From the NCBI RefSeq assembly GCF_006345805.1, contig NC_043026.1, forward strand, positions 9,300,001 through 9,364,000: 64,000 nucleotides of DNA, read 5' to 3'. This DNA comes from Octopus sinensis (Eukaryota). Positions 1-64,000 of the stretch are shown here, piece by piece. The notes under the pieces were generated by a model. It did not search any database, was not told where the DNA came from, and was given only the letters and a program-made list of their open reading frames with translations. Position numbers and translations under genes: made by a program. How positions within the stretch are numbered: the stretch's first letter is position 1; the number at the start of each line of letters is the position of its first letter.

Positions 1-107
1 ATGAAAACATTTAATCTTTTAATACTTTGGTGTCTCAGATGTCCTTTGATCTGTTCCACATTTGGCTGCTATTTCTAGCTATGGCGGCAACCTTCTACAC
101 GCTCCAT

Positions 108-470
108 CGTTTTTCCACGTTAGTTTGTTGTGTTTTAGGTGGAGAAATATCCTCAAATAAACTCCAACCACAGAAATGTTGAGAAACCAATGCTTTATTA
201 TAATTTATCGAATGTTTGTTTCTTGATAAAAGGAAGTAGATAAAATTAGTAAGTGGGGCAAAATGAGTAATTCCTAATTTCTTCCTACATTTTCCTCGTT
301 TCCACGTTCGTTTGTTGTGTTTTAGCTTGAGAAATGTTCCCAAATAATCTCCAACCACAGAACTGTTGAGAAATGAATGTTTTATTATAATTTATCGAAT
401 GTTTATTTCGTGATAAAAAGAAGGGGACGAAATTAGTAAGCGGGGCAAAATGAGTAATTTCCTAGTTTTC
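108..470. repeat. Diverged tandem duplication (~185 bp x2) in the putative first intron of ZNF1
   Basis: ccacgtt(a/c)gtttgttgtgttttag...ctccaaccacagaa...ttattataatttatcgaatg...aattagtaag(t/c)ggggcaaaatgagtaatt occurs twice; the paralogous intron at ~10730-10910 has one copy. Bases 1-100 match the sequence just after the exon-1 donor of ZNF2 (10621 onward), so ZNF1's exon 1 probably lies just left of the window. Confidence 0.75.
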
Positions 471-845
471 CCTATTTTAAAAAGTTTATTATATTTATGA
501 GTGAAAATTGGTGATCATAGTTGTCGAAGTTGCAGTCCGAAACATAGTCAGGTGTCGGGTCCTATTTATTTTCCTCTACTTTCAACCCGATTGTAATCGA
601 GGTTACTAATAAATTATCTGGATGATGTTCGGTGTTTAACCATCAATATTCTTCTCTCTCTTAGATTCCAGATCCATTTCCCCCCCCCCCCGTTTAGTGT
701 CTGATTTGGTAATTTTCAATTATCAAAAATCATGTCTAAGATGGGGCAAAATGAGTAACGACTATTCGCAATTGTTTCTTCTTTATGGTGTTGAAGGGAA
801 ATTAGGTAATTAGTTAACTAGTCCGTGACTAGTTAACTGATATAT

Positions 846-995
846 ATTCTTTACTACACACAAGGGGCTAAACTTAGAAGGGACAAACAAGGACAGACAA
901 AGGGATTAAGTCGATTACATCGACCCCAGTGCGTAACTGGTACTTTATTTACCGACCCCGAAAGGATGAAAAGCAAAGACGACCTCGACGGAATT
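846..995 (-). mobile_element. tRNA-derived SINE family S1, 3' part
   Basis: ctacacacaaggggctaaac...gtcgattacatcgaccccagtgcgtaactggtac...aaggatgaaaagcaaagacgacctcg matches the copies at 5487, 10970, 25003, 32716 and 49107; full copies carry a GGCGGCGAGCTGGCAGAA head and a GAGTTCAAATTCC B-box. Confidence 0.8.
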
Positions 996-1039
996 AATTC
1001 GAAAAATTAAACTACGTTAAACAAACGAATTACAATTTT

Positions 1040-1260
1040 CTCAAGAAAGCCAAGAGAAAAAAATGTTTTATAAAAACAATCTACCAGTATACGAAGTTTA
1101 AAATATCTTACAAACTATAGAATTTTCTCAAGAAAGCCAAGAGAAAAAGATGTTTTATGTAACACATTCTACCAGTATACGAAGTTTAAAATTTTTTAGT
1201 TAACTAGAAATTGTGTTGAAATCTGCCGTTCAAACGGAAAAGATCCCAAAACAAATGTAA
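1040..1260 (-). repeat. Interspersed repeat with internal tandem subunits (ctaccagtatacgaagttt...; possibly a non-autonomous Helentron-like element)
   Basis: Two subunits of aattttctcaagaaagccaagag...ctaccagtatacgaagtttaaa. The same family occurs at 23683-24120, 43105-43240, 54509-54765 and 57940-58200; the last copy has a ccctaaacctaaccctaa stretch. The class assignment is inference only. Confidence 0.5.
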
Positions 1261-1282
1261 AATAAGTAATAGAGTTTATTAC

Positions 1283-1447
1283 ATCATCGTTTAACGTCCG
1301 CTTTCCATGCTGGCATGGGTTGGACGATTTGACTGAGGTCTGGCAAACCAGATGGCTGCACCAGGCTCCAATCTGCTCTGGCAGAGTTTCTACAGCTGGA
1401 TGCCCTTCCTAACGCCAACCACTCCGAGAGTGTAGTGGGTGCTTTTA
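1283..1447 (-). mobile_element. 5'-truncated RTE LINE 3' end
   Basis: catcatcgtttaacgtccgctttccatgctggcatggg... is the reverse complement of the 3' UTR and (GAT)n tail that directly follows the RTE ORF at 7780-8541. Confidence 0.8.
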
Positions 1448-1599
1448 CACACACACACACACACTCATGTTATTGTCTGTGTCATTGAAAGCAAAGTTTG
1501 TTTGTAACAAAAAGAAATATAATAATCTTATAAGAATGGTCTCCTTTAGACAGATCATGTATTTTCAACTCGTATATGTTGATCCCATAAAAATTATCT

Positions 1600-2210
1600 T
1601 CCTTAGTGATCTATCCTGAACGCCTTACTTCCCTGGGCATGGACACATTGAAACTCCGACGTCTGGCAGCTGACTTGGCAGACACCCATAAAATTATTAA
1701 CCATCTTACTAACAATAACTCTGAGCACCTTTTCAAACTCCACCCGTCTAACACCCGTGGACATATTTACAAAGTCAGAAAACAGCACAGCTCCCATGAC
1801 TTCAGGAAACATTTTTTCACGCTGAGAGTTGCTGAAGCATGGGACAGACTGCCGGCATCAGTTGTTAGTTGTCGGAGCACTGCATCCTTCAAAACTTCCA
1901 TGCTTCCTGAGATTCGCCAATACTACACCTGATTTTCTCCCCTCCATACACACGCTGAAGCATGGAACAAACTGCCGGCATCAGTTGTTAGTTGTCGGAG
2001 CACTGCATCCTTCAAAACTTCCATGCTTCCTGAGATTCGCCAACACTACACCTGATTTTCTCCCCTCCATACACACGCAAGCATGTATCTGACTCATACA
2101 CTGTTCACTTCCTAGACATTTGTACATTGCTGCATATGCTTTATACGCACTTTCTGACAAGTTGTGGTGCACCTGAGCACTGTATACAATAATTTCATTA
2201 TTTTTTTATG
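1600..2210 (+). mobile_element. CR1/L2-group LINE 3' end (RT C-terminus + 3' UTR + (ATT)n tail) with one extra 123-bp unit
   Basis: ORF 1606-1932 LFKLHPSNTRGHIYKVRK..RKHFFTLRVAEAWDRLPASVV..STASFK matches the RGHxxK...FFxxRVxxxWNxLPxxVV...FK motif typical of CR1 ORF2 C-termini. Confidence 0.85.
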
Positions 2211-2460
2211 AGTGAAACAAGTACAAGAATAAAAGTATATACATATATACACATACATAATATACGTATACATGAACACAATATATAACACACACACACA
2301 TACATAATATATGTTTATATAAAAGAAGGGAAATGTTAAAGTTGGCATTTAAAAGGAGACAGGTAAAGAGAGAAGACAGTGAAAGAGAAGGACATATGAA
2401 GGATATGAAATAGGAAAGGGAGGGTTGTTATCATTATTATAAATTACTATTGTTAGATCA

Positions 2461-3290
2461 CTGCATCCTTCAAAACTTCCATGCTTCCTGAGATTCGCCA
2501 ACACTACACCTGATTTTCTCCCCTCCATACACACGCTGAAGCATGGAACAAACTGCCGGCATCAGTTGTTAGTTGTCGGAGCACTGCATCCTTCAAAACT
2601 TCCATGCTTCCTGAGATTCGCCAACACTACACCTGATTTTCTCCCCTCCATACACACGCTGAAGCATGGAACAAACTGCCGGCATCAGTTGTTAGTTGTC
2701 GGAGCACTGCATCCTTCAAAACTTCCATGCTTCCTGAGATTCGCCAACACTACACCTGATTTTCTCCCCTCCATACACACGCTGAAGCATGGAACAAACT
2801 GCCGGCATCAGTTGTTAGTTGTCGGAGCACTGCATCCTTCAAAACTTCCATGCTTCCTGAGATTCGCCAACACTACACCTGATTTTCTCCCCTCCATACA
2901 CACGGTGAAGCATGGAACAAACTGCCGGCATCAGTTGTTAGTTGTCGGAGCACTGCATTCTTCAAAACTTCCATGCTTCCTGAGATTCGCCAACACTACA
3001 CCTGATTTTCTCCCCTCCATACACACGGTGAAGCATGGAACAAACTGCCGGCATCAGTTGTTAGTTGTCGGAGCACTGCATCCTTCAAAACTTCCATGCT
3101 TCCTGAGATTCGCCAACACTACACCTGATTTTCTCCCCTCCATACACACGCAAGCATGTGTCTGACTCATACATTGTTCGCTTTCCAGGCATTTTTACAT
3201 TACTGCATATGCTTTATATGCACTTTTGACAAGTTGTGGTGCACCTGAGCACTGTATACAATAATTTCATTATTATTATTATTATTATTT
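2461..3290 (+). repeat. 123-bp minisatellite (~5.6 units) derived from a CR1 3' end, followed by the CR1 3' UTR and (ATT)n tail
   Basis: g(c/g)tgaagcatggaacaaactgccggc recurs at 2535, 2658, 2781, 2904 and 3027 (spacing 123); the tail is nearly identical to 2076-2205. Confidence 0.9.
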
Positions 3291-3570
3291 CGGATCTACC
3301 ATGGGTAAAAGCTGTTGGAAAATGGCAGGCAGCTTCGTTAACAGGGCACATAGAGTTGGGGACCGCTTCCATTGTCTTCGGTGTAAATTTTACACAAGAA
3401 TTAACTTTTAATTTTAATATGGATGAAGTAGCTTTTCTCGTTACAGATGGATTGTCACATCTTTATTTTTATAATGGGAAGGTTTACGAAAATAAACAAA
3501 AGATGAAGGCAGGTGGAGTACAAAGAAACAGATGTATTAGTATGGCGCTCAGGAATAGAAATGAAACAAG

Positions 3571-3608
3571 TCTTTTACGTTTCGAGCCTACGCTCTTCGA
3601 CAGAAAGA
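3571..3608 (-). ncRNA. Degenerate minimal type-I hammerhead motif (Penelope-type remnant)
   Basis: Minus strand UCUUU-CUGUCGA-A-GAGC-GUAG-GCUC-GAAA-CG-UA-AAAGA: stems I and II pair, but the core has an A6->U substitution. Confidence 0.55.
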
Positions 3609-4230
3609 TACACAGAAAAAAAAAGACAAGGAGAGAAAAAAAATGTGTGTAGGAGCTAACGATTCAACATGGTGTTCTGTTTATTTTTATAATATGTATT
3701 TAAAAATGTGAATGTGGAGCTGGAGTTTACAAATCTGTTAGCTTCACACAAAATTTTTCTGATGTAAATATTAATAAATTAGAAAGTTCTGTTGTTCAGT
3801 TAAATGTTTGTTTCTAGAGTTTATCTTTATGGAAATGTTGAATCTGTATTTTTTTAAGTAGCCTCTATATCTTACACTGTTGTTTCTTTATTGTTTCAGA
3901 ATATCAGATGACATTGGCATAACTGAAGATACATTCTCATTATTTATCAGCTTTTTAAAGACCAAAATGGAAATATTGTACAGAACAGATATATAAGATT
4001 GTTTCTATAAGTCTGTGGCGGAATTCCTCTGTTATTAGCAAACCTTCTGGACATCACTGGCTGGAGTGTCTACAAGATGTGTCTCTTTGCAAATTAAACT
4101 TGGATAAATTCATTAAAGAGTTTTGGGACAAAGGTAACAATGGACAGAAATTCAGCAGTTGAAATATTTGTAAAGAAAAGACCATAAAATCAAAAAGAAG
4201 AAAAAAAATTTGTGATTTTGAAGAAAAACA

Positions 4231-5483
4231 ATGGAAAAGAGTGAGAAACCAAAGGAACTGATTTTTCCAGAAGATAGTGAAAAAGGGAGACAAAAATTGT
4301 CACATGAGTGTGATGTGTGTAAAATGTCCTTCTCTCAAAAGGGTGACTTGGAAAGGCACAAAGGTATTCATACAGGGGAGAAGCCATTTCACTGTGACAC
4401 CTGTGGTAAATCGTTTTCTGTAAGTAGTAACTTAATTAGTCACAGACATAGCCATACTGGAGAGAAACCGTATCATTGTAATGTCTGTGGTAAATCATTC
4501 TCTGCAGCCAGTAATTTGACTTCACATAAGCGTATTCATACAGGGGAGAAGCCATTTCACTGTGACATCTGTGGTAAATCATTCTATCAAAAAAGTTACT
4601 TAACTACACACAAACGTATTCATACAGGAGAGAAGCCACATCAGTGTAACATCTGTGGTAAATCATTCTTTCAAAAAATCGGCTTGACTGCACACAAACG
4701 TCGTCATACTGGAGAGAAGCCTTATCATTGTGATGTCTGTGGAAGGTCATTCTCTGACCAAAGTGCTTTAAATTCTCACGTACGTCTTCATACAGGGAAA
4801 AGTTATTTCACTGTGACATCTGTGGTAAATCATTCTCACGAAAAGGTAACTTGACCACACACAAACGTCTTCATACTGGAGAGAAGCCTTATCACTGTGA
4901 TATCTGTGGTACATCATTCTGTTACCAAAGTGCTTTAAATTATCACATACGTGTTCATACAGTGGAGAAGCCATTCCACTGTGACATCTGTGGTAAAACA
5001 TTCCCTAGAAAATATAACTTGACTTTACACAAACGTATTCATACAGGGGAGAAGCCTTATCACTGTGACATCTGCAGTACCGCATTCTCTGATCGAAGTG
5101 TTTTACTTTCTCACATACGTGTTCATACAGGAGAGAAGCCGTTTCACTGTGACATCTGTAGCAAATCATTCTCTCAAAAATATAGCTTGACTACACATAA
5201 GCGTATTCATACAGGGGAGAAGCCTCATCACTGTGATATCTGCGGTAAATCATTCTCTGATCGAAGCGTTTTACTTTTTCACATACGTGTTCACACAGGA
5301 GAGACACCATATTCCTGTAATATCTGCGGTAAATCATTCTCACGCAAAAGGTCTTTAACTGATCATAAACATATCCATACAGGAGAGAAGCCATATCACT
5401 GTGTTATTTGTAGTAAATCATTCTCCGCCAGTACTACTCTAAGTCATCACAAACGTATTCATGCAGGAGAAACACCACATTAA
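4231..5483 (+). CDS. ZNF1: tandem C2H2 zinc-finger gene (14 fingers) with a 1-nt frameshift at ~4795-4800; pseudogene or sequencing error
   Basis: ORFs 4231-4854 and 4851-5483 join into one finger array if one G is added to acagggaaaagtta. A 15th finger starts with an in-frame TAA (TPH*CDTCGK..) and is split by a SINE. Candidate acceptor tgtttcag|a at 3899/3900. Confidence 0.85.
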
Positions 5484-5486
5484 TGT

Positions 5487-6012
5487 AATACCTATTTCTT
5501 TACTACCCACAAGGGGCTAAATATAGAGGGGACAAACAAGGACAGATATAGGTATTAAGTCGATTACATCGACCCCAGTGCGCAACTGGTACTTAATTTA
5601 TCGACCCTGTAAGGATGAAAGGCAAAGTCGACCTCGGTGGAATTTGAACTCAGACCATAACGGCAGATGAAATACCTATTTCTTTATTACCCACAAGGGG
5701 CTAAACACAGAGGGGTCAAACAAGGACAGACATAAGTATTAAGTCAATTACATCGACCCCAGTGCGCAACTGGTACTTAATTTATCGACCCTGTAAGGAT
5801 GAAAGGCAAAGTCGACCTCGGTGGAATTTGAACTCAGACCATAACGGCAGACGAAATACCTATTTCTTTATTACCCACAAGGGGCTAAACATAGAGGGGT
5901 CAAACAAGGACAGACATAAGTATTAAGTCGATTACATCAACCCCAGTGCGCAACTGGTACTTAATTTATCGACCCTGTAAGGATGAAAGGCAAAGTCGAC
6001 CTTGGCGGAATT
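5487..6012 (-). mobile_element. Head-less S1 SINE trimer (184-bp period) inserted into the last finger of ZNF1, with target-site duplication
   Basis: aatacctatttc starts at 5487, 5671 and 5855. Flanking direct repeat caccacattaatgt at 5473-5486 and 6013-6026; ZNF-like sequence resumes afterwards (gatacctgtggaaagtca...). Confidence 0.9.
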
Positions 6013-6641
6013 CACCACATTAATGTGATACCTGTGGAAAGTCATCCTCTCAAAGTGGCAACTTAGCTACACGCAAATGTTTCCATGCTGGAGAGAACAC
6101 ATAGCTATACACTTATGAAATGATGCTCATGATTGCACATTCAATACAGTTGTAGAAATTAAAAAGTAATAAGCAGAATTGGTGATAAATGACCGCTCGG
6201 CACTTCTGGTGTTAACTAAATGTGTATCTATTCATATAGATGTATGACTATCAATGTGACAATTCATAAGAACAATAAGCATTTTGAGCTCCTCCTAAAT
6301 TGGTGGTAGTGTTCTGGGCTTTCTCCATGGCAATAACCAAGCTACTCATCAGGGAATTGCTGTAATTGTCAAAGTTCCTAGTATGCCAAAATGAAAAAAA
6401 AAAGGTGACACTCTGTAACTGTAAATGTATTTACACAGGAAAGGAAATAGAACTGCATGTAATAACAGCTTCCCAACTCTATAGTTTGTTACCACATCTA
6501 AGTTAACTTGCCTATGGGGTATTTTTTTAATAAAAGCAATTTCATCCAGATTATTAATTTGTTTTGCATGAATTTATCTTGTTCTTGTCATTCCAGGCAC
6601 ACAGACTAAACCATTTAATGCATAATCATCACTCATATATA

Positions 6642-6939
6642 TATAATCAAAATAAGCAACAAGAATGACTCCGGTAATTTGGTACGATCGTTTCGTACTA
6701 CATCATTTTATTAAATGTTGGAAGTATTACAACAGTTTTAAAATGCTGAGCACTCATCAGTCAATTACAGAGGTTTTCCATTAATACAAAAATTTTCATA
6801 TCAAGTGGCAACATTATAGAGAAGGTAGATATATAGACAAAGATGTGGATTCAAATTTTAAGAACATTTGAGGTAGTGGAGCCCACGAAACGATCGTACC
6901 AAATTACCGGAGTCATTCTTGTTGCTTATTTTGATTATA
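6642..6939. repeat. Perfect 55-bp inverted repeat (6642-6696 / 6885-6939) around a 188-bp spacer; Penelope-like inverted end structure
   Basis: tataatcaaaataagcaacaagaatgactccggtaatttggtacgatcgtttcgt and its exact reverse complement. Confidence 0.9.
6669..6773 (-). ncRNA. Putative type-I hammerhead ribozyme
   Basis: Minus strand: CUCUGUAAUUGA-CUGAUGA-GUGC...GUAC-GAAA-CGAUCG-UA-CCAAAUUACCGGAG. Canonical core, palindromic stem III (ACGAUCGU), stem I imperfect. Confidence 0.6.
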
Positions 6940-7039
6940 ATCACCCCCACAGATTTTTATGGATAACACCATACAGAATTCTGGTGCATTTAAATTAAGT
7001 ACCATATTCATTTGAATCTAAATTTTTGCTGAACTTATA

Positions 7040-7310
7040 TATATATCTGTAAATATAACATGTGACAATTATTCGGTAGCCAAGATAAAACTCTGAGTTT
7101 CGGATGCTGAGGTGGATCTCCACACCACCATCTCTTCAGTCATCCGGCCATTGGAAAAACTTTTTCATAGAATAATCTATGTAATAGGCGTCCATATTAA
7201 ATTCTTCTGTGTGTTAGAGTCCTCAACCGATGTTTGACGATTATCCAAAAAAGCCATATTAGCTCTTAGTGAAGAATAGCGTCGTTCGGGAGGTAATTTA
7301 TGGGTAATAA
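7040..7310 (-). mobile_element. Penelope-like element 3' end fragment containing a hammerhead motif (7077-7150)
   Basis: 7077-7150 is the reverse complement of a close homolog of 42084-42157, which lies at the 3' end of the RT/GIY-YIG fragment. Core CUGAAGA at 7133-7139 and GAAA at 7098-7101. Confidence 0.65.
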
Positions 7311-7314
7311 CGGT

Positions 7315-7445
7315 AAGATAACAAAAGAAAGAGACCTCAATATTATGTTAATAGAGGAATTTATCTGTAAATGTAATATGTGACAATTATTTGGTGATAA
7401 TTCCTCTATTTACATAATATTGAGGCCTCTTTCTTTTGTTATCTT
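7315..7445. repeat. ~50-bp imperfect inverted repeat whose spacer copies the Penelope tail
   Basis: aagataacaaaagaaagagacctcaatattatgttaatagaggaatt versus aattcctctatttacataatattgaggcctctttcttttgttatctt; spacer tctgtaaatgtaatatgtgacaattatt is similar to 7046-7073. Confidence 0.75.
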
Positions 7446-7482
7446 GCTGTTTTTACCAATATATATATATATATATTGTGGA

Positions 7483-7758
7483 GGCGCAGTGGCCCAGTGG
7501 TTAGGGCAGCGGACTCGCGGTTTTGATTCCCAGACCGGGCGTTGTGTGTGTTTATTGAGCGAAAACGCCTAAAAGCTCCACGAGGCTCCGGCAGGGGATG
7601 GTGGTGATCCCTGCTGTACTCTTTCACCACTCTTTCTTTTGTTGGCCTGCTCGCTTAGCCAGTGGGGTGGCGTCATTCGAAGGCTAAAACAATGCGAATG
7701 CATTGTGACCAGCGATGTGTAGCAACATCTGACGATCTGGTCAGTCAAGTGATCACGT
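7483..7758 (+). mobile_element. tRNA-derived SINE family S2
   Basis: Head ggcgcagtggcccagtggttagggcagcggactcgcgg (A-box-like) and ttgattcccagacc (B-box-like); homologous copies at 11608-11913, 25486-25789 and 43255-43621 (minus). Confidence 0.8.
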
Positions 7759-7779
7759 GATATATATATATATATATTA

Positions 7780-8541
7780 TAATGTCAGTGTTCATACTCG
7801 ACAGAGTGTAAGTACCTTGAGAGAGAAGTTGGACCTAAGAAGCATCAGTTGTGGTGTGCAAGAGAGACGTTTGCGCTGGTATGGCCATGTGGCGAGCATG
7901 GATGAAGATAGTTGTGTGAATAAGTGCCGCACCCTAGCTGTTGAGGGAACCTGTAGAGGAGGTAGACCAAGGAAGACCTGGGACGAGGTGGTGAAGCACG
8001 ACCTTTGAACTTTAGGTCTCACCAAGGAAATCACTAGAGACCGAGACCTTTGGAAGTATGCTGTGCGTGAGAAGACCTAGCAGGACAAGTGAGACCATAA
8101 CCCATGGCCTCAGTCCACTTATGCATACCTTTCTTTCTTGGGACACAAAACTCTTACTTGTGAAGACCTGTTGAGGCAAGTGAAAATCAAAATCAAAAAT
8201 CAAAATCGATCAACATCAATGGAAATTGTAGCTGTGATACCAGTGCCGGTGGTACATAAGAGAACCATCCGAACGTGGCCGTTGCCAGCGCTGCCCCGAC
8301 TACCTTCCGTGCCGGTGACACGTAAAAAGCACCATCTGATCGTGGCCGTTTGCTAGCCTCGTCTGGCACATAAAAAGCACCCACTACACTCATGGAGTGG
8401 TTGGCGTTAGGAAGGGCATCCAGCTATAGAAACACTGCCAGATCAGACTGGAGCCTGGTGCAGCCTCCTGGCTTCCCAGACCCCGGTCGAACCATCCAAC
8501 CCATGCTAGCATGGAAAAGGGACGTTAAATGATGATGATGA
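7780..8541 (+). mobile_element. RTE LINE 3' end: ORF2 C-terminus plus long 3' UTR and (GAT)n tail
   Basis: LREKLDLRSISCGVQERRLRWYGHVASMDEDSCV..GRPRKTWDEVVKHDL is the typical RTE C-terminus (RLRWxGHVxR...RGRPxxxW). It continues into aaaaagcacccactacactc...ggacgttaaatgatgatg. Confidence 0.9.
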
Positions 8542-8587
8542 TATAAATCTATGTGTTTGTGTCTGTATTTGTTTCCCAGTATTGTTT

Positions 8588-8856
8588 GAAACTGAAAGAA
8601 GCCTGTCGTATATATGTATATATATATATATATATATGTATGTATATGTTTGTATGTATGTGTCTGTCCCCCCAACATTGCTTGACAACCGATGCTGGTG
8701 TGTTTACATCCCCGTAACTTAGCGGTTCAGCAAAAACAGACCAATAAAGTAAGTACTAGGCTTACAAAGAATAAGTCCTGGGGTCGATTTGATCGACTAA
8801 AAGGCGGTGCTCCAGCATGGCCACAGTCACATGACTGAAACAAGTAAAAGAGAGAG
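8588..8856 (+). mobile_element. SINE family S3, 5'-truncated (central TA/TG microsatellite, tail tgactgaaacaagtaaaagag)
   Basis: gaaactgaaagaagcctgtcg-(TA)n-...ttgacaaccgatgctggtgtgtttac...ccagcatggccacagtcacatgactgaaacaagtaaaag; the left part matches the end of the S3 head copies at 37810-38190. Confidence 0.75.
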
Positions 8857-8876
8857 TAGAGAGTATACACATACAC

Positions 8877-9027
8877 TTGCACACGCACAGTAATACAGAC
8901 CCCACCACCATCCTAAAGTCTATTGTGGAAGGCACTTCCTCCCGGATTTCCTCACCGTCTGCCAATAAGGATTTATCCAATCAATCTGCTGAATATTACA
9001 ATTGTGCCCTTAAACATGCTGGATATA
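8877..9027 (+). mobile_element. Small Penelope-like RT fragment
   Basis: HSNTDPTTILKSIVEGTSSRISSPSANKDLSNQSAEYYNCALKHAGY aligns by eye with GSCHPPIVFKNLVKNISKRISSLSSNEDIFNSVAPVYNKALKDSGF of ORF 40887-41609. Confidence 0.65.
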
Positions 9028-9029
9028 AA

Positions 9030-10090
9030 TCATCATCATCATCATCATCGTTTAACGTCCGCTTTCCATGCTGGCATGGGTTGGATGATTTGACTGAGGA
9101 CGGGCGAACCAGATGGCTGCACCACGCTCCAATCTGATCTGGCACAGTTTCTACAGCTGGATGCCCTTCCTAATGCCAACCACTCTGTGAGTGTAGTGGG
9201 TGCATTTACGGGCCACCGGTACGGGGGCCAGTTAGGTGGTACTGGCAACGACCTCGCTCAAATCTTTTTACACGTGCCACCGGCACAGGTGCCAGTAAGA
9301 CAACACTGGTAACGATCAAGCTCGAATGGTACCTTTTATGTGCCACCGGCACAGAAGCCAGTTAGCCACTCTGGCAAAGATCACGCTCGAATGGAGCCTT
9401 TTATGTGCCACCGGCACGGTAGGCAGTTATCCACTCTGGCAAAGATCACGCTCGAATGGAGCCTTTTATGTGCCAGCGGCACAGAAGCCAGTTAGCCACT
9501 CTGGCAAAGATCACGCTCGAATGGAGCCTTTTATGTACCACCGGCACGGTAGGCAGTTAGCCACTCTGGCAAAGATCACGCTCGAATGGAGCCTTTTATG
9601 TGCCAGCGGCACGGTAGGCAGTTAGCCACTCTGGCAAAGATCACGCTCGAATGGAGCCTTTTATGTGCCAGCGGCACGGTAGGCAGTTATCCACTCTGGC
9701 AAAGATCACGCTCGAATGGAGCCTTTTATGTGCCAGCGGCACGGTAGGCAGTTAGCCACTCTGGCAAAGATCACGCTCGAATGGAGCCTTTTATGTGCCA
9801 GCGGAACGGTAGGCAGTTAGCCACTCTGGCAAAGATCACGCTCGAATGGAGCCTTTTATGTGCCAGCGGCACGGTAGGCAGTTAGCCACTCTGGCAAAGA
9901 TCACGCTCGAATGGAGCCTTTTATGTGCCAGCGGCACGGTAGGCAGTTAGCTACAATGGCAAAGATCACGCTCGAATGGAGCCTTTCAAGTACCACCGGC
10001 ACGGTAGGCAGTTAGCCACTCTGGCAAAGATCACGTTCCGATGGTGGTCTTAGCACCCTACTAGCACGGGGCACAAGAGCCAGTAAGGCA
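9030..10090 (-). mobile_element. RTE 3' UTR copy containing a 65-bp minisatellite (~11-12 units, ~9300-10045)
   Basis: ccactctggcaaagatcacgctcgaatggagcc recurs at 9366, 9431, 9496, 9561, 9626, 9691 and onward; (CAT)n tail at 9030. Confidence 0.9.
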
Positions 10091-10299
10091 ACGCTGGAGT
10101 AACTGAATACATCCCCGTGTGGGATATACCTCTCTCTCCATTAAACCATTCAAAATCGATGATATCAGAATCCGAAAACATTTTTGGAACCCCCCCCCCC
10201 CAAAAAAAAACACCCAGACATCGGTGGGGTGCACGTGTTGTGCCTACATCGATATTTATGTATATATGCGTAAATTACGACGAAGTCGACTTTGCCTTT

Positions 10300-10610
10300 A
10301 ATATTTTTGCTGGGGCGGGACACAATAAAATAAATACTAGTTGTCTACTGGGATCCAGGTAAGCGACTTAGCCCCCCCCCCAACACTTCCGCCGATATTG
10401 CTGGCGTTGTGCCAAAATTTGAAACCAATATTTCATACGCATGCGCACTAAACGTACGTCCGTCTCCATTCATTACGTTACGACAAACATTTGATGTCTG
10501 GTGCCAGAATTTCTCTCAATTCACTCCCAAACACATTTGTAATAGATTTCTCAACCACCTGACGCACATCTAACAACAACACCATCCTTTATAAAGACAT
10601 TTCCGTAAGT
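10300..10610 (+). promoter_or_regulatory. Putative ZNF2 promoter and non-coding exon 1
   Basis: GC box ggggcggg at 10312, ETS-like acttccgc, NRF1-like tacgcatgcgca at 10436-10447, donor catttcc|gtaagt (intron from 10605). Acceptor ttattatttcag|aatatc at 12906/12907. The block is conserved between the A and B families. Confidence 0.65.
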
Positions 10611-10969
10611 ATTAAACAACGAAAGCATTTAATCTTTTAATACTTTGGTGTCTCAGATGTCCTTTGATCTGTTCCACATTTGGCTGCTATTTCTAGCTAT
10701 GGCGGCAACCTCCTACACGCTCCATCGTTTCTTCTTTAAGTTTGTTTGTTGTGTGTTTTAGGTGGAGAAATGTTCTTAAAATAAACTCCAACCACAGAAA
10801 TGCTGAGAATCCAATGCTTTATTATAATTTATCGAACCCTTGTTTCTTGATATAAGGTAAGGGACATAATTAGTAAGCGGGGCAAAATGAGTATTTTCCC
10901 GTTTCTCCTAATTTGTTTGAATTTCTTATTTTTGTGAGTATTGCTACATTTTATTTTAGGACTGGGGAT

Positions 10970-11325
10970 GGCGGAGAGCTGGCAGAAGGGTTAACACCCC
11001 GGGCGAAATGCGTGGACGTATTTCGTCTGCCGTTACGTTCTGAGTTTAAATTCCGGCGGGGTCGATAAATAAAGTACCAGTTACGCACTGGGGTCGATGT
11101 AATCGACTTAATACCTATGTCTGTCCTTGTTTCTCCCCTTTGTGTTTAGCCCCTTGTGGGCAGTAAAAAAATAGATATTTCGTCTGCCGTTACGTTCTGA
11201 GTTCAAATTCCGCGAGGGCGACTTTGCCTTTCATCCTTTCGGGGTCGATATGATCGACTTAATCCGTTTTTCTGTCCTTGTTTGTCCCCTCTGTGTCTAG
11301 CCCCTTGTGGTGAGTAAAGAAATAT
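10970..11325 (+). mobile_element. S1 SINE, dimeric copy
   Basis: Head ggcggagagctggcagaa followed by two body units; a monomer is at 25003-25200 in the paralogous intron. Confidence 0.8.
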
Positions 11326-11596
11326 ATATTTAGGACTGGGAATTTGTCCTTATAGTTGTTGGAGTTGCAGGTCCTTTTTATTGTCAAGAAATTTTCCCTC
11401 AACTCTCAACCCGATAATAATCGAGGTTACTAATAAATTATCTGGATGATGTTCGGTGTTTAACCATCAATATTCTTCTCTCTCTTAGATTCCAGATCCA
11501 TTTTTACCCCCCGTTTAGTGTCTAATTTGGTAATTTTCAATTATCAAAAATCATGACTAAGATGGGGCAAAATGAGTAATGACTACTTTCAATAAT

Positions 11597-12306
11597 CTCT
11601 TGTTAGTGGATGGAAGCACTCCGTCGGTTACGACGATGAGCACTCCACAAACACGTGTACCCTTAACGTAGTTCTCGGGGATATTTTGCGTGACACAGAG
11701 AGTGACAAGGCCGGCCCTTTGAAATACAGGTACAACAGAAACAGGAAGTAAGAGTGAGAGAAAGTTGTGGTGAAAGAGTACAGCAGGGATCACCACCATC
11801 CCCTGCCGGGGCCTCGTGGAGCTTTTAGGTGTTTTCGCTCAATAAACACTCACAACGCCCGGTCTGGGAATCGAAACCGCAATCCTACGACCGCGAGTCC
11901 GCTGCCCTAACCACGAAGAGATCTTGAAGAAACTGTTGATGATATTTTATGTTGATTTTTTTCCCCCATTTATTCGATATTCATTAATTTCACATCATTT
12001 GCAATTTTTCTCTGATTCTCTTTCATTTGAATTCGATACTTGAATAGCTTTTTGCATTTCTGATCTTTAAGATGTCGAAGGATAGATATTGATGTGTTTG
12101 AGTCTTTGTTTTCAAATGTAATTCTGGATAAATTGAAGAGACAATTTCACCTTTTCTTGCCTCTGCCAAATTTCTCTTTCTACACACTCAAAGAGAACAA
12201 TGATAATTTCCTGAAAGAGTGATTCTGTTATAATGTTTTCAATGCATTCAGGGAAGGCCATTTGCTTGGCTGATAAACTTTTTGTAATCATTCGTGAAAT
12301 CTCCTC
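11597..12306 (-). mobile_element. Composite insertion (S2 SINE + ~390 bp unrelated sequence) flanked by 35-bp direct repeats
   Basis: atggggcaaa(a/g)tgagtaatgacta(c/t)tt(t/c)caataat at 11562-11596 and 12307-12341. Present in the ZNF2, ZNF4 and ZNF8 introns; a single motif without the insert occurs at ~741 (ZNF1) and 58419 (ZNF10). Confidence 0.65.
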
Positions 12307-13262
12307 ATGGGGCAAAGTGAGTAATGACTATTTCCAATAATTTTTTCCCTATATGGAGTTAAAGAGAAGAAATTGTGAGCTGTTAGGTAACTAGTCACAG
12401 ACATGCATTTTCTACAATATCCTCTGGCTTTGTGAATGGATTTGGGAGATGAAAACTGAAGGAAGCCCAATATATATATATGTGTGGGTGTGGGTGTTGT
12501 CCTCCCACCCCTTCAACACTTGACAAACAGTGTTGGTGTGTTTATGTCCCCATAAACTTGTGGTTTGGCAAAAGTGGCTGATAGAATAAGTGCTAAGCTG
12601 AAAAAATAAGTCCTAGCATTGATTCTATTGACTGAAGCCTTTAAAGTTGGTGCTCCAGCATGACCACAGTCAAAACAACTGAAACCAGTAAAAAAGTGTG
12701 TGTGTGTGTGTATTTATGAATGTGGAGCTGGAGTTTAGAAATATGTTAGCTTCAAACAGGATTTTGTGATGTAAATATTTATAAATTAGAAAGTTCTGTT
12801 GTTCAGTTAAATGTTTATTTCTAGAGTTTATCTTTATGGAAATGTTGAATCTGTATTTTTTTAAGTAGCCTCTATATCTTACACTGTTGTTTCTTTATTA
12901 TTTCAGAATATCAGATGACATTGGCATAACTGAAGATACATTCTCATTATTTATCAGCTTTTTAAAGACCAAATTGGAAATATTATACAGAACAGATATA
13001 TAAGATTGTTTCTATAAATCTGTGGCGGAATTCCTCTGATATATTTACTCTGAAATGTGTTATTAGCAAACCTTCTGGACATCACTGGCTGGAGTGTCTA
13101 CAAGATGAGTCTGTTTGCAGATTGAACGTGGATAAATTTAGTTGTTTTGTGACAAAGGTAACAGTGGCCAGAAATACAACAGTTGAAATATTTGTAAACA
13201 GAAGACTATAGAAGCAAAAAGAATAAAAAAAGAAGGTATATTGTGAAGTTGAAGGAAAAATA

Positions 13263-15191
13263 ATGGAAAAGAGTGAGAAAGTGAAGGAACAGATTTTTCC
13301 AGAAGATAGCAAAAAAGAGAGACAAAAATTGTCACATGACTGTGATGTGTGTAAAAAGTCTTTCTCTCAAAAAGGTAACTTAAATAAGCACAAACGTATT
13401 CATACAGGAGAGAAGCCATTTCACTGTGGAATCTGTGGTAAATCATTCTCTGACCGAAGTGCTTTAAATTCTCACATACGTGTTCATACTGGAGAGAAGC
13501 CATTTCACTGTAACATCTGTGGTAAATCATTCTCTGCAAGTGGTACATTGACTAAACACAAACTTCTTCATACAGGAGAGACACCATATTCCTGTAATAT
13601 CTGTGGTAAATCATTTTCTGGTAAAAGTGCTCTAACTTATCATAAACGTATTCATACAGGAGAGAAGCCATTTCAGTGTGATATTTGTGGTAAATCATTT
13701 GCTGTAAGCAGTTTCTTAACTACTCACAGACATATCCATGCAGATGAGAAGCCTTATCATTGTGGCATTTGTGGTAAATCATTCCTTTCAGCCATACACG
13801 TCACTAGACACGAGCGTATTCATACAGGAGAGAAGCCATTTCACTGTGTCATCTGTGGTAAATCATTCTCTCGAAAAGATGTCTTGACTTTACACAAACG
13901 TATTCATACAGGAGAGAAGCCATATCAGTGCAACATCTGTAACAAATCTTTCCCTGCCAGTAGGGACCTAACTACTCATAAACGTATTCATACAGGAGAG
14001 TCACCATATCATTGTGATATCTGTGGTAAATCATTCTCTCAAAGTTGCAACTTAACTACTCATAAACGTTCCCATACAGGAGAGAAGCCATATCAGTGCA
14101 ACATCTGTAACAAATCTTTCTCTGATAGAAGGAACCTAACTACTCATAAAGGTATTCATACAGGAGAGTCACCATATTCTTGTGATATCTGTGGTAAATC
14201 ATTCTCTCAAAGTTGCAACTTAACTACTCACAAACGTTCCCATACAGGAGAGAAGCCATACCACTGTGATATCTGTGGTAAATCATTCTCCGTGAGTTCT
14301 AACTTAACTGGACACAAACGTATTCATACAGGTGAAACACCATATTCTTGTGATATCTGTGGTAAATCATTCTCTCAAAGTGGCGACTTAGCTAAACATA
14401 AACGTTTCCATACAGGAGAGATGCCATATCCCTGTGATGTCTGTAACAAATCTTTCTCTACCAGTTGTAACCTAATGACCCATAAACGTATTCATACAGG
14501 AGAGAAGCCATATCAGTGCGACATCTGTAACAAATCTTTCTCTGATAGAAGGAACCTAACTACTCATAAACGTATTCATACAGGAGAGACACCATTTCAC
14601 TGTGAAATCTGTGGTAAATCATTCTCTAAAAGTGGCAACTTAACTACTCATGAACGTCTTCATACAGGAGAGAAGCCATACCACTGTGATATCTGTGGTA
14701 AATCATTCACCGTGAGTTGTAACTTAACTGGACACAGACGTATTCATACAGGAGAAACACCATATTCTTGTGATATTTGTGGTAAATTATTCTCTCAAAA
14801 AATTTATTTGACTTTACACAAACGTATTCATACAGGAGAGACACCATTTCACTGTGAAATCTGTGGTAAATCATTCTCTCAAAATGGCCACCTAACTACT
14901 CATAAACGTATTCATACAGGAGAGACACCATATCACTGTGATATCTGTGGTAAATCATTCTCTCAAAGTGGCCACCTAACTACTCATAAACGTATTCATA
15001 CAGGAGAGACACCATATCACTGTGATATCTGTGGTAAATCATTCTCTCACCAAAGTGCTTTCATTTCTCACAAACGTATCCATACAGGAGAGAAGCCATA
15101 TTCTTGTGATATCTGTGGTAGGTCATTCACTCAACATAGCAGCTTAACTTCTCACAAACATGTTCATCAGGGGAAGAAGCAATCCCACTAA
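13263..15191 (+). CDS. ZNF2 (A-type): 642 aa, 22 tandem C2H2 fingers, no recognisable effector domain
   Basis: Intact ORF; repeats of CxxC...HxxxH with TGEKP/TGETP linkers; length = 26 + 28x22. Confidence 0.95.
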
Positions 15192-15625
15192 TATTTGCGC
15201 TAAATCATAATCTCTAAGGGATTACCGGAACCCTTTACCATGCAGGTTATTCTGTCGAACGTGATGTTTATTTACTCACATTATTTTCAATTTGCCATCC
15301 ATTAGCTCACAGTTTTCAAGTTTTGATGATGTGGTTGTGTATTTTCAGAATGGCATCGTATGGTAGGTGCAAGAGGCTGAGTCTGGCTATGTGCTATGTT
15401 AAAGGGATGTATTGATAAAAGTTTAGTAAAATTCTATGAATTAGAAAAAAGATATTTAATTTTAATTCTCAAATTTTTATCAATTTTTGCGTGACATTAA
15501 AGGGACATTACTCATATATGAACTTAGGCGCACACACACACCCAGACACAACGGATAAAAGACAATACAAAGAGTTTTCAAATTGAGTAAACAGGAGTAG
15601 TTGTGTGGTAAGTAGCTTGCTTCCC

Positions 15626-16607
15626 TTTGTCGGAGACGGACGTGTTTGTTTTTGGCGGAGAGTTCTTGGTGCTTGATGTCACATCTTTCGTTGTGAAATA
15701 TTGAACTTTGAGGCTTGACTACAGGTAGGCGTTTGTCGTATTTTTTGAGGGCTTAGTGAAGTTTGTTGCCCTGTATTTAATAATTTTTGGTGAGTAATAG
15801 ACTCCAATCTGCTCCAGACATTTGCCTGCCTGTGGCCGCCTATAAAGACTCATTTTGCAGTGAGAATTGTGTTTTTGAGGAGGCGTAGCCCGTCCGCAAC
15901 AATTAATTTCTTTGCGAAAATTATCTTTGTGTCTGAGGACTACCAAGGCAGGAAGGACTGTTTTTGCAAGGTGGACATGAGTGTTTTGGCTCTGGCCAAT
16001 TACAAGAAAAAAGAACAAAAACAGAGAAGGTTGTCGAGGCAAGTGATTTTGTTTTATCTGAGCTGGGTGTAATTTGTTATATTGTTATTTTTTGTTAACA
16101 AATTTCGCCTGCTCTCGGCGGCTGCTGTTTTGTGAATTTAGTGTGAATATTTTGGATTCATTAAAAAAAAAAAAGCAGTGGAGGGACGTATCCTCGCCCA
16201 AATGATTAGAACCTGGTACAGTTACCATTGGCTGTAGCCAGTATTGTGTTTGGATTTCTTTTACCAATTACGGGTAAAGACGATTCATACCAAGGAACCT
16301 ATGTACATTTGGCCAGGAGTACCTTTTCGGCCGAAAATTAATTTATTTCTTTGCCTGGATTTGAACTCTCTTCTTCAAAGCTTTCGTTTATTTAAAAGAA
16401 TAAAAGAACTCTTTTTTGAACTGTTATTTTTTATTTTATTTCTTCCCTTCTTTTTTTGTGTCTTGTTTTATTTTCTTACATTTTGAACTGTAATTGAACT
16501 TTGTGTTGAAATGGCAAAGGAATTTCTTGTGTGGGACTTGACACCTCCCCAAAAATGGTGAAAAGAGCTTGAAAGGAAGACGGTGGTGTTGAGGACTTAC
16601 TCAAAGT
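15626..16607 (+). mobile_element. Tx1/L1-like LINE family B, 5' UTR and start of ORF1, 3'-deleted, inserted in an S3 SINE
   Basis: Preceded by the S3 head caggagtagttgtgtggtaagtagcttgcttccc (15592-15625) and followed by the S3 tail gtcaatgactgaaacaagtaaaagag; colinear with 29951-30890. Confidence 0.7.
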
Positions 16608-16879
16608 CAATGACTGAAACAAGTAAAAGAGTAAAGAGTATATAATTGCCATTAGTGTTCTGATAAATAAAACAGAAGCCTGTGTATGAAACTGGTCTTT
16701 TTCCTACTTCAGTTATTTCATTTTTCTCTTATAAAATACACACATACAGGAGGGGTAAACTATACATATAATAATACTTTGAATGTGGCTCTCAAGAAAG
16801 AATAAAAGCAATTACCCAATTAATGACAGGTATTACTACGAGTAGTTTATATACATATACACACACAAAGGAACCAACC

Positions 16880-17065
16880 GTAAAAGCACCATCCGATTGT
16901 AGCTGTTGCCAGCATCGTTTGGCCTCCGTGCCAGTGGCACGTGAAAGCAACCACTACACTAACGGAGTGGTTGGCATTAGGAAGGGCATCCAGCCGTAGA
17001 AACATTGTCAGAACAGACTGGGCCTGGTGCAGCCTCCTGGCTTCCCAGACCCCAGTTGAACCATC
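16880..17065 (+). mobile_element. RTE 3' UTR fragment
   Basis: gtaaaagcaccatccga...ggcattaggaagggcatccagc...cccagaccccagttgaacc; paralogous to 61768-62010. Other copies: 18215-18350, 21195-21420, 33450-33668, 49840-50055, 52838-53063, 63078-63210. Confidence 0.8.
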
Positions 17066-18617
17066 ACAAATTTTAATGAACTCTATCTGGAACAGTGGAA
17101 GTTGTATCACAGTTGAAATTCTGTAGCATTGGTTATGAGTTTTGCTGGAGAGTTAACTGTGGCTGGTCTAGTTTGTGTGCCTGGAGTTACCTTTATATAA
17201 AAGAATGACAAGAAGAACCAGGTAAATTCAATGCAACTATTATTTATTACAACCCCTTATAAAAATACATGGCAAATGTCTTACATATTGTGAAGTAACA
17301 GGTTTGGCAAGTTTTAACAAACTCTATCTGGAACAGTGGAAGTTGTATCATAGTTGAAATTCTGTAGCATGTTCATAGTTTGGTTCTGTGTGTTGGGCAG
17401 CATCTGTTGTTGTGATCTGTCCGTTGCTGTAGAGGAAGTACAAGTTTACCAGGCCAGAGAGAGAGAGAGAGATGAGGAATGAAGACAGAAACGGGTGTGC
17501 TGCCACAAAGGAGACACATGGTTACCCAGCCCGAGGGAAAAGCAGGAGAAGGAGATAGAGGGTGGGAGACAGCACGATGGAGATAGTGGCAAAATGATGG
17601 GCGTATTCACTAGGGAGGGGATTTGAACATAAATGGGGATCCTTGAGTAAGGGAAGAAAGAGATATAGATGGTGGCAAGGGCCAGGCCATAACCTTGGGG
17701 TTTCAACATCATAATATAAGGGACAGGATACTGAGTTCAATTTCCGCCGAGGTCGACTTTGCTTTTCATCCTTTTAGGGTCGATTAAATAAGTACCAGTT
17801 ACGCACTAGGGTTCATGTAATCGACTTAATCCGTTTGTCCCCTCTGTTTTTAGCCCCTTTTGGGTAGTAAAGGAATAGGATACTGCAAAGGAAGCATGAT
17901 TAGAGTGTAGGGGGTGTTGAGTGATGACAATCTGGGTATTATATAGGGTCAAGGGGCTACCGGATGGGAAGGATTGGGGGAGTGAGAGGTAGGCATGGTG
18001 TATGGAAGGAATGTGAAGAAGAGATGTAGATTGGTTTGTTCGTGGTAGGGTGTGTAAAAAGTTTTCTTGTTACATGTGGGTGGAAGACATAGGTTGAGGG
18101 CAAGCCAATAGCAATAATACAGTAAGACAGGGAATGGGGGTGGAACAGACAGGTCAGGACTAGCGGAGAGCAATGCTACAGTGAGACAGGGCAGGACTGT
18201 ATTTAAAATATCCGATCGTGGCCGTTTGCCAGCCTCGTCTGGCACCTGTGCAGGTGGCACGTAAAAAGCACCCACTACACTCACAGACTGGTTGGCATTA
18301 GGAAGGGCATCCAGCTGTAGAAACACTGCCAGATCAGACAACTTGGTGCATCTAGTGTCCACTCTTTAGAATTTAAACCAGCCATATCTGGCCCAAATAT
18401 TCTACCTATTTCATCATCAAAGTAGTCAGTCGGCTTCTTACACCTACCCTACAATGTCATTGTGAAAATACACAATCATATCATCAAAACTTGAAAGCTG
18501 TGGGTTAATGCATGACAAATTGAAAATTATGTGAATAAATAACCCTCACATTCGACAGAATAATCTGCATGGTAAAGGGTTCAGTCACCCCTTACAGATT
18601 ATGATTTAGCACAAATA

Positions 18618-20036
18618 TCAGTGGGATTGCTTCTTCCCCTGATGAACACGTTTGTGAGAAGTTAAGCTGCCATGTTGAGTGAATGACCTACCACAGATAT
18701 CACAAGAATATGGTGTCTCTCCTGTATGAATACGTTTGTGAGAAATGAAAGCACTTTGGTCAGAGAATGATTTACCACAGATATCACAGTGATATGGTGT
18801 CTCTCCAGTATGAATACGTTTATGAGTAGTTAGGCTGCCACTTTCAGAGAATGATTTACCACAGATATCACAAGAATATGGTCTCTCCCCTGTATGAATA
18901 CGTTTGTGTGTAGTCAAGTTACCTTTTTGAGAGAATGATTTACCACAAATGTCACAGTGAAATGGCTTCTCTCCTGTATGAACACGTTTGTGAGATTTTA
19001 AAAGGCTTTGGACAGAGAATGATGTACCACAGACATCACAGTGATAGGGCTTCTCTCCTGTATGAATACGCTTATGTGTAGTTAGATTCCTACTGAGAGA
19101 GAAAGATTTGCCACAGATGTCGCAGTGATACAGCTTCTCTCCTTTATGAATACGTTTGTGAGCAGTTAAGTGCCCACTTTGAGAGAATGATTTACCACAA
19201 ATGTCGCAGTGAAATGGCTTCTCTCCTGTATGAATACGTTTGTGAGAAGTTAAATACCCACTCTGAGAGAATGATGTACCACAGACATCACAGTGATAGG
19301 GCTTCTCTCCTGTATGAATACGCATATGTGTAGTTAGGTTCCTACTGAGAGAGAAAGACTTGCCACAGATGTCGCAGTGATACAGCTTCTCTCCTGTATG
19401 AATATATTTGTGAGCAGTTAAACACCCACTTTGAGAGAATGATTTACCACAGATGTCACAAGAATACGGTGTTTCTCCTGTATGAATACGTCTGTGTTTA
19501 GTCAGGGTACTACTGGCAGAGAAAGATTTGCCACAAATGTTGCACTGATATGGCTTCTCTCCTGTATGGAAACGTTTGTGAGCAGTTAAGTTCCCAATTT
19601 GAGTGAATGATTTACCACAGATATCACAAGAATATGGTGTCTCTCCTGTATGAATACGTTTATGAGTAGTTCGGTTCCTACTGGCAGAGAAAGATTTGCC
19701 ACAGATTTCACAGTGATATGGCTTCTCTCCTGTATGAATACGTTTGTGTGTAGTCAAGTTATTATTTTTAGAGAATGATTTACCACAGATGTCACAGTGA
19801 AATCGTTTCTCCTCTGTATGAATACGCTTGTGCATATTCAAGCGACCCTTTTCAGAGAATGATTTACCACAGATGTCACAATGAAATGGCTTCTCTACCG
19901 TATGAATACGTTTGTGCTTATTCAAGTTACCCTTTTCAGAGAAGGACTTTTTACACACATCACAGTCATGTGACAATTTTTGTTTCCCTTTTTTTTCTGG
20001 AAAAGTCAGATCCTTTAGTTTCTCACTCTTTTCCAT
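18618..20036 (-). CDS. ZNF3 (B-type): 472 aa, 16 C2H2 fingers
   Basis: Intact ORF, length 24 + 28x16; acceptor at 20402-20403, exon-1 donor at 23348-23353. Confidence 0.95.
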
Positions 20037-20609
20037 TATTCTTCTTTGAAAATCACAATATATATAAATATATATGTTTTCTTCTTTGTACTTCTATAGT
20101 CTTTTGTTTGCAAGTATTTCGACTGCTGTATTTCTGTCCAGTGTTACCTTTGTCCCAAAACTCGTTAGTAAATTTATCCAAGTTTAATTTGCTAAGAGAC
20201 ACATCTTGTAGACACTCCAGCCAGTGATGTCCAGAAGGTTTCCTAATAACACATTTCAGAGTAAATATATCAGAGGAATTCTGCCATAGATTTATAGAAA
20301 CAATCTTATATATCTGTTCTGTACAATATTTCCATTTTGGTCTTTAAAAGATGATAAATAATGAGAATGTATCTTCAGTTATGCCAATGTCATCTGATAT
20401 TCTGAAAGAATAAAGAAACAACAGTGTAAGATATAGAGGCTACTTAAAAAAACACAGATTCAACATTTCCATAAAGATAAACTCTAGAAATAAACATTTA
20501 CCTGAACAACAGAACTTTCTAATTTATTAATATTTACATCACAAAATCTTTTGTAAAACTAACATATTTCTAAATTCCAGTTACACATTCCTACTGCACA
20601 ACATTTATA

Positions 20610-20643
<34 letters not shown>

Positions 20644-21155
20644 AAGTTAATCCAAACAAGAAAACAAAAAGACAACAATGCAAGGATGTGGAACAAAGAA
20701 AGTATTATTGGGCGCTCAGGAAAAAAAGGGAAGAATGACGTTTCGAGCGGAGCTCTACGTCGGAAACATAGGAGAAGGAAAGATCCCGAGGTGGGAGGAC
20801 AGAGGGAAAAAAAATGCAAGTGGTCTTCACGAGGTCACATACTGAAAAGGTGGAAGTGGTAAACAAGAGGGAGCAGGTTTTCAAAGACAGGAGAGCGGAA
20901 TCAAAGAAGGAATGGTAAACAACGGTGTGCGAGATGACAAGGGTGTGTGTGTGAGTGAAGGCGTGTGTGTGTATTGTGTGTATATGGTGGGCGAAGGCTA
21001 GTGGCAAGCAGCAGTAGCGAGTCACAGATCAGAAACAGGAAGGAATGTGTGTGTGCGTGTATATGTCTCGTCTGTGTGTTTTGTTGTAGTATGTGTGTGT
21101 GTACGTGTGCATTTTTTTGTGTGTATGGCGAGTAACTGTGTGATATATATACGCT

Positions 21156-21193
<38 letters not shown>

Positions 21194-21899
21194 ACGTAAA
21201 AAGCACCATCCGATCGTGACCATTTGCCAGCCCCGTCTGGCACGTAAAAAGCACCCACTACACTCATGGAGTGGTTGGCGTTAGGAAGGGCATCCAGCCG
21301 TAGAAACTTTGCCAGATCAGACTGGGCCTGGTGCAGCCTTCTGGCTTCCCAGACCCCAGTTGAACCGTCCAACCCATGCTAGCATGGAAAACGGATGCTA
21401 AACGATGATGATGATGATGATATTGTGAAATTGATGAATAGGGGACTTATAGACCTCTTGTTTAAATGCCTACAAAAAGTACATCAGCTAAGCAAATGGC
21501 CTTCCCTAAATGCATTGAAACCATTATAACAGAATCACTGTTTCAGGAAATTATCGTCGTTCAAAGACAACAAAATAATAATAATAATTCGTTCGTTTAT
21601 TGGCCACAAGGGCTAACAAAAATCAATTAAAACATAAAGGGACAAAACACAGGACGAAAGTTACAAAGGGTTTTGTCCGTAACTATGTAGAAAACGAAAA
21701 TGAAAAAAAAAAAAACTGTGCTAACGACCCGGGGGGTGGGGGACTTTCAGAAAATTTACAAGATCCGATTTTTCCGTCATAAGTTAGTGTAAAATGGATT
21801 GCGAGGATGATCCGGTTCTTGACTGAAGAAGGCTTCCAATGACCCGTCCGTGCTTTTTGTATCGTCTATTTGGATGTTTTGCGTTCTTGTCCCATTTTG

Positions 21900-21945
<46 letters not shown>

Positions 21946-21947
<2 letters not shown>

Positions 21948-22760
21948 GGTGAATTGAAGAAATGGAGCTGAACGAAGATTGAACAGAAATCGTTTTATTT
22001 CATTCTACACGTGTTTCGAAAGGCACAATTTACCAAAATCCGATTGAATAAGGAGACCATATTGTGTCTTTCTCTTCAGGAAGAAATAGGAAATCCGTTG
22101 GAAAAAACAAAAACAGAACAGAGGCGGATCAAAACAAATCGAACTAGGCTCCTAAGAGCCCATGGCAAAACTGTTTATCAGTGTATGTTGAGAACCGGTG
22201 GTTGAAGATTTTAACGGGTCAGGCAGCGGTCATTCCTGTGGGTGAGGGTGTGTAGATGTTCTTTGTGACCGAGAATAAAGTTCTGACTATTTAAGGAATA
22301 TTGGATGTTTTATAAGGGGCGAGAAAAATCTACTTAGAGACAAGTGTGTGTTTACTGTTCTATATATGTGTGCTGGCGCAGGTTGGCAAGACCTCCGTCA
22401 AGCGGTAGAAAACATTTTATGTGTACGTGTGTGCGTTTGATCGCTCGGCTGTCAGTGGTTAAGCCGCTCTACACAATGGCTACTGCAGTAAGAACCGTTG
22501 GGTGGCAGAAAAAAATATATTATGTTTTATGTGTGCGTGTGTTCGTCTGATAAAGCCCTGTTTATCTTACAGGAGTAATTCCCCTTGCAGTGGTTAATCG
22601 TAATTATCTTAAAGGCTATTTCAGAATTTGTTACCAAGGGCTATGGGTGCAGGTATTATTTACCTCCAACCGTGCTGTCTTCTGCTGTGATTTTTGCTAC
22701 CAAGGTATCGGTCAAACTTTTGATTAATCTGCTACAAGATTATTCATCTTTCTATTTCAC
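21946..22760 (-). mobile_element. Penelope-like non-coding or degenerate insertion within a (TA)n microsatellite of the ZNF3 intron
   Basis: (TA)n on both sides (21905-21944, 22761-22790). The orthologous site in the ZNF9 intron (53546-53614) is an uninterrupted (TA)n. Carries a hammerhead motif. Confidence 0.7.
21996..22088 (-). ncRNA. Type-I hammerhead ribozyme, canonical core, all three stems paired
   Basis: UAUUUCUUC-CUGAAGA-GAAAG.A.CACAAU...AUUGUG.C.CUUUC-GAAA-CACGUG-UA-GAA(U)GAAAUA; predicted cleavage after GUA, between 22006 and 22005. Confidence 0.85.
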
Positions 22761-23028
22761 ATATATATATATATATATATATACATATATATTTCTTTTG
22801 TTTTTTACGGAATCCCACTTTTTGGTTATGGAGGATCCGATTCTGAGAAAACTTTTTTGAAAAATCGCATTTTCAAAATTTCATTTACCACCAGCCTCTT
22901 CACTTTTCACTTGAAAAAAAACAAACAAACATATTTTTGCCCTTAAAAACGGTGGGAGAAACATTTTCGGTAACAAAAAAATAAAATATTGTAAATATTT
23001 TCAAAGGAAAAAGTGTGATTTAAGGGAG

Positions 23029-23289
23029 ATTTGGCTGTTGTTTCTAGCAGATCCTAAGACAACCCTCCTCGTTTCACTTTCCCATCTTTTGAAGTTTTTC
23101 TCTTCATAAACACATTTATGATTTTTTTACAACCCTATTCTTCGCCCCTGGTTGCTTCTGTTTACGATTTAAAATATCGGTGAGTCTGAGGCCGTTTCTG
23201 GCATTTATCCACAGTAAAAACACAAGAAACGTGGGAAAATGATGGAAAGTGTAGAAGGTAGCCTCCATAGCTAGAAATAGCAGCCAAAT
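23029..23289. repeat. MITE-like segment with 20-bp imperfect inverted ends in B-type intron 1 (also ~42458-42719, ~53854-54115)
   Basis: atttggctgttgtttctagc (23029-23048) versus gctagaaatagcagccaaat (23270-23289). Confidence 0.4.
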
Positions 23290-23347
23290 GTCGCACAAAT
23301 CAAAGGACATCTGAGACAGGAAGTATTTAGAAATTAAATAGTTTAAT

Positions 23348-23520
23348 ACTTACGGAAATGTCTTTATAAAGGATGGTGTTGTTGTTAGAAGTGCGTCAGG
23401 TGGTTGAGAAATGTATTATAAATGTGTTTGGGAGTGAATTGAGAGAAATTCCGACTGAAATCAAGTTTGTTAAAATGAAGGAATTTAGGCGGAAATACGC
23501 TTAGTGCGCATGCGTATGAA
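23348..23520 (-). promoter_or_regulatory. Putative ZNF3 promoter and non-coding exon 1 (B-type)
   Basis: tgcgcatgcgta at 23505-23516; acttac|ggaaatg (donor, reverse complement) at 23348-23353; ~100-nt block nearly identical to 10510-10620. Confidence 0.65.
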
Positions 23521-23682
23521 ATACTGGTTTTTCTTCTTTTTTTCTTTTGTTTTTTAAAGATTTTGGTAGAAAACCAGAAATTTCGGGGAGGGTCAAGTGT
23601 CAGTCGATTTCATGGACCCGAGTAGTCAACTGGTATTTATTTTATTGAACCCTAGCAGAAAAATGTGAAAGGCAAAGTTTAT

Positions 23683-24120
23683 GGATCTTTTCTGTTTGAA
23701 CGGCAGTTTTTAACATAATTTCTAGGTAACTAAAAAGTTTTAAACTTCGTATACTGGTAGAATGTGTTACATAAAACATCTTTTCCTCTTGGCTTTATTG
23801 AGAAAATTCTGTAGTTTGTAAGATATTTCGTCTTTAATTTCAAGCATTTCGGCAATTTCAACCAATCACTCACGTCTATTGAGGTAAAAAAACATTCTGT
23901 GCCGTATGAATATGTCCCTCGTTTAAGAAACAGATTGGGGATCTTTTGTTTGAACGGCAGTTTTTAACATAATTTCTAGGTAACTAAAAAGTTTTAAACT
24001 TCGTATACTGGTAGAATGTGTTACATAAAACATCTTTTCCTCTTGGCTTTATTGAGAAAATTCTGTAGTTTGTAACATGTTTGTAAGATATTTGTAAGAT
24101 ATTTTCTTCAACGGCCGTTT
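23683..24120 (+). repeat. Interspersed repeat (same family as 1040-1260), internally duplicated, between divergent B and A promoters
   Basis: ggatcttttctgtttgaacggcag...ttttaaacttcgtatactggtagaatgtgttac occurs at 23683 and 23938. Confidence 0.7.
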
Positions 24121-24339
24121 TTCTACAGATACAGTAAATAGGTGTTCTACGAAAACGCGATAGTTTGCCAAAATCGTATTCTATATCGATGATATCAGAA
24201 TCCGAAAACATTTTTGGGACCCCCCCCCCCCACCAAAAAAAAACACCCAGACATCGGTGGGGTGCACGTGTTGTGCCTACATCGATATTTATGTATATAT
24301 GCGTAAATTACGACGAGGTCGACTTTGCCTTTAATATCT

Positions 24340-24643
24340 TTGCTGGGGCGGGACACAATAAAATAAATACTAGTTGTCTACTGAGGTCCAGGTAAGCGAC
24401 TTAGCCCCCCCCCCAACACTTCCGCCGATATTGCTGGCGTTGTGCCAAAATTTGAAACCAATATTTCATACGCATGCGCACTAAACGTACGTCCGTCTCC
24501 ATTCATTACGTTACGACAAACATTTGAAGTCTGGTGCCAGAATTTCTCTCAATTCACTCCCAAACACATTTGTAATAGATTTCTCAACCACCTGACGCAC
24601 ATCTAACAACAACACCATCCTTTATAAAGACATTTCCGTAAGT
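24340..24643 (+). promoter_or_regulatory. Putative ZNF4 promoter and non-coding exon 1 (A-type)
   Basis: GC box at 24345, tacgcatgcgca at 24469-24480, donor gtaagt at 24638-24643; acceptor at 26774/26775. Confidence 0.65.
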
Positions 24644-27130
24644 ATTAAACAACGAAAGCATTTAATCTTTTAATACTTTGGTGTCTCAGATGTCCTTTGA
24701 TCTGTTCCACATTTGGCTGCTATTTCTAGCTATGGCGGCAACCTCCTACACGCTCCATCGTTTCTTCTTTAAGTTTGTTTGTTGTGTGTTTTAGGTGGAG
24801 AAATGTTCTTAAAATAAACTCCAACCACAGAAATGCTGAGAATCCAATGCTTTATTATAATTTATCGAACCCTTGTTTCTTGATATAAGGTAAGGGACAT
24901 AATTAGTAAGCGGGGCAAAATGAGTATTTTCCCGTTTCTTATAATTTGTTTGAATTTCTTATTTTTGTGAGTATTGCTGCATTATATTTTAGGACTGGGG
25001 ATGGCGGCGAGCTGGCAGAAGGGTTAACACCCGGGCGAAATGCGTGGACGTATTTCGTCTGCCGTTACGTTCTGAGTTCAAATTCCGCCGAGGTCGACTT
25101 TGCCTTTCATCCTTTCGGAGTCGATATAATCGACTTAATCCGTTTTTCTGGCCTTGTTTGTCCCCTCAGTGTGTAGCCCCTTGTGGTGAGTAAAGAAATA
25201 TATATTTAGGACTGGGAATTTGTCCTTATAGTTGTTGGAGTTGCAGGTCCTTTTTATTGTCAAGAAATTTTCCCTCAACTCTCAACCCGATAATAATCGA
25301 GGTTACTAATAAATTATCTGGATGATGTTCGGTGTTTAACCATCAATATTCTTCTCTCTCTTAGATTCCGGATCAATTTTTACCCCCCGTTTAGTGTCTA
25401 ATTTGGTAATTTTCAATTATCACAAATCATGACTAAGATGGGGCAAAATGAGTAATGACTACTTTCAATAATCTCTTGTTAGTGGATGGAAGCTCTCCGT
25501 CTGTAACGACGATGAGCACTCCACAAACACGTGTACCCTTAACGTAGTTCTCGGGGACATTCAGCGTGACACAGAGAGTGACAAGGCCGGCCCTTTGAAA
25601 TACAGGTACAACAGAAACAGGAAGTAAGAGTAAGAGAACGTTGTGGTGAAAGAGTACAGCAGGGATCACCACCATCCCCTGCCGGAGCCTCGTGGAACTT
25701 TAGGTGTTTTCGCTCAATAAACACTCACAACGCCCGGTCTGGGAATCGAAACCGTAATCCTACGACCGCGAGTCCGCTGCCCTAACCACGAAGAGATCTT
25801 GAAGAAACTGTTGATGATATTTTATGTTGATTTTTTCACCCCATTTATTCGATATTCATTAATTTCACATCATTTGCAATTTTCTCTGATTCTCTTTCAT
25901 TTGAATTCGATACTTGAATAGCTTTTTGCATTTCTGATCTTTAAGATGTCGAAGGATAGATATTGATGTGTTTGAGTATTTGTTTTCAAATGTAATTCTG
26001 GATAATTTGAAGAGACAATTTCACCTTTTCTTGCCTCTGCCAAATTTCTCTTTCTACACACTCATAGAGAACAATGATAATTTCCTGAAATACTGATTCT
26101 GTTATAATGTTTTCAATGCATTCAGGGAAGGCCATTTGCTGAGCTGATAAACTTTTTGTAATCATTCGTGGAATCTCCTCATGGGGCAAAATGAGTAATG
26201 ACTATTTCCAATAATTTTTTCTCTTTATGGAGTTAAAGAGAAGAAATTGTGAGCTGTTAGGTAACTAGTCACAGACATACATTTTCTTCAATATCCTCTG
26301 GCCTTGTGAATGGATTTGGGAGATGGAAACTGAAGGAAGCCCAATATATATGTGTGAGTGGGTGGGTGTGTTGTCCTCCCACCCCTTCAACACTTGACAA
26401 ACAGTGTTGGTGTGTTTATGTCCCCATAAACTTGTGGTTTGGCAAAAGTGGCTGATAGAATAAGTGCTAAGCTGAAAAAATAAGTCCTAGCATTGATTCT
26501 ATTGACTGAAGCCTTTAAAGTTGGTGCTCCAGCATGACCACAGTCAAAACAACTGAAACCAGTAAAAAAGTGTGTGTGTATTTATGAATGTGGAGCTGGA
26601 GTTTAGAAATATTTTAGCTTCAAACAGGATTTTGTGATGTAAATACTAATAAATTAGAAAGTTCTGTTGTTCAGTTAAATGTTTATTTCTAGAGTTTATC
26701 TTTATGGAAATGTTGAATCTGTATTTTTTTAAGTAGCCTCTATATCTTACACTGTTGTTTCTTTATTATTTCAGAATATCAGATGACATTGGCATAACTG
26801 AAGATACATTCTCATTATTTATCAATTTTTTAAAGACCAAAATGGAAATATCGTACAGAACAGATATATAAGATTGTTTCTATAAATCTTTGGTGGAATT
26901 CCTCTGATATATTTACTCTGAAATGTGTTATTAGCAAACCTTCTGGACATCACTGGCTGGAGTGTCTACAAGATGAGTCTGGTTGCAGATTGAACGTGGA
27001 TAAATTTAGTTGTTTTGTGACAAAGGTAACAGTGGCCAGAAATACAACAGTTAAAATATTTGTAAACAAAAGACTACAGAAGCAAAAAGAATAAAAAAAG
27101 AAGGTATATGGTGAAGTTGAAGGAAAAATA

Positions 27131-28135
27131 ATGGAAAAGAGTGAGAAAGTGAAGGAACAGATTTTACCAGAAGATAGCAAAAAAGAGAGACAAAAATTGT
27201 CACATGATTGTGATGTGTGTAAAAAGTCTTTCTCAAGAAAAGATAACTTAAATAGGCACAAACGTATTCATACAGGAGAGAAGCCATTTCACTGTGAAAT
27301 CTGTGGTAAATCATTTTCTGAAAGAAGTGCTTTAACTCCTCACAAACGTATTCATACAGGAGAGAAGCCATTTCCCTGTGATATTTGTGGTAAATCATTT
27401 TCTGGTAAAAGTGCTCTAACTTATCATAAACGTATTCATACAGGTGAGACGCCATTTCAGTGTGATAATTGTGGTAAATCATTCTCTCAACGAAGTGCTT
27501 TAACTCATCACAAACGTATTCATACAGGAGAAACACCATATTCCTGTAATATCTGTGGTAAATCATTTTCTGGTAAAAGTGCTCTAACTTATCATAAACT
27601 TATTCATACAGGAGAGAAGCCATTTCACTGTGATATTTGTGGTAAATCATTTGCTGTAAGGAGTTTCTTAACTAGTCACAGACATATCCATGCAGAAGAG
27701 AAGCCTTATCATTGTGGCATTTGTGGTAAATCATTCTCTCAAAGTGGCAACTTAACTGCTCATAAACGTCTCCATACAGGAGAGAAGCCATATCCCTGTG
27801 ATGTCTGTAACAAATCTTTCTCTGACAGTAGTAACCTAATTAGCCATAAACGTATTCATACAAGAGAAACACCATATTCTTGTGAAATCTGTGGTAAATC
27901 ATTCTCTCAAAGTGGCAACTTAGCTTCTCACAAACGTATTCATACAGGAGAGACACCATATCACTGTGATATCTGTGATAAATCATTCTCTCGCCAAAGT
28001 GCTTTCATTTCTCACAAACGTATTCATACAGGAGAGAAGCTATATCCTTGTGATATCTGTGGAAGGTCATTCACTCAACGTAGCAGCTTAACTTCTCACA
28101 AACGTGTTCATCAGGGGAAGAAGCAATCCCACTAA
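27131..28135 (+). CDS. ZNF4 (A-type): 334 aa, 11 C2H2 fingers
   Basis: Intact ORF, 26 + 28x11. Confidence 0.95.
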
Positions 28136-28343
28136 TATTTGCGCTAAATCATAATCTCTAAGGGGTTACTGAAACCCTTTACCATGCAGGTTATTCTGCA
28201 GATTGAACGTGGATAAATTTAGTTGTTTTGTGACAAAGGTAACAGTGGCCAGAAATACAACAGTTGAAATATTTGTAAACAAAAGACTACAGAAGCAAAA
28301 AGAATAATAAAAGAAGGTATATTGTGAAGTTGAAGGAAAAATA

Positions 28344-29516
28344 ATGGAAAAGAGTCAGAAAGTGAAGGAACAGATTTTACCAGAAGTTAGCAAAAAAGAG
28401 AGACAAAAATTGTCACATGACTGTGATGTGTGTAAAAAGTCTTTCTCACAAAAAGGTAACTTAAATAGGCACAACCGTATTCATACAGGAGAGAAGCCAT
28501 TTCACTGTGAAATCTGTGGTAAATCATTCTCTCAAAGAAGTGCTTTAACTCCTCACAAACGTATTCATACAGGAGAGAAACCATATTCCTGTAATATCTG
28601 TGGTAAATTATTTTCTGGTAAAAGTGCTCTAACTTATCATAAACGTATTCATACAGGAGAGAACCCATTTCAGTGTGATATTTGTGGTAAATCATTTGCT
28701 GTAAGCAGTTTCTTAACTCGTCACAGACATATCCATGCAGAAGAGAAGCCTTATCATTGTGGCATTTGTGGTAAATCATTCCTTTCAGCCATACACGTCA
28801 CTAGACACAAGCGTATTCATACGGGAGAGAAGCCATTTCACTGTGACATCTGTGGTAAAACATTCTCTCGAAAAGATCACTTGACTTTACACAAACATAT
28901 TCATACAGGAGAGAAACCATATCAGTGCAACATCTGTAACAAATCTTTCTCTGATAGAAGGAACCTAACTACTCATAAACGTATTCATACAGGAGAGACA
29001 CCATTTCACTGTGAAATCTGTGGTAAATCATTCTCTCAAAGTTGCAACTTAGCTACTCACAAACGTCTTCATACTGGAGAGAAGCCATATCACTGTGATA
29101 TCTGTGGTAAATCATTCACCGTGAGTTCTAACTTAACTGGACACAGACGTATTCATACAGGAGAAACACCATATTCTTGTGATATCTGTGGTAAATTATT
29201 CTCTCAAAAAATTTATTTGACTTTACACAAACGTATTCATACAGGAGAGACACCATTTCACTGTGAAATCTGTGGTAAATCATTCTCTCAAAGTTGCAAC
29301 TTAACTACTCACAAACGTCTTCATACAGGAGAGAAGCCATATCACTGTGATATCTGTGGTAAATCATTCTCTCACCAAAGTGCTTTCATTTCTCACAAAC
29401 GTATCCATACAGGAGAGAAGCTATATCCTTGTGATATCTGTGGAAGGTCATTTACTCAACATAGCAGCTTAACTTCTCACAAATGTGTTCATCAGGGGAA
29501 GAAGCAATCCCACTAA
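28344..29516 (+). CDS. ZNF5 (A-type): 390 aa, 13 fingers; tandem copy starting 62 nt after the ZNF4 stop, without its own promoter
   Basis: Intact ORF, 26 + 28x13. Junction at ~28197 gttattctg|cagattgaacgtgg fuses the A 3' flank to the A 5' UTR. Confidence 0.9.
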
Positions 29517-29950
29517 TATTTGCGCTAAATCATAATCTCTAAGGGATTACCGGAACCCTTTACCATGCAGGTTATTCTGTCTAATGTGATGTTTATTTAC
29601 TCACATTATTTTCAATTTGTCATGCATTAACTCACAGCTTTCAAGTTTTGATGATGTGGTTGTGTATTTTCAGAATGGCATCGTATGGTAGGTGCAAGAG
29701 GCTGAGTCTGGCTATGTGCTATGTTAAAGGGATGTATTGATAAAGGTTTAGTAAAATTTTATCAATTAGAAAAAAGATATTTAATTTTAATTCTCAAATT
29801 TTTATCAATTTTTGCGTGACATTAAAGGGACATTACTCATATATGAACTTAGGCGCACACACACACACAGACACAGGAGACAAAAGACAATACAAAGAGT
29901 TTTCAAATTGAGTAAACAGGAGTAGTTGTGTGGTAAGTAGCTTGCTTCCC

Positions 29951-31320
29951 TTTGTCGGAGACGGACGTGTTTGTTTTTGGCGGAGAGTTCTTGCTGCTTG
30001 ATGTCACGTCTTTCGTCGTGAAATATTGAACTTTGAGGCTCGACTACAGGTAGGCGTTTGTCGTATTTTTTGAGGGTTTAGTGGAGTTTGTTGCCCTGTA
30101 TTTAATATTTTTTGGTGAGTAATAGACTCCACTCTGCTCCAGACATTTGCCTGCCTGTGGCCGCCTATAAAGACTCACTTTGCAGTGAGAATTGTGTTTT
30201 CGAGGAGGCGTAGCCCCTCCGCAAAAATTATCTTCGTGTCTGTGGATTACCAAGGCAGGAAGGACTGTTTTTGCAAGGTGGAGGTGAGTGTTTTGGCTCT
30301 GGCCAATTACAAGAAAAAAGAACAAAAACAGAGAAGGTTGTCGAGACCAGTGATTTTGTTTTATCTGAGCTGGGTGTAATTTGTTATATTGTTATTTTTT
30401 GTTAACAAATTTCGCCTGCTCTCGGTGGCTGCTGTTTTGTGAATTTAGTGGGAATATTTTGGATTCATAAAAAAAAAAAAAAACAGTGGAGGGACGTATC
30501 CTCGCCCAAATGATTAGAACCTGTTGCAGTTACCGTTGGCTGTAGCCAGTATTGTGTTTGGATTTCTTTTACCAATTACGGGTAAAGACGATTCATACCA
30601 AGGAACCTATGTACATTTGGCCAGGAGTACCTTTTCGGCCGAAAATTAATTTATTTCTTTGCCTTTCGTTTATTTAAAAGAATAAAAGAACTCTTTTTTG
30701 AACTGTTATTTTTTATTTTATTTCTTCCCTTCTTTTTTTGTGTCTTGTTTTATTTTCTTACATTTTGAACTGTAATTGAACTTTGTGTTGAAATGGCAAA
30801 GGAATTTCTTGTGTGGGACTTGACACCTCCCCAAAAATGGTGAAAAGAGCTTGAAAGGAAGACGGTGGTGTTGAGGACTTATTCAAAGTCGCTCAACACC
30901 ATAGCCGTCTTCCCGAGGGCCACAATTTTGAATGAGCTGGCAGATTACATGCCAGCCATTAAATTTATTTCACGGGGTGTCAAATATGCAACGGTCTGGT
31001 TGCTGTTTGACTACCCCCAAGAAGCTTGCGATTTTGCAAGTCAGCTCCTCGAGGGCGAGGAAATAATGTTTCTTCCAAGCTACTGTGGAAAGAAATTGTT
31101 GAAAGCTTGGATCTGCGGTTTGCCAGCCGGAGTTGAGCCCGAGTGGATAGAGGACTCTATCCGCCGGGGTCTGGGTGGTAGCAGTACCATGCTGCTTAAT
31201 GTGAAAGTGTTGCCTGCAGCTGATTGGGAGGGGTCAAAAGCTGTTTTGACCCTATGGACCCAATCAGCCGAAAGTCTGGTCTTTCCAGATTTTTTGAGGA
31301 TGGCCGGGTCTAAATGGTGT
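29951..31320 (+). mobile_element. Tx1/L1-like LINE family B: 5' UTR + ORF1 N-terminal part (one in-frame stop), 3'-truncated
   Basis: ORF1 from ATG 30793: MAKEFLVWDLTPPQKW*KELERKTVVLRTY..LADYMPAIKFISRGVKYATVWLLF..EIMFLPSYCG aligns with ORF1 of the LINE at 34696-37757 (ETEKRAVVYKTF..LAPIWTDIVYISRGQAYSSVEVQF..EVVLLPTYMG). S3 head at 29917-29950. Confidence 0.75.
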
Positions 31321-32715
31321 TTCTTCACTTGCCACCTGCACAGGAGTCAGTCCAGCGGTCCTGGCAACTGCCGGGTGCCAGTCATAAGATTGGTTCAATT
31401 TCGATTTCTTTGTTATATTTAAAATAATTGAAAGAAACACAGAGCATCTCAAAATAAATACTGTAACGAAAGGGTTAATCTTGCATCATCTTTGTTTGTA
31501 TTTCTCTCATCTTTTATCAAATTCAATGATATGATTGCGGCCGACCTGGAGCAATGCCACAAAGAAATTTTAGTCAAATGAATCGACCCCAGTACTTATT
31601 CTTTTGCTAAGCCTGGTGCTTATTCTATCAGTCTCTTTTGCTGAACAGCTAAGTTACAGGGACGTAAACGCACCAGCATCAGTCGTCAAGCAATACTGGG
31701 AGATCAACATCGAAGACATACATATAATGAGTGTTGGTTATATCCAGCCTCATCCAGTTGCTCTTAATCTTGCATTGTCTAAAAATGGCCATTGTCTCAT
31801 GTGTGTCTGTGTTGGTGTTTCTTTCATCTTTTACTTGTTTCAGTCATTTGATTGCATCCATAGTGGGGGGCACCGCCCAGAAGAAATTTCAGTTGAATGA
31901 ATCGACCGCAATACTTATTTTTCTTTTTTAATTAAATCTAGTGCTTATTCTAATGGCCCCTTTTGCTGAACAGCCAAGATATGAAGATGTAAACACACCA
32001 ACACCAGTTGTCATGAAATACTGGGAGACAGACACAGACACATATACATACACACTTATATATACAGAGTGTTGGTTATGAGTTTTGCTTGCGAGTTAAC
32101 CGTGGCTGGTTCATCTTGATGTAGCTGTGTGTTGGTTATGCATTCACTGGTCTAGTCTGTCTGCCTGGAGTTACCGAATACAAAAGAATGACAAGAAGAA
32201 CCAGGTAAATTCAATGCAACTGTTATTTATTACAACCCCTTATAAAAATACATGGCAAATGTCTTACATATTGTGAAGTAACAGGTTTGGCAAGTTTTAA
32301 CGAACTCTATCTGGAACAGTGGGAGTTGTATCACAGTTGAAATTCTGTAGCATCTTCCTGGTTTGTTTCTGTGTGTTGGGCAGCATCTTTTGTTGTGATC
32401 TGTCCGTTGCTGTAGAGGAAGTACAAGTTTACCAGGCCAGAGAGAGAGAGAGATCAGGAATGAAGACAGAAACGGGTGTGCCGCCACAAAGGAGACACAT
32501 GGTTACCCAGCCTGAGGGAAATGCAGGAGGAGATAGAGGGTGGGAGACAACACGATGGAGATAGTGGCAAAATGATGGGCGTATTCAATAGGGAGGGGGA
32601 TCAGAATGTAAATGGGGATAGTTGAGTAAAGGAAGAGGGAGATATAGATGGTGGCAAGGGTTAGGCCATACTCTTGAGGTTCAAACGTCATAATATAAGG
32701 GACAGGATACTGCAA

Positions 32716-33090
32716 AGGCGACGAGCTGGCAGAAACATTAGACGCTACGTTCTGAGTTCAAATTCTGCCGAGGTCGACTTTGCCTTACATCATTTCGGGG
32801 TCGTTTAAATAAGTACCAGTTACACACTGGGGTCGATGTAATTGACTTAATCCGTTTGTTTGTCCGCTCTGTGTTTAGCCCCTTGTGGGTAGTAAAGAAA
32901 TAGGTATTTCGTCTGCCGCGACGTTCTGAGTTCAAATTCCGCCGAGGTTGACTTTGCCTTTCATCCTTTCGGGGTCGATAAATTAAGTACAAGTTACGCA
33001 CTGGGGTCAATGTAATCGACTTAATCCCTTTGTCTGTCCTTGTTTGTCCTCTCTGTGTTTAGCCCCTTGTGGGTAGTAAAGGAATAGGGT
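32716..33090 (+). mobile_element. S1 SINE dimer (paralogs 49107-49472, 17735-17875, 62678-62782)
   Basis: ggcgacgagctggcagaa head followed by two body units. Confidence 0.8.
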
Positions 33091-34005
33091 ACTGCAAAGG
33101 AAGCATGATTAGAGTGTAGGAGGTGTTGAGTGATGACAACCTGGGTATTATATAGGGTCAGGGTGCTACCGGATAGCAATGATACAGAGGAACAGCACCA
33201 TGAGGGCAGGATTGGGGGAGTGAGAGGTAGGCATAGTGTATGGAAGGAATGTGAAGAAGAGATGTAGATTGGTTTGTTGGGGGTAGGGTGTGTAAAAAGT
33301 TTTCTTGTTACATGTGGGTGGAAGACATAGGTTGAGGGCAAGCCAGTAGCAATAATACAGTAAGACAGGGAATGGGGGTGGAACATACAGGTCAGGACTA
33401 GCGGAGAGCAATGCTACAGTGAGACAGGGCAGGACTGTATTTAAAATATCCGATCGTGGCCGTCTGCCAGCCTCGTCTGGCACCTGTGCAGGTGGCACAT
33501 AAACGCAGCCACTACACTCACAGAGTGGTTGGCATTAGGAAGGGCATCCAGCTGTAGAAACACTGCCAGATCAGACAAGAGCCTGGTGCAGCCTACAGGC
33601 TTCCCAGACCCCAGTTGAACTGTCCAACCCATGCTAGCATGGAAAACGGACGTTAAATGATGATGATGAAATATTTTCAATGGCAGTCAATAATGGCCCC
33701 TTATGGTCCTTGTGAGAAGTAAGAAGTGTTGGTACATCTAGTGTCCACTCTTTAGAATTTAAACCAGCCATATCTGGCCCAAATATTCTACCTATTTTAT
33801 GATCAAACTAGTCAGAGTCGGCTTCTTACACCTACCCTACAATGTCATTGTGAAAATACACAATCATATCATCAAAATTTGAAAGCTGTGGGTTAATGCA
33901 GGACAAATTGAAAATAATGTGAATAAATAACCCTCACATTCGACAGAATAATCTGCATGGTAAAGGGTTCAGTCACCCCTTACAGATTATGATTTAGCAC
34001 AAATA

Positions 34006-34695
<690 letters not shown>

Positions 34696-37600
34696 GCCCA
34701 ATGCTCGCACTTTAACCAGAACTCTACACCCCTCATGTTTGGTTTTGAGGTGATGGTCTAATGCCGTTCTCGCCGCCAAAACGTGAGATGCAGAGCCCAA
34801 CCTCAACGCCTCCTCTAAGTTCTTAACTAATTGCCCTTCTATTCTAGCCCTGTCTAATCTTAGTTGCTTACTAAACCTAATGGACTCGAATCGAATGGCT
34901 CTTTTCAGGGCGAACCACCACCGGTTATTAACCACGGCTCCGGTTAACGCCCTCTGTACTAACTCCTTAATCCGACTGTGGTATGCCTCACAAGTCAAAA
35001 TAGACTTGTAGCCGGGTCCTATCTTTAGTGTGCTACCTATGTCCAGTCTACACTTGACCATTCTATGGTCAGTATAGGGCACCTGGACGAGCTGTGGACA
35101 ACTAAAACTAGACTTATCTCTAGTTCTTATCACTATCCTGTCTAGATAAGACTTGAAGCTTCCGTCACCACTCATCCAGGTCTACTCTGGGACGTTCAGA
35201 TGGTCAAGTCTGTAACGATCTGCCAGCTGAAACCGCTTAAGCAGATCCACGATACGTGAGTTCACTTTCCTATAGATCGAGCCAACACTATCAATGTGTA
35301 TGTCAACGATAGCATTAAAGTCCCCTAATACTACTAAAGTCTTCGACGTCACGATAAAATTCAGTTTGGAAGCCTCTAGCACAAGGTGCATAGAGTCCGA
35401 TCAACCTGAAGGCCTTACTGCTGTATGTCACATCAAGGACGACCAGCCCACCTTCAGGGTCCACATAGACTGTGCTTGTCTGCAGAGCTAAGCCTTTACG
35501 GATCAGTACCACAACTTCCCCTCGCCCTCCGGTCTGGCCAGGAGACATGATTTTCTCGTAGCCATTCAGGAGAGGCGAGAAGGTTTGTAGACTGTCCAGC
35601 TTGGTCTCTGTAGAAACCATCACATGCATATCATGTGATCTGAGATCGTCGAGGAAAGACACCTGCTTCCACTTTGAACTCAGACCACGCACATTAAACA
35701 ACCAAGGTTAAGAGACGCCATTACAAAAAGTAAAAGCTCTACTTAGATTTCTTTGGAGATTTGGGGGCTGACCTCACCACACGTGGATCCGTCCCCTTCT
35801 TGTCTCTCTTCACAGTTTGGCAAGTCCACAATTTTCCTGTCCCTTAATTCTCGGTATAGGGATTCGTCTAACATTGCACATCTGTTCTTCCATTCTTGGA
35901 GTAGGGGGTACAATATAGTCTTTTTATGCTGTACAATGATGTCATTAGTGTACGTGTCCGTTGTATCATATTCTATTAAAATTAAATTTTGGTTTTCTTC
36001 CGGGACAGTAGGGCAGGATTTCTTTTTCGTTGTCTGTGGTGTGTTTTTTCTGTTTTGTGTGGGGGATGTGGGTGGGGAAGGTCTACGAGAACGTTTTTTT
36101 CCCACTGGTGTAAATCCACCCTCTGAAACCTCCATGTTATTATCTGAGGGGTGGGTGACAATTTCTTCCGACACAGTGTTTTCTGTTGGTGCCGCATCTT
36201 CCAAGGGGGTTGGGTAATTTTATTTTTGTAGGGACTTGTGCGTGCCGGGGCTGGGTTTTTCTATACTTTGTTTGGAGACTAGCACCTCAACAACGGGGTT
36301 GGGAGTTTTTGTTTGTGGGGGTTGGTGTGTTTGCAGGGGCTGGGTTTTTTTGGGTTATTTGAGGGGCCTGGTGTTTGCGACTTTTTTTCTTCTTCACAAT
36401 CAGCTCGAATGTGGCCCTTTTTTCCGCATTGGTAACAGGTTGGCTTACGGCCTTCCACCTGTATCCTAAGGGCCACATTCTCCCCAATGAGCACTCTCTC
36501 TGGTAGGACCTGAATGTCCTCCTATTTCCCTTGTATTAAAACAGAGATGTTCCGCCCTAACCAATTCTGTGGGACGGAACTAGTAGATTGTAGTATGTTT
36601 ATACGGTCCATCCTATTAAACAGCAGGGCAGCCACCACTTCTTTACGGTCTATTGTAGGCGGGACTTTGTTGATTCTTACACGGGATGTTCTTCATCCCA
36701 TATAAGTTGGCAGAAGTACCACTTCTTTGGTCTTCAGGGGACACACGGAATGCCCGCGAGCCACCTCTTCCTCTGAGAATTGGACCTCAACAGAACTGTA
36801 TGCCTGTCCCCTCGAGATATACACTATATCCGTCCATATCGGGGCCAGGTATTTTTCTATAGTTTCTTTTACGAAGTGTTTAAACCTTTTCTCTTGTCGG
36901 CAGAAGGTTTTATACACCACGGCCCTCTTCTCTGTTTCTAACACGGTGGAGGAGTGTGATATCACAACATCACCTCCCTCTTCCTTCATCCTTTTAAAAT
37001 ATCCCTGCAACATGTCTGCAGATATATCAATATTTTTGGTGCCACTGCGGCAACTGCTGAAAATTCTTTCACAGTGTAGGCGCAATTGCCAACATCAACA
37101 TTGCTCTCCACAAGAGCAGATTTTTCATGTATTATTTCAACCGACATGGTTGAAGAGAAATTGGTTTCCCACAAGACTGGGAGACCTTTAGAAAGAATTT
37201 TCCTCTCACAGAGAACAAAAATAGATAATTTTTATATCCGCAGTCCAAAGTTCAAATCCCAACACCGCTGGGATTCGAAATTCATTTTTCACACAACAAC
37301 GAAATCCCCAAAAGGGAAACCTATATTTTATTTTTCTCACAGTGACGACAACAGTTCAAATCTCGCCCGTGCTACGGGCGGATGCCACATTAGAGCCTAC
37401 AATGGCTAAAATTTTTTTTTTCCTTCACAACAACAATTTGCTTATCCCAAAAATGGGAAGCCTATAATATTTTTTTCCCATTTAATAAGGATAACAGTTC
37501 AAATGCCACCCCCGCGGGAGGTGGGGGCGACAATAAAACATACAACGGCTTTAACAAGCTCAATATCAACAATATTAATAAATTCAATATTAATGACTTC

Positions 37601-37757
37601 AATGTTTCAATAATTACTTTTTCCCGTCACCGGGAAGAAAGCACAAAAATTCACAAAGTTCACGAAAATATTTAACAATAAACGTTCAACAGCAGAAAAA
37701 TTATCCACGTGCAATAACACGTGTGACTCACCGCCAAAAAAACACGTCCGACTTCGA
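34696..37757 (-). mobile_element. Tx1/L1-like LINE family A: 5' UTR, ORF1 with CCHC knuckle, ORF2 AP-endonuclease; RT region lost
   Basis: CYQCGKKGHIRADC knuckle; APE motifs FNVRGL..TETKL..LIGLYAP..VLGDFNA..SYLDRI..TDHRMV; several stops and frameshifts; ends at ...KVRALG. Confidence 0.9.
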
Positions 37758-37970
37758 CTACTTACCACACAGCCACTCCTGCGCCTACATCTCTCTATAT
37801 ATATATATGATGGGCTTCTTTCAGTTCCTGTCTACCAAATCCACTCACAAGGCTTTGGTCGGCCCGAGGCTATAGTAGAAGACACTTGCCTAAGGTGCCA
37901 CGCAGTGGGACTGAACCCGGAACCATGTGGTTGGTAAGCAAGCTACTTACCACACAGCCACTCCTGCACC

Positions 37971-38022
<52 letters not shown>

Positions 38023-38190
38023 CATATATATATATATACGACAGGCTTCTTTTAGTTTCCGTCTACCAAATCCACTCACAAGGCTGTGGTCGGCTTGAGG
38101 CTATAGTAGAAGACACTTGCCTAAGGTGCCACGCAGTGTGACTGAACCCGGAACCATGTGGTTGGTAAGCAAGCTACATACCAATGTTAT
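37758..38190 (-). mobile_element. Tandem array of three S3 SINE 5' parts separated by (TA)n; the last one (37758-37785) is interrupted by the LINE
   Basis: ggcgcaggagtggctgtgtggtaagtagcttgcttaccaaccacatggttccgggttcagtcccactgcgtggcacc (A-box/B-box-like) at 37810-37969; a second copy at 38036-38190. Confidence 0.85.
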
Positions 38191-38596
38191 TTCCTGTTTA
38201 CTCAATTTGAAAACTCTTTGTATTGTCTTTTATCTCTTGTGTCTGTGTGTGTGTGTGCGCCTAAGTTCATATATGAGTAGAGTCCCTTTAATATCACGCA
38301 AAAATTGATAAAAATTTGAGAATTAAAATTAAATATCTTTTTTCTAATTCATAGAATTTTACTAAACCTTTATCAAAACATCCCTTTAACATAGCACATA
38401 GACAGACTCAGCCTCTTGCACCTACCATACGATGCCATTCTGAAAATACACAACCACATCATCAAAACTTGAAAACTGTGAGTTAATGGATGAGAAATTG
38501 AAATTAATGTGAATAAATAACCCTCACATTCGACAGAATAACCTGCATGGTAAAGGGTTTCAGTAACCCCTTAGAGATTATGATTTAGCGCAAATA

Positions 38597-40189
38597 TCAG
38601 TGGGATTGCTTCTTCCCCTGATGAACACGTTTGTGAGAAGTTAAGCTGCTATGTTGAGTGAATGACCTTCCACAGATATCACAAGAATATGGCTTCTCTC
38701 CTGTATGGATACGTTTGTGAGAAATGAAAGCACTTTGGTGAGAGAATGATTTATCACAGATATCACAGTGATATGGTGTTACTCCTGTATGAATACGTCT
38801 GTGTCCAGTTAAGTTAGAACTCACGGTGAATGATTTACCACAGATATCACAGTGGTATGGCTTCTCTCCTGTATGAATACGTTTGTGAGCAGCTAAGTTG
38901 CCACTTTGAGAGAATGATTTACCACAGATTTCACAGTGAAATGGTGTCTCTCCTGTATGAATACGTTTGTGTAAAGTCAAATACTGTTTTTGAGAGAATG
39001 ATTTACCACAGATATCACAAGAATATGGTGTCTCTCCTGTATGAATACGTTTGTGTAAAGTCAAATTATTTTTTTGAGAGAATGATTTACCACAGATATC
39101 ACAAGAATATGGTGTCTCTCCTGTATGAATACGTTTGTGTAAAGTCAAATACTTTTTTTGAGAGAATAATTTACCACAGATATCACAAGAATATGGTGTT
39201 TCTCCTGTATGAATACGTCTGTGTCCAGTTAAGTCAGAACTCACGGAGAATGATTTACCACAGATATCACAGTGGTATGGCTTCTCTCCTGTATGGGAAC
39301 GTTTGTGAGTAGTTAAGTTGCAACTTTGAGAGAATGATTTACCACAGATATCACAATGATATGGGGACTCTCCTGTATGAATACGTTTGTGATTAGTTAG
39401 AGCACTTTTACCAGGAAATAATTTACCACAGATATTACAGGAATATGGCTTCTCTCCTGTATGACAATGCTGGTGATAATTTAAAACACTTTGGTGAGAG
39501 AAACTCGTACCACAGACACTACAATGATATGGCTTCTCTCCTGTATGAATACATTTGTGGGTAGTCAAGGTAATTTTTTGAGAGAATGATTTACCACAGA
39601 TATCACAGTGGTATGGCTTCTCTCCTGTATGGGAACGTTTGTGAGTAGTTAAGTTGCAACTTTGAGAGAATGATTTACCACAGATATCACAATGATATGG
39701 GGACTCTCCTGTATGAATACGTTTGTGATTAGTTAGAGCACTTTTACCAGGAAATATTTTACCACAGATATTACAGGAATATGGCTTCTCTCCTGTATGA
39801 CAATGCTGGTGATTATTTAAAACACTTTGGTGAGAGAATATTGTACCACAGACACTACAATGATATGGCTTCTCTCCTGTATGAATACGTTTATGTGTAG
39901 TCAAGTTCTGTTTTTGAGAGAATGATTTACCACAGATTTCACAGTGAAATGGCTTCTCTCCTGTATGGGAACGTTTGTGAGCAGTTAAGTTGCTACTTTG
40001 AGAGAATGATTTACCACAGATATCACAATAATACGGTGTCTCTCCTGTATGAATACGTTTGTGACTATTTAAGGTACCTTTTTGTGAGAAAGACTTTTTA
40101 CACACATCACAGTCATGTAACAATTTTTGTCTCTCTTTTTTGCTATCTTCTGGAAAAATATGTTCCTTCACTTTCTCACTCTTTTCCAT
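38597..40189 (-). CDS. ZNF7 (A-type, inverted): 530 aa, 18 fingers
   Basis: Intact ORF, 26 + 28x18; acceptor at 40545-40546; A-type intron homology extends to 40869. Confidence 0.95.
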
Positions 40190-40869
40190 TATTTTTCCTT
40201 CAACTTCACAATATACCTCCTTTTTTTATTCTTTTTGCTTCTATAGTCTTTTGTTTACAAATATTTTAACTGTTATATTTCTGGCCACTGTTACCTTTGT
40301 CACAAAACAACTAAATTTATCCACGTTCAATCTGCAAACAGACTCATCGTGTAGACACTCCAACCAGTGATGTCCAGAAGGTTTGCTAATAACACAATTC
40401 AGAGTAAATATATCAGAGGAATTCCACCACAGATTCATAGAAACAATCTTATATATCTGTTCAGTAAAATATTTTCATTCTGGTCTTTAAAAGATGATAA
40501 ATAATGAGAATGTATCTTTGGTTATGCCAATGTCATCTGATATTCTGAAATAATAAAGAAACAACAGTGTGGAGGCTACTTAAAAAAATACAGATTCAAC
40601 ATTTCCATAAAGATAAACTCTAGAAATAAACATTTAACTGAACAACAGAACTTTCTAATTTATTAATATTTACATCACAAAATCCTGTTTGAAGCTAACA
40701 TATTTCTAAACTCCAGCTCCACATTCATAAATACACACACACACACACTTTTTTACTGGTTTTAGTTGTTTTGACTGTGGTCATGCTGGAGCACCAACTT
40801 TAAAGGCTTCAGTCAATAGAATCAATGCTAGGATTTATTTTTTCAGCTTAGCACTTATTCTATCAGCCA

Positions 40870-42173
40870 TAGATATTATCCAGTTAATGAAACACTTCGG
40901 ACTTAGTATAACTATAGACACTAACCTGACGGTTGTCAATTTCTTAGACGTTTCCTTAGATCTTAATAATAATATTTATAAGCCTTATAGGAAGCCCAAT
41001 GATAGACTAAGTTATATTAATGTAGGTTCATGCCATCCCCCTATAGTATTCAAAAATTTAGTTAAAAATATTAGTAAGAGGATTTCTAGCCTCTCATCTA
41101 ATGAGGACATCTTCAATAGCGTTGCCCCAGTTTATAATAAAGCTTTAAAAGATAGTGGTTTTAGCGAAAAAATAAAATATACACCTATCACTAGCCCAAC
41201 AGTAAGGAAAAGGAATAATAGAAATAGGAAGGTCATCTGGTTTACGCCCCCTTACTCACCCGAGGTGGCCTTCAATATAGGTAAATATTTCCTAGCACTG
41301 ATAGATAGACATTTTCCAGTTAACCATGCTTATAGGAAACTCTTCAATAGACACAATTTAAAAATTAGTTTTAGTTCAACTACCAATTTTAAAAACATAA
41401 TCAATCATAACATACAAAAACCACGAGAAGAAAACAGCTGTTCATGCAGGAATAAAGAATTGTGCCCGCTAAATGGAGCTTGTATGTCCAAGACCATCAT
41501 ATATGAAGCTACCGTAAACTCTATAACCACTAAAGACACCGTTTCGACGAAGAAATACGTGGGCTTACAGAGGGTAATTTCAAAGCCAGGTTCAATAACC
41601 ACACTTTGAGCTTTAGGCACTGGAACAAAAGAAAAGCGACACAATTATCCAATCATATTTGGTCTTTAAGAGATAAAGGTGTCGATTATAACATACAATG
41701 GAAGATTTTGGCCAGATGTAAGCCCTATACTAACGGCAGCGGAAGGTGCGGTTTATGCGACATGGAGAGATGGCTTATCTGGAAAAGCAGCTTAGACCCT
41801 ACCACATGTCTAAATACAAGGACAGAGCTTTTCGGATCATGCCCACATGTGACTAAATTTCTGTTACGTTTTTGGTCCCCTAAAGAAAACGGATAGAACA
41901 TGCTTTCTGTGTTATGTCCCAAGAAGAATTTATATATTTTTATATAATTTTATATATTTTTATGTATTTTTATAATTTTTATGACGAAAAATGCGAGCGA
42001 TGTATAAGTACGCAAGCAAAGCAGAGTTATAACAGAGTAATTTCCCTTCATTTTTAACGGTATTTTTTCATAACGTTTTCAAATAGCCAGATAACCGAAG
42101 AGATGGTGTTGTGGATTTCCACTTCGGCATCTGAAACTCAGAGTTTTATCTTGACTACCGAGTAATGTAACAT

Positions 42174-42175
<2 letters not shown>
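40870..42175 (+). mobile_element. Penelope-like retroelement, 5'-truncated: RT C-terminus, GIY-YIG-type endonuclease, 3' UTR with hammerhead
   Basis: VNFLDVSLDL..YKPYRKPN..HPP..RISSLSS..YNKAL..IWFTPPYS, then SCSC..CPLNGAC..IIYEATV..KYVG..NH..LSNHIWSL..IQWKIL..C.LC. Frameshift near 41570; ends in (TA)n. Confidence 0.85.
42084..42157 (+). ncRNA. Hammerhead motif in the Penelope 3' UTR (core U4->C variant)
   Basis: UAGCCAGAUAA-CCGAAGA-GAUG..GUGGA/UCCAC..CAUC-U-GAAA-CU-CAG-AG-UU-UUAUCUUGACUA. Confidence 0.6.
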
Positions 42176-42222
<47 letters not shown>

Positions 42223-42776
42223 CTTTTGTTTTTTACGGAATCCCACTTTTTGGTTATGGAGGATCCGATTCTGAAAAAAGGTTTTTGAAAAATCGCATTC
42301 TCAAAATTTCATTTACCACCAGCCTCTTCATTTTTCACTTGAAAAAAAAACAAACAAACATATTTTTGCCCTTAAAAACGATGGGAAAAACCTTTTCGGT
42401 AACAAAAACATAAAATATTGTAAATATTTTCAAAGGAAAAAGTGTGATTTAAGGGAGATTTGGCTGTTGTTTCTAGCACATCCTAAGACAACCCTCCTCG
42501 TTTCACTTTCCCATCTTTTGAAGTTTTTCTCTTCATAAACACATTTATGATCTTTTTTCAACCCTATTCTTCGCCCCTGGTTGCTTCTGTTTACGATTTA
42601 AAATATCGGTGAGTCTGAGGCCGTTTCTGGCATTTATCCACAGTGAAAACACAAGAAACGTGGGAAAATGATGGAAAGTGTAGAAGGTAGCCTCCATAGC
42701 TAGAAATAGCAGCCAAATGTCGCACGAATCAAAGGACATCTGAGACAGGAAGTATTTAGAAATTAAATAGTTTAAT

Positions 42777-42950
42777 ACTTACGGAAATGGTTTTAAAAAG
42801 GATGGTGTTGTTGTTAGAAGTGCGTCAGGTGGTTGAGAAATGTATTTTAAATGTGTTTGGGAGTGAATTGAGAGAAATTCCGACTGAAATCAAGTTTGTT
42901 AAAATGAAGGAATTTAGGCGGAAATACGCTTAGTGCGCATGCGTATGAAA
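42777..42950 (-). promoter_or_regulatory. B-type promoter and non-coding exon 1, now upstream of A-type ZNF7
   Basis: Donor (reverse complement) acttac at 42777-42782; tgcgcatgcgta at 42934-42945; 42221-43240 is colinear with 22790-23800. Confidence 0.65.
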
Positions 42951-44972
42951 AACTGGTTTTTCTTCTTTTTTTCTTTTGTTTTTTAAAGATTTTGGTAGAA
43001 AACCAGAAATTTCGGGGAGGGTCAAGTGTCAGTCGATTTCATGGACCCGAGTAGTCAACTGGTATTTATTTTATTGAACCCCAGCAGAAAAAAAGTGATA
43101 GGCAAAGTTTAATGGATCTTTTCTGTTTGAACGGCAGTTTTTATCATAATTTCTAGGTAACTAAAAACTTTTAAACTTCGTATACTGGTAGAATGTGTTA
43201 CATAAAACATCTTTTCCTGTTGGCTTCATTGAGAAAATTGTGTAGTTTGTGGATTGGAAGCACTCAGTCGGTTACGACGATGAGGGTTCCGGTTGATCCG
43301 AATCAACGGAACAGCCTGCTCGTGAAATTAACGTGTAAGTGGCTGAGCACTCCACAGACACGTGCACCCTTAACTTAGTTCTCGGGGACATTCAGCGTGA
43401 CACAGAGAGTGACAAGGCCGGCCCTTTGAAATACAGGTACAACAGAAACAGGAAGTAAGAGTGGGAGAAAGTTGTGGTGAAAGAGTACAGCAGGGATCAC
43501 CACCACCACCTGCCGGGGCCTCGTGGAGCTTTTAGGTGTTTTCGCTCAATAAACACTCACAACGCCCGGTCTGGGAATCGAAACCGCAATTCTACGACCG
43601 CGTGTCCGCTGCCCTAACCACGAAGAGATCTTGAAGAAACTGTTGATGATATTTTAAGTTGATTTTTTTCCCCCCATTTATTCGATATTCATTAATTTCA
43701 CATCATTTGCAATTTTTCTCTGATTCTCTTTCATTTGAATTCGATACTTGAATAGCTTTTTGCATTTCTGATCTTTAAGATGTCGAAGGATAGATATTGA
43801 TGTGTTTGAGTCTTTGTTTTCAAATGTAATTCTGGATAATTTGAAGAGACAATTTCACCTTTTCTTGCCTCTGCCAAATTTCTCTTTCTACACACTCAAA
43901 GAGAACAATGATAATTTCCTGAAAGAGTGATTCTGTTATAATGTTTTCAATGCATTCAGGGAAGGCCATTTGCTTAGCTGATAAACTTTTTGTAATCAAT
44001 CGTGAAATCTCCTCATGGGGCAAAATGAGTAATGACTATTTCCAATAATTTTTTCTCTTTATGGAGTTAAAGAGAAGAAATTGTGAGCTGTTAGGTTACT
44101 AGTCACAGACATACATTTTCTACAATATCCTCTGGCCTTGTGAATGGATTTGGGAGATGGAAACTGAAGGAAGCCCAATATATATATATGTGTGTGTGGG
44201 TGGGTGTGTTGTCCTCCCACCCCTTCAACACTTGACAAACAGTGTTGGTGTGTTTATGTCCCCATAAACTTGTGGTTTGGCAAAAGTGGCTGATAGAATA
44301 AGTGCTAAGCTCAAAAAATAAGTCCTAGCATTGATTCTATTGACTGAAGCCTTTAAAGTTGGTGCTCCAGCATGACCACAGTCAAAACAACTGAAACCAG
44401 TAAAAAAGTGTGTGTGTGTGTATTTATGAATGTGGAGCGGGAGTTTAGAAATATGTTAGCTTCAAACAGGATTTTGTGATGTAAATATTAATAAATTAGA
44501 AAGTTCTGTTGTTCAGTTAAATGTTTGTTTCTAGAGTTTATCTTTATGGAAATGTTGAATCTGTATTTTTTTAAGTAGCCTCTATATCTTACATTGTTGT
44601 TTCTTTATTCTTTCAGAATATCAGATGACATTGGCATAACTGAAGATACATTCTCATTATTTATCAGCTTTTTAAAGACCAAAATGGAAATATTGTACAG
44701 AACAGATATATAAGATTGTTTCTATAAATCTGTGGTGGAATTCCTCTGATATATTTACTCTGAATTGTGTTATTAGCAAACCTTCTGGACATCACTGGCT
44801 GGAGTGTCTACAAGATGAGTCTGGTTGCAGATTGAACGTGGATAAATTTAGTTGTTTTGTGACAAAGGTAACAGTGGCCAGAAATATAACAGTTGAAATA
44901 TTTGTAAACAAAAGACTATAGAAGCAAAAAGAATAAAAAAAGAACGTATATTGTGAAGTTGAAGGAAAAATA

Positions 44973-45977
44973 ATGGAAAAGAGTGAGAAAGTGAAGGAAC
45001 ATATTTTTCCAGAAGATAGCAAAAAGGAGAGACAAAAATTGTCACATGACTGTGATGTGTGTAAAAAGTCTTTCTCAAAAAAAGGTACCTTAAATAGTCA
45101 CAAACGTATTCATACAGGAGAGATGCCATTTCACTGTGAAATCTGTGGTAAATCATTCTCTCAAAAAATTACCTTGACTACCCACAAACGTATTCATACA
45201 GGAGAGAAGCCATATCATTGTAGTGTCTGTGGTACAAGTTTCTCTTACCAAAGTGTTTTAAATAATCACCAGTATTGTCATACAGGAGAGAAGCCATTTC
45301 ACTGTGAAGTCTGTGGTAAATCATTCTCTCAAAGAAGTGCTTTAACTAATCACAAACGTATTCATACAGGAGAGACACCATATTCCTGTAATATCTGTGG
45401 TAAATTATTTTCTGGTAAAAGTGCTCTAACTTATCATAAACGTATTCATACAGGAGAGTCACCATATCATTGTGATATCTGTGGTAAATCATTCTCTCAA
45501 AGTTGCAGCTTAACTACTCACAAACGTTCCCATACAGGAGAGAAGCCATACCACTGTGATATCTGTGGTAAATCATTCTCCGTGAGTTGTAACTTAACTG
45601 GACACAGACGTATTCATACAGGAGAAACACCATATTCTTGTGATATCTGTGGTAAATTATTCTCTCAAAAACTTTATTTGACTTTACACAAACGTATTCA
45701 TACAGGAGAGACACCATTTCACTGTGAAATCTGTGGTAAATCATTCTCTCAAAGTGGCCACCTAACTATTCATAAACGTATTCATACAGGAGAAACACCA
45801 TATTCTTGTGAAATCTGTGGTAAATCATTCTCTCAAAGTGGCAACTTAGCTTCTCACAAACGTATCCATACAGGAGAGAAGCTATATCCTTGTGATATCT
45901 GTGGAAGGTCATTTACTCAACGTGGCAACTTAACTTCTCACAAACGTGTTCATAAGGGGAAGAAGCAATCTCACTAA
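44973..45977 (+). CDS. ZNF8 (A-type): 334 aa, 11 fingers; upstream exon 1 and promoter missing
   Basis: Intact ORF; acceptor at 44616/44617; A-intron homology begins only at ~43250. Confidence 0.93.
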
Positions 45978-46293
45978 TACTTGCGCTAAATCATAATCTG
46001 TAAGGGGTTATTGAAACCCTTTACCATGCAGGTTATTCTGTCAAATGTGATGTTTATTTATTCACATTATTTTCAATTTGCCATCCAAAGGTTTAGTAAA
46101 ATTCTGTGAATTAGAAAAAAGATATTTAATTTTAATTCTCAAATTTTTATCAATTTTTGCGTGATATTAAAGGGACTCTACTCATATATGAACTTAGGCG
46201 CACACACACACAGACACAAGAGATAAAAGATAATACAAAGAGTTTTCAAATTGAGTAAACAGGAGTAGTTGTGTGGTAAGTAGCTTGCTTACC

Positions 46294-47710
46294 TTTGTCG
46301 GAGACAGATGTGTTTGTTTTTGGCGGAGAGTTCTTGCTGCTTGATGTCACGTCTTTCGTCGTGAAATTTTGAACTTTGAGGCTCGACTACAGGTAGGCGT
46401 TTGTCGTATTTTTTGAGGGCTTAGTGGAGTTTGTTGCCCTGTATTTAATATTTTTTGGTGAGTAATAGACTCCACTCTGCTCCAGACATTTGCCTGTCTG
46501 TGGCCGCCTATAAAGACTCACTTTGCAGTGAGAATTGTGTTTTCGAGGAGGCGTAGCCCCTCCGCAAAAATTAATTTCTTTGCGTAAATTATCTTTGTGT
46601 CTGAGGATTAACCAAGGCAGGAAGGACTGTTTTTGCAAGGTGGACGTGAGTGTTTTGGCTCTGGCCAATTACAAGAAAAAAGAACAAAAACAGAGAAGGT
46701 TGTCGAGGCAAGTGATTTTGTTTTATCTGAGCTGGGTGTAATTTGTTATATTGTTCTTTTTTGTTAACAAATTTCGCCTGCTCTCGGCGGCTGCTGTTTT
46801 GTGAATTTAGTGTGAATATTTTGGATTCATTAAAAAAAAAAAAAACAGTGGAGGGACGTATCCTCGCCCGAATTATTAGAACCTGGTACAGTTACCGTTG
46901 GCTGTAGCCAGTATTGTGTTTGGATTTCTTTTACCAATTACGGGTAAAGACGATTCATACCAAGGAACCTATGTACATTTGGCCAGGAGTACCTTTTCGG
47001 CCGAAAATTAATTTATTTCTTTGCCTGGATTTGAACTCTCTTCTTCAAAGCTTTCGTTTATTTAAAAGAATAAAAGAACTCTTTTTTGAACTGTTATTTT
47101 TTATTTTATTTCTTCCCTTCTTTTTTTGTGTCTTGTTTTATTTTCTTACATTTTGAACTGTAATTGAACTTTGTGTTGAAATGGCAAAGGAATTTCTTGT
47201 GTTGGACTTGACACCTCCCCAAAAATGGTGAAAAGAGCTTGAAAGGAAGACGGTGGTGTTGAGGACTTATTCAAAGTCGCTCGACACCATAGCCGTCTTC
47301 CCGAGGGCCACAATTTTGAATGAGCTGGCAGATTACATGCCAGCCATTAAATTTATTTCACGGGGAGTCAAATATGCAACGGTCTGGTTGCTGTTTGACT
47401 CCCCCTAAGAAGCTTGCGATTTTGCAAGTCAGCTCCTCGAGGGCGAGGAAATAATCTTTCTTCCAAGCTATTGTGGAAAGAAATTGTTGAAAGCTTGGAT
47501 CTGCGGTTTGCCAGCCGGAGTTGAGCCCGAGTGGATAGAGGACTCTATCCGCTGGGGTCTGGGTGGTAGCAGTACCATGCTGCTTAATGTGAAAGTGTTG
47601 CCTGCAGCTGATTGGGAGGGATCAAAAGCTGTTTTGACCCTATGGACCCAATCAGCCGAAAGTCTGGTCTTTCCAGATTTTTTGAGGATGGCCGGGTCTA
47701 AATGGTGTTT
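46294..47710 (+). mobile_element. Tx1/L1-like LINE family B, paralogous copy of 29951-31320
   Basis: S3 head ending gcttgcttacc (46260-46293), then tttgtcggagac; ORF1 fragment KAWICGLPAGVEPEW. Confidence 0.75.
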
Positions 47711-50393
47711 CTTCACTTGCCACCTGCACAGGAGTCAGTCCAGCGGTCCTGGCAACTGCCGGGTGCCAGTCATAAGATTGGTTCAATTTCGATTTCTTTG
47801 TTATATTTAAAATAATTGAAAGAAACACAGAGCATCTCAAAATAAATACAGTAACGAAAGGGTTAATCTTGCATCATCTTTGTTTGTATTTCTCTCATCT
47901 TTTATCAAATTCAATGATATGATTGCGGCCGACCTGGAGCAATGCCACAAAGAAATTTTAGTCAAATGAATCGACCCCAGTACTTATTCTTTTGCTAAGC
48001 CTGGTGCTTATTCTATCGGTCTCTTTTGCTAAACAGCTAAGTTACAGGGACGTAAACGCACCAGCATCAGTCGTCAAGCAATACTGGGAGATCAACATCG
48101 AAGACATACATATAATGAGTGTTGGTTATATCCAGCCTCATCCAGTTGCTCTTAATCTTGCATCGTCTAAAAATGGCCATTGTCTCATGTGTGTCTGTGT
48201 TGGTGTTTCTTTCATCTTTTACTTGTTTCAGTCATTTGATTGTATACATAGTGGGGGGCACCGCCCAGAAGAAATTTCAGTTGAATGAATCGATTGCAAT
48301 ACTTATTTTTCTTTTTTAATTAAATCTAGTGCTTATTCTAATGGCCCCTTTTGCTGAACAGCCAAGATATGAAGATGTAAACACACCAACACCAGTTGTC
48401 ATGAAATACTTGGAGACAGACACAGACACATATACATACACACTTATATATACAGAGTGTTGGTTATGAGTTTTGCTTGCGAGTTAACCGTGGCTGGTTC
48501 ATCTTGATGTAGCTGTGTGTTGGTTATGCATTCACTGGTCTAGTCTGTCTGCCTGGAGTTACCGAATACAAAAGAATGACAAGAAGAACCAGGTAAATTC
48601 AATGCAACTGTTATTTATTACAACCCCTTATAAAAATACATGGCAAATGTCTTACATATTGTGAAGTAACAGGTTTGGCAAGTTTTAACGAACTCTATCT
48701 GGAACAGTGGGAGTTGTATCACAGTTGAAATTCTGTAGCATGTTCATGGTTTGGTTCAGTGTGTTGGGCAGCATCTGTTGTTGTGATCTGTCTTTTGCTG
48801 TAGAGGAAGTACAAGTTTACCAGGCCAGAGAGAGAGAGAGATCAGGAATGAAGACAGAAACGGGTGTGCCGCCACAAAGGAGACACATGGTTACCCAGCC
48901 TGACGGAAACGCAGGAGAAGGAGATAGAGGGTGGGAGACAACATGATGGAGATAGTGGCAAAATGATGGGCGTATTCAATAGGGAGGGGATCAGAATGTA
49001 AATGGGGATAGTTGAGTAAAGGAAGAGGGAGATATAGATGGTGGCAAGGGTTAGGCCATACTCTTGAGGTTCAAACGTCATAATATAAGGGACAGGATAC
49101 TGCAAAGGCAACGAGCTGGCAGAAACGTTAGGCGCTATGTACTGAGTTCAAATTCTGCCGAGGTCGACTTTGCCTTACATCATTTCGGGGTCGTTTAAAT
49201 AAGTACCAGTTACACACTGGGGTCGATGTAATTGACTTAATCCGTTTGTTTGTCCCCTCTGTGTTTAGCCCCTTGTGGGTAGTAAAGAAATAGGTATTTC
49301 GTCTGCCGCTACGTTCTGAGTTCAAATTCCGCCGAGGTTGACTTTGCCTTTCATCCTTTCGGGGTCGATAAATTAAGTACAAGTTACGCACTGGGGTCGA
49401 TGTAATCGACTTAATCCCTTTGACTGTCCTTGTTTGTCCTCTCTGTGTTTAGCTTATTGTGGGTAGTAAAGGAATAGGGTACTGCAAAGGAAGCATGATT
49501 AGAGTGTAGGGGGTGTTGAGTGATGACAACCTGGGTATTATATAGAGTCAGGGGGCTACTGGATAGCAATGATTCAGAGGAACAGCACCATGAGGACAGG
49601 ATTGGGGGAGTGAGAGGTAGGCATAGTGTATGGAAGGAATGTGAAGAAGAGATGTAGATTGGTTTGTTGGGGGCAGGGTGTGTAAAAAGTTTTCTTGTTA
49701 CATGTGGGTGGAAGACATAGGTTGAGGGCAAGCCAGTAGCAATAATACAGTAAGACAGGGAATGGGGGTGGAACATACAGGTCAGGACTAGCGGAGAGCA
49801 ATGCTACAGTGAGACGGGGCAGGACTGTATTTAAAATATCCGATCGTGGCCGTTTGCCAGCCTCGTCTGGCACCTGTGCAGGTGGCACGTAAAAAGCACC
49901 CACTACACTCATGGAGTGGTTGGCATTAGGAAGGGCATCCAGCTGTAGAAACACTGCCAGATCAGACAACTTGGTGCAGCCAACTGGCTTCCCAGACCCC
50001 AGTTGAACCGTCCAACCCATGCTAGCATGGAAAGCGGACGTTAAATGATGATGATGAAATATTTTCAATGGCAGTCAATAATGGCCCCTTATGGTCCTTG
50101 TGAGAAGTAAGAAGTGTTGGTACATCTACTGTCCACTCTTTAGAATTTAAACCAGCCATATCTGGCCCAAATATTCTGCCTATTTTATGATCAAACTAGT
50201 CAGAGTCGGCTTCTTACACCTACCCTACAATGTCATTGTGAAAATACACAATCATATCATCAAAATTTGAAAGCTGTGGGTTAATGCAGGACAAATTGAA
50301 AATTATGTGAATAAATAACCCTCACATTCGACAGAATAATCTGCATGGTAAAGGGTTCAGTCACCCCTTACAGATTATGATTTAGCACAAATA

Positions 50394-52232
50394 TCAGTGG
50401 GATTGCTTCTTCCCCTGATGAACACGTTTGTGAGAAGTTAAGTTGCCACGTTGAGTGAATGACCTTCCACAGATATCACAAGAATATGGCTTCTCTCCTG
50501 TATGAATGCGTTTATGTGCAGTCAAGCTACCTTTCTGAAAGAATGATTTACCACAAATGTCACAGTGAAATGGCTTCTCTCCTGTATGAATACGTTTGTG
50601 AGATTTTAAAACACTTTGGAAAGAGAATGATTTACCACAGATATCACAAGAATATGGTCTCTCCCCTGTATGAATACGTTTATGTGCAGTCAAGCTACCT
50701 TTTTGAAAGAATGATTTACCACAAATGTCGCAGCGAAATGGCTTCTCTCTTGTATGAACACGTTTGTGAGATTTTAAAACACTTTGGACATTGAATGATT
50801 TACCACAGACATTACAGTGATATGGCTTCTCTCCCCTATGGAAACGTTTGTGAGAAACTAAGTTGCCACTTTGAGAGAATGATTTACCACAAATGTCACA
50901 AGAATATGGTGTTTCTCCTGTATGAATACGTCTGTGTTTAGTTAAGCTACTACCGGCTGAGAAATATTTGCCACAGATGTTGCACTTATATGGCTTCTCT
51001 CCTGTATGGAAACGTTTGTGAACAGTTAAGTTCCCACTGTGAGAGAATGATTTACCACAGACATGACAGTGATAGGGCTTCTCTCCTGTATGAATACGTT
51101 TGTGAGCAGTTAAATACCCACTTTGAGAGAATGATTTACCACAGATTTCACAGTGAAATGGTGTCTCTCCTGTATGAACACGTTTATGAATAGTTAACTT
51201 ACTACTAGTAGAGAAAGATTTGCCACAAATATCACAGTGAAATGGCTTCTCTCCTGTATGAATACGTTTGTGAGCAGCGAAGTTCCCACTTTGAGTGAAT
51301 GACTTACCACAGATATCACAAGAATATGGTGTCTCTCCTGTATGGATACGTTTATGAATAGTTAGCTTCCAATTGGCAGAGAAAGATTTGCCACAAATAC
51401 CACAGTGAAATGGCTTCTCTCCTGTATGAATACGTTTATGAGGAGTTAAAGCACTGTTGCGAGAGAATGATTTACCACCGATGTCACAGGAACATGCGAT
51501 CTCACCTGTATGAATCCGTTTGTGAGAAGTTAAAGCACTCCTTTGAGAGAATGAATAACCACAGATATTACAGGAGTACGGTTTCTCTCCTGTATGAAGA
51601 CGTATGTGAGATTTTAAAATGCTTTGGTGAGAGAATGATGTACCACAGACATCACAGTGATAAGGCTTCTCTCCTGTATGAAGACATTTGTGTCTTATCA
51701 AGTCATTTTTCTGAGAGAATGGTTTACCACAAATGTTACACTGATGTGGCTTCTGCCCTGTATGGACACGTTTGTGATAATTTAAAGCACTTCTATAAGA
51801 GAATGGTGTACCACAGATAACACAGTGATAAGGCTTTTCTCCAGTATGAATACGTTTGTGTGTAGTTAAGCTATTCCTGTGATGGAATGATTTACCACAA
51901 ATGTCACAGTGAAATGGCTTCTCTCCTGTATGAATATATTTGTGTGAATTTAAATCACTTCGGTCAGAGAATGATTTACCACAGACATTACATTGATAAG
52001 GCTTCTCTCCAGTATGAATACGTTTGTGTGTAGTCAAGTTATTATTTTGAGAGAATGATTTACCACAGATGTCACAGTGAAATGGTTTCTCCCCTGTATG
52101 AATACGCTTGTGTATATACAAGTGAGCCTTTTGAGAGAAGGACTTTTTACACACATCACAGTCATGTGACAACTTTTGTTTTCCCTTTTCTTCTGGAAAA
52201 GTCAGATCCTTTAGTTTCTCACTCTTTTCCAT
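50394..52232 (-). CDS. ZNF9 (B-type): 612 aa, 21 finger units (finger 9 broken, CDIGG)
   Basis: Intact ORF, 24 + 28x21; acceptor at 52599-52600, donor at 54173-54178. Confidence 0.95.
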
Positions 52233-53551
52233 TATTTATCTTTGAAAATCACAATATATATATATATATATGTTTTCTTCTTTGTACTTCTATAGTCTTT
52301 TGTTTGCAAGTATTTCGACTGCTGTATTTCTGTCAAGTGTTACCTTTGTCCCAAAACTGGTTAGTAAATTTATCCAAGTTTAATTTGCAAAGAGACACAT
52401 CTTGTAGACACTCCAGCCAGTGATGTCCAGAAGGTTTACTAATAACACATTTCAGAGTAAATATATCAGAGGAATTCCACCACAGATTTATAGAAACAAT
52501 CTTATATATCTCTTCTGTACAATATTTCCATTTTGGTCTTTAAAAAATTGATAAATAATGAGAATGTATCTTCAGTTATGCCAATGTCATCTGATATTCT
52601 GAAATAATAAAGAAACAACAGTGTAAGATATAGAGGCTACTTAAAAAATACAGATTCAACATTTCCATAGAGATAAACTCTAGAAACAAACATTTACCTG
52701 AACAACAGAACTTTTTAATTTATTAAAGTTTACATCAGAAAATCTTGTGTGAAGTTAACATATTTCTAAATTCCAGTTACACATTCTTACTGCACAACAT
52801 TTATATATGTGTGTGTATATATATATATATATATATCACGTAAAAAGCACCATCCGATTGTGGCCATTTGCCAGCCTCTTCTGGCACGTAAAAAGCACCC
52901 ACTACACTCACGGAGTGGTTGGCGTTAGGAAGGGCATCCAGCCGTAGAAACTTTGCCAGATCAGACTGGGCCTGGTGCAGCCTTCTGGCTTCCCAGACCC
53001 CAGTTGAACCGTCCAACCCATGCTAGCATGGAAAACGGATGCTAAACGATGATGATGATGATGATATTGTGAAATTGATGAATAGGGGACTTATAGACCT
53101 CTTGTTTAAATGCCTACAAAAAGTACATCAGCTAAGCAAATGGCCTTCCCTAAATGCATTGAAACCATTATAACAGAATCACTGTTTCAGGAAATTATCG
53201 TCGTTCAAAGACAACAAAATAATAATAATAATAATAATTCGTTCGTTTATTGGCCACAAGGGCTAACAAAAATCAATTAAAACATAAAGGGACAAAACAC
53301 AGGACGAAAGTTACAAAGGGTTTTGTCCGTAACTATGAAGAAAACGAAAATGAAAAAAAAAAAAAAATTGCGCTAACGACCCGGGGGGTGGGGGACTTTC
53401 GGAAAATTTACAAGATCCGATTTTTCCGTCATAAGTTAGGGTAAAATGGATTGCGAGGATGATCCGGTTCTTGACTGAAGAAGGCTTCCAATGACCCGTC
53501 CGTGTTTTTTGTATCGTCTATTTGGATGTTTTGCGTTCTTGTCCCATTTTG

Positions 53552-53617
<66 letters not shown>

Positions 53618-54172
53618 CTGTTTTTTTTACGGAATCCCACTTTTTGGTTATGGAGGATCCGATTATGAAAAACATTTTTTTGAAAAATCGCATTTTCAAA
53701 ATTTCATTTACCACCAGCCCCTTCACTTTTCACTTGAAAAAAAAAACAAACAAACATATTTTTGCCCTTAAAAACGGTGGGAGAAACATTTTCGGTAACA
53801 AAAAAATAAAATATTGTAAATATTTTCAAAGGAAAAAGTGTGATTTAAGGGAGATTTGGCTGTTGTTTCTAGCAGATCCTAAGACAACCCTCCTCGATTC
53901 ACTTTCCCATCTTTTGAAGTTTTTCTCTTCATAAACACATTTATGATTTTTTTTCAACCCTATTCTTCGCCCCTGGTTGCTTCTGTTTACGATTTAAAAT
54001 ATCGGTGAGTCTGAGGCCGTTTCTGGCATTTATCCACAGTGAAAACACAAGAAACGTGGGAAAATGATGGAAAGTGTAGAAGGTAGCCTCCATAGCTAGA
54101 AATAGCAGCCAAATGTCGCACAAATCAAAGGACATCTGAGACAGGAAGTATTTAGAAATTAAATAGTTTAAT

Positions 54173-54345
54173 ACTTACGGAAATGGTTTAAAAAAGGATG
54201 GTGTTGTTGTTAGAAGTGCGCCAGGTGGTTGAGAAATGTATTATAAATGTGTTTGGGAGTGAATTGAGAGAAATTCCGACTTAAATCAAGTTTTTTCAAA
54301 TGAATGAATGGAGGCGGAAATACGCTTAGTGCGCATGCGTATGAA
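54173..54345 (-). promoter_or_regulatory. Putative ZNF9 promoter and non-coding exon 1 (B-type)
   Basis: acttac at 54173-54178; tgcgcatgcgta at 54330-54341. Confidence 0.65.
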
Positions 54346-55255
54346 AAACTGGTTTTTCTTCTTTTTTTCTTTTGTTTTTTAAAGATTTTGGTAGAAAACC
54401 AGAAATTTGTGGGAGGGTCAAGTGTCAGTCGATTTCATGGACCCGAGTAGTCAACTGGTATTTATTTTATTGAACCCCAGCAGAAAAAAAGTGAAAGGCA
54501 AAGTTTATGGATCTTTTCTGTTTGAACGGCAGTTTTTAACATAATTTCTAGGTAACTAAAAAGTTTTAAACTTCGTATACTGGTAGAATGTGTTACATAA
54601 AACATCTTTTCCTCTTGGCTTCATTGAGAAAATTCTGTAGTTTGTAAGCTATTTCCACTTTAATTTCAAGCATTTCGGCAATTTCAACCAATCACTCTCG
54701 TCTATTGCGGTAAAAAAAATATTCTGTGCCGTATGAATATGTCCCTCGTTTAAGAAACAGATTGGGTTTTGTTGTTGTTATATATATATATATATAATGT
54801 GTTGAGTATTAAAGGAAGTAGTGAGTACTTAGTATGAAAGATTAAGAAAGTGGGAGAGACTGAAAAAACGTGTTAACGATACGAGATACTTTATTAGACT
54901 GCGCGTTGTTGTACAAGGTATATCTTTGTTGTGGCGGGAAACTGACTGATTGTCCTTGTATCAAGGGAGACAATAGGCAACGTTAATTGTTCATGTTCCT
55001 TTTTTTTTATTTATCTGTATCTACAGGGAATAATTATTCGTCGTCCACTTTTTGTGGTTTTATTATTTTGTAGTGTTGAATTCCGTAGTTGTGCTGTTTT
55101 TGTTTTTTCATGCGTGTTTGTTGACTTTGGAAATATATTTTCATAATCTAATTCTTCTGTTATGCGAACGTGTTCGTTTGTTTTAAGAATATGTTGTCTA
55201 TCTCGTTTGACTGTATTACCTTCCTCTGTTATTACTAAGTATGAACGAGGTTGCT

Positions 55256-57010
55256 CTAGTTTTTTTTAACTATTTTGCCCCTTCTAAACCAATTGTTGTT
55301 AAACTTAATTCTAACCGTGTCGTGTGGTTTTAACTCTGGGAGTTCTGTTGTAATGTTTGATTTCTTCTTTTCGTGAGGCCTGATACCAATTTTGTCGTGT
55401 AGTATGTTTGGGAGATTTGTTCGCAATGTTCTATTCATTATTTGATTTGCAGGGGATGGTGCACCATTTTGTAATTTAGTCGTGCGTAATGCTAAGAGCG
55501 CTAATTGAGGTTCTTCCCCACTTTTGAATGCCTTTTTTAGCGTCTTTTTTATTATCTGTATATTTCTCTCAACCATGCCATTCGCTTGATGATAATGCGG
55601 GCTTGTCTTCGTGTGATGAAAATGCCAATTTTTTGCAAATTTTTTGAATTCAGCCGAATTGAATTCAGGACCGTTGTCACTTACAACTGTTTGCGGAATT
55701 CCGAATTTAGCAAAAGTTTCTTTTAATTTTTTGATTACGGTTTTTGAATGGCAATCATTTATTTCGTGTAGATCAAAAAATCTTGTTGTATAGTCAATAA
55801 TTGTGACATACGAATTTCCAGACAGATGAAATACGTCTGTACCCACTTTGGTCCATGGTGTAGTAGGTATTTCATGATTTATTAGTGGTTCGGCTGGTTG
55901 TTGGTTTTTGTAGTCGATGCAGTATGAGCATGTGTTAATCATGTCTTTGATTTGAGCGTTAATGCCGGGCCAATATATACATTCCTTCGCTCTCTCTATG
56001 CATTTTTCCATACCCATGTGTCCGATATGTATTTCCTGTAGAGCTTCTCTACGTAATGACTTAGGTACAATTATTCTTGAACCTTTTAGAACAAGACCAT
56101 TGACGATTGATATTTCATCACGAACGGAGACGAATGGTTTGATGTTTATTGCTATTTTGTGTTTTAGGGGCCATTCTGTTCTTGTATATGTGATGAGTGT
56201 CTGTAGTGACGGGTCGTCTGCAGTGGCTTCTTTATACTCGTTTAATTTAGTGTCGGTTATGGGGTAATTTTTTATTACTGCATGTATGTGCGATTTCATA
56301 TCTTCGTCTGATACTTCTGGAGTATTTTGCTTAAGGTATGCACGTGATAGGGTATCTGCAACAACTGATTCTTCACATTTTTCTATTATGTCGTTTGTGT
56401 TGGACGAATTTATTTTTGAAATTCTCTGAATTAGGTTCAGATCTTTAGCTGTCTTTGCATCTACAACTGCGTGTGAGTTTGTTTTTGCAACAATGAATTT
56501 TATTTGCTTTGATAATTCTTTGTATTTAATGACTGCTGTGCATTTTCCTAGCACTTTTATAGCTGTGTTATTGTAAGCTGATAATCGAGTTGAGGTTTTT
56601 TGCAGTTGTGGTTTTGGAATTATAGTTTTATATTCTCTGAATGGCAGTACGGTTACGTCTGCTCCTGTATCTATTTTGAATGTTACATTCGAGTTGTTCA
56701 CTTTTAGTTCGACCGTCCAAATGTCTTTTGGAGTCTTGAACTTTTCGATTTTGTGCACGCGGGAATTATTTGCAGTGATCATTTCGAGTGCATGTGTATC
56801 GTCATCTGATTCATCGTCGGTATGTATCTCTACTTTATGTACACATTTTCTTGATTTGCCCATTTTTGCATAGTGTCCTTTTTTTCTTGCATTTTTCACA
56901 TGTCTTGTGAAATGCTGGGCATTTATTTCTTTTGTGATTATAACCACAATAGTGACAGTTAGTGACGTAGTGTTGACTTGGCGCTTGAAACTTCGCAGGC
57001 TTTCTGTCAC
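55256..57010 (-). CDS. Gypsy protease-integrase fusion ORF (584 aa), no RT
   Basis: KIDTGADVTVL protease; VVADTLSR (RNaseH end) directly after the PR linker; HIGHMG..CSYC zinc-binding motif; D..SDNGPEF..NGMVER rve core. Confidence 0.85.
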   Translation of the reverse strand: MTESLRSFKRQVNTTSLTVTIVVIITKEINAQHFTRHVKNARKKGHYAKMGKSRKCVHKVEIHTDDESDDDTHALEMITANNSRVHKIEKFKTPKDIWTVELKVNNSNVTFKIDTGADVTVLPFREYKTIIPKPQLQKTSTRLSAYNNTAIKVLGKCTAVIKYKELSKQIKFIVAKTNSHAVVDAKTAKDLNLIQRISKINSSNTNDIIEKCEESVVADTLSRAYLKQNTPEVSDEDMKSHIHAVIKNYPITDTKLNEYKEATADDPSLQTLITYTRTEWPLKHKIAINIKPFVSVRDEISIVNGLVLKGSRIIVPKSLRREALQEIHIGHMGMEKCIERAKECIYWPGINAQIKDMINTCSYCIDYKNQQPAEPLINHEIPTTPWTKVGTDVFHLSGNSYVTIIDYTTRFFDLHEINDCHSKTVIKKLKETFAKFGIPQTVVSDNGPEFNSAEFKKFAKNWHFHHTKTSPHYHQANGMVERNIQIIKKTLKKAFKSGEEPQLALLALRTTKLQNGAPSPANQIMNRTLRTNLPNILHDKIGIRPHEKKKSNITTELPELKPHDTVRIKFNNNWFRRGKIVKKN

Positions 57011-57087
57011 TTCCGCCTTGTTCGTTTTGATGTCTGGATTGCATATGGCGAGTTATTTGAGTTTTGACGCCTTTTCTGTCGTGTTGA

Positions 57088-57695
57088 CTATATAACCCTC
57101 GAGATTTCGTTATCTCTTGTTTCGGATGTGGCATTTAGCATCCTTGACTGGAGTCGTGTTTGCTCTGCACTCTGACCTGCTTGAATTGTTTTTTGTAAGT
57201 CTAAATTTGGTTCTCTCAATAATCTTTCTCTTAATCTCATGTCTCTGATTGCACATATCAGAATATCTCTGGTGAGACTGTCTGTGAGGTTGCCGAATTC
57301 GCACTGTTGTGCCTTTTGGCGCAACTCTACCACGTACTCATCGAATTTTTGATGTTCCGCTTGTTCACATGTGAAGAATTTGTGTCTCGGGAAAGTTATG
57401 TATTTCCTGGGTTCACAATATGTATCGAATTTTTCGATTACTGTTTGAAGGTTCATTCTTCGTCGGGTGAATCGAAATCCAGAGTGGAATGGATGTCTCG
57501 GCCTTTGGAACCGATGCAAGTTAAAAACATTGAAGTTTTTACTTTGTCTGGCTTTATGTCACTTTCTGTTGCTATCAAAAAGAGATTGAATTCTTTTTTC
57601 CACTTTTTCCATGCTGCGGCTAGATTTTCCTGATTAAAGTCTGGGTCTTTTGGATGCGGTAAATTTTCCATTTCCTCTTTGAAGTATGATTTCAA
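57088..57695 (-). pseudogene. Gypsy gag, frameshifted
   Basis: AWKKWKKEFNLFLIAT..FLTCIG and FDTYCEPRK..RHKFF..FDEYVVELRQKAQQCEFGNL..RLRERLLREPNLDL in two frames; a CHYCGYNH..C knuckle lies downstream. Confidence 0.8.
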
Positions 57696-59205
57696 CTTCT
57701 TTTTTCTTTTGGTTTCTGTATTTTGGGTTCTTTTAGTATTCTGACACCATGTTGTTGTTGTTATATATATATATATATATATAATGTATTGAGTATTAAA
57801 GGAAGTAGTGAGTACTTAGTATGAAAGATTAAGAAAGTGAGAGAGACTGAAAAAACGTGTTAACGATACGAGATACTTTATTCGACTGCGCGTTGTTGTA
57901 GAAGGTATTTCTTGTTCATGTTTGTTTTGTGAGGAAAAAAAGATACCCTTCCCCTAAACCTAACCCTAAAACAGATTGAAATGCAATAGATCGATTCTAG
58001 GGTCATAATTATGGGTGACAATTTCATATGACACCGCTAGAAAAAAACTGCCGTTGAAGAAAATATCTTACAAATATGTTAGAAACTACAGAATTTTCTC
58101 AAGAAAGCCAAGAGAAAACGATGTTTTATAAACAAGTTTAAAAGTGTCTAGTTACTTGGAAATTATTTCAAAATCTGTTGTTCAAACCGAAAAGATCCAA
58201 ATTGTTTAGTTTCTTTTAAAAAAATTATTTATTTTGTGTTTTATTTCCTTTGCTAGGTAGTCGTTGTAGGATCGACTAGTCACGACTAGCTAGCGCGGAT
58301 GTGCGAGTGCGCGCACCGGGACCACTCTTAAGTAGTACCCTGTGTTGGATTCAAAGTCAATTATCCCCCCATGCAATGTTTAATTTGGTAATTTTCAGTT
58401 ATCAAAGTGATGTCTCACATGGGGCAAAATGAGTAATGACTATTTCCAATAATTTTTTCTCTTTATGGAGTTAAAGAGAAGAAATTGTGAGCTGTTAGGT
58501 TACTAGTCACAGACATACATTTTCTACAATATCCTCTGGCCTTGTGAATGGATTTGGGAGATGGAAACTGAAGGAAGCCCAATATATATATGTGTGTGTG
58601 GGTGGGTGTGTTGTCCTCCCACCCCTTCAACACTTGACAAACAGTGTTGGTGTGTTTATGTCCCCATAAACCTGTGGTTTGGCAAAAGTGGCTGATAGAA
58701 TAAGTGCTAAGCTGATGTAAATATTAATAAATTAGAAAGTTCTGTTGTTCAGTTAAATGTTTATTTCTAGAGTTAATCTTTATGGAAATGTTGAATCTGT
58801 ATTTTTTTAAGTAGCCTCTATATCTTACACTGTTGTTTCTTTATTATTTCAGAATATCAGATGACATTGGCATAACTGAAGATACATTCTCATTATTTAT
58901 CAGCTTTTTAAAGACCAAATTGGAAATATACAGAAGAGATATATAAGATTGTTTCTATAAATCTGTGGTGGAATTCCTCTGATATATTTACTCTGAATTG
59001 TGTTATTAGCAAACCTTCTGGACATCACTGGCTGGAGTGTCTACAAGATGAGCCTGTTTGCAGATTGAATGTGGATAAATTTAGTTGTTTTGTGACAAAG
59101 ATAACAGTGGCCAGAAATACAACAGTTGAAATATTTGTAAACAAAAGACTATAGAAGCAAAAAGAATAAAAAAAGAAGGTATATTGTGAAGTTGAAGGAA
59201 AAATA

Positions 59206-60210
59206 ATGGAAAAGAGTGAGAAAGTGAAGGAACAGATTTTACCAGAAGGTAGCAAAAAAACGAGACAAAAATTGTCACATGACTGTGACGTGTGTAAAAA
59301 GTCTTTCTCAAGTAAATGTAACTTAAATAGTCACAAACGTATTCATACAGGAGAGAAGCCATTTCACTGTGAAATCTGTGGTAAATCATTCTCTCAAAAA
59401 ATTTCCTTGACTACCCACAAACGTATTCATACAGGAGAGAAGCCATATTCCTGTAATATCTGTGGTAAATTATTTTCTGATAAAAGTGCTCTAACTCAAC
59501 ATAAACGTATTCATACAGGAGAGGAGCCATATCATTGTAGTGTCTGTGGTAAATCATTTTCTGATAAAAGTGTTTTAAATAATCACCAGCATTGTCATAC
59601 AGGAGAGAAGCCATTTCAATGTGACATCTGTGGTAAATCATTCTCTCAAAGAAGTGCTTTAACTAATCACGAACGTATTCATACAGGAAAGAAGCCATAT
59701 TCCTGTAAAATCTGTGGTAAATTATATCCTGGTAAAAGTGCTCTAACTTATCATAAACGTATTCATACAGGAGAGTCACCATATCCTTGTGATATCTGTG
59801 GTAAATCATTCACCGTGAGTTCTAACTTAACTGGACACAGACGTATTCATACAGGAGAAACACCATATTCTTGTGATATCTGTGGTAAATTATTCTCTCA
59901 AAATATTTATTTGACTTTACACAAACGTATTCATACAGGAGAGACACTATTTCACTGTGAAATCTGTGGTAAATCATTCTCTCAATGTGGCAACTTAGCT
60001 AAACATAAACGTATTCATACAGGAGAGACACCATATTCTTGTGATGTCTGTAATAAATCTTTCTCTACCAGTAGTAACCTAATGACCCATAAACGTATTC
60101 ATACAGGAGAGACACCATATTCTTGTGATATCTGTGGAAGGTCATTTACTCAACATAGCAGCTTAACTTCTCACAAATGTGTTCATAAGGGGAAGAAGCA
60201 ATCCCACTAA
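59206..60210 (+). CDS. ZNF10 (A-type): 334 aa, 11 fingers; canonical exon 1 absent
   Basis: Intact ORF; acceptor at 58852/58853; A-intron homology starts at ~58350. Confidence 0.93.
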   Translation: MEKSEKVKEQILPEGSKKTRQKLSHDCDVCKKSFSSKCNLNSHKRIHTGEKPFHCEICGKSFSQKISLTTHKRIHTGEKPYSCNICGKLFSDKSALTQHKRIHTGEEPYHCSVCGKSFSDKSVLNNHQHCHTGEKPFQCDICGKSFSQRSALTNHERIHTGKKPYSCKICGKLYPGKSALTYHKRIHTGESPYPCDICGKSFTVSSNLTGHRRIHTGETPYSCDICGKLFSQNIYLTLHKRIHTGETLFHCEICGKSFSQCGNLAKHKRIHTGETPYSCDVCNKSFSTSSNLMTHKRIHTGETPYSCDICGRSFTQHSSLTSHKCVHKGKKQSH

Positions 60211-60524
60211 TATTTAAACTAAATCATAATCTCTAAGGGGTTACTGAAACCCTTTACCTTGCAGGTTATTCTGTCGAATGTGATGTTTAGTTATTCACAT
60301 TATTTTCAATTTGCCATCCAAAGGTTTAGTAAAATTCTATCAATTAGAAAAAAGATATTTAATTTTAATTCTCAAATTTTTATCAATTTTTGCGTGATAT
60401 TAAAGGGACACAACTCATATATGAACGTAGGCGCACACACATAGACACAGGAGACAAAAGACAATACAAAGAGTTTTCAAATTGAGTAAACAGGAGTAGT
60501 TGTGTGGTAAGTAGCTTGCTTCCC

Positions 60525-61501
60525 TTTGTCGGAGACAGACGTGTTTGTTTTTGGCGGAGAGTTCTTGCTGCTTGATGTCACGTCTTTCGTCGTGAAATAT
60601 TGAACTTTGAGGCTCGACTACAGGTAGGCGTTTGTCGTATTTTTTGACGGCTTAGTGGAGTTTGTTGCCCTGTATTTAATAATTTTTGGTGAGTAATAGA
60701 CTCCACTCTGCTCCAGACATTTGCCTGCCTGTGGCCGCCTATAAAGACTCACTTTGCAGTGAGAATTGTGTTTTCGAGGAGGCGTAGCCCCTCCGCAAAA
60801 ATTATCTTCGTGTCTGTGGATTACCAAGGAGTACAAGGCAGGAAGGACTGTTTTTGCAAGGTGGACATCAGTGTTTTGGCTCTGGCCAATTACAAGAAAA
60901 AAGAACAAAAACAGAGAAGGTTGTCGAGGCCAGTGATTTTGTTTTATCTGAGCTGGGTGTAATTTGTTATATTGTTATTTTTTGTTAACCAATTTCGCCT
61001 GCTCTCGGTGGCTGCTGTTTTGTGAATTTAGTGGGAATATTTTGAATTCATAAAAAAAACAAAAACAGTGGAGGGACGTATCCTCGCCCTAATGATTAGA
61101 ACCTGTTACAGTTACCGTTGGCTGTAGCCAGTATTGTGTTTGGATTTCTTTTACCAATTACGGGTAAAGACGATTCATACCAAGGAACCTATGTACATTT
61201 GGCCAGGAGTACCTTTTCGGCCGAAAATTAATTTATTTCTTCGCCTGGATTTGAACTCTCTTCTTCAAAGCTTTCGTTTATTTTAAAAAATAAAAGAACT
61301 CGTTTTTGAACTGTTATTTTTTATTTTATTTCTTCCCTTCTTCTTTTTTTGTGTCTTGTTTTATTTTCTTACATTTTGAACTGTAATTGAACTTTGTATT
61401 GAAATGGCAAAGGAATTTCTTGTGTGGGACTTGACAGCTCCCAAAAAATGGTTAAAAGAGCTTGAAAGGAAGACGGTGGTGTTGAGGACTTACTCAAAGT
61501 C
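60525..61501 (+). mobile_element. Tx1/L1-like LINE family B, 3'-deleted copy (same junction as 16607)
   Basis: S3 head at 60491-60524; junction tcaaagtc|aatgactgaaacaag. Confidence 0.7.
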
Positions 61502-63347
61502 AATGACTGAAACAAGTAAAAGAGTAAAGAGTATATAATTGCCATTAGTGTTTTGATAAATAAAACAGAAGCCTGTGTATGAAACTGGTCTTTTTCCTAC
61601 TTCAGTTATTTCATTTTTCTCTTATAAAATACACACATACAGGAGGGGTAAACTATACCAATCATAATACTCTGAATGTGGCTCTCAAGAATGAATAAAA
61701 GCAATTACCCAATTAATGACAGGTATTACTACGAGTAGTTTATAGACATATACACAGCCAAAGGAACCATCTGAACGTGGCCGCTGCCAGCGCAGCCCGT
61801 CTGTCCTCCGTGCAGGTTGCACGTAAAAAGCACCATCCGATCGTAGCTGTTGCCAGCATCGTTTGGCCTCCGTGCCAGTGGCACGTGAAAGCAACCACTA
61901 CACTAACGGAGTGGTTGGCATTAGGAAGGGCATCCAGCTGTAGAAACTTTGTCAGATCAGACTGGGCCTAGTGCAGCCTTCTGGTTTCCCAGACCCCAGT
62001 TGAACCATCAGAAATTTTAACGAACTCGATCTGGAATAGTGGAAGTTGTATCATAGTTGAAATTCTGTAGCATTGGTTATGAGTTTTGCTGGCGAGTTAA
62101 CTGTGGCTGGTCTAGTTTGTGTGCCTGGAGTTACCTTTATATAAAAGAATGACAAGAAGAACCAGGTAAATTCAATGCAACTATTATTTATTACAACCCC
62201 TTATAAAAATACATGGCAAATGTCTTACATATTGTGAAGTAACAGGTTTGGCAAGTTTTAACGAACTCTATCTGGAACAGTGGGAGTTGTATCACAGTTG
62301 AAATTCTGTAGCATCTTCCTGGTTTGGTTCTGTGTGTTGGGCAGCATCGGTTGTTGTGATCTGTCCGTCGCTGTAGAGGAAGTACAAGTTTACCAGGCCA
62401 GAGAGAGAGAGATCAGGAATGAAGACAGAAACAGGAGTGCCGCCACAAAGGAGATACATGGTTACCCAGCCTGAGGGAAATGCAGGAGAAGGAGATAGAG
62501 GGTGGGAGACAACACGATGGAGATAGTGGCAAAATGATGGGCGTATTTACTAGGGAGGGGATTAGAGCATAGATGAGGATGGTTGAGTAAGGGAAGAAAG
62601 AGATATAGATGGTGGCAAGGGCCAGGCCATACCCTTGAGGTTCAAACATCATAATATAAGGGACAGGATACTGCAAAGGCGGCGAGCTAGCAGAAACGTT
62701 AGGCTCTGTGTTCAAATTCCGCCGAGGTCGAATTTGCCTTACATCCTTTCGGGGTAGATTATATAAGTACCAGTTACGCACTGTCAGGGTGCTACCGGAT
62801 AGCAATGATACAGAGGAACAGCACCATGAGGACAGGATTGGGGGAGTGAGAGGTAGGCATAGTGTATGGAAGGAATGTGAAGAAGAGATGTAGATTGGTT
62901 TGTTGGGGGTAGGGTGTGTAAAAAGTTTTCTTGTTACATGTGGGTGGAAGACATAGGTTGAGGGCAAGCCAGTAGCAATAATACAGTAAGACAGGAAATG
63001 GGGGTGGAACATACAGGTCAGGACTAGTGGAGAGCAATGCTACAGTGAGACAGGGCAGGACTGTATTTAAAATATCCGATCGTGGCCGTTTGCCAGCCTC
63101 GTCTGGCACCTGTGCAGGTGGCACGTAAAAAGCACCCACTACACTCACAGAGTGGTTGGCATTAGGAAGGGCATCCAGCTGTAGAAACACTGCCAGATCA
63201 GCCAACTTGGTGCATCTAGTGTCCACTCTTTAGAATTTAAACCAGCCATATCTGGCCCAAATATTCTACCTATTTTATGATCAAACTAGTCAGAGTCGGC
63301 TTCTTACACCTACCCTGCAATGTCATTGTGAAAATACACAATCATAT

Positions 63348-64000
63348 TGTTACGAGGGGGGGGGATCCTCCGTCGAACGAAAGCTGTTACGGAATCCCTC
63401 ACACAGGCCCGTTCGATCAGCGAATAATTGCCACGGAAACTCGGAGAGGAGAGAGAGATACAACAACAACAACAACAGCAGCAGCAGCACAGAGGCAATC
63501 GAGAGAGACACAATGAAGGCAAGGCAATTGGCTACGTTAACGTACTAGTTTATATGACTATTCAATTGTTACAGCATCAAATACATTTCAGATACACTTA
63601 AAAGAGGATATGCAAGTAACAACTCAATACATCATACAGGTATACCACAGATCAAAGCATTTAAACTGTCCAGTAACAACACATCTAGTTCAATGACAAC
63701 AGCAATTCAAGAGTACACGTCTGGAGACAACAGTTCTATTTCAAATCACATTAAAGGCATATACAATGTTCATTACACAGTTCTCTCTTCAACAACTCTG
63801 TACACAATGTCTTTACACAGTTCACATCGTTCTTTTCACAGTCTCATTTCTTTTCAACATTTCAATACATCGATTCTTTTTCCTTCTTTTTCTTCACATA
63901 TCAATACACAATTCACGTACCTTGGTTCCTACTAGAATAGCCAATGTCCCATATTGCACCTCATCTCTCTCAGTGCTGCTAACTCCAACTTGCCAAACTC
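63348..64000. mobile_element. Unit-specific insertion starting TGTTACG, possibly an LTR; runs off the window
   Basis: Homology to the B-type 3' flank (…aaaatacacaatcatat|catcaaa in other units) breaks exactly at 63347/63348; the new sequence begins with TG. No second LTR or ORF is visible. Confidence 0.4.

Follow-up and report, generated by a model that had tools for sequence, protein, structure and literature searches.

A Krueppel-type poly-zinc-finger gene cluster in Octopus sinensis, whose diversity very probably arose through ordinary germline evolution

Described zinc-finger systems and the octopus locus

Several described zinc-finger (ZNF) systems come close to the locus analysed here. 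KZNF genes commonly diverge by gaining and losing fingers (PMC3126818). In PRDM9, the array is described as a coding minisatellite: its repeats measure 84 bp, those in first position are distinct, and changes fall at positions -1, 3 and 6 (PMC3890296). In cyprinid fish, the FiNZ-ZNF genes form a large family with a charged N-terminal sequence of 28 aa unlike known domains, and they show adaptive evolution and a link to the control of transposable elements (TEs); the ZNF-TE co-evolution analyses of that work also took in octopus (PMC10547256). In cephalopods, C2H2 expansions are established as large and lineage-specific, with nervous-system expression in octopus and squid (PMC12513265).

In this study we analyse a window of 64,000 nucleotides, meaning the whole stretch of Octopus sinensis DNA, and we consider it highly likely that its cluster consists of lineage-specific, tandemly duplicated Krueppel-type poly-zinc-finger genes whose diversity arose through the ordinary processes of germline evolution. 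As in mammalian KRAB-ZNF clusters, for example those of human chromosome 19, its poly-C2H2 genes have multiplied by tandem and segmental duplication and diverge chiefly through whole fingers that are gained or lost in a lineage-specific way, the residues that contact DNA are under diversifying selection, and pseudogenes stand among intact genes. In contrast to KRAB-ZNF genes, the octopus genes have no KRAB, SCAN or BTB domain but only a leader of 22-24 aa, are much more compact, and stand in convergent A/B pairs within a repeated 14-kb unit. Their arrays share with PRDM9 the 84-bp unit, in-register indels that alter copy number, a distinct and constant first repeat, and changes that fall mainly at positions -1, 3 and 6. 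Unlike PRDM9, however, they lack PR/SET, KRAB and SSXRD, they belong to ten paralogous genes rather than to alleles of one gene, and their fingers are far less minisatellite-like, being not near-identical but on average about 74% identical within an array (median of the best within-array copy, 86%). The resemblance to FiNZ-ZNF, which unlike the octopus leader family is fish-specific, is one of architecture only and not of aligned sequence: both are lineage-specific ZNF families with a short N-terminal leader. The octopus-specific C2H2 clusters agree with ours in taxon (octopod) and gene class (PMC12513265); beyond that paper, in which neither "exon" nor "recombination" appears, the present analysis adds finger-level anatomy, namely the 84-bp register, collinearity, block duplications and reticulation.

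Gene anatomy and repeated units

The window contains ten C2H2 zinc-finger loci, eight of them with intact ORFs (Table 1). The extent of 13263-60210 given by the initial annotation holds for most of these loci, but Z1 lies outside it and Z6 is a pseudogene. All eight intact ORFs are composed of a leader of 24 aa (A-type) or 22 aa (B-type), 28n residues and a terminal "SH", and their lengths match the arithmetic proposed earlier, 26+28n for A-type and 24+28n for B-type, with n the number of fingers; the shorter B leader is due to a 6-bp deletion. When the proteins are cut into 28-aa units, giving leader, n fingers and tail, the earlier observation that leader, first finger, last finger and tail are nearly constant is confirmed. 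The gene form is thus a K/E-rich leader of 22-24 aa, 11-22 canonical C2H2 fingers and a short basic tail, with finger 1 directly adjoining the 24-aa leader at the N-terminus and the array encoded as a single uninterrupted ORF. The motif C-x2-C-x12-H-x3-H is kept in 122 of 123 fingers, the sole exception being in Z9, and TGEKP-like linkers are frequent (TGEKP 53, TGETP 32, TGESP 6). With TRF, each of the ten loci shows a period of 84 bp. Pfam analysis of Z2 returns zf-C2H2 (E=6e-120, 21 stretches) and zf-H2C2_2 (E=6e-186), and none of the KRAB (PF01352), SCAN, BTB or SET domains. Motif, linker and 28-aa period all place these proteins among the Krueppel-type C2H2 poly-zinc-finger proteins. The genes are presumably expressed, and their products presumably act as sequence-specific DNA-binding regulators.

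Table 1. Loci, junctions and repeated units of the cluster (positions within the window)
Feature	Position	Strand	Description
Z1	4231..5483	+	Divergent family member, ~80% identical to the others; at least 14 fingers; own 24-aa leader sequence; likely a pseudogene
Z1 lesions	4795-4811; 5483		1-bp frameshift near 4795-4811; array truncated at 5483 (3' end), where a 184-bp repeat (satellite) interrupts it
Unit I	10148..23950	.	Z2 -> <- Z3
Z2	13263..15191	+	A-type, 642 aa, 22 fingers; finger-type string A..BCDEFGFGH.IFJHKJJLM
Z3	18618..20036	-	B-type, 472 aa, 16 fingers; convergent with Z2
Unit II	24178-34691		Paralogous to unit I; flanks 91-97.5% identical
Z4	27131..28135	+	A-type, 334 aa, 11 fingers; string AUBUBCGIOLM
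Z4-Z5 junction	28136..28343	+	63 bp of conserved 3' flank joined to the last 147 bp of 5' flank
Z5	28344..29516	+	A-type, 390 aa, 13 fingers; string AUBCDEFJHKJLM
A-B spacer of unit II	29742..34011	.	96.6% identical over 4.3 kb to the unit IV spacer (46087-50399)
Z6	~34012..34700	-	B-type pseudogene fragment; 6 recognisable fingers; 2-bp frameshift; 5' half missing
Z7	38597..40189	-	A-type, 530 aa, 18 fingers; string AGNVBGNVBGHKKKJHLM; inverted copy
Unit IV	42178-54773		Paralogous to unit I; flanks 91-97.5% identical
Z8	44973..45977	+	A-type, 334 aa, 11 fingers; string ANVUBGHKJOM
Z8 finger 10	45801-45884	+	Hybrid: O-type 5' part, L-type 3' part
Z9	50394..52232	-	B-type, 612 aa, 21 fingers; convergent with Z8; finger 9 without second Cys
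Unit V	58390-63347		Paralogous to unit I; flanks 91-97.5% identical
Z10	59206..60210	+	A-type, 334 aa, 11 fingers; string ANBVUBHKJIM

These genes lie in a tandem array of ~14-kb units, each carrying two convergent genes, A(+) and B(-). The flanks of the A units are 94-97.5% identical, the 3' flank of Z6 is 97% identical to that of Z9, and units I and V have a different form of spacer beyond +1417. The Z4-Z5 junction, whose fusion point is a short TCTG/CAG microhomology, is a local tandem duplication, and in Z7 the flank in common with the other copies extends for only ~680 bp on the 5' side and 434 bp on the 3' side. We propose that duplication of ~14-kb units, each with its convergent A and B genes, would have built the cluster, together with the local duplication of Z4/Z5 and the inverted copy Z7. 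It could be argued that mis-assembly of haplotypes, or the collapse and expansion of repeats, has produced the units, and that part of the diversity does not exist in any one genome, since the region is highly repetitive and units that are 91-97.5% identical are hard to assemble. However, the units differ by 3-9%, with many indels, distinct TE and satellite content and very different finger numbers, which is more than would be expected between haplotypes, and the window has no N gaps. We therefore regard an assembly artefact as very unlikely.

The ancient unit shared around the genes reaches only ~550 bp into the 5' flank and ~190 bp into the 3' flank, its 5' border falling at (GT)n or (TA)n microsatellites. 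The idea of a transposon-borne gene was dropped, for no terminal inverted repeats are seen at its borders. Upstream of the ATG there are putative splice-site-like motifs, TTTGCAG|ATTG at -147 and AAG|GTAAC near -105. An Rfam scan of the window gave no match, and the window also carries a retroelement pol ORF with 90% identity to an Octopus vulgaris protein.

Finger order, gain and loss, and exchange between paralogs

The arrays differ by whole 84-bp units only, gained or lost as in-register blocks of 1-4 fingers. For example, Z7 holds a recent 336-bp (4-finger) block duplication, in which fingers 2-6 and 6-10 show a single difference in the last 200 bp; further block duplications occur in Z2, Z3, Z4, Z5 and Z9, and TRF detects higher-order periods of 168-420 bp. 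The hybrid finger 10 of Z8 can be composed of nt 1-65 of Z4 finger 9 and nt 51-84 of Z5 finger 12 with 0 mismatches, although only 4 sites are diagnostic, and judging by its sequence it looks like the footprint of an in-register deletion. A strict scan for ordered donors in the same gene, at a preset threshold, found no other clean hybrid finger. A free two-donor chimera scan of all fingers gave many marginal improvements, which we discarded as evidence because multiple testing on a shared framework predicts them. Unequal in-register exchange or slippage in the 84-bp arrays would explain the gain and loss of blocks, and would at the same time keep the order of fingers and the two terminal ones. 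Constant ends and a variable middle are the outcome that such unequal exchange yields in any tandem array, the PRDM9 array with its distinct first-position repeats being an example (PMC3890296).

The initial annotation had proposed that the middles of the arrays are assembled from a common set of recognition helices in different order, in a cassette-like manner. Such a dedicated shuffling system, building middles combinatorially from a shared alphabet and possibly also somatically, would agree with the restriction of differences to whole fingers, with the constant ends, with the exchange of sequence between paralogous units and with the recurrence of some helices across genes; the helices listed (GKSALTY/N, VSSNLTG/VSCNLTG, QKxYLTL/QNIYLTL) are all present in the genes named. 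However, finger order is conserved between arrays and not shuffled. One collinear chain takes in 127 of 142 reciprocal-best finger pairs, most exceptions involving in-array duplicates. Only 24 of 196 pairs-of-pairs cross (12%), whereas 98 +/- 9.7 (50%) do so when the order is shuffled, and none of 2000 shuffles gave fewer than 60. All 13 fingers of Z5 are collinear with fingers of Z2, at a mean nucleotide identity of 95.4%. Two exceptions, Z2 finger 14 with Z10 finger 10 and Z3 finger 12 with Z9 finger 7, require an extra step of duplication and loss. The nearest relative of a finger lies in another gene in 98 of 123 cases (median 95%) and in its own gene in 17. Neither is the alphabet small: the 123 fingers have 94 distinct 7-residue helices, of which only 16 recur, so that the common set was overstated. 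Because the fingers that host recurring helices are 93-100% identical over all 84 nt, being positionally orthologous or recently duplicated, the shared helices reflect common descent.

The architecture is no more that of a cassette system. Each copy amounts to a full gene, with an ATG and a stop of its own and conserved flanks on both the 5' and the 3' side, and genes lie on both strands; unlike systems of the VLR, chicken Ig or antigenic-variation type, in which silent promoter-less donors surround one expressed acceptor, there is neither a single acceptor locus nor an architecture of donor cassettes, and finger borders show no conserved signals other than the finger consensus. Clustered protocadherins, whose variable exons on one strand are spliced to shared constant exons, differ as well, for here each ORF has its own stop and the genes alternate in strand. 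Taken together, a dedicated shuffling mechanism is barely credible. What stands of the earlier proposal of in-frame recombination between paralogs is the whole-84-bp differences, the block duplications, the apparent deletion footprint in one hybrid finger and the exchange between units, with finger order conserved.

Recombination or conversion has demonstrably taken place among the paralogous units. In the last finger and 3' flank of Z2, Z5, Z8 and Z10, the sites that split these genes 2:2 are distributed 10/8/3 across the three topologies, with ~0.44 expected from parallel hits, and over 1323 ungapped sites at least 11 conflict with any single tree, with less than one expected. Each of three structural markers favours a quartet topology of its own: a 116-bp deletion is common to Z8 and Z10, an 18-bp indel to Z5 and Z10, and the spacer type groups Z2 and Z10 against Z5 and Z8. 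In the 5' flank, 13 informative sites divide the 5 taxa in 8 different ways. Inside the arrays, F1 and B join Z2 with Z5 and H and J join Z2 with Z8, a mosaic signal that is small (4 sites versus 4 sites). Pure birth-and-death, in which one long ancestral array would have undergone deletions and in-array duplications and no exchange between paralogs, fits the high collinearity, and block loss and gain suffice to derive every A-type string from a single ancestral order of ~25 fingers. The conflicting SNP splits, moreover, are not significantly clustered in space (P=0.06; P=0.21 once neighbouring sites are collapsed). The conflicting sites, markers, flank splits and groupings of Z2 nevertheless speak against it, and we consider it unlikely. 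Beside duplication and in-register exchange, recombination or gene conversion between paralogous units is a further step of the preferred germline history.

The last-finger helix patch of Z8 equals that of Z9 and Z6, and one site is uniquely common to Z2 and Z3. These 3-4 sites, some of them CpG, give a hint of gene conversion between convergent neighbours, which is unproven.

Selection and meaning of the cluster

The DNA-contact codons of the fingers are under diversifying selection. Minimum changes are N63:S6 in contact codons versus N94:S54 in the framework (Fisher P=8.5e-6), with omega above 1 in the former (P=0.008) and below 1 in the latter (P=5e-6). A Nei-Gojobori estimate gives a contact pN of 0.154 against a framework pN of 0.036 and pS of 0.083. 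Since this framework pS exceeds the flank divergence of 0.03-0.06, there may be paralogous pairs among the "orthologous" finger pairs, or homogenisation may have made the flanks more alike. In the proposed history, diversifying selection would act at helix positions -1, +2, +3 and +6 while the framework is purified.

This pattern also bears on the reading that the arrays are non-functional coding-derived satellites, a pseudogene cluster that drifts neutrally. Z1 and Z6, two of the ten loci, are disrupted, and no protein of the cluster is in public protein sets: exact look-up of Z4, Z2 and Z8 found nothing on record, a homology search with leader and finger 1 gave no candidate, and the subfamily defined by the octopus leader was not found there. 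However, eight ORFs of 334-642 codons are intact despite 3-6% flank divergence, every length change is a multiple of 84 bp, the zinc ligands are kept almost throughout, and the framework pN/pS of 0.43 is significantly below 1. Neutral drift is therefore highly improbable. Other searches were set aside: with full-length Z8 as query, generic vertebrate ZNFs of 40-60% identity crowded the results, the only octopus match, P0042 (56%), has no leader, and an exhaustive representative search with leader and finger 1 returned giant multi-finger proteins that each match finger 1 many times and are uninformative on the leader.

Nothing in the window, which is one sequence, suggests somatic or programmed diversification. 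If arrays were still unstable, and differed among individuals or cell lineages such as neurons by in-register exchange between paralogs, the cluster would be a diversifying DNA-binding repertoire, but we see next to no chance of this. A milder version, with PRDM9-like allelic hypervariability in the germline across ~10 genes and a new octopus-specific N-terminal effector motif, is possible though doubtful; it is much more likely than the somatic one and much less novel.

What drives the preferred germline diversification may be a TE arms race, the leading candidate for the biological target by analogy with KRAB-ZNF and FiNZ-ZNF. If the leader is an effector motif, the cluster would represent a third independent rapid-retargeting ZNF subfamily after KRAB and FiNZ, plausibly directed against the abundant transposons of octopus. 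The evolution seen here is KRAB-ZNF- or PRDM9-style in an octopod without the KRAB domain, which means that the rules of vertebrate KRAB-ZNF clusters and PRDM9 also operate in a mollusc family. The cluster is a well-behaved example that calls for no new mechanism, and it offers a clean view, at the level of single fingers, of how a cephalopod C2H2 expansion grows and diversifies.

Gene inventory and segmental organization

A six-frame scan of the window resolved 142 C2H2 motifs into ten zinc-finger loci, Z1 to Z10, eight of which are intact ORFs. When the proteins are cut into 28-residue units, each intact ORF consists of a leader, n fingers and 'SH'. The six A-type genes have a 24-aa leader, which a 6-bp deletion shortens to 22 aa in the two B-type genes. 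Because of this layout, the arithmetic of the initial annotation, which expressed ORF lengths as a constant plus 28n residues, is exact. The C-x2-C-x12-H-x3-H ligands are kept in 122 of 123 fingers, with TGEKP, TGETP or TGESP serving as linkers. By TRF, every one of the ten loci is periodic at 84 bp, and higher-order periods span 168-420 bp. Pfam matches were C2H2-type models only, and this search found no KRAB, SCAN, BTB or SET domain. The two broken loci are Z1, which has a 1-bp frameshift and an array cut off by a 184-bp repeat, and Z6, whose 5' half is missing and which carries a 2-bp frameshift. Public collections held no exact match to the Z2, Z4 and Z8 proteins, nor did a search of public protein collections with leader plus finger 1 give any match. 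This absence may be explained by under-annotation; the C2H2 sequences in one study's protein sets number 228 for O. vulgaris versus 1,453 for O. bimaculoides (PMC12513265).

Features of the window (Z1-Z10 from the six-frame C2H2 scan; letters denote finger types by nucleotide identity)
Feature	Position	Strand	Remark	Finger types
Z1	4231-5483	+	broken	
Z2	13263-15191	+	A-type, intact ORF	A..BCDEFGFGH.IFJHKJJLM
Z3	18618-20036	-	B-type, intact ORF	
Z4	27131-28135	+	A-type, intact ORF	AUBUBCGIOLM
Z5	28344-29516	+	A-type, intact ORF	AUBCDEFJHKJLM
Z6	about 34012-34700	-	B-type fragment	
Z7	38597-40189	-	A-type, intact ORF	AGNVBGNVBGHKKKJHLM
Z8	44973-45977	+	A-type, intact ORF	ANVUBGHKJOM
Z9	50394-52232	-	B-type, intact ORF	
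Z10	59206-60210	+	A-type, intact ORF	ANBVUBHKJIM
Satellite	1831-3282		123-bp period	
Satellite	5483-6012		184-bp period	
Satellite	9205-10044		65-bp period	
Dispersed 184-bp unit (examples)	11059-11331; 17731-17879; 32743-33088; 49133-49478			
Microsatellites at 5' border of shared flank	12690-12716; 20594-20640; 52790-52840			
Predicted post-stop hairpin	15214-15237			
Z4-Z5 junction	28136-28343			
Stretches flanking Z7 copy	34692-38163; 40870-42177			
231-bp tandem duplication	37796-38183		beside Z7 copy	
240-aa ORF	40887-41609	+	no Pfam match	
QRGNLTS helix patch	45927-45933		Z8 last finger	
pol ORF	55256-57010	-	584 codons, GTG start as listed	
B-gene 3' flank remnant	62834-63347		unit V	

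Self-comparison reveals a tandem array of ~14-kb units, each with an A gene on the forward strand and a convergent B gene on the reverse strand: Z2 and Z3 (unit I), Z4 and Z5 with the truncated Z6 (unit II), Z8 and Z9 (unit IV), and Z10 with a mere remnant of B-gene 3' flank (unit V), whose B gene is lost or displaced. The remnant matches sequence downstream of Z3 at 97% identity, its homology ends 136 bp before the expected stop codon position, and no B gene lies between it and the window end. The A-gene flanks are 94-97.5% identical across at least 1.4 kb, and between units II and IV the A-B spacer is 96.6% identical across 4.3 kb. In their flanks, A, B and Z1 have in common only ~550 bp on the 5' side (85-89%) and ~190 bp on the 3' side; this constitutes the ancient gene unit. 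Its 5' border adjoins a dinucleotide microsatellite, which is (GT)n where the unit is of A type and (TA)n(CA)n where it is of B type; no terminal inverted repeats were found at its borders.

Z4 and Z5, 209 bp apart, are a local tandem duplication, with 63 bp of Z4 3' flank fused at 5'-flank position -147 through a few bases of microhomology. Z5 keeps just 147 bp of the family 5' flank and lacks the upstream ~400 bp conserved in all other copies; an acceptor-like TTTGCAG|ATTG lies exactly at the -147 border. If the promoter lies in the missing ~400 bp, Z5 would depend on Z4 transcription, via read-through or an alternative terminal exon. The 63 nt retained are exactly the stretch past the stop codon that barely varies among A and B genes, the remaining 3' flank being 86-89% identical. 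A predicted 8-bp hairpin (TAAGGGGT...7 nt...AACCCTTTA) lies ~23 nt past the stop, at the equivalent place in each of nine genes (post-stop alignment A4), which show no covariation and neither support nor refute it as a structure.

Z7 is an inverted copy whose homology to the others extends only ~680 bp into the 5' flank and 434 bp into the 3' flank. The homology of unit II to unit IV breaks at 34691, inside the Z6 array; together with the 231-bp duplication and the 240-aa ORF adjoining the Z7 5' breakpoint, this suggests that Z7 arrived, and Z6 was truncated, through a rearrangement or a TE-associated insertion. Elsewhere, the 184-bp unit is also dispersed, in A-B spacers and other places, and is therefore probably an interspersed repeat with local amplification. 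The pol ORF encodes aspartyl-protease and integrase (Integrase_H2C2, rve) domains and represents a pol fragment from an LTR retroelement. It matches best, at 90% identity over 45% of its length, an Octopus vulgaris 'retr-1'-like protein, and further O. vulgaris matches lie at 78-86%. These matches place the window in an octopod, in agreement with the coleoid context of the initial annotation.

Order and turnover of fingers

The initial annotation proposed that a shared alphabet of recognition helices is reused in different order. The fingers are not shuffled. With all 123 fingers clustered by 84-nt identity, the A-gene strings are collinear, their differences being blocks that are present, missing or tandemly duplicated. 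Among reciprocal-best pairs of internal fingers (at least 90% identity), 24 of 196 pairs-of-pairs cross (12%), versus 98 +/- 9.7 (~50%) for shuffled order, where the lowest count among 2000 shuffles was 60. The longest collinear chain holds 127 of 142 reciprocal-best pairs, and 12 or 13 of the 15 exceptions involve a finger with a near-identical duplicate in the same array. The nearest relative lies in another gene for 98 of 123 fingers (median 95%) and in the same gene for only 17, which are recent in-array duplicates. Nor is there a small alphabet: the 123 fingers carry 94 distinct helices, and the 16 that recur do so in fingers 93-100% identical over all 84 nt, synonymous sites included, which points to common descent and not reuse.

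Most arrays contain block duplications. In Z7, fingers 2-6 and 6-10 form a 336-bp unit; finger 6 is identical to finger 10, and the last 200 bp contain a single difference. Others are K-K-K in Z7, F-G/F-G and J-J in Z2, J..J in Z5 (98%), U-B/U-B in Z4, fingers 8/11 in Z3 (96%) and 17-18/19-20 in Z9. Finger 10 of Z8 is identical to the O-type finger 9 of Z4 at nt 1-65 and to the L-type finger 12 of Z5 at nt 51-84, and O and L are still adjacent in Z4; it is probably the footprint of an in-register 84-bp deletion, with only 4 diagnostic sites. Since every exchange keeps the register and takes place inside the array, the terminal fingers at both ends are preserved along with the unique flanks. 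The pattern of constant ends and variable middle noted earlier is real, and is thus explained without a special mechanism. In the PRDM9 array, first-position repeats are likewise distinct (PMC3890296).

Exchange between paralogs and selection

Recombination between paralogs, also proposed initially, is borne out. Over 1323 ungapped sites in the last finger and 3' flank of Z2, Z5, Z8 and Z10, the three quartet topologies receive 10, 8 and 3 2:2 sites, whereas ~0.44 such sites are expected from parallel hits on a star tree; the data are therefore beyond any single tree. Three structural markers with identical breakpoints each favour a different topology: Z8 and Z10 share a 116-bp deletion, Z5 and Z10 an 18-bp indel to which SNPs are linked, and Z2 and Z10, as opposed to Z5 and Z8, the form of the spacer past +1417. 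Weaker results in the same direction come from the 5' flank (13 informative sites, 8 different splits, 5 taxa), and, also weaker, F1 and B within the arrays group Z2 with Z5, and H and J group Z2 with Z8 (4 sites each). Taken by itself, the spatial clustering of the SNP splits falls short of significance (P=0.06-0.21). Reticulation between units as such is thus well supported. The helix patch of the Z8 last finger has three nucleotide states within 7 bp as in Z9, its convergent B-type neighbour, and Z6, unlike other A genes; site 15119 has a state unique to the neighbours Z2 and Z3, whose last fingers are 98% identical. There are hints here of gene conversion between inverted 3' ends of neighbouring genes, from few sites, some of them CpG.

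Within finger types, minimum changes are N63:S6 at positions -1, +2, +3 and +6 and N94:S54 elsewhere, giving per-site ratios of 2.7 and 0.45 (contact versus framework, Fisher P=8.5e-6; contact omega>1, P=0.008; framework omega<1, P=5e-6). Nei-Gojobori values for collinear finger pairs are pN 0.154 at contact positions versus pN 0.036 and pS 0.083 in the framework, with flank divergence of 0.03-0.06. These counts and values indicate that the genes are maintained by selection while the DNA-contact residues are driven to change, which is the classical KZNF/PRDM9 signature (PMC3126818, PMC3890296, PMC10547256).

Relation to known systems

In its behaviour the locus resembles a KRAB-ZNF cluster, and its arrays resemble the PRDM9 coding minisatellite, although at lower identity, but it belongs to neither class because KRAB and SET domains were absent on testing. 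FiNZ-ZNF proteins likewise carry, apart from their fingers, just a short charged N-terminal tag, a likeness that is architectural only (PMC10547256). The structural hallmarks of programmed cassette systems and of protocadherin-type variable exons are absent. The locus is best filed under a known class of gene, as an octopod-specific poly-ZNF subfamily defined by its leader. This subfamily evolves through duplication, gains and losses of fingers in register, exchange between paralogs and diversifying selection. Its function is presumably DNA binding, with transposons as possible targets.

Follow-up and report, generated by a model that had tools for sequence, protein, structure and literature searches.

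The window, by which is meant the whole 64-kb stretch of Octopus sinensis DNA that was analysed, holds a cluster of about nine C2H2 zinc-finger genes, distributed over both strands between 4231 and 60210. The clustered genes have a conserved non-coding first exon, a 5′-UTR intron with conserved splice sites and a single exon for the finger array, and some of their promoters lie head to head, e.g. 23353-23520 (minus) and 24455-24763 (plus). The stretches between the zinc-finger genes contain tandem arrays, at 9274-10035, 1831-3158 and 5483-6012, whose repeat periods are 65 bp (11.7 copies), 123 bp and 184 bp. The window also contains an LTR-retrotransposon fragment (55001-57913), with a protease-integrase ORF at 55256-57010 (minus) whose best protein match is from Octopus vulgaris; two O. 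vulgaris loci contain copies of this element with 96-97% identity at the DNA level. Short repeats of the window are common to an Octopus bimaculoides locus at 84-91%.

A hammerhead ribozyme motif lies within an insertion in the predicted 5′-UTR intron of one zinc-finger gene, ZNF3. The features of this intron and of the corresponding paralogous sites are as follows.

23353-20402, minus strand: predicted 5′-UTR intron of ZNF3, with GT/AG consensus splice sites, hosting both (TA)n insertions in the sense orientation
21945-22760, minus strand: non-coding insertion of 816 bp, absent from both paralogous loci
21905-21944, no strand: (TA)20, the target half at the 3′ side of the 816-bp insertion (Tandem Repeats Finder and junction alignment)
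22761-22792, no strand: (AT)16, the target half at the 5′ side of the 816-bp insertion (Tandem Repeats Finder and junction alignment)
53557-53615, no strand: empty site in the closest paralog, an unbroken (TA)n with both flanks contiguous
42178-42220, no strand: unbroken (TA)n in a further paralog, where the right flank alone is homologous to the ribozyme locus
20644-21160, minus strand (gene-sense): second insertion, 517 bp, with its empty site at 52816-52836 by self-comparison

The donor of the ZNF3 intron (CC/GTAAGT at 23353) is kept in 5/5 paralogs that cover the site, and the pyrimidine-rich acceptor (TTTCAG/ at 20402) in 8/8 paralogs. The finger exon ORF at 18618-20036 encodes a 16-finger C2H2 protein. 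Since the splice sites are conserved, the ribozyme is sense to a well-supported predicted 5′-UTR intron, and the proposal of the initial annotation that it lies on the same strand as the predicted ZNF3 transcript is borne out by the paralogs. An exact look-up of three zinc-finger ORFs of the window returned no record, and a homologue search with the ZNF3 ORF was swamped by generic zinc-finger proteins.

Self-comparison of the window showed that 20000-23950 and 52196-54773 are 96-97% identical except for two locus-specific blocks, 20644-21160 (517 bp) and 21945-22760 (816 bp). Both blocks have (TA)n on either side, and the paralog shows one unbroken (TA)n in place of each, at 52816-52836 and 53557-53615, respectively. 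The earlier statement that the related gene lacks the ribozyme and retains an empty (TA)n site is thus correct, with the microsatellite unbroken at both 53557-53615 and 42178-42220; the compared introns are paralogous, however, not orthologous as had been stated. In the third paralog (42130-42220) the homology ends exactly at the (TA)n and the left side is unrelated, which suggests that the same microsatellite was hit by another insertion or rearrangement.

The 816-bp insertion is non-coding, with stops throughout all three sense frames and no reading frame. Searches within it detected no tRNA or tRNA-like head, no other Rfam family and no poly(A) or simple-repeat tail at its 3′ end, and neither a tandem nor an inverted copy was present inside or beside it. 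In the orientation of the ribozyme the cleavage site falls at position 755 of 816, leaving 61 nt to the 3′ junction with the (TA)n. No second copy of the insertion turned up in the window, nor in a BLAST comparison with 268 kb from Octopus loci, so its status as a member of a repeat family depends on the O. bimaculoides relative described below. A homologue search with a 64-aa antisense ORF that spans the ribozyme, intended to reveal gene calls on other copies, gave no candidates. A scan of metagenomes with the pattern CTGANGAG-N(40-70)-CGAAACACGTGTA returned six matches, none of which (0/6) had stem I or stem II, and all six are thus attributed to chance. The first bases of the insertion, GUGAAAUAGAAAGAU (22748-22760), match the sequence that follows the cleavage site, GAAUGAAAUAAAACGAU (21990-22005), both read on the minus strand, at 12 of 14 positions and at the expected place; the alignment score falls short of significance (p about 0.05), and other places score equally well. 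A unit that started at its self-cleaved end would resemble this pattern.

On the minus strand, 22088-21996 reads as a complete type-I hammerhead motif with the following elements.

22088-22080, minus strand: 5′ strand of stem I, UAUUUCUUC, which pairs with the 3′ strand GAAUGAAAUA (GAA-U-GAAAUA) at 22005-21996, minus strand; 9 bp with one bulged U
22079-22073, minus strand: catalytic core CUGAAGA, as read from the sequence
22072-22061, minus strand: 5′ strand of stem II, GAAAGACACAAU, which pairs with AUUGUGCCUUUC at 22029-22018, minus strand; 11 bp with one A/C mismatch
22017-22014, minus strand: GAAA box
22014-22007, minus strand: palindrome of helix III, ACACGUGU
22008-22006, minus strand: cleavage triplet GUA, with the cut predicted between 22006 and 22005

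The core comprises C3 U4 G5 A6 N7 G8 A9 and G12 A13 A14, together with an A15.1-U16.1 pair and an N-U-H triplet, and is surrounded by three helices of which helix I is open, the layout of a type-I hammerhead. The first pair of stem II is G10.1-C11.1 and its loop is 31 nt long; the stem begins directly after A9, leaving no unpaired nucleotide between A9 and 10.1. Helix III consists of 2 bp closed by an ACGU tetraloop in the monomer versus 8 bp between two copies. The annotated core, the 9-bp stem I with its bulge, the 11-bp stem II with its mismatch and the palindromic stem III can all be read at 21996-22088. The label "canonical" is wrong, given a monomeric helix III of just 2 bp, a stem II too long for loop-loop contact and an Rfam score below threshold. 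Canonical motifs have a helix II of about 4 bp, in contrast to the 11-12 bp of the octopus motif. A contact between the loops of helices I and II is needed for fast cleavage at physiological Mg2+, and no such tertiary contact is available in the octopus motif, where helix II of 11-12 bp carries the 31-nt loop and there is no loop 1.

The 3′ strand of stem I includes a hexamer AAUAAA (21995-22000, minus), a few nucleotides past the cleavage site and in the sense of the gene. It is possible that this hexamer is a cryptic polyadenylation signal carried in by the insertion.

A custom descriptor composed of the core boxes and minimum helix lengths, applied to both strands of the 64-kb window, matched the motif at 22088-21996 and nothing else. 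When relaxed to allow minimal hammerheads and a bulge following A9 as well, the descriptor again gave 22088-21996 as the sole strong match, with one weak additional match at 34027-34149 within a zinc-finger array. Among 300 dinucleotide-preserving shuffles of the window none reached the observed helices, and loose matches arose at 0.037 per window. With the relaxed descriptor a further 300 shuffles yielded chance matches at 0.55 per window, while a palindromic helix III of at least 6 nt appeared in 0/300. Rfam returned nothing for the whole window at gathering thresholds, and a search of 1.1 kb at E ≤ 10 brought up no hammerhead. When 121 nt were submitted, the best family was RF00163 (Hammerhead_1), on the correct strand and over the full model (1-45), with a score of 14.8 bits, which is below the cut-off of 34, and E = 0.46. 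The shortfall goes together with a 51-nt insertion in the loop of helix II.

In folding calculations for a single molecule, the minimum free energy fold (-13.0 kcal/mol) is favoured over the hammerhead fold when the latter is enforced (-11.7 kcal/mol), the two pairs of helix III have a pair probability of about 5%, and the 106-nt region is no more stable than shuffled sequence (z = +0.86). Co-folding of two copies gave -39.3 kcal/mol versus 2 x -13.0 kcal/mol, a gain of about 13 kcal/mol, with formation of the 8-bp intermolecular ACACGUGU helix. According to these models the window motif is of a dimer-dependent hammerhead design. Neither the strict nor the relaxed descriptor found a second hammerhead copy in the 64-kb window that might serve as partner. 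As a solitary copy without a stable helix III, the motif in this intron is expected to cut the ZNF3 pre-mRNA weakly if at all.

A relative was found when the 268 kb of Octopus loci were scanned for hammerheads. The O. bimaculoides locus L001 contains a head-to-head inverted pair of hammerheads, at 18345-18427 (minus) and 18464-18565 (plus), with (TA)n at both outer sides. The pair has the CUGAAGA core of the window motif and a 9-bp stem II whose large loop is rich in A and T, and it shares GAAACACGUGUA with the window motif, apart from a C-to-U change within GAAACACGUGUA in one arm. Its stems I and II are unlike the window copy in sequence and yet retain their pairing. As these stems differ, what L001 and the window have in common is limited to the catalytic core, helix III and the cleavage triplet, and the L001 relative shares with the 816-bp element just the ribozyme architecture and the target. 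The inverted fragments of L001 (18297-18668) are 96% identical over 144 nt. Between the cleavage site and the (TA)n lies a T-rich tail of about 50 nt in the left arm versus about 130 nt in the right arm.

The extra tail of about 80 nt on one L001 arm resembles the one-sided tail described for Penelope-like elements (PLEs). The T-rich sequence CTGTTCTGTTTTTGTTTT occurs just upstream of the hammerhead in the window (22103-22120) and just downstream of the hammerheads in L001 (18562-18579), and a shorter TCTGTTC also follows the cleavage site in the window. CTGTTCTGTTTTTGTTTT could be a shared recognition element or simply low-complexity sequence.

The second insertion in the ZNF3 intron, 20644-21160, belongs to a repeat family. 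Four relatives with 71-81% identity were found in O. vulgaris loci: L008 (25659-25865), L010 (16514-16721 and 8258-8467) and L013 (25922-26100). The family has a common 3′ end, ...GTTTGGATTAACT, which adjoins (TA)n in 4/5 copies, and 5′ ends that are variably truncated. Its members carry a minimal hammerhead-like motif, CYGAYGA-N-GAGCUCCGCUC-GAAAC-GUN, in which an unpaired nucleotide stands between A9 and 10.1. Two copies, L008 and L010b, have canonical core boxes; since L010b has G at position 17, L008 is the one copy of the five whose motif, with its cleavage triplet, is canonical throughout. In the window copy the motif (20737-20763) is decayed, with two core changes. Three of the five copies have CCGA in place of CUGA, so that CUGA could be a product of CpG decay rather than the ancestral form. 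The hammerhead-like motif of this family is put forward tentatively. The similarity between the 517-bp and 816-bp insertions is confined to GT-rich low-complexity matches.

The most probable explanation of the 816-bp insertion, with a likelihood of roughly three in four, is that the motif is the hammerhead of a non-coding retroelement fragment, likeliest a 5′-truncated piece of a PLE terminal repeat or a solitary PLE-dependent retrozyme unit, as judged by comparison with published features of PLE families. That the motif is a real hammerhead of a mobile element is held more firmly than the specific assignment to PLEs; both the PLE machinery and the lack of activity are parts of this reading that we infer. 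The hammerhead lies 61 nt from the 3′ junction and combines a ACACGUGU helix III with an 11-bp helix II and a G-C pair at 10.1/11.1, and the target is a (TA)n that is split here and unbroken in two paralogs, with L001 also flanked by (TA)n. The second (TA)n insertion of the intron, whose family has a defined 3′ end, variable 5′ truncation and a minimal hammerhead-like motif, fits this reading too. No ORF for a telomerase-like reverse transcriptase and GIY-YIG endonuclease is present in the 816 bp, and no PLE-type Pfam domains were found in the scanned non-ZNF ORFs of the window. Without this ORF, the copy would have to be a truncated or non-autonomous derivative. Pseudo-LTRs, i.e., partial tandem or inverted copies, are likewise missing in and beside the 816 bp; the L001 relative is an inverted pair. 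The initial annotation had cited Penelope ends as known context for hammerheads. Rather than a mere comparison, a PLE is most likely the actual source of the octopus motif.

According to the PLE reading, an RNA bearing the ribozyme near its 3′ end would have been reverse-transcribed into a nicked (TA)n microsatellite, with the PLE reverse transcriptase and GIY-YIG endonuclease supplied in trans from elsewhere. The 816-bp insertion would postdate the segmental duplication from which the zinc-finger paralogs arose. In the native context of the ribozyme, two neighbouring copies would pair their palindromic ACACGUGU sequences into an 8-bp helix III and form a double hammerhead, which would process multimeric transcripts of the element. 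The intronic copy alone would presumably be a near-neutral passenger.

It is unlikely that the 816 bp represent a hammerhead-bearing element unrelated to PLEs, SINE-like or otherwise of non-LTR type, that was mobilised by different machinery. Such an origin would account for the lack of any PLE protein remnant attached to the insertion and for the missing bulged nucleotide that is typical 5′ of stem II, and the likeness to PLE terminal repeats is one of published features. A SINE-like element is, however, at odds with an insertion that has no tRNA-like head and no poly(A) or simple-repeat 3′ tail, and the dimer-type helix III, the position near the 3′ end, the (TA)n targeting and the inverted pair at L001 match the features of PLEs and retrozymes (PMC4209133; PMC8557442).

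The initial annotation suggested that the ribozyme could tune the output of ZNF3. As a working regulator it would cleave the nascent ZNF3 pre-mRNA within the intron before splicing, and the output of the gene would be lower than that of ribozyme-free paralogs. Conserved intronic hammerheads are established in amniotes, where they occupy orthologous positions and adopt stable monomer folds, and the octopus motif resembles them in being a sense-strand hammerhead within an intron of a protein-coding gene. The well-supported predicted intron, the intact catalytic core, the well-formed stems I and II and the existence of paralogs without the ribozyme also accord with such a function. The amniote hammerheads are conserved and monomeric, whereas the octopus copy is recent, paralog-specific and in need of a partner: it is absent from both paralogs, and its helix III is formed at about 5% in the monomer. 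The motif thus does not have the characteristics of an exapted, conserved intronic hammerhead. In addition, the 64 kb hold no partner for helix III, the 11-bp stem II with its 31-nt loop rules out the loop-loop contact for physiological Mg2+, and monomers of PLE-type motifs with this design show no activity in vitro (PMC4209133). Tuning of the zinc-finger gene by the ribozyme is unsupported and unlikely, and the working regulator that it would require is very improbable.

A broader scheme can be drawn, in which at least two Octopus families of small non-coding hammerhead retroelements home to (TA)n, and sense copies in 5′-UTR introns of the expanded C2H2 clusters are cleaved when they pair in trans with abundant element RNAs, reducing individual genes in a paralog-specific manner; this is highly speculative, and it would be surprising if it proved true. 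Chance resemblance in AT-rich intron sequence is scarcely credible. In its favour, loose descriptors match 0.04 to 0.55 times per 64 kb according to how strict they are, the Rfam score stays sub-threshold and the fold is no more stable than those of shuffles. Against it, neither helices as long as those observed nor a palindromic helix III of at least 6 nt occurred in any shuffle (0/300 each), the motif occupies exactly the place within a (TA)n insertion, close to the 3′ end, that it has in PLE-type elements, and the independent locus L001 has the same core and helix III with different stems that still pair.

A PLE or retrozyme origin would mean that a striking intronic ribozyme motif is explained by the biology of mobile elements, not by gene regulation. 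The two insertions within a single zinc-finger intron provide evidence for (TA)n-homing hammerhead elements in Octopus, and the filled site together with the empty paralogous site constitutes a clean natural test locus for the effects of a solitary copy on host transcripts. Otherwise the finding is as expected from published work on PLEs and retrozymes, such motifs being anticipated in a PLE-rich invertebrate genome.

Other known systems can be compared with the octopus element as well. Newt satellite 2 and Schistosoma Sm-alpha (RF00163) have the same core and a palindromic helix III formed between two copies; they differ in their 4-bp helix II, their conserved loop contacts and their occurrence in tandem satellite or SINE-like repeats. 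The non-LTR retrozymes of animals are non-coding, carry a type-I hammerhead and occur as scattered monomeric copies, often in introns, with a presumed dependence on PLE machinery (PMC7229834; Li et al. 2026, bioRxiv 10.64898/2026.07.22.740005). They derive from PLE terminal repeats, monomers are frequent, their consensus lengths of 51-972 bp include the 816 bp of the octopus insertion, and about 43% of copies overlap introns in Xenopus (10.64898/2026.07.22.740005). Retrozymes are defined by tandem units, each with a type-I hammerhead, and by linear and circular RNAs of unit length, in contrast to the octopus element, which is a single unit with one hammerhead and no tandem structure.

The resemblance to PLEs extends to both the ribozyme and its genomic setting. 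In PLEs the hammerheads are located in terminal repeats (pLTRs), near the 3′ end; their helix II is long, the G10.1-C11.1 pair is conserved, and helix III is a short palindrome that implies a dimeric active form (Cervera and de la Pena 2014; PMC4209133). Most of them either stand alone in truncated copies or lie close together as pairs of opposite strand; in vitro, no cleavage could be detected for single motifs, and that of dimers was weak (PMC4209133). Craig et al. likewise described a hammerhead near the 3′ end, inverted 5′-truncated copies and one-sided tails, and identified (TA)n as a preferred target in several PLE clades (PMC8557442), and Frangieh et al. showed that cleavage favours AT-rich sequence and that reverse transcription is initiated internally (PMC11167929). 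The repeat annotation of O. vulgaris has PLEs as an order, young copies included (PMC13282606). The octopus copy differs in having neither a reverse transcriptase-endonuclease ORF nor a second terminal repeat, and its motif lacks the unpaired nucleotide between A9 and 10.1 that characterises minimal hammerheads of PLEs and has an unusually large stem II loop of 31 nt. It agrees with PLE hammerheads in its type-I layout, long helix II, G10.1-C11.1 pair, palindromic helix III, absence of a loop-loop contact and position near the 3′ end, as well as in the occurrence of solitary copies or, as in L001, close inverted pairs, and in the AT-rich or (TA)n target (PMC8557442; PMC11167929). With this assignment, cephalopods would be added to the animals whose (TA)n-targeting retroelements carry dimer-type hammerheads.
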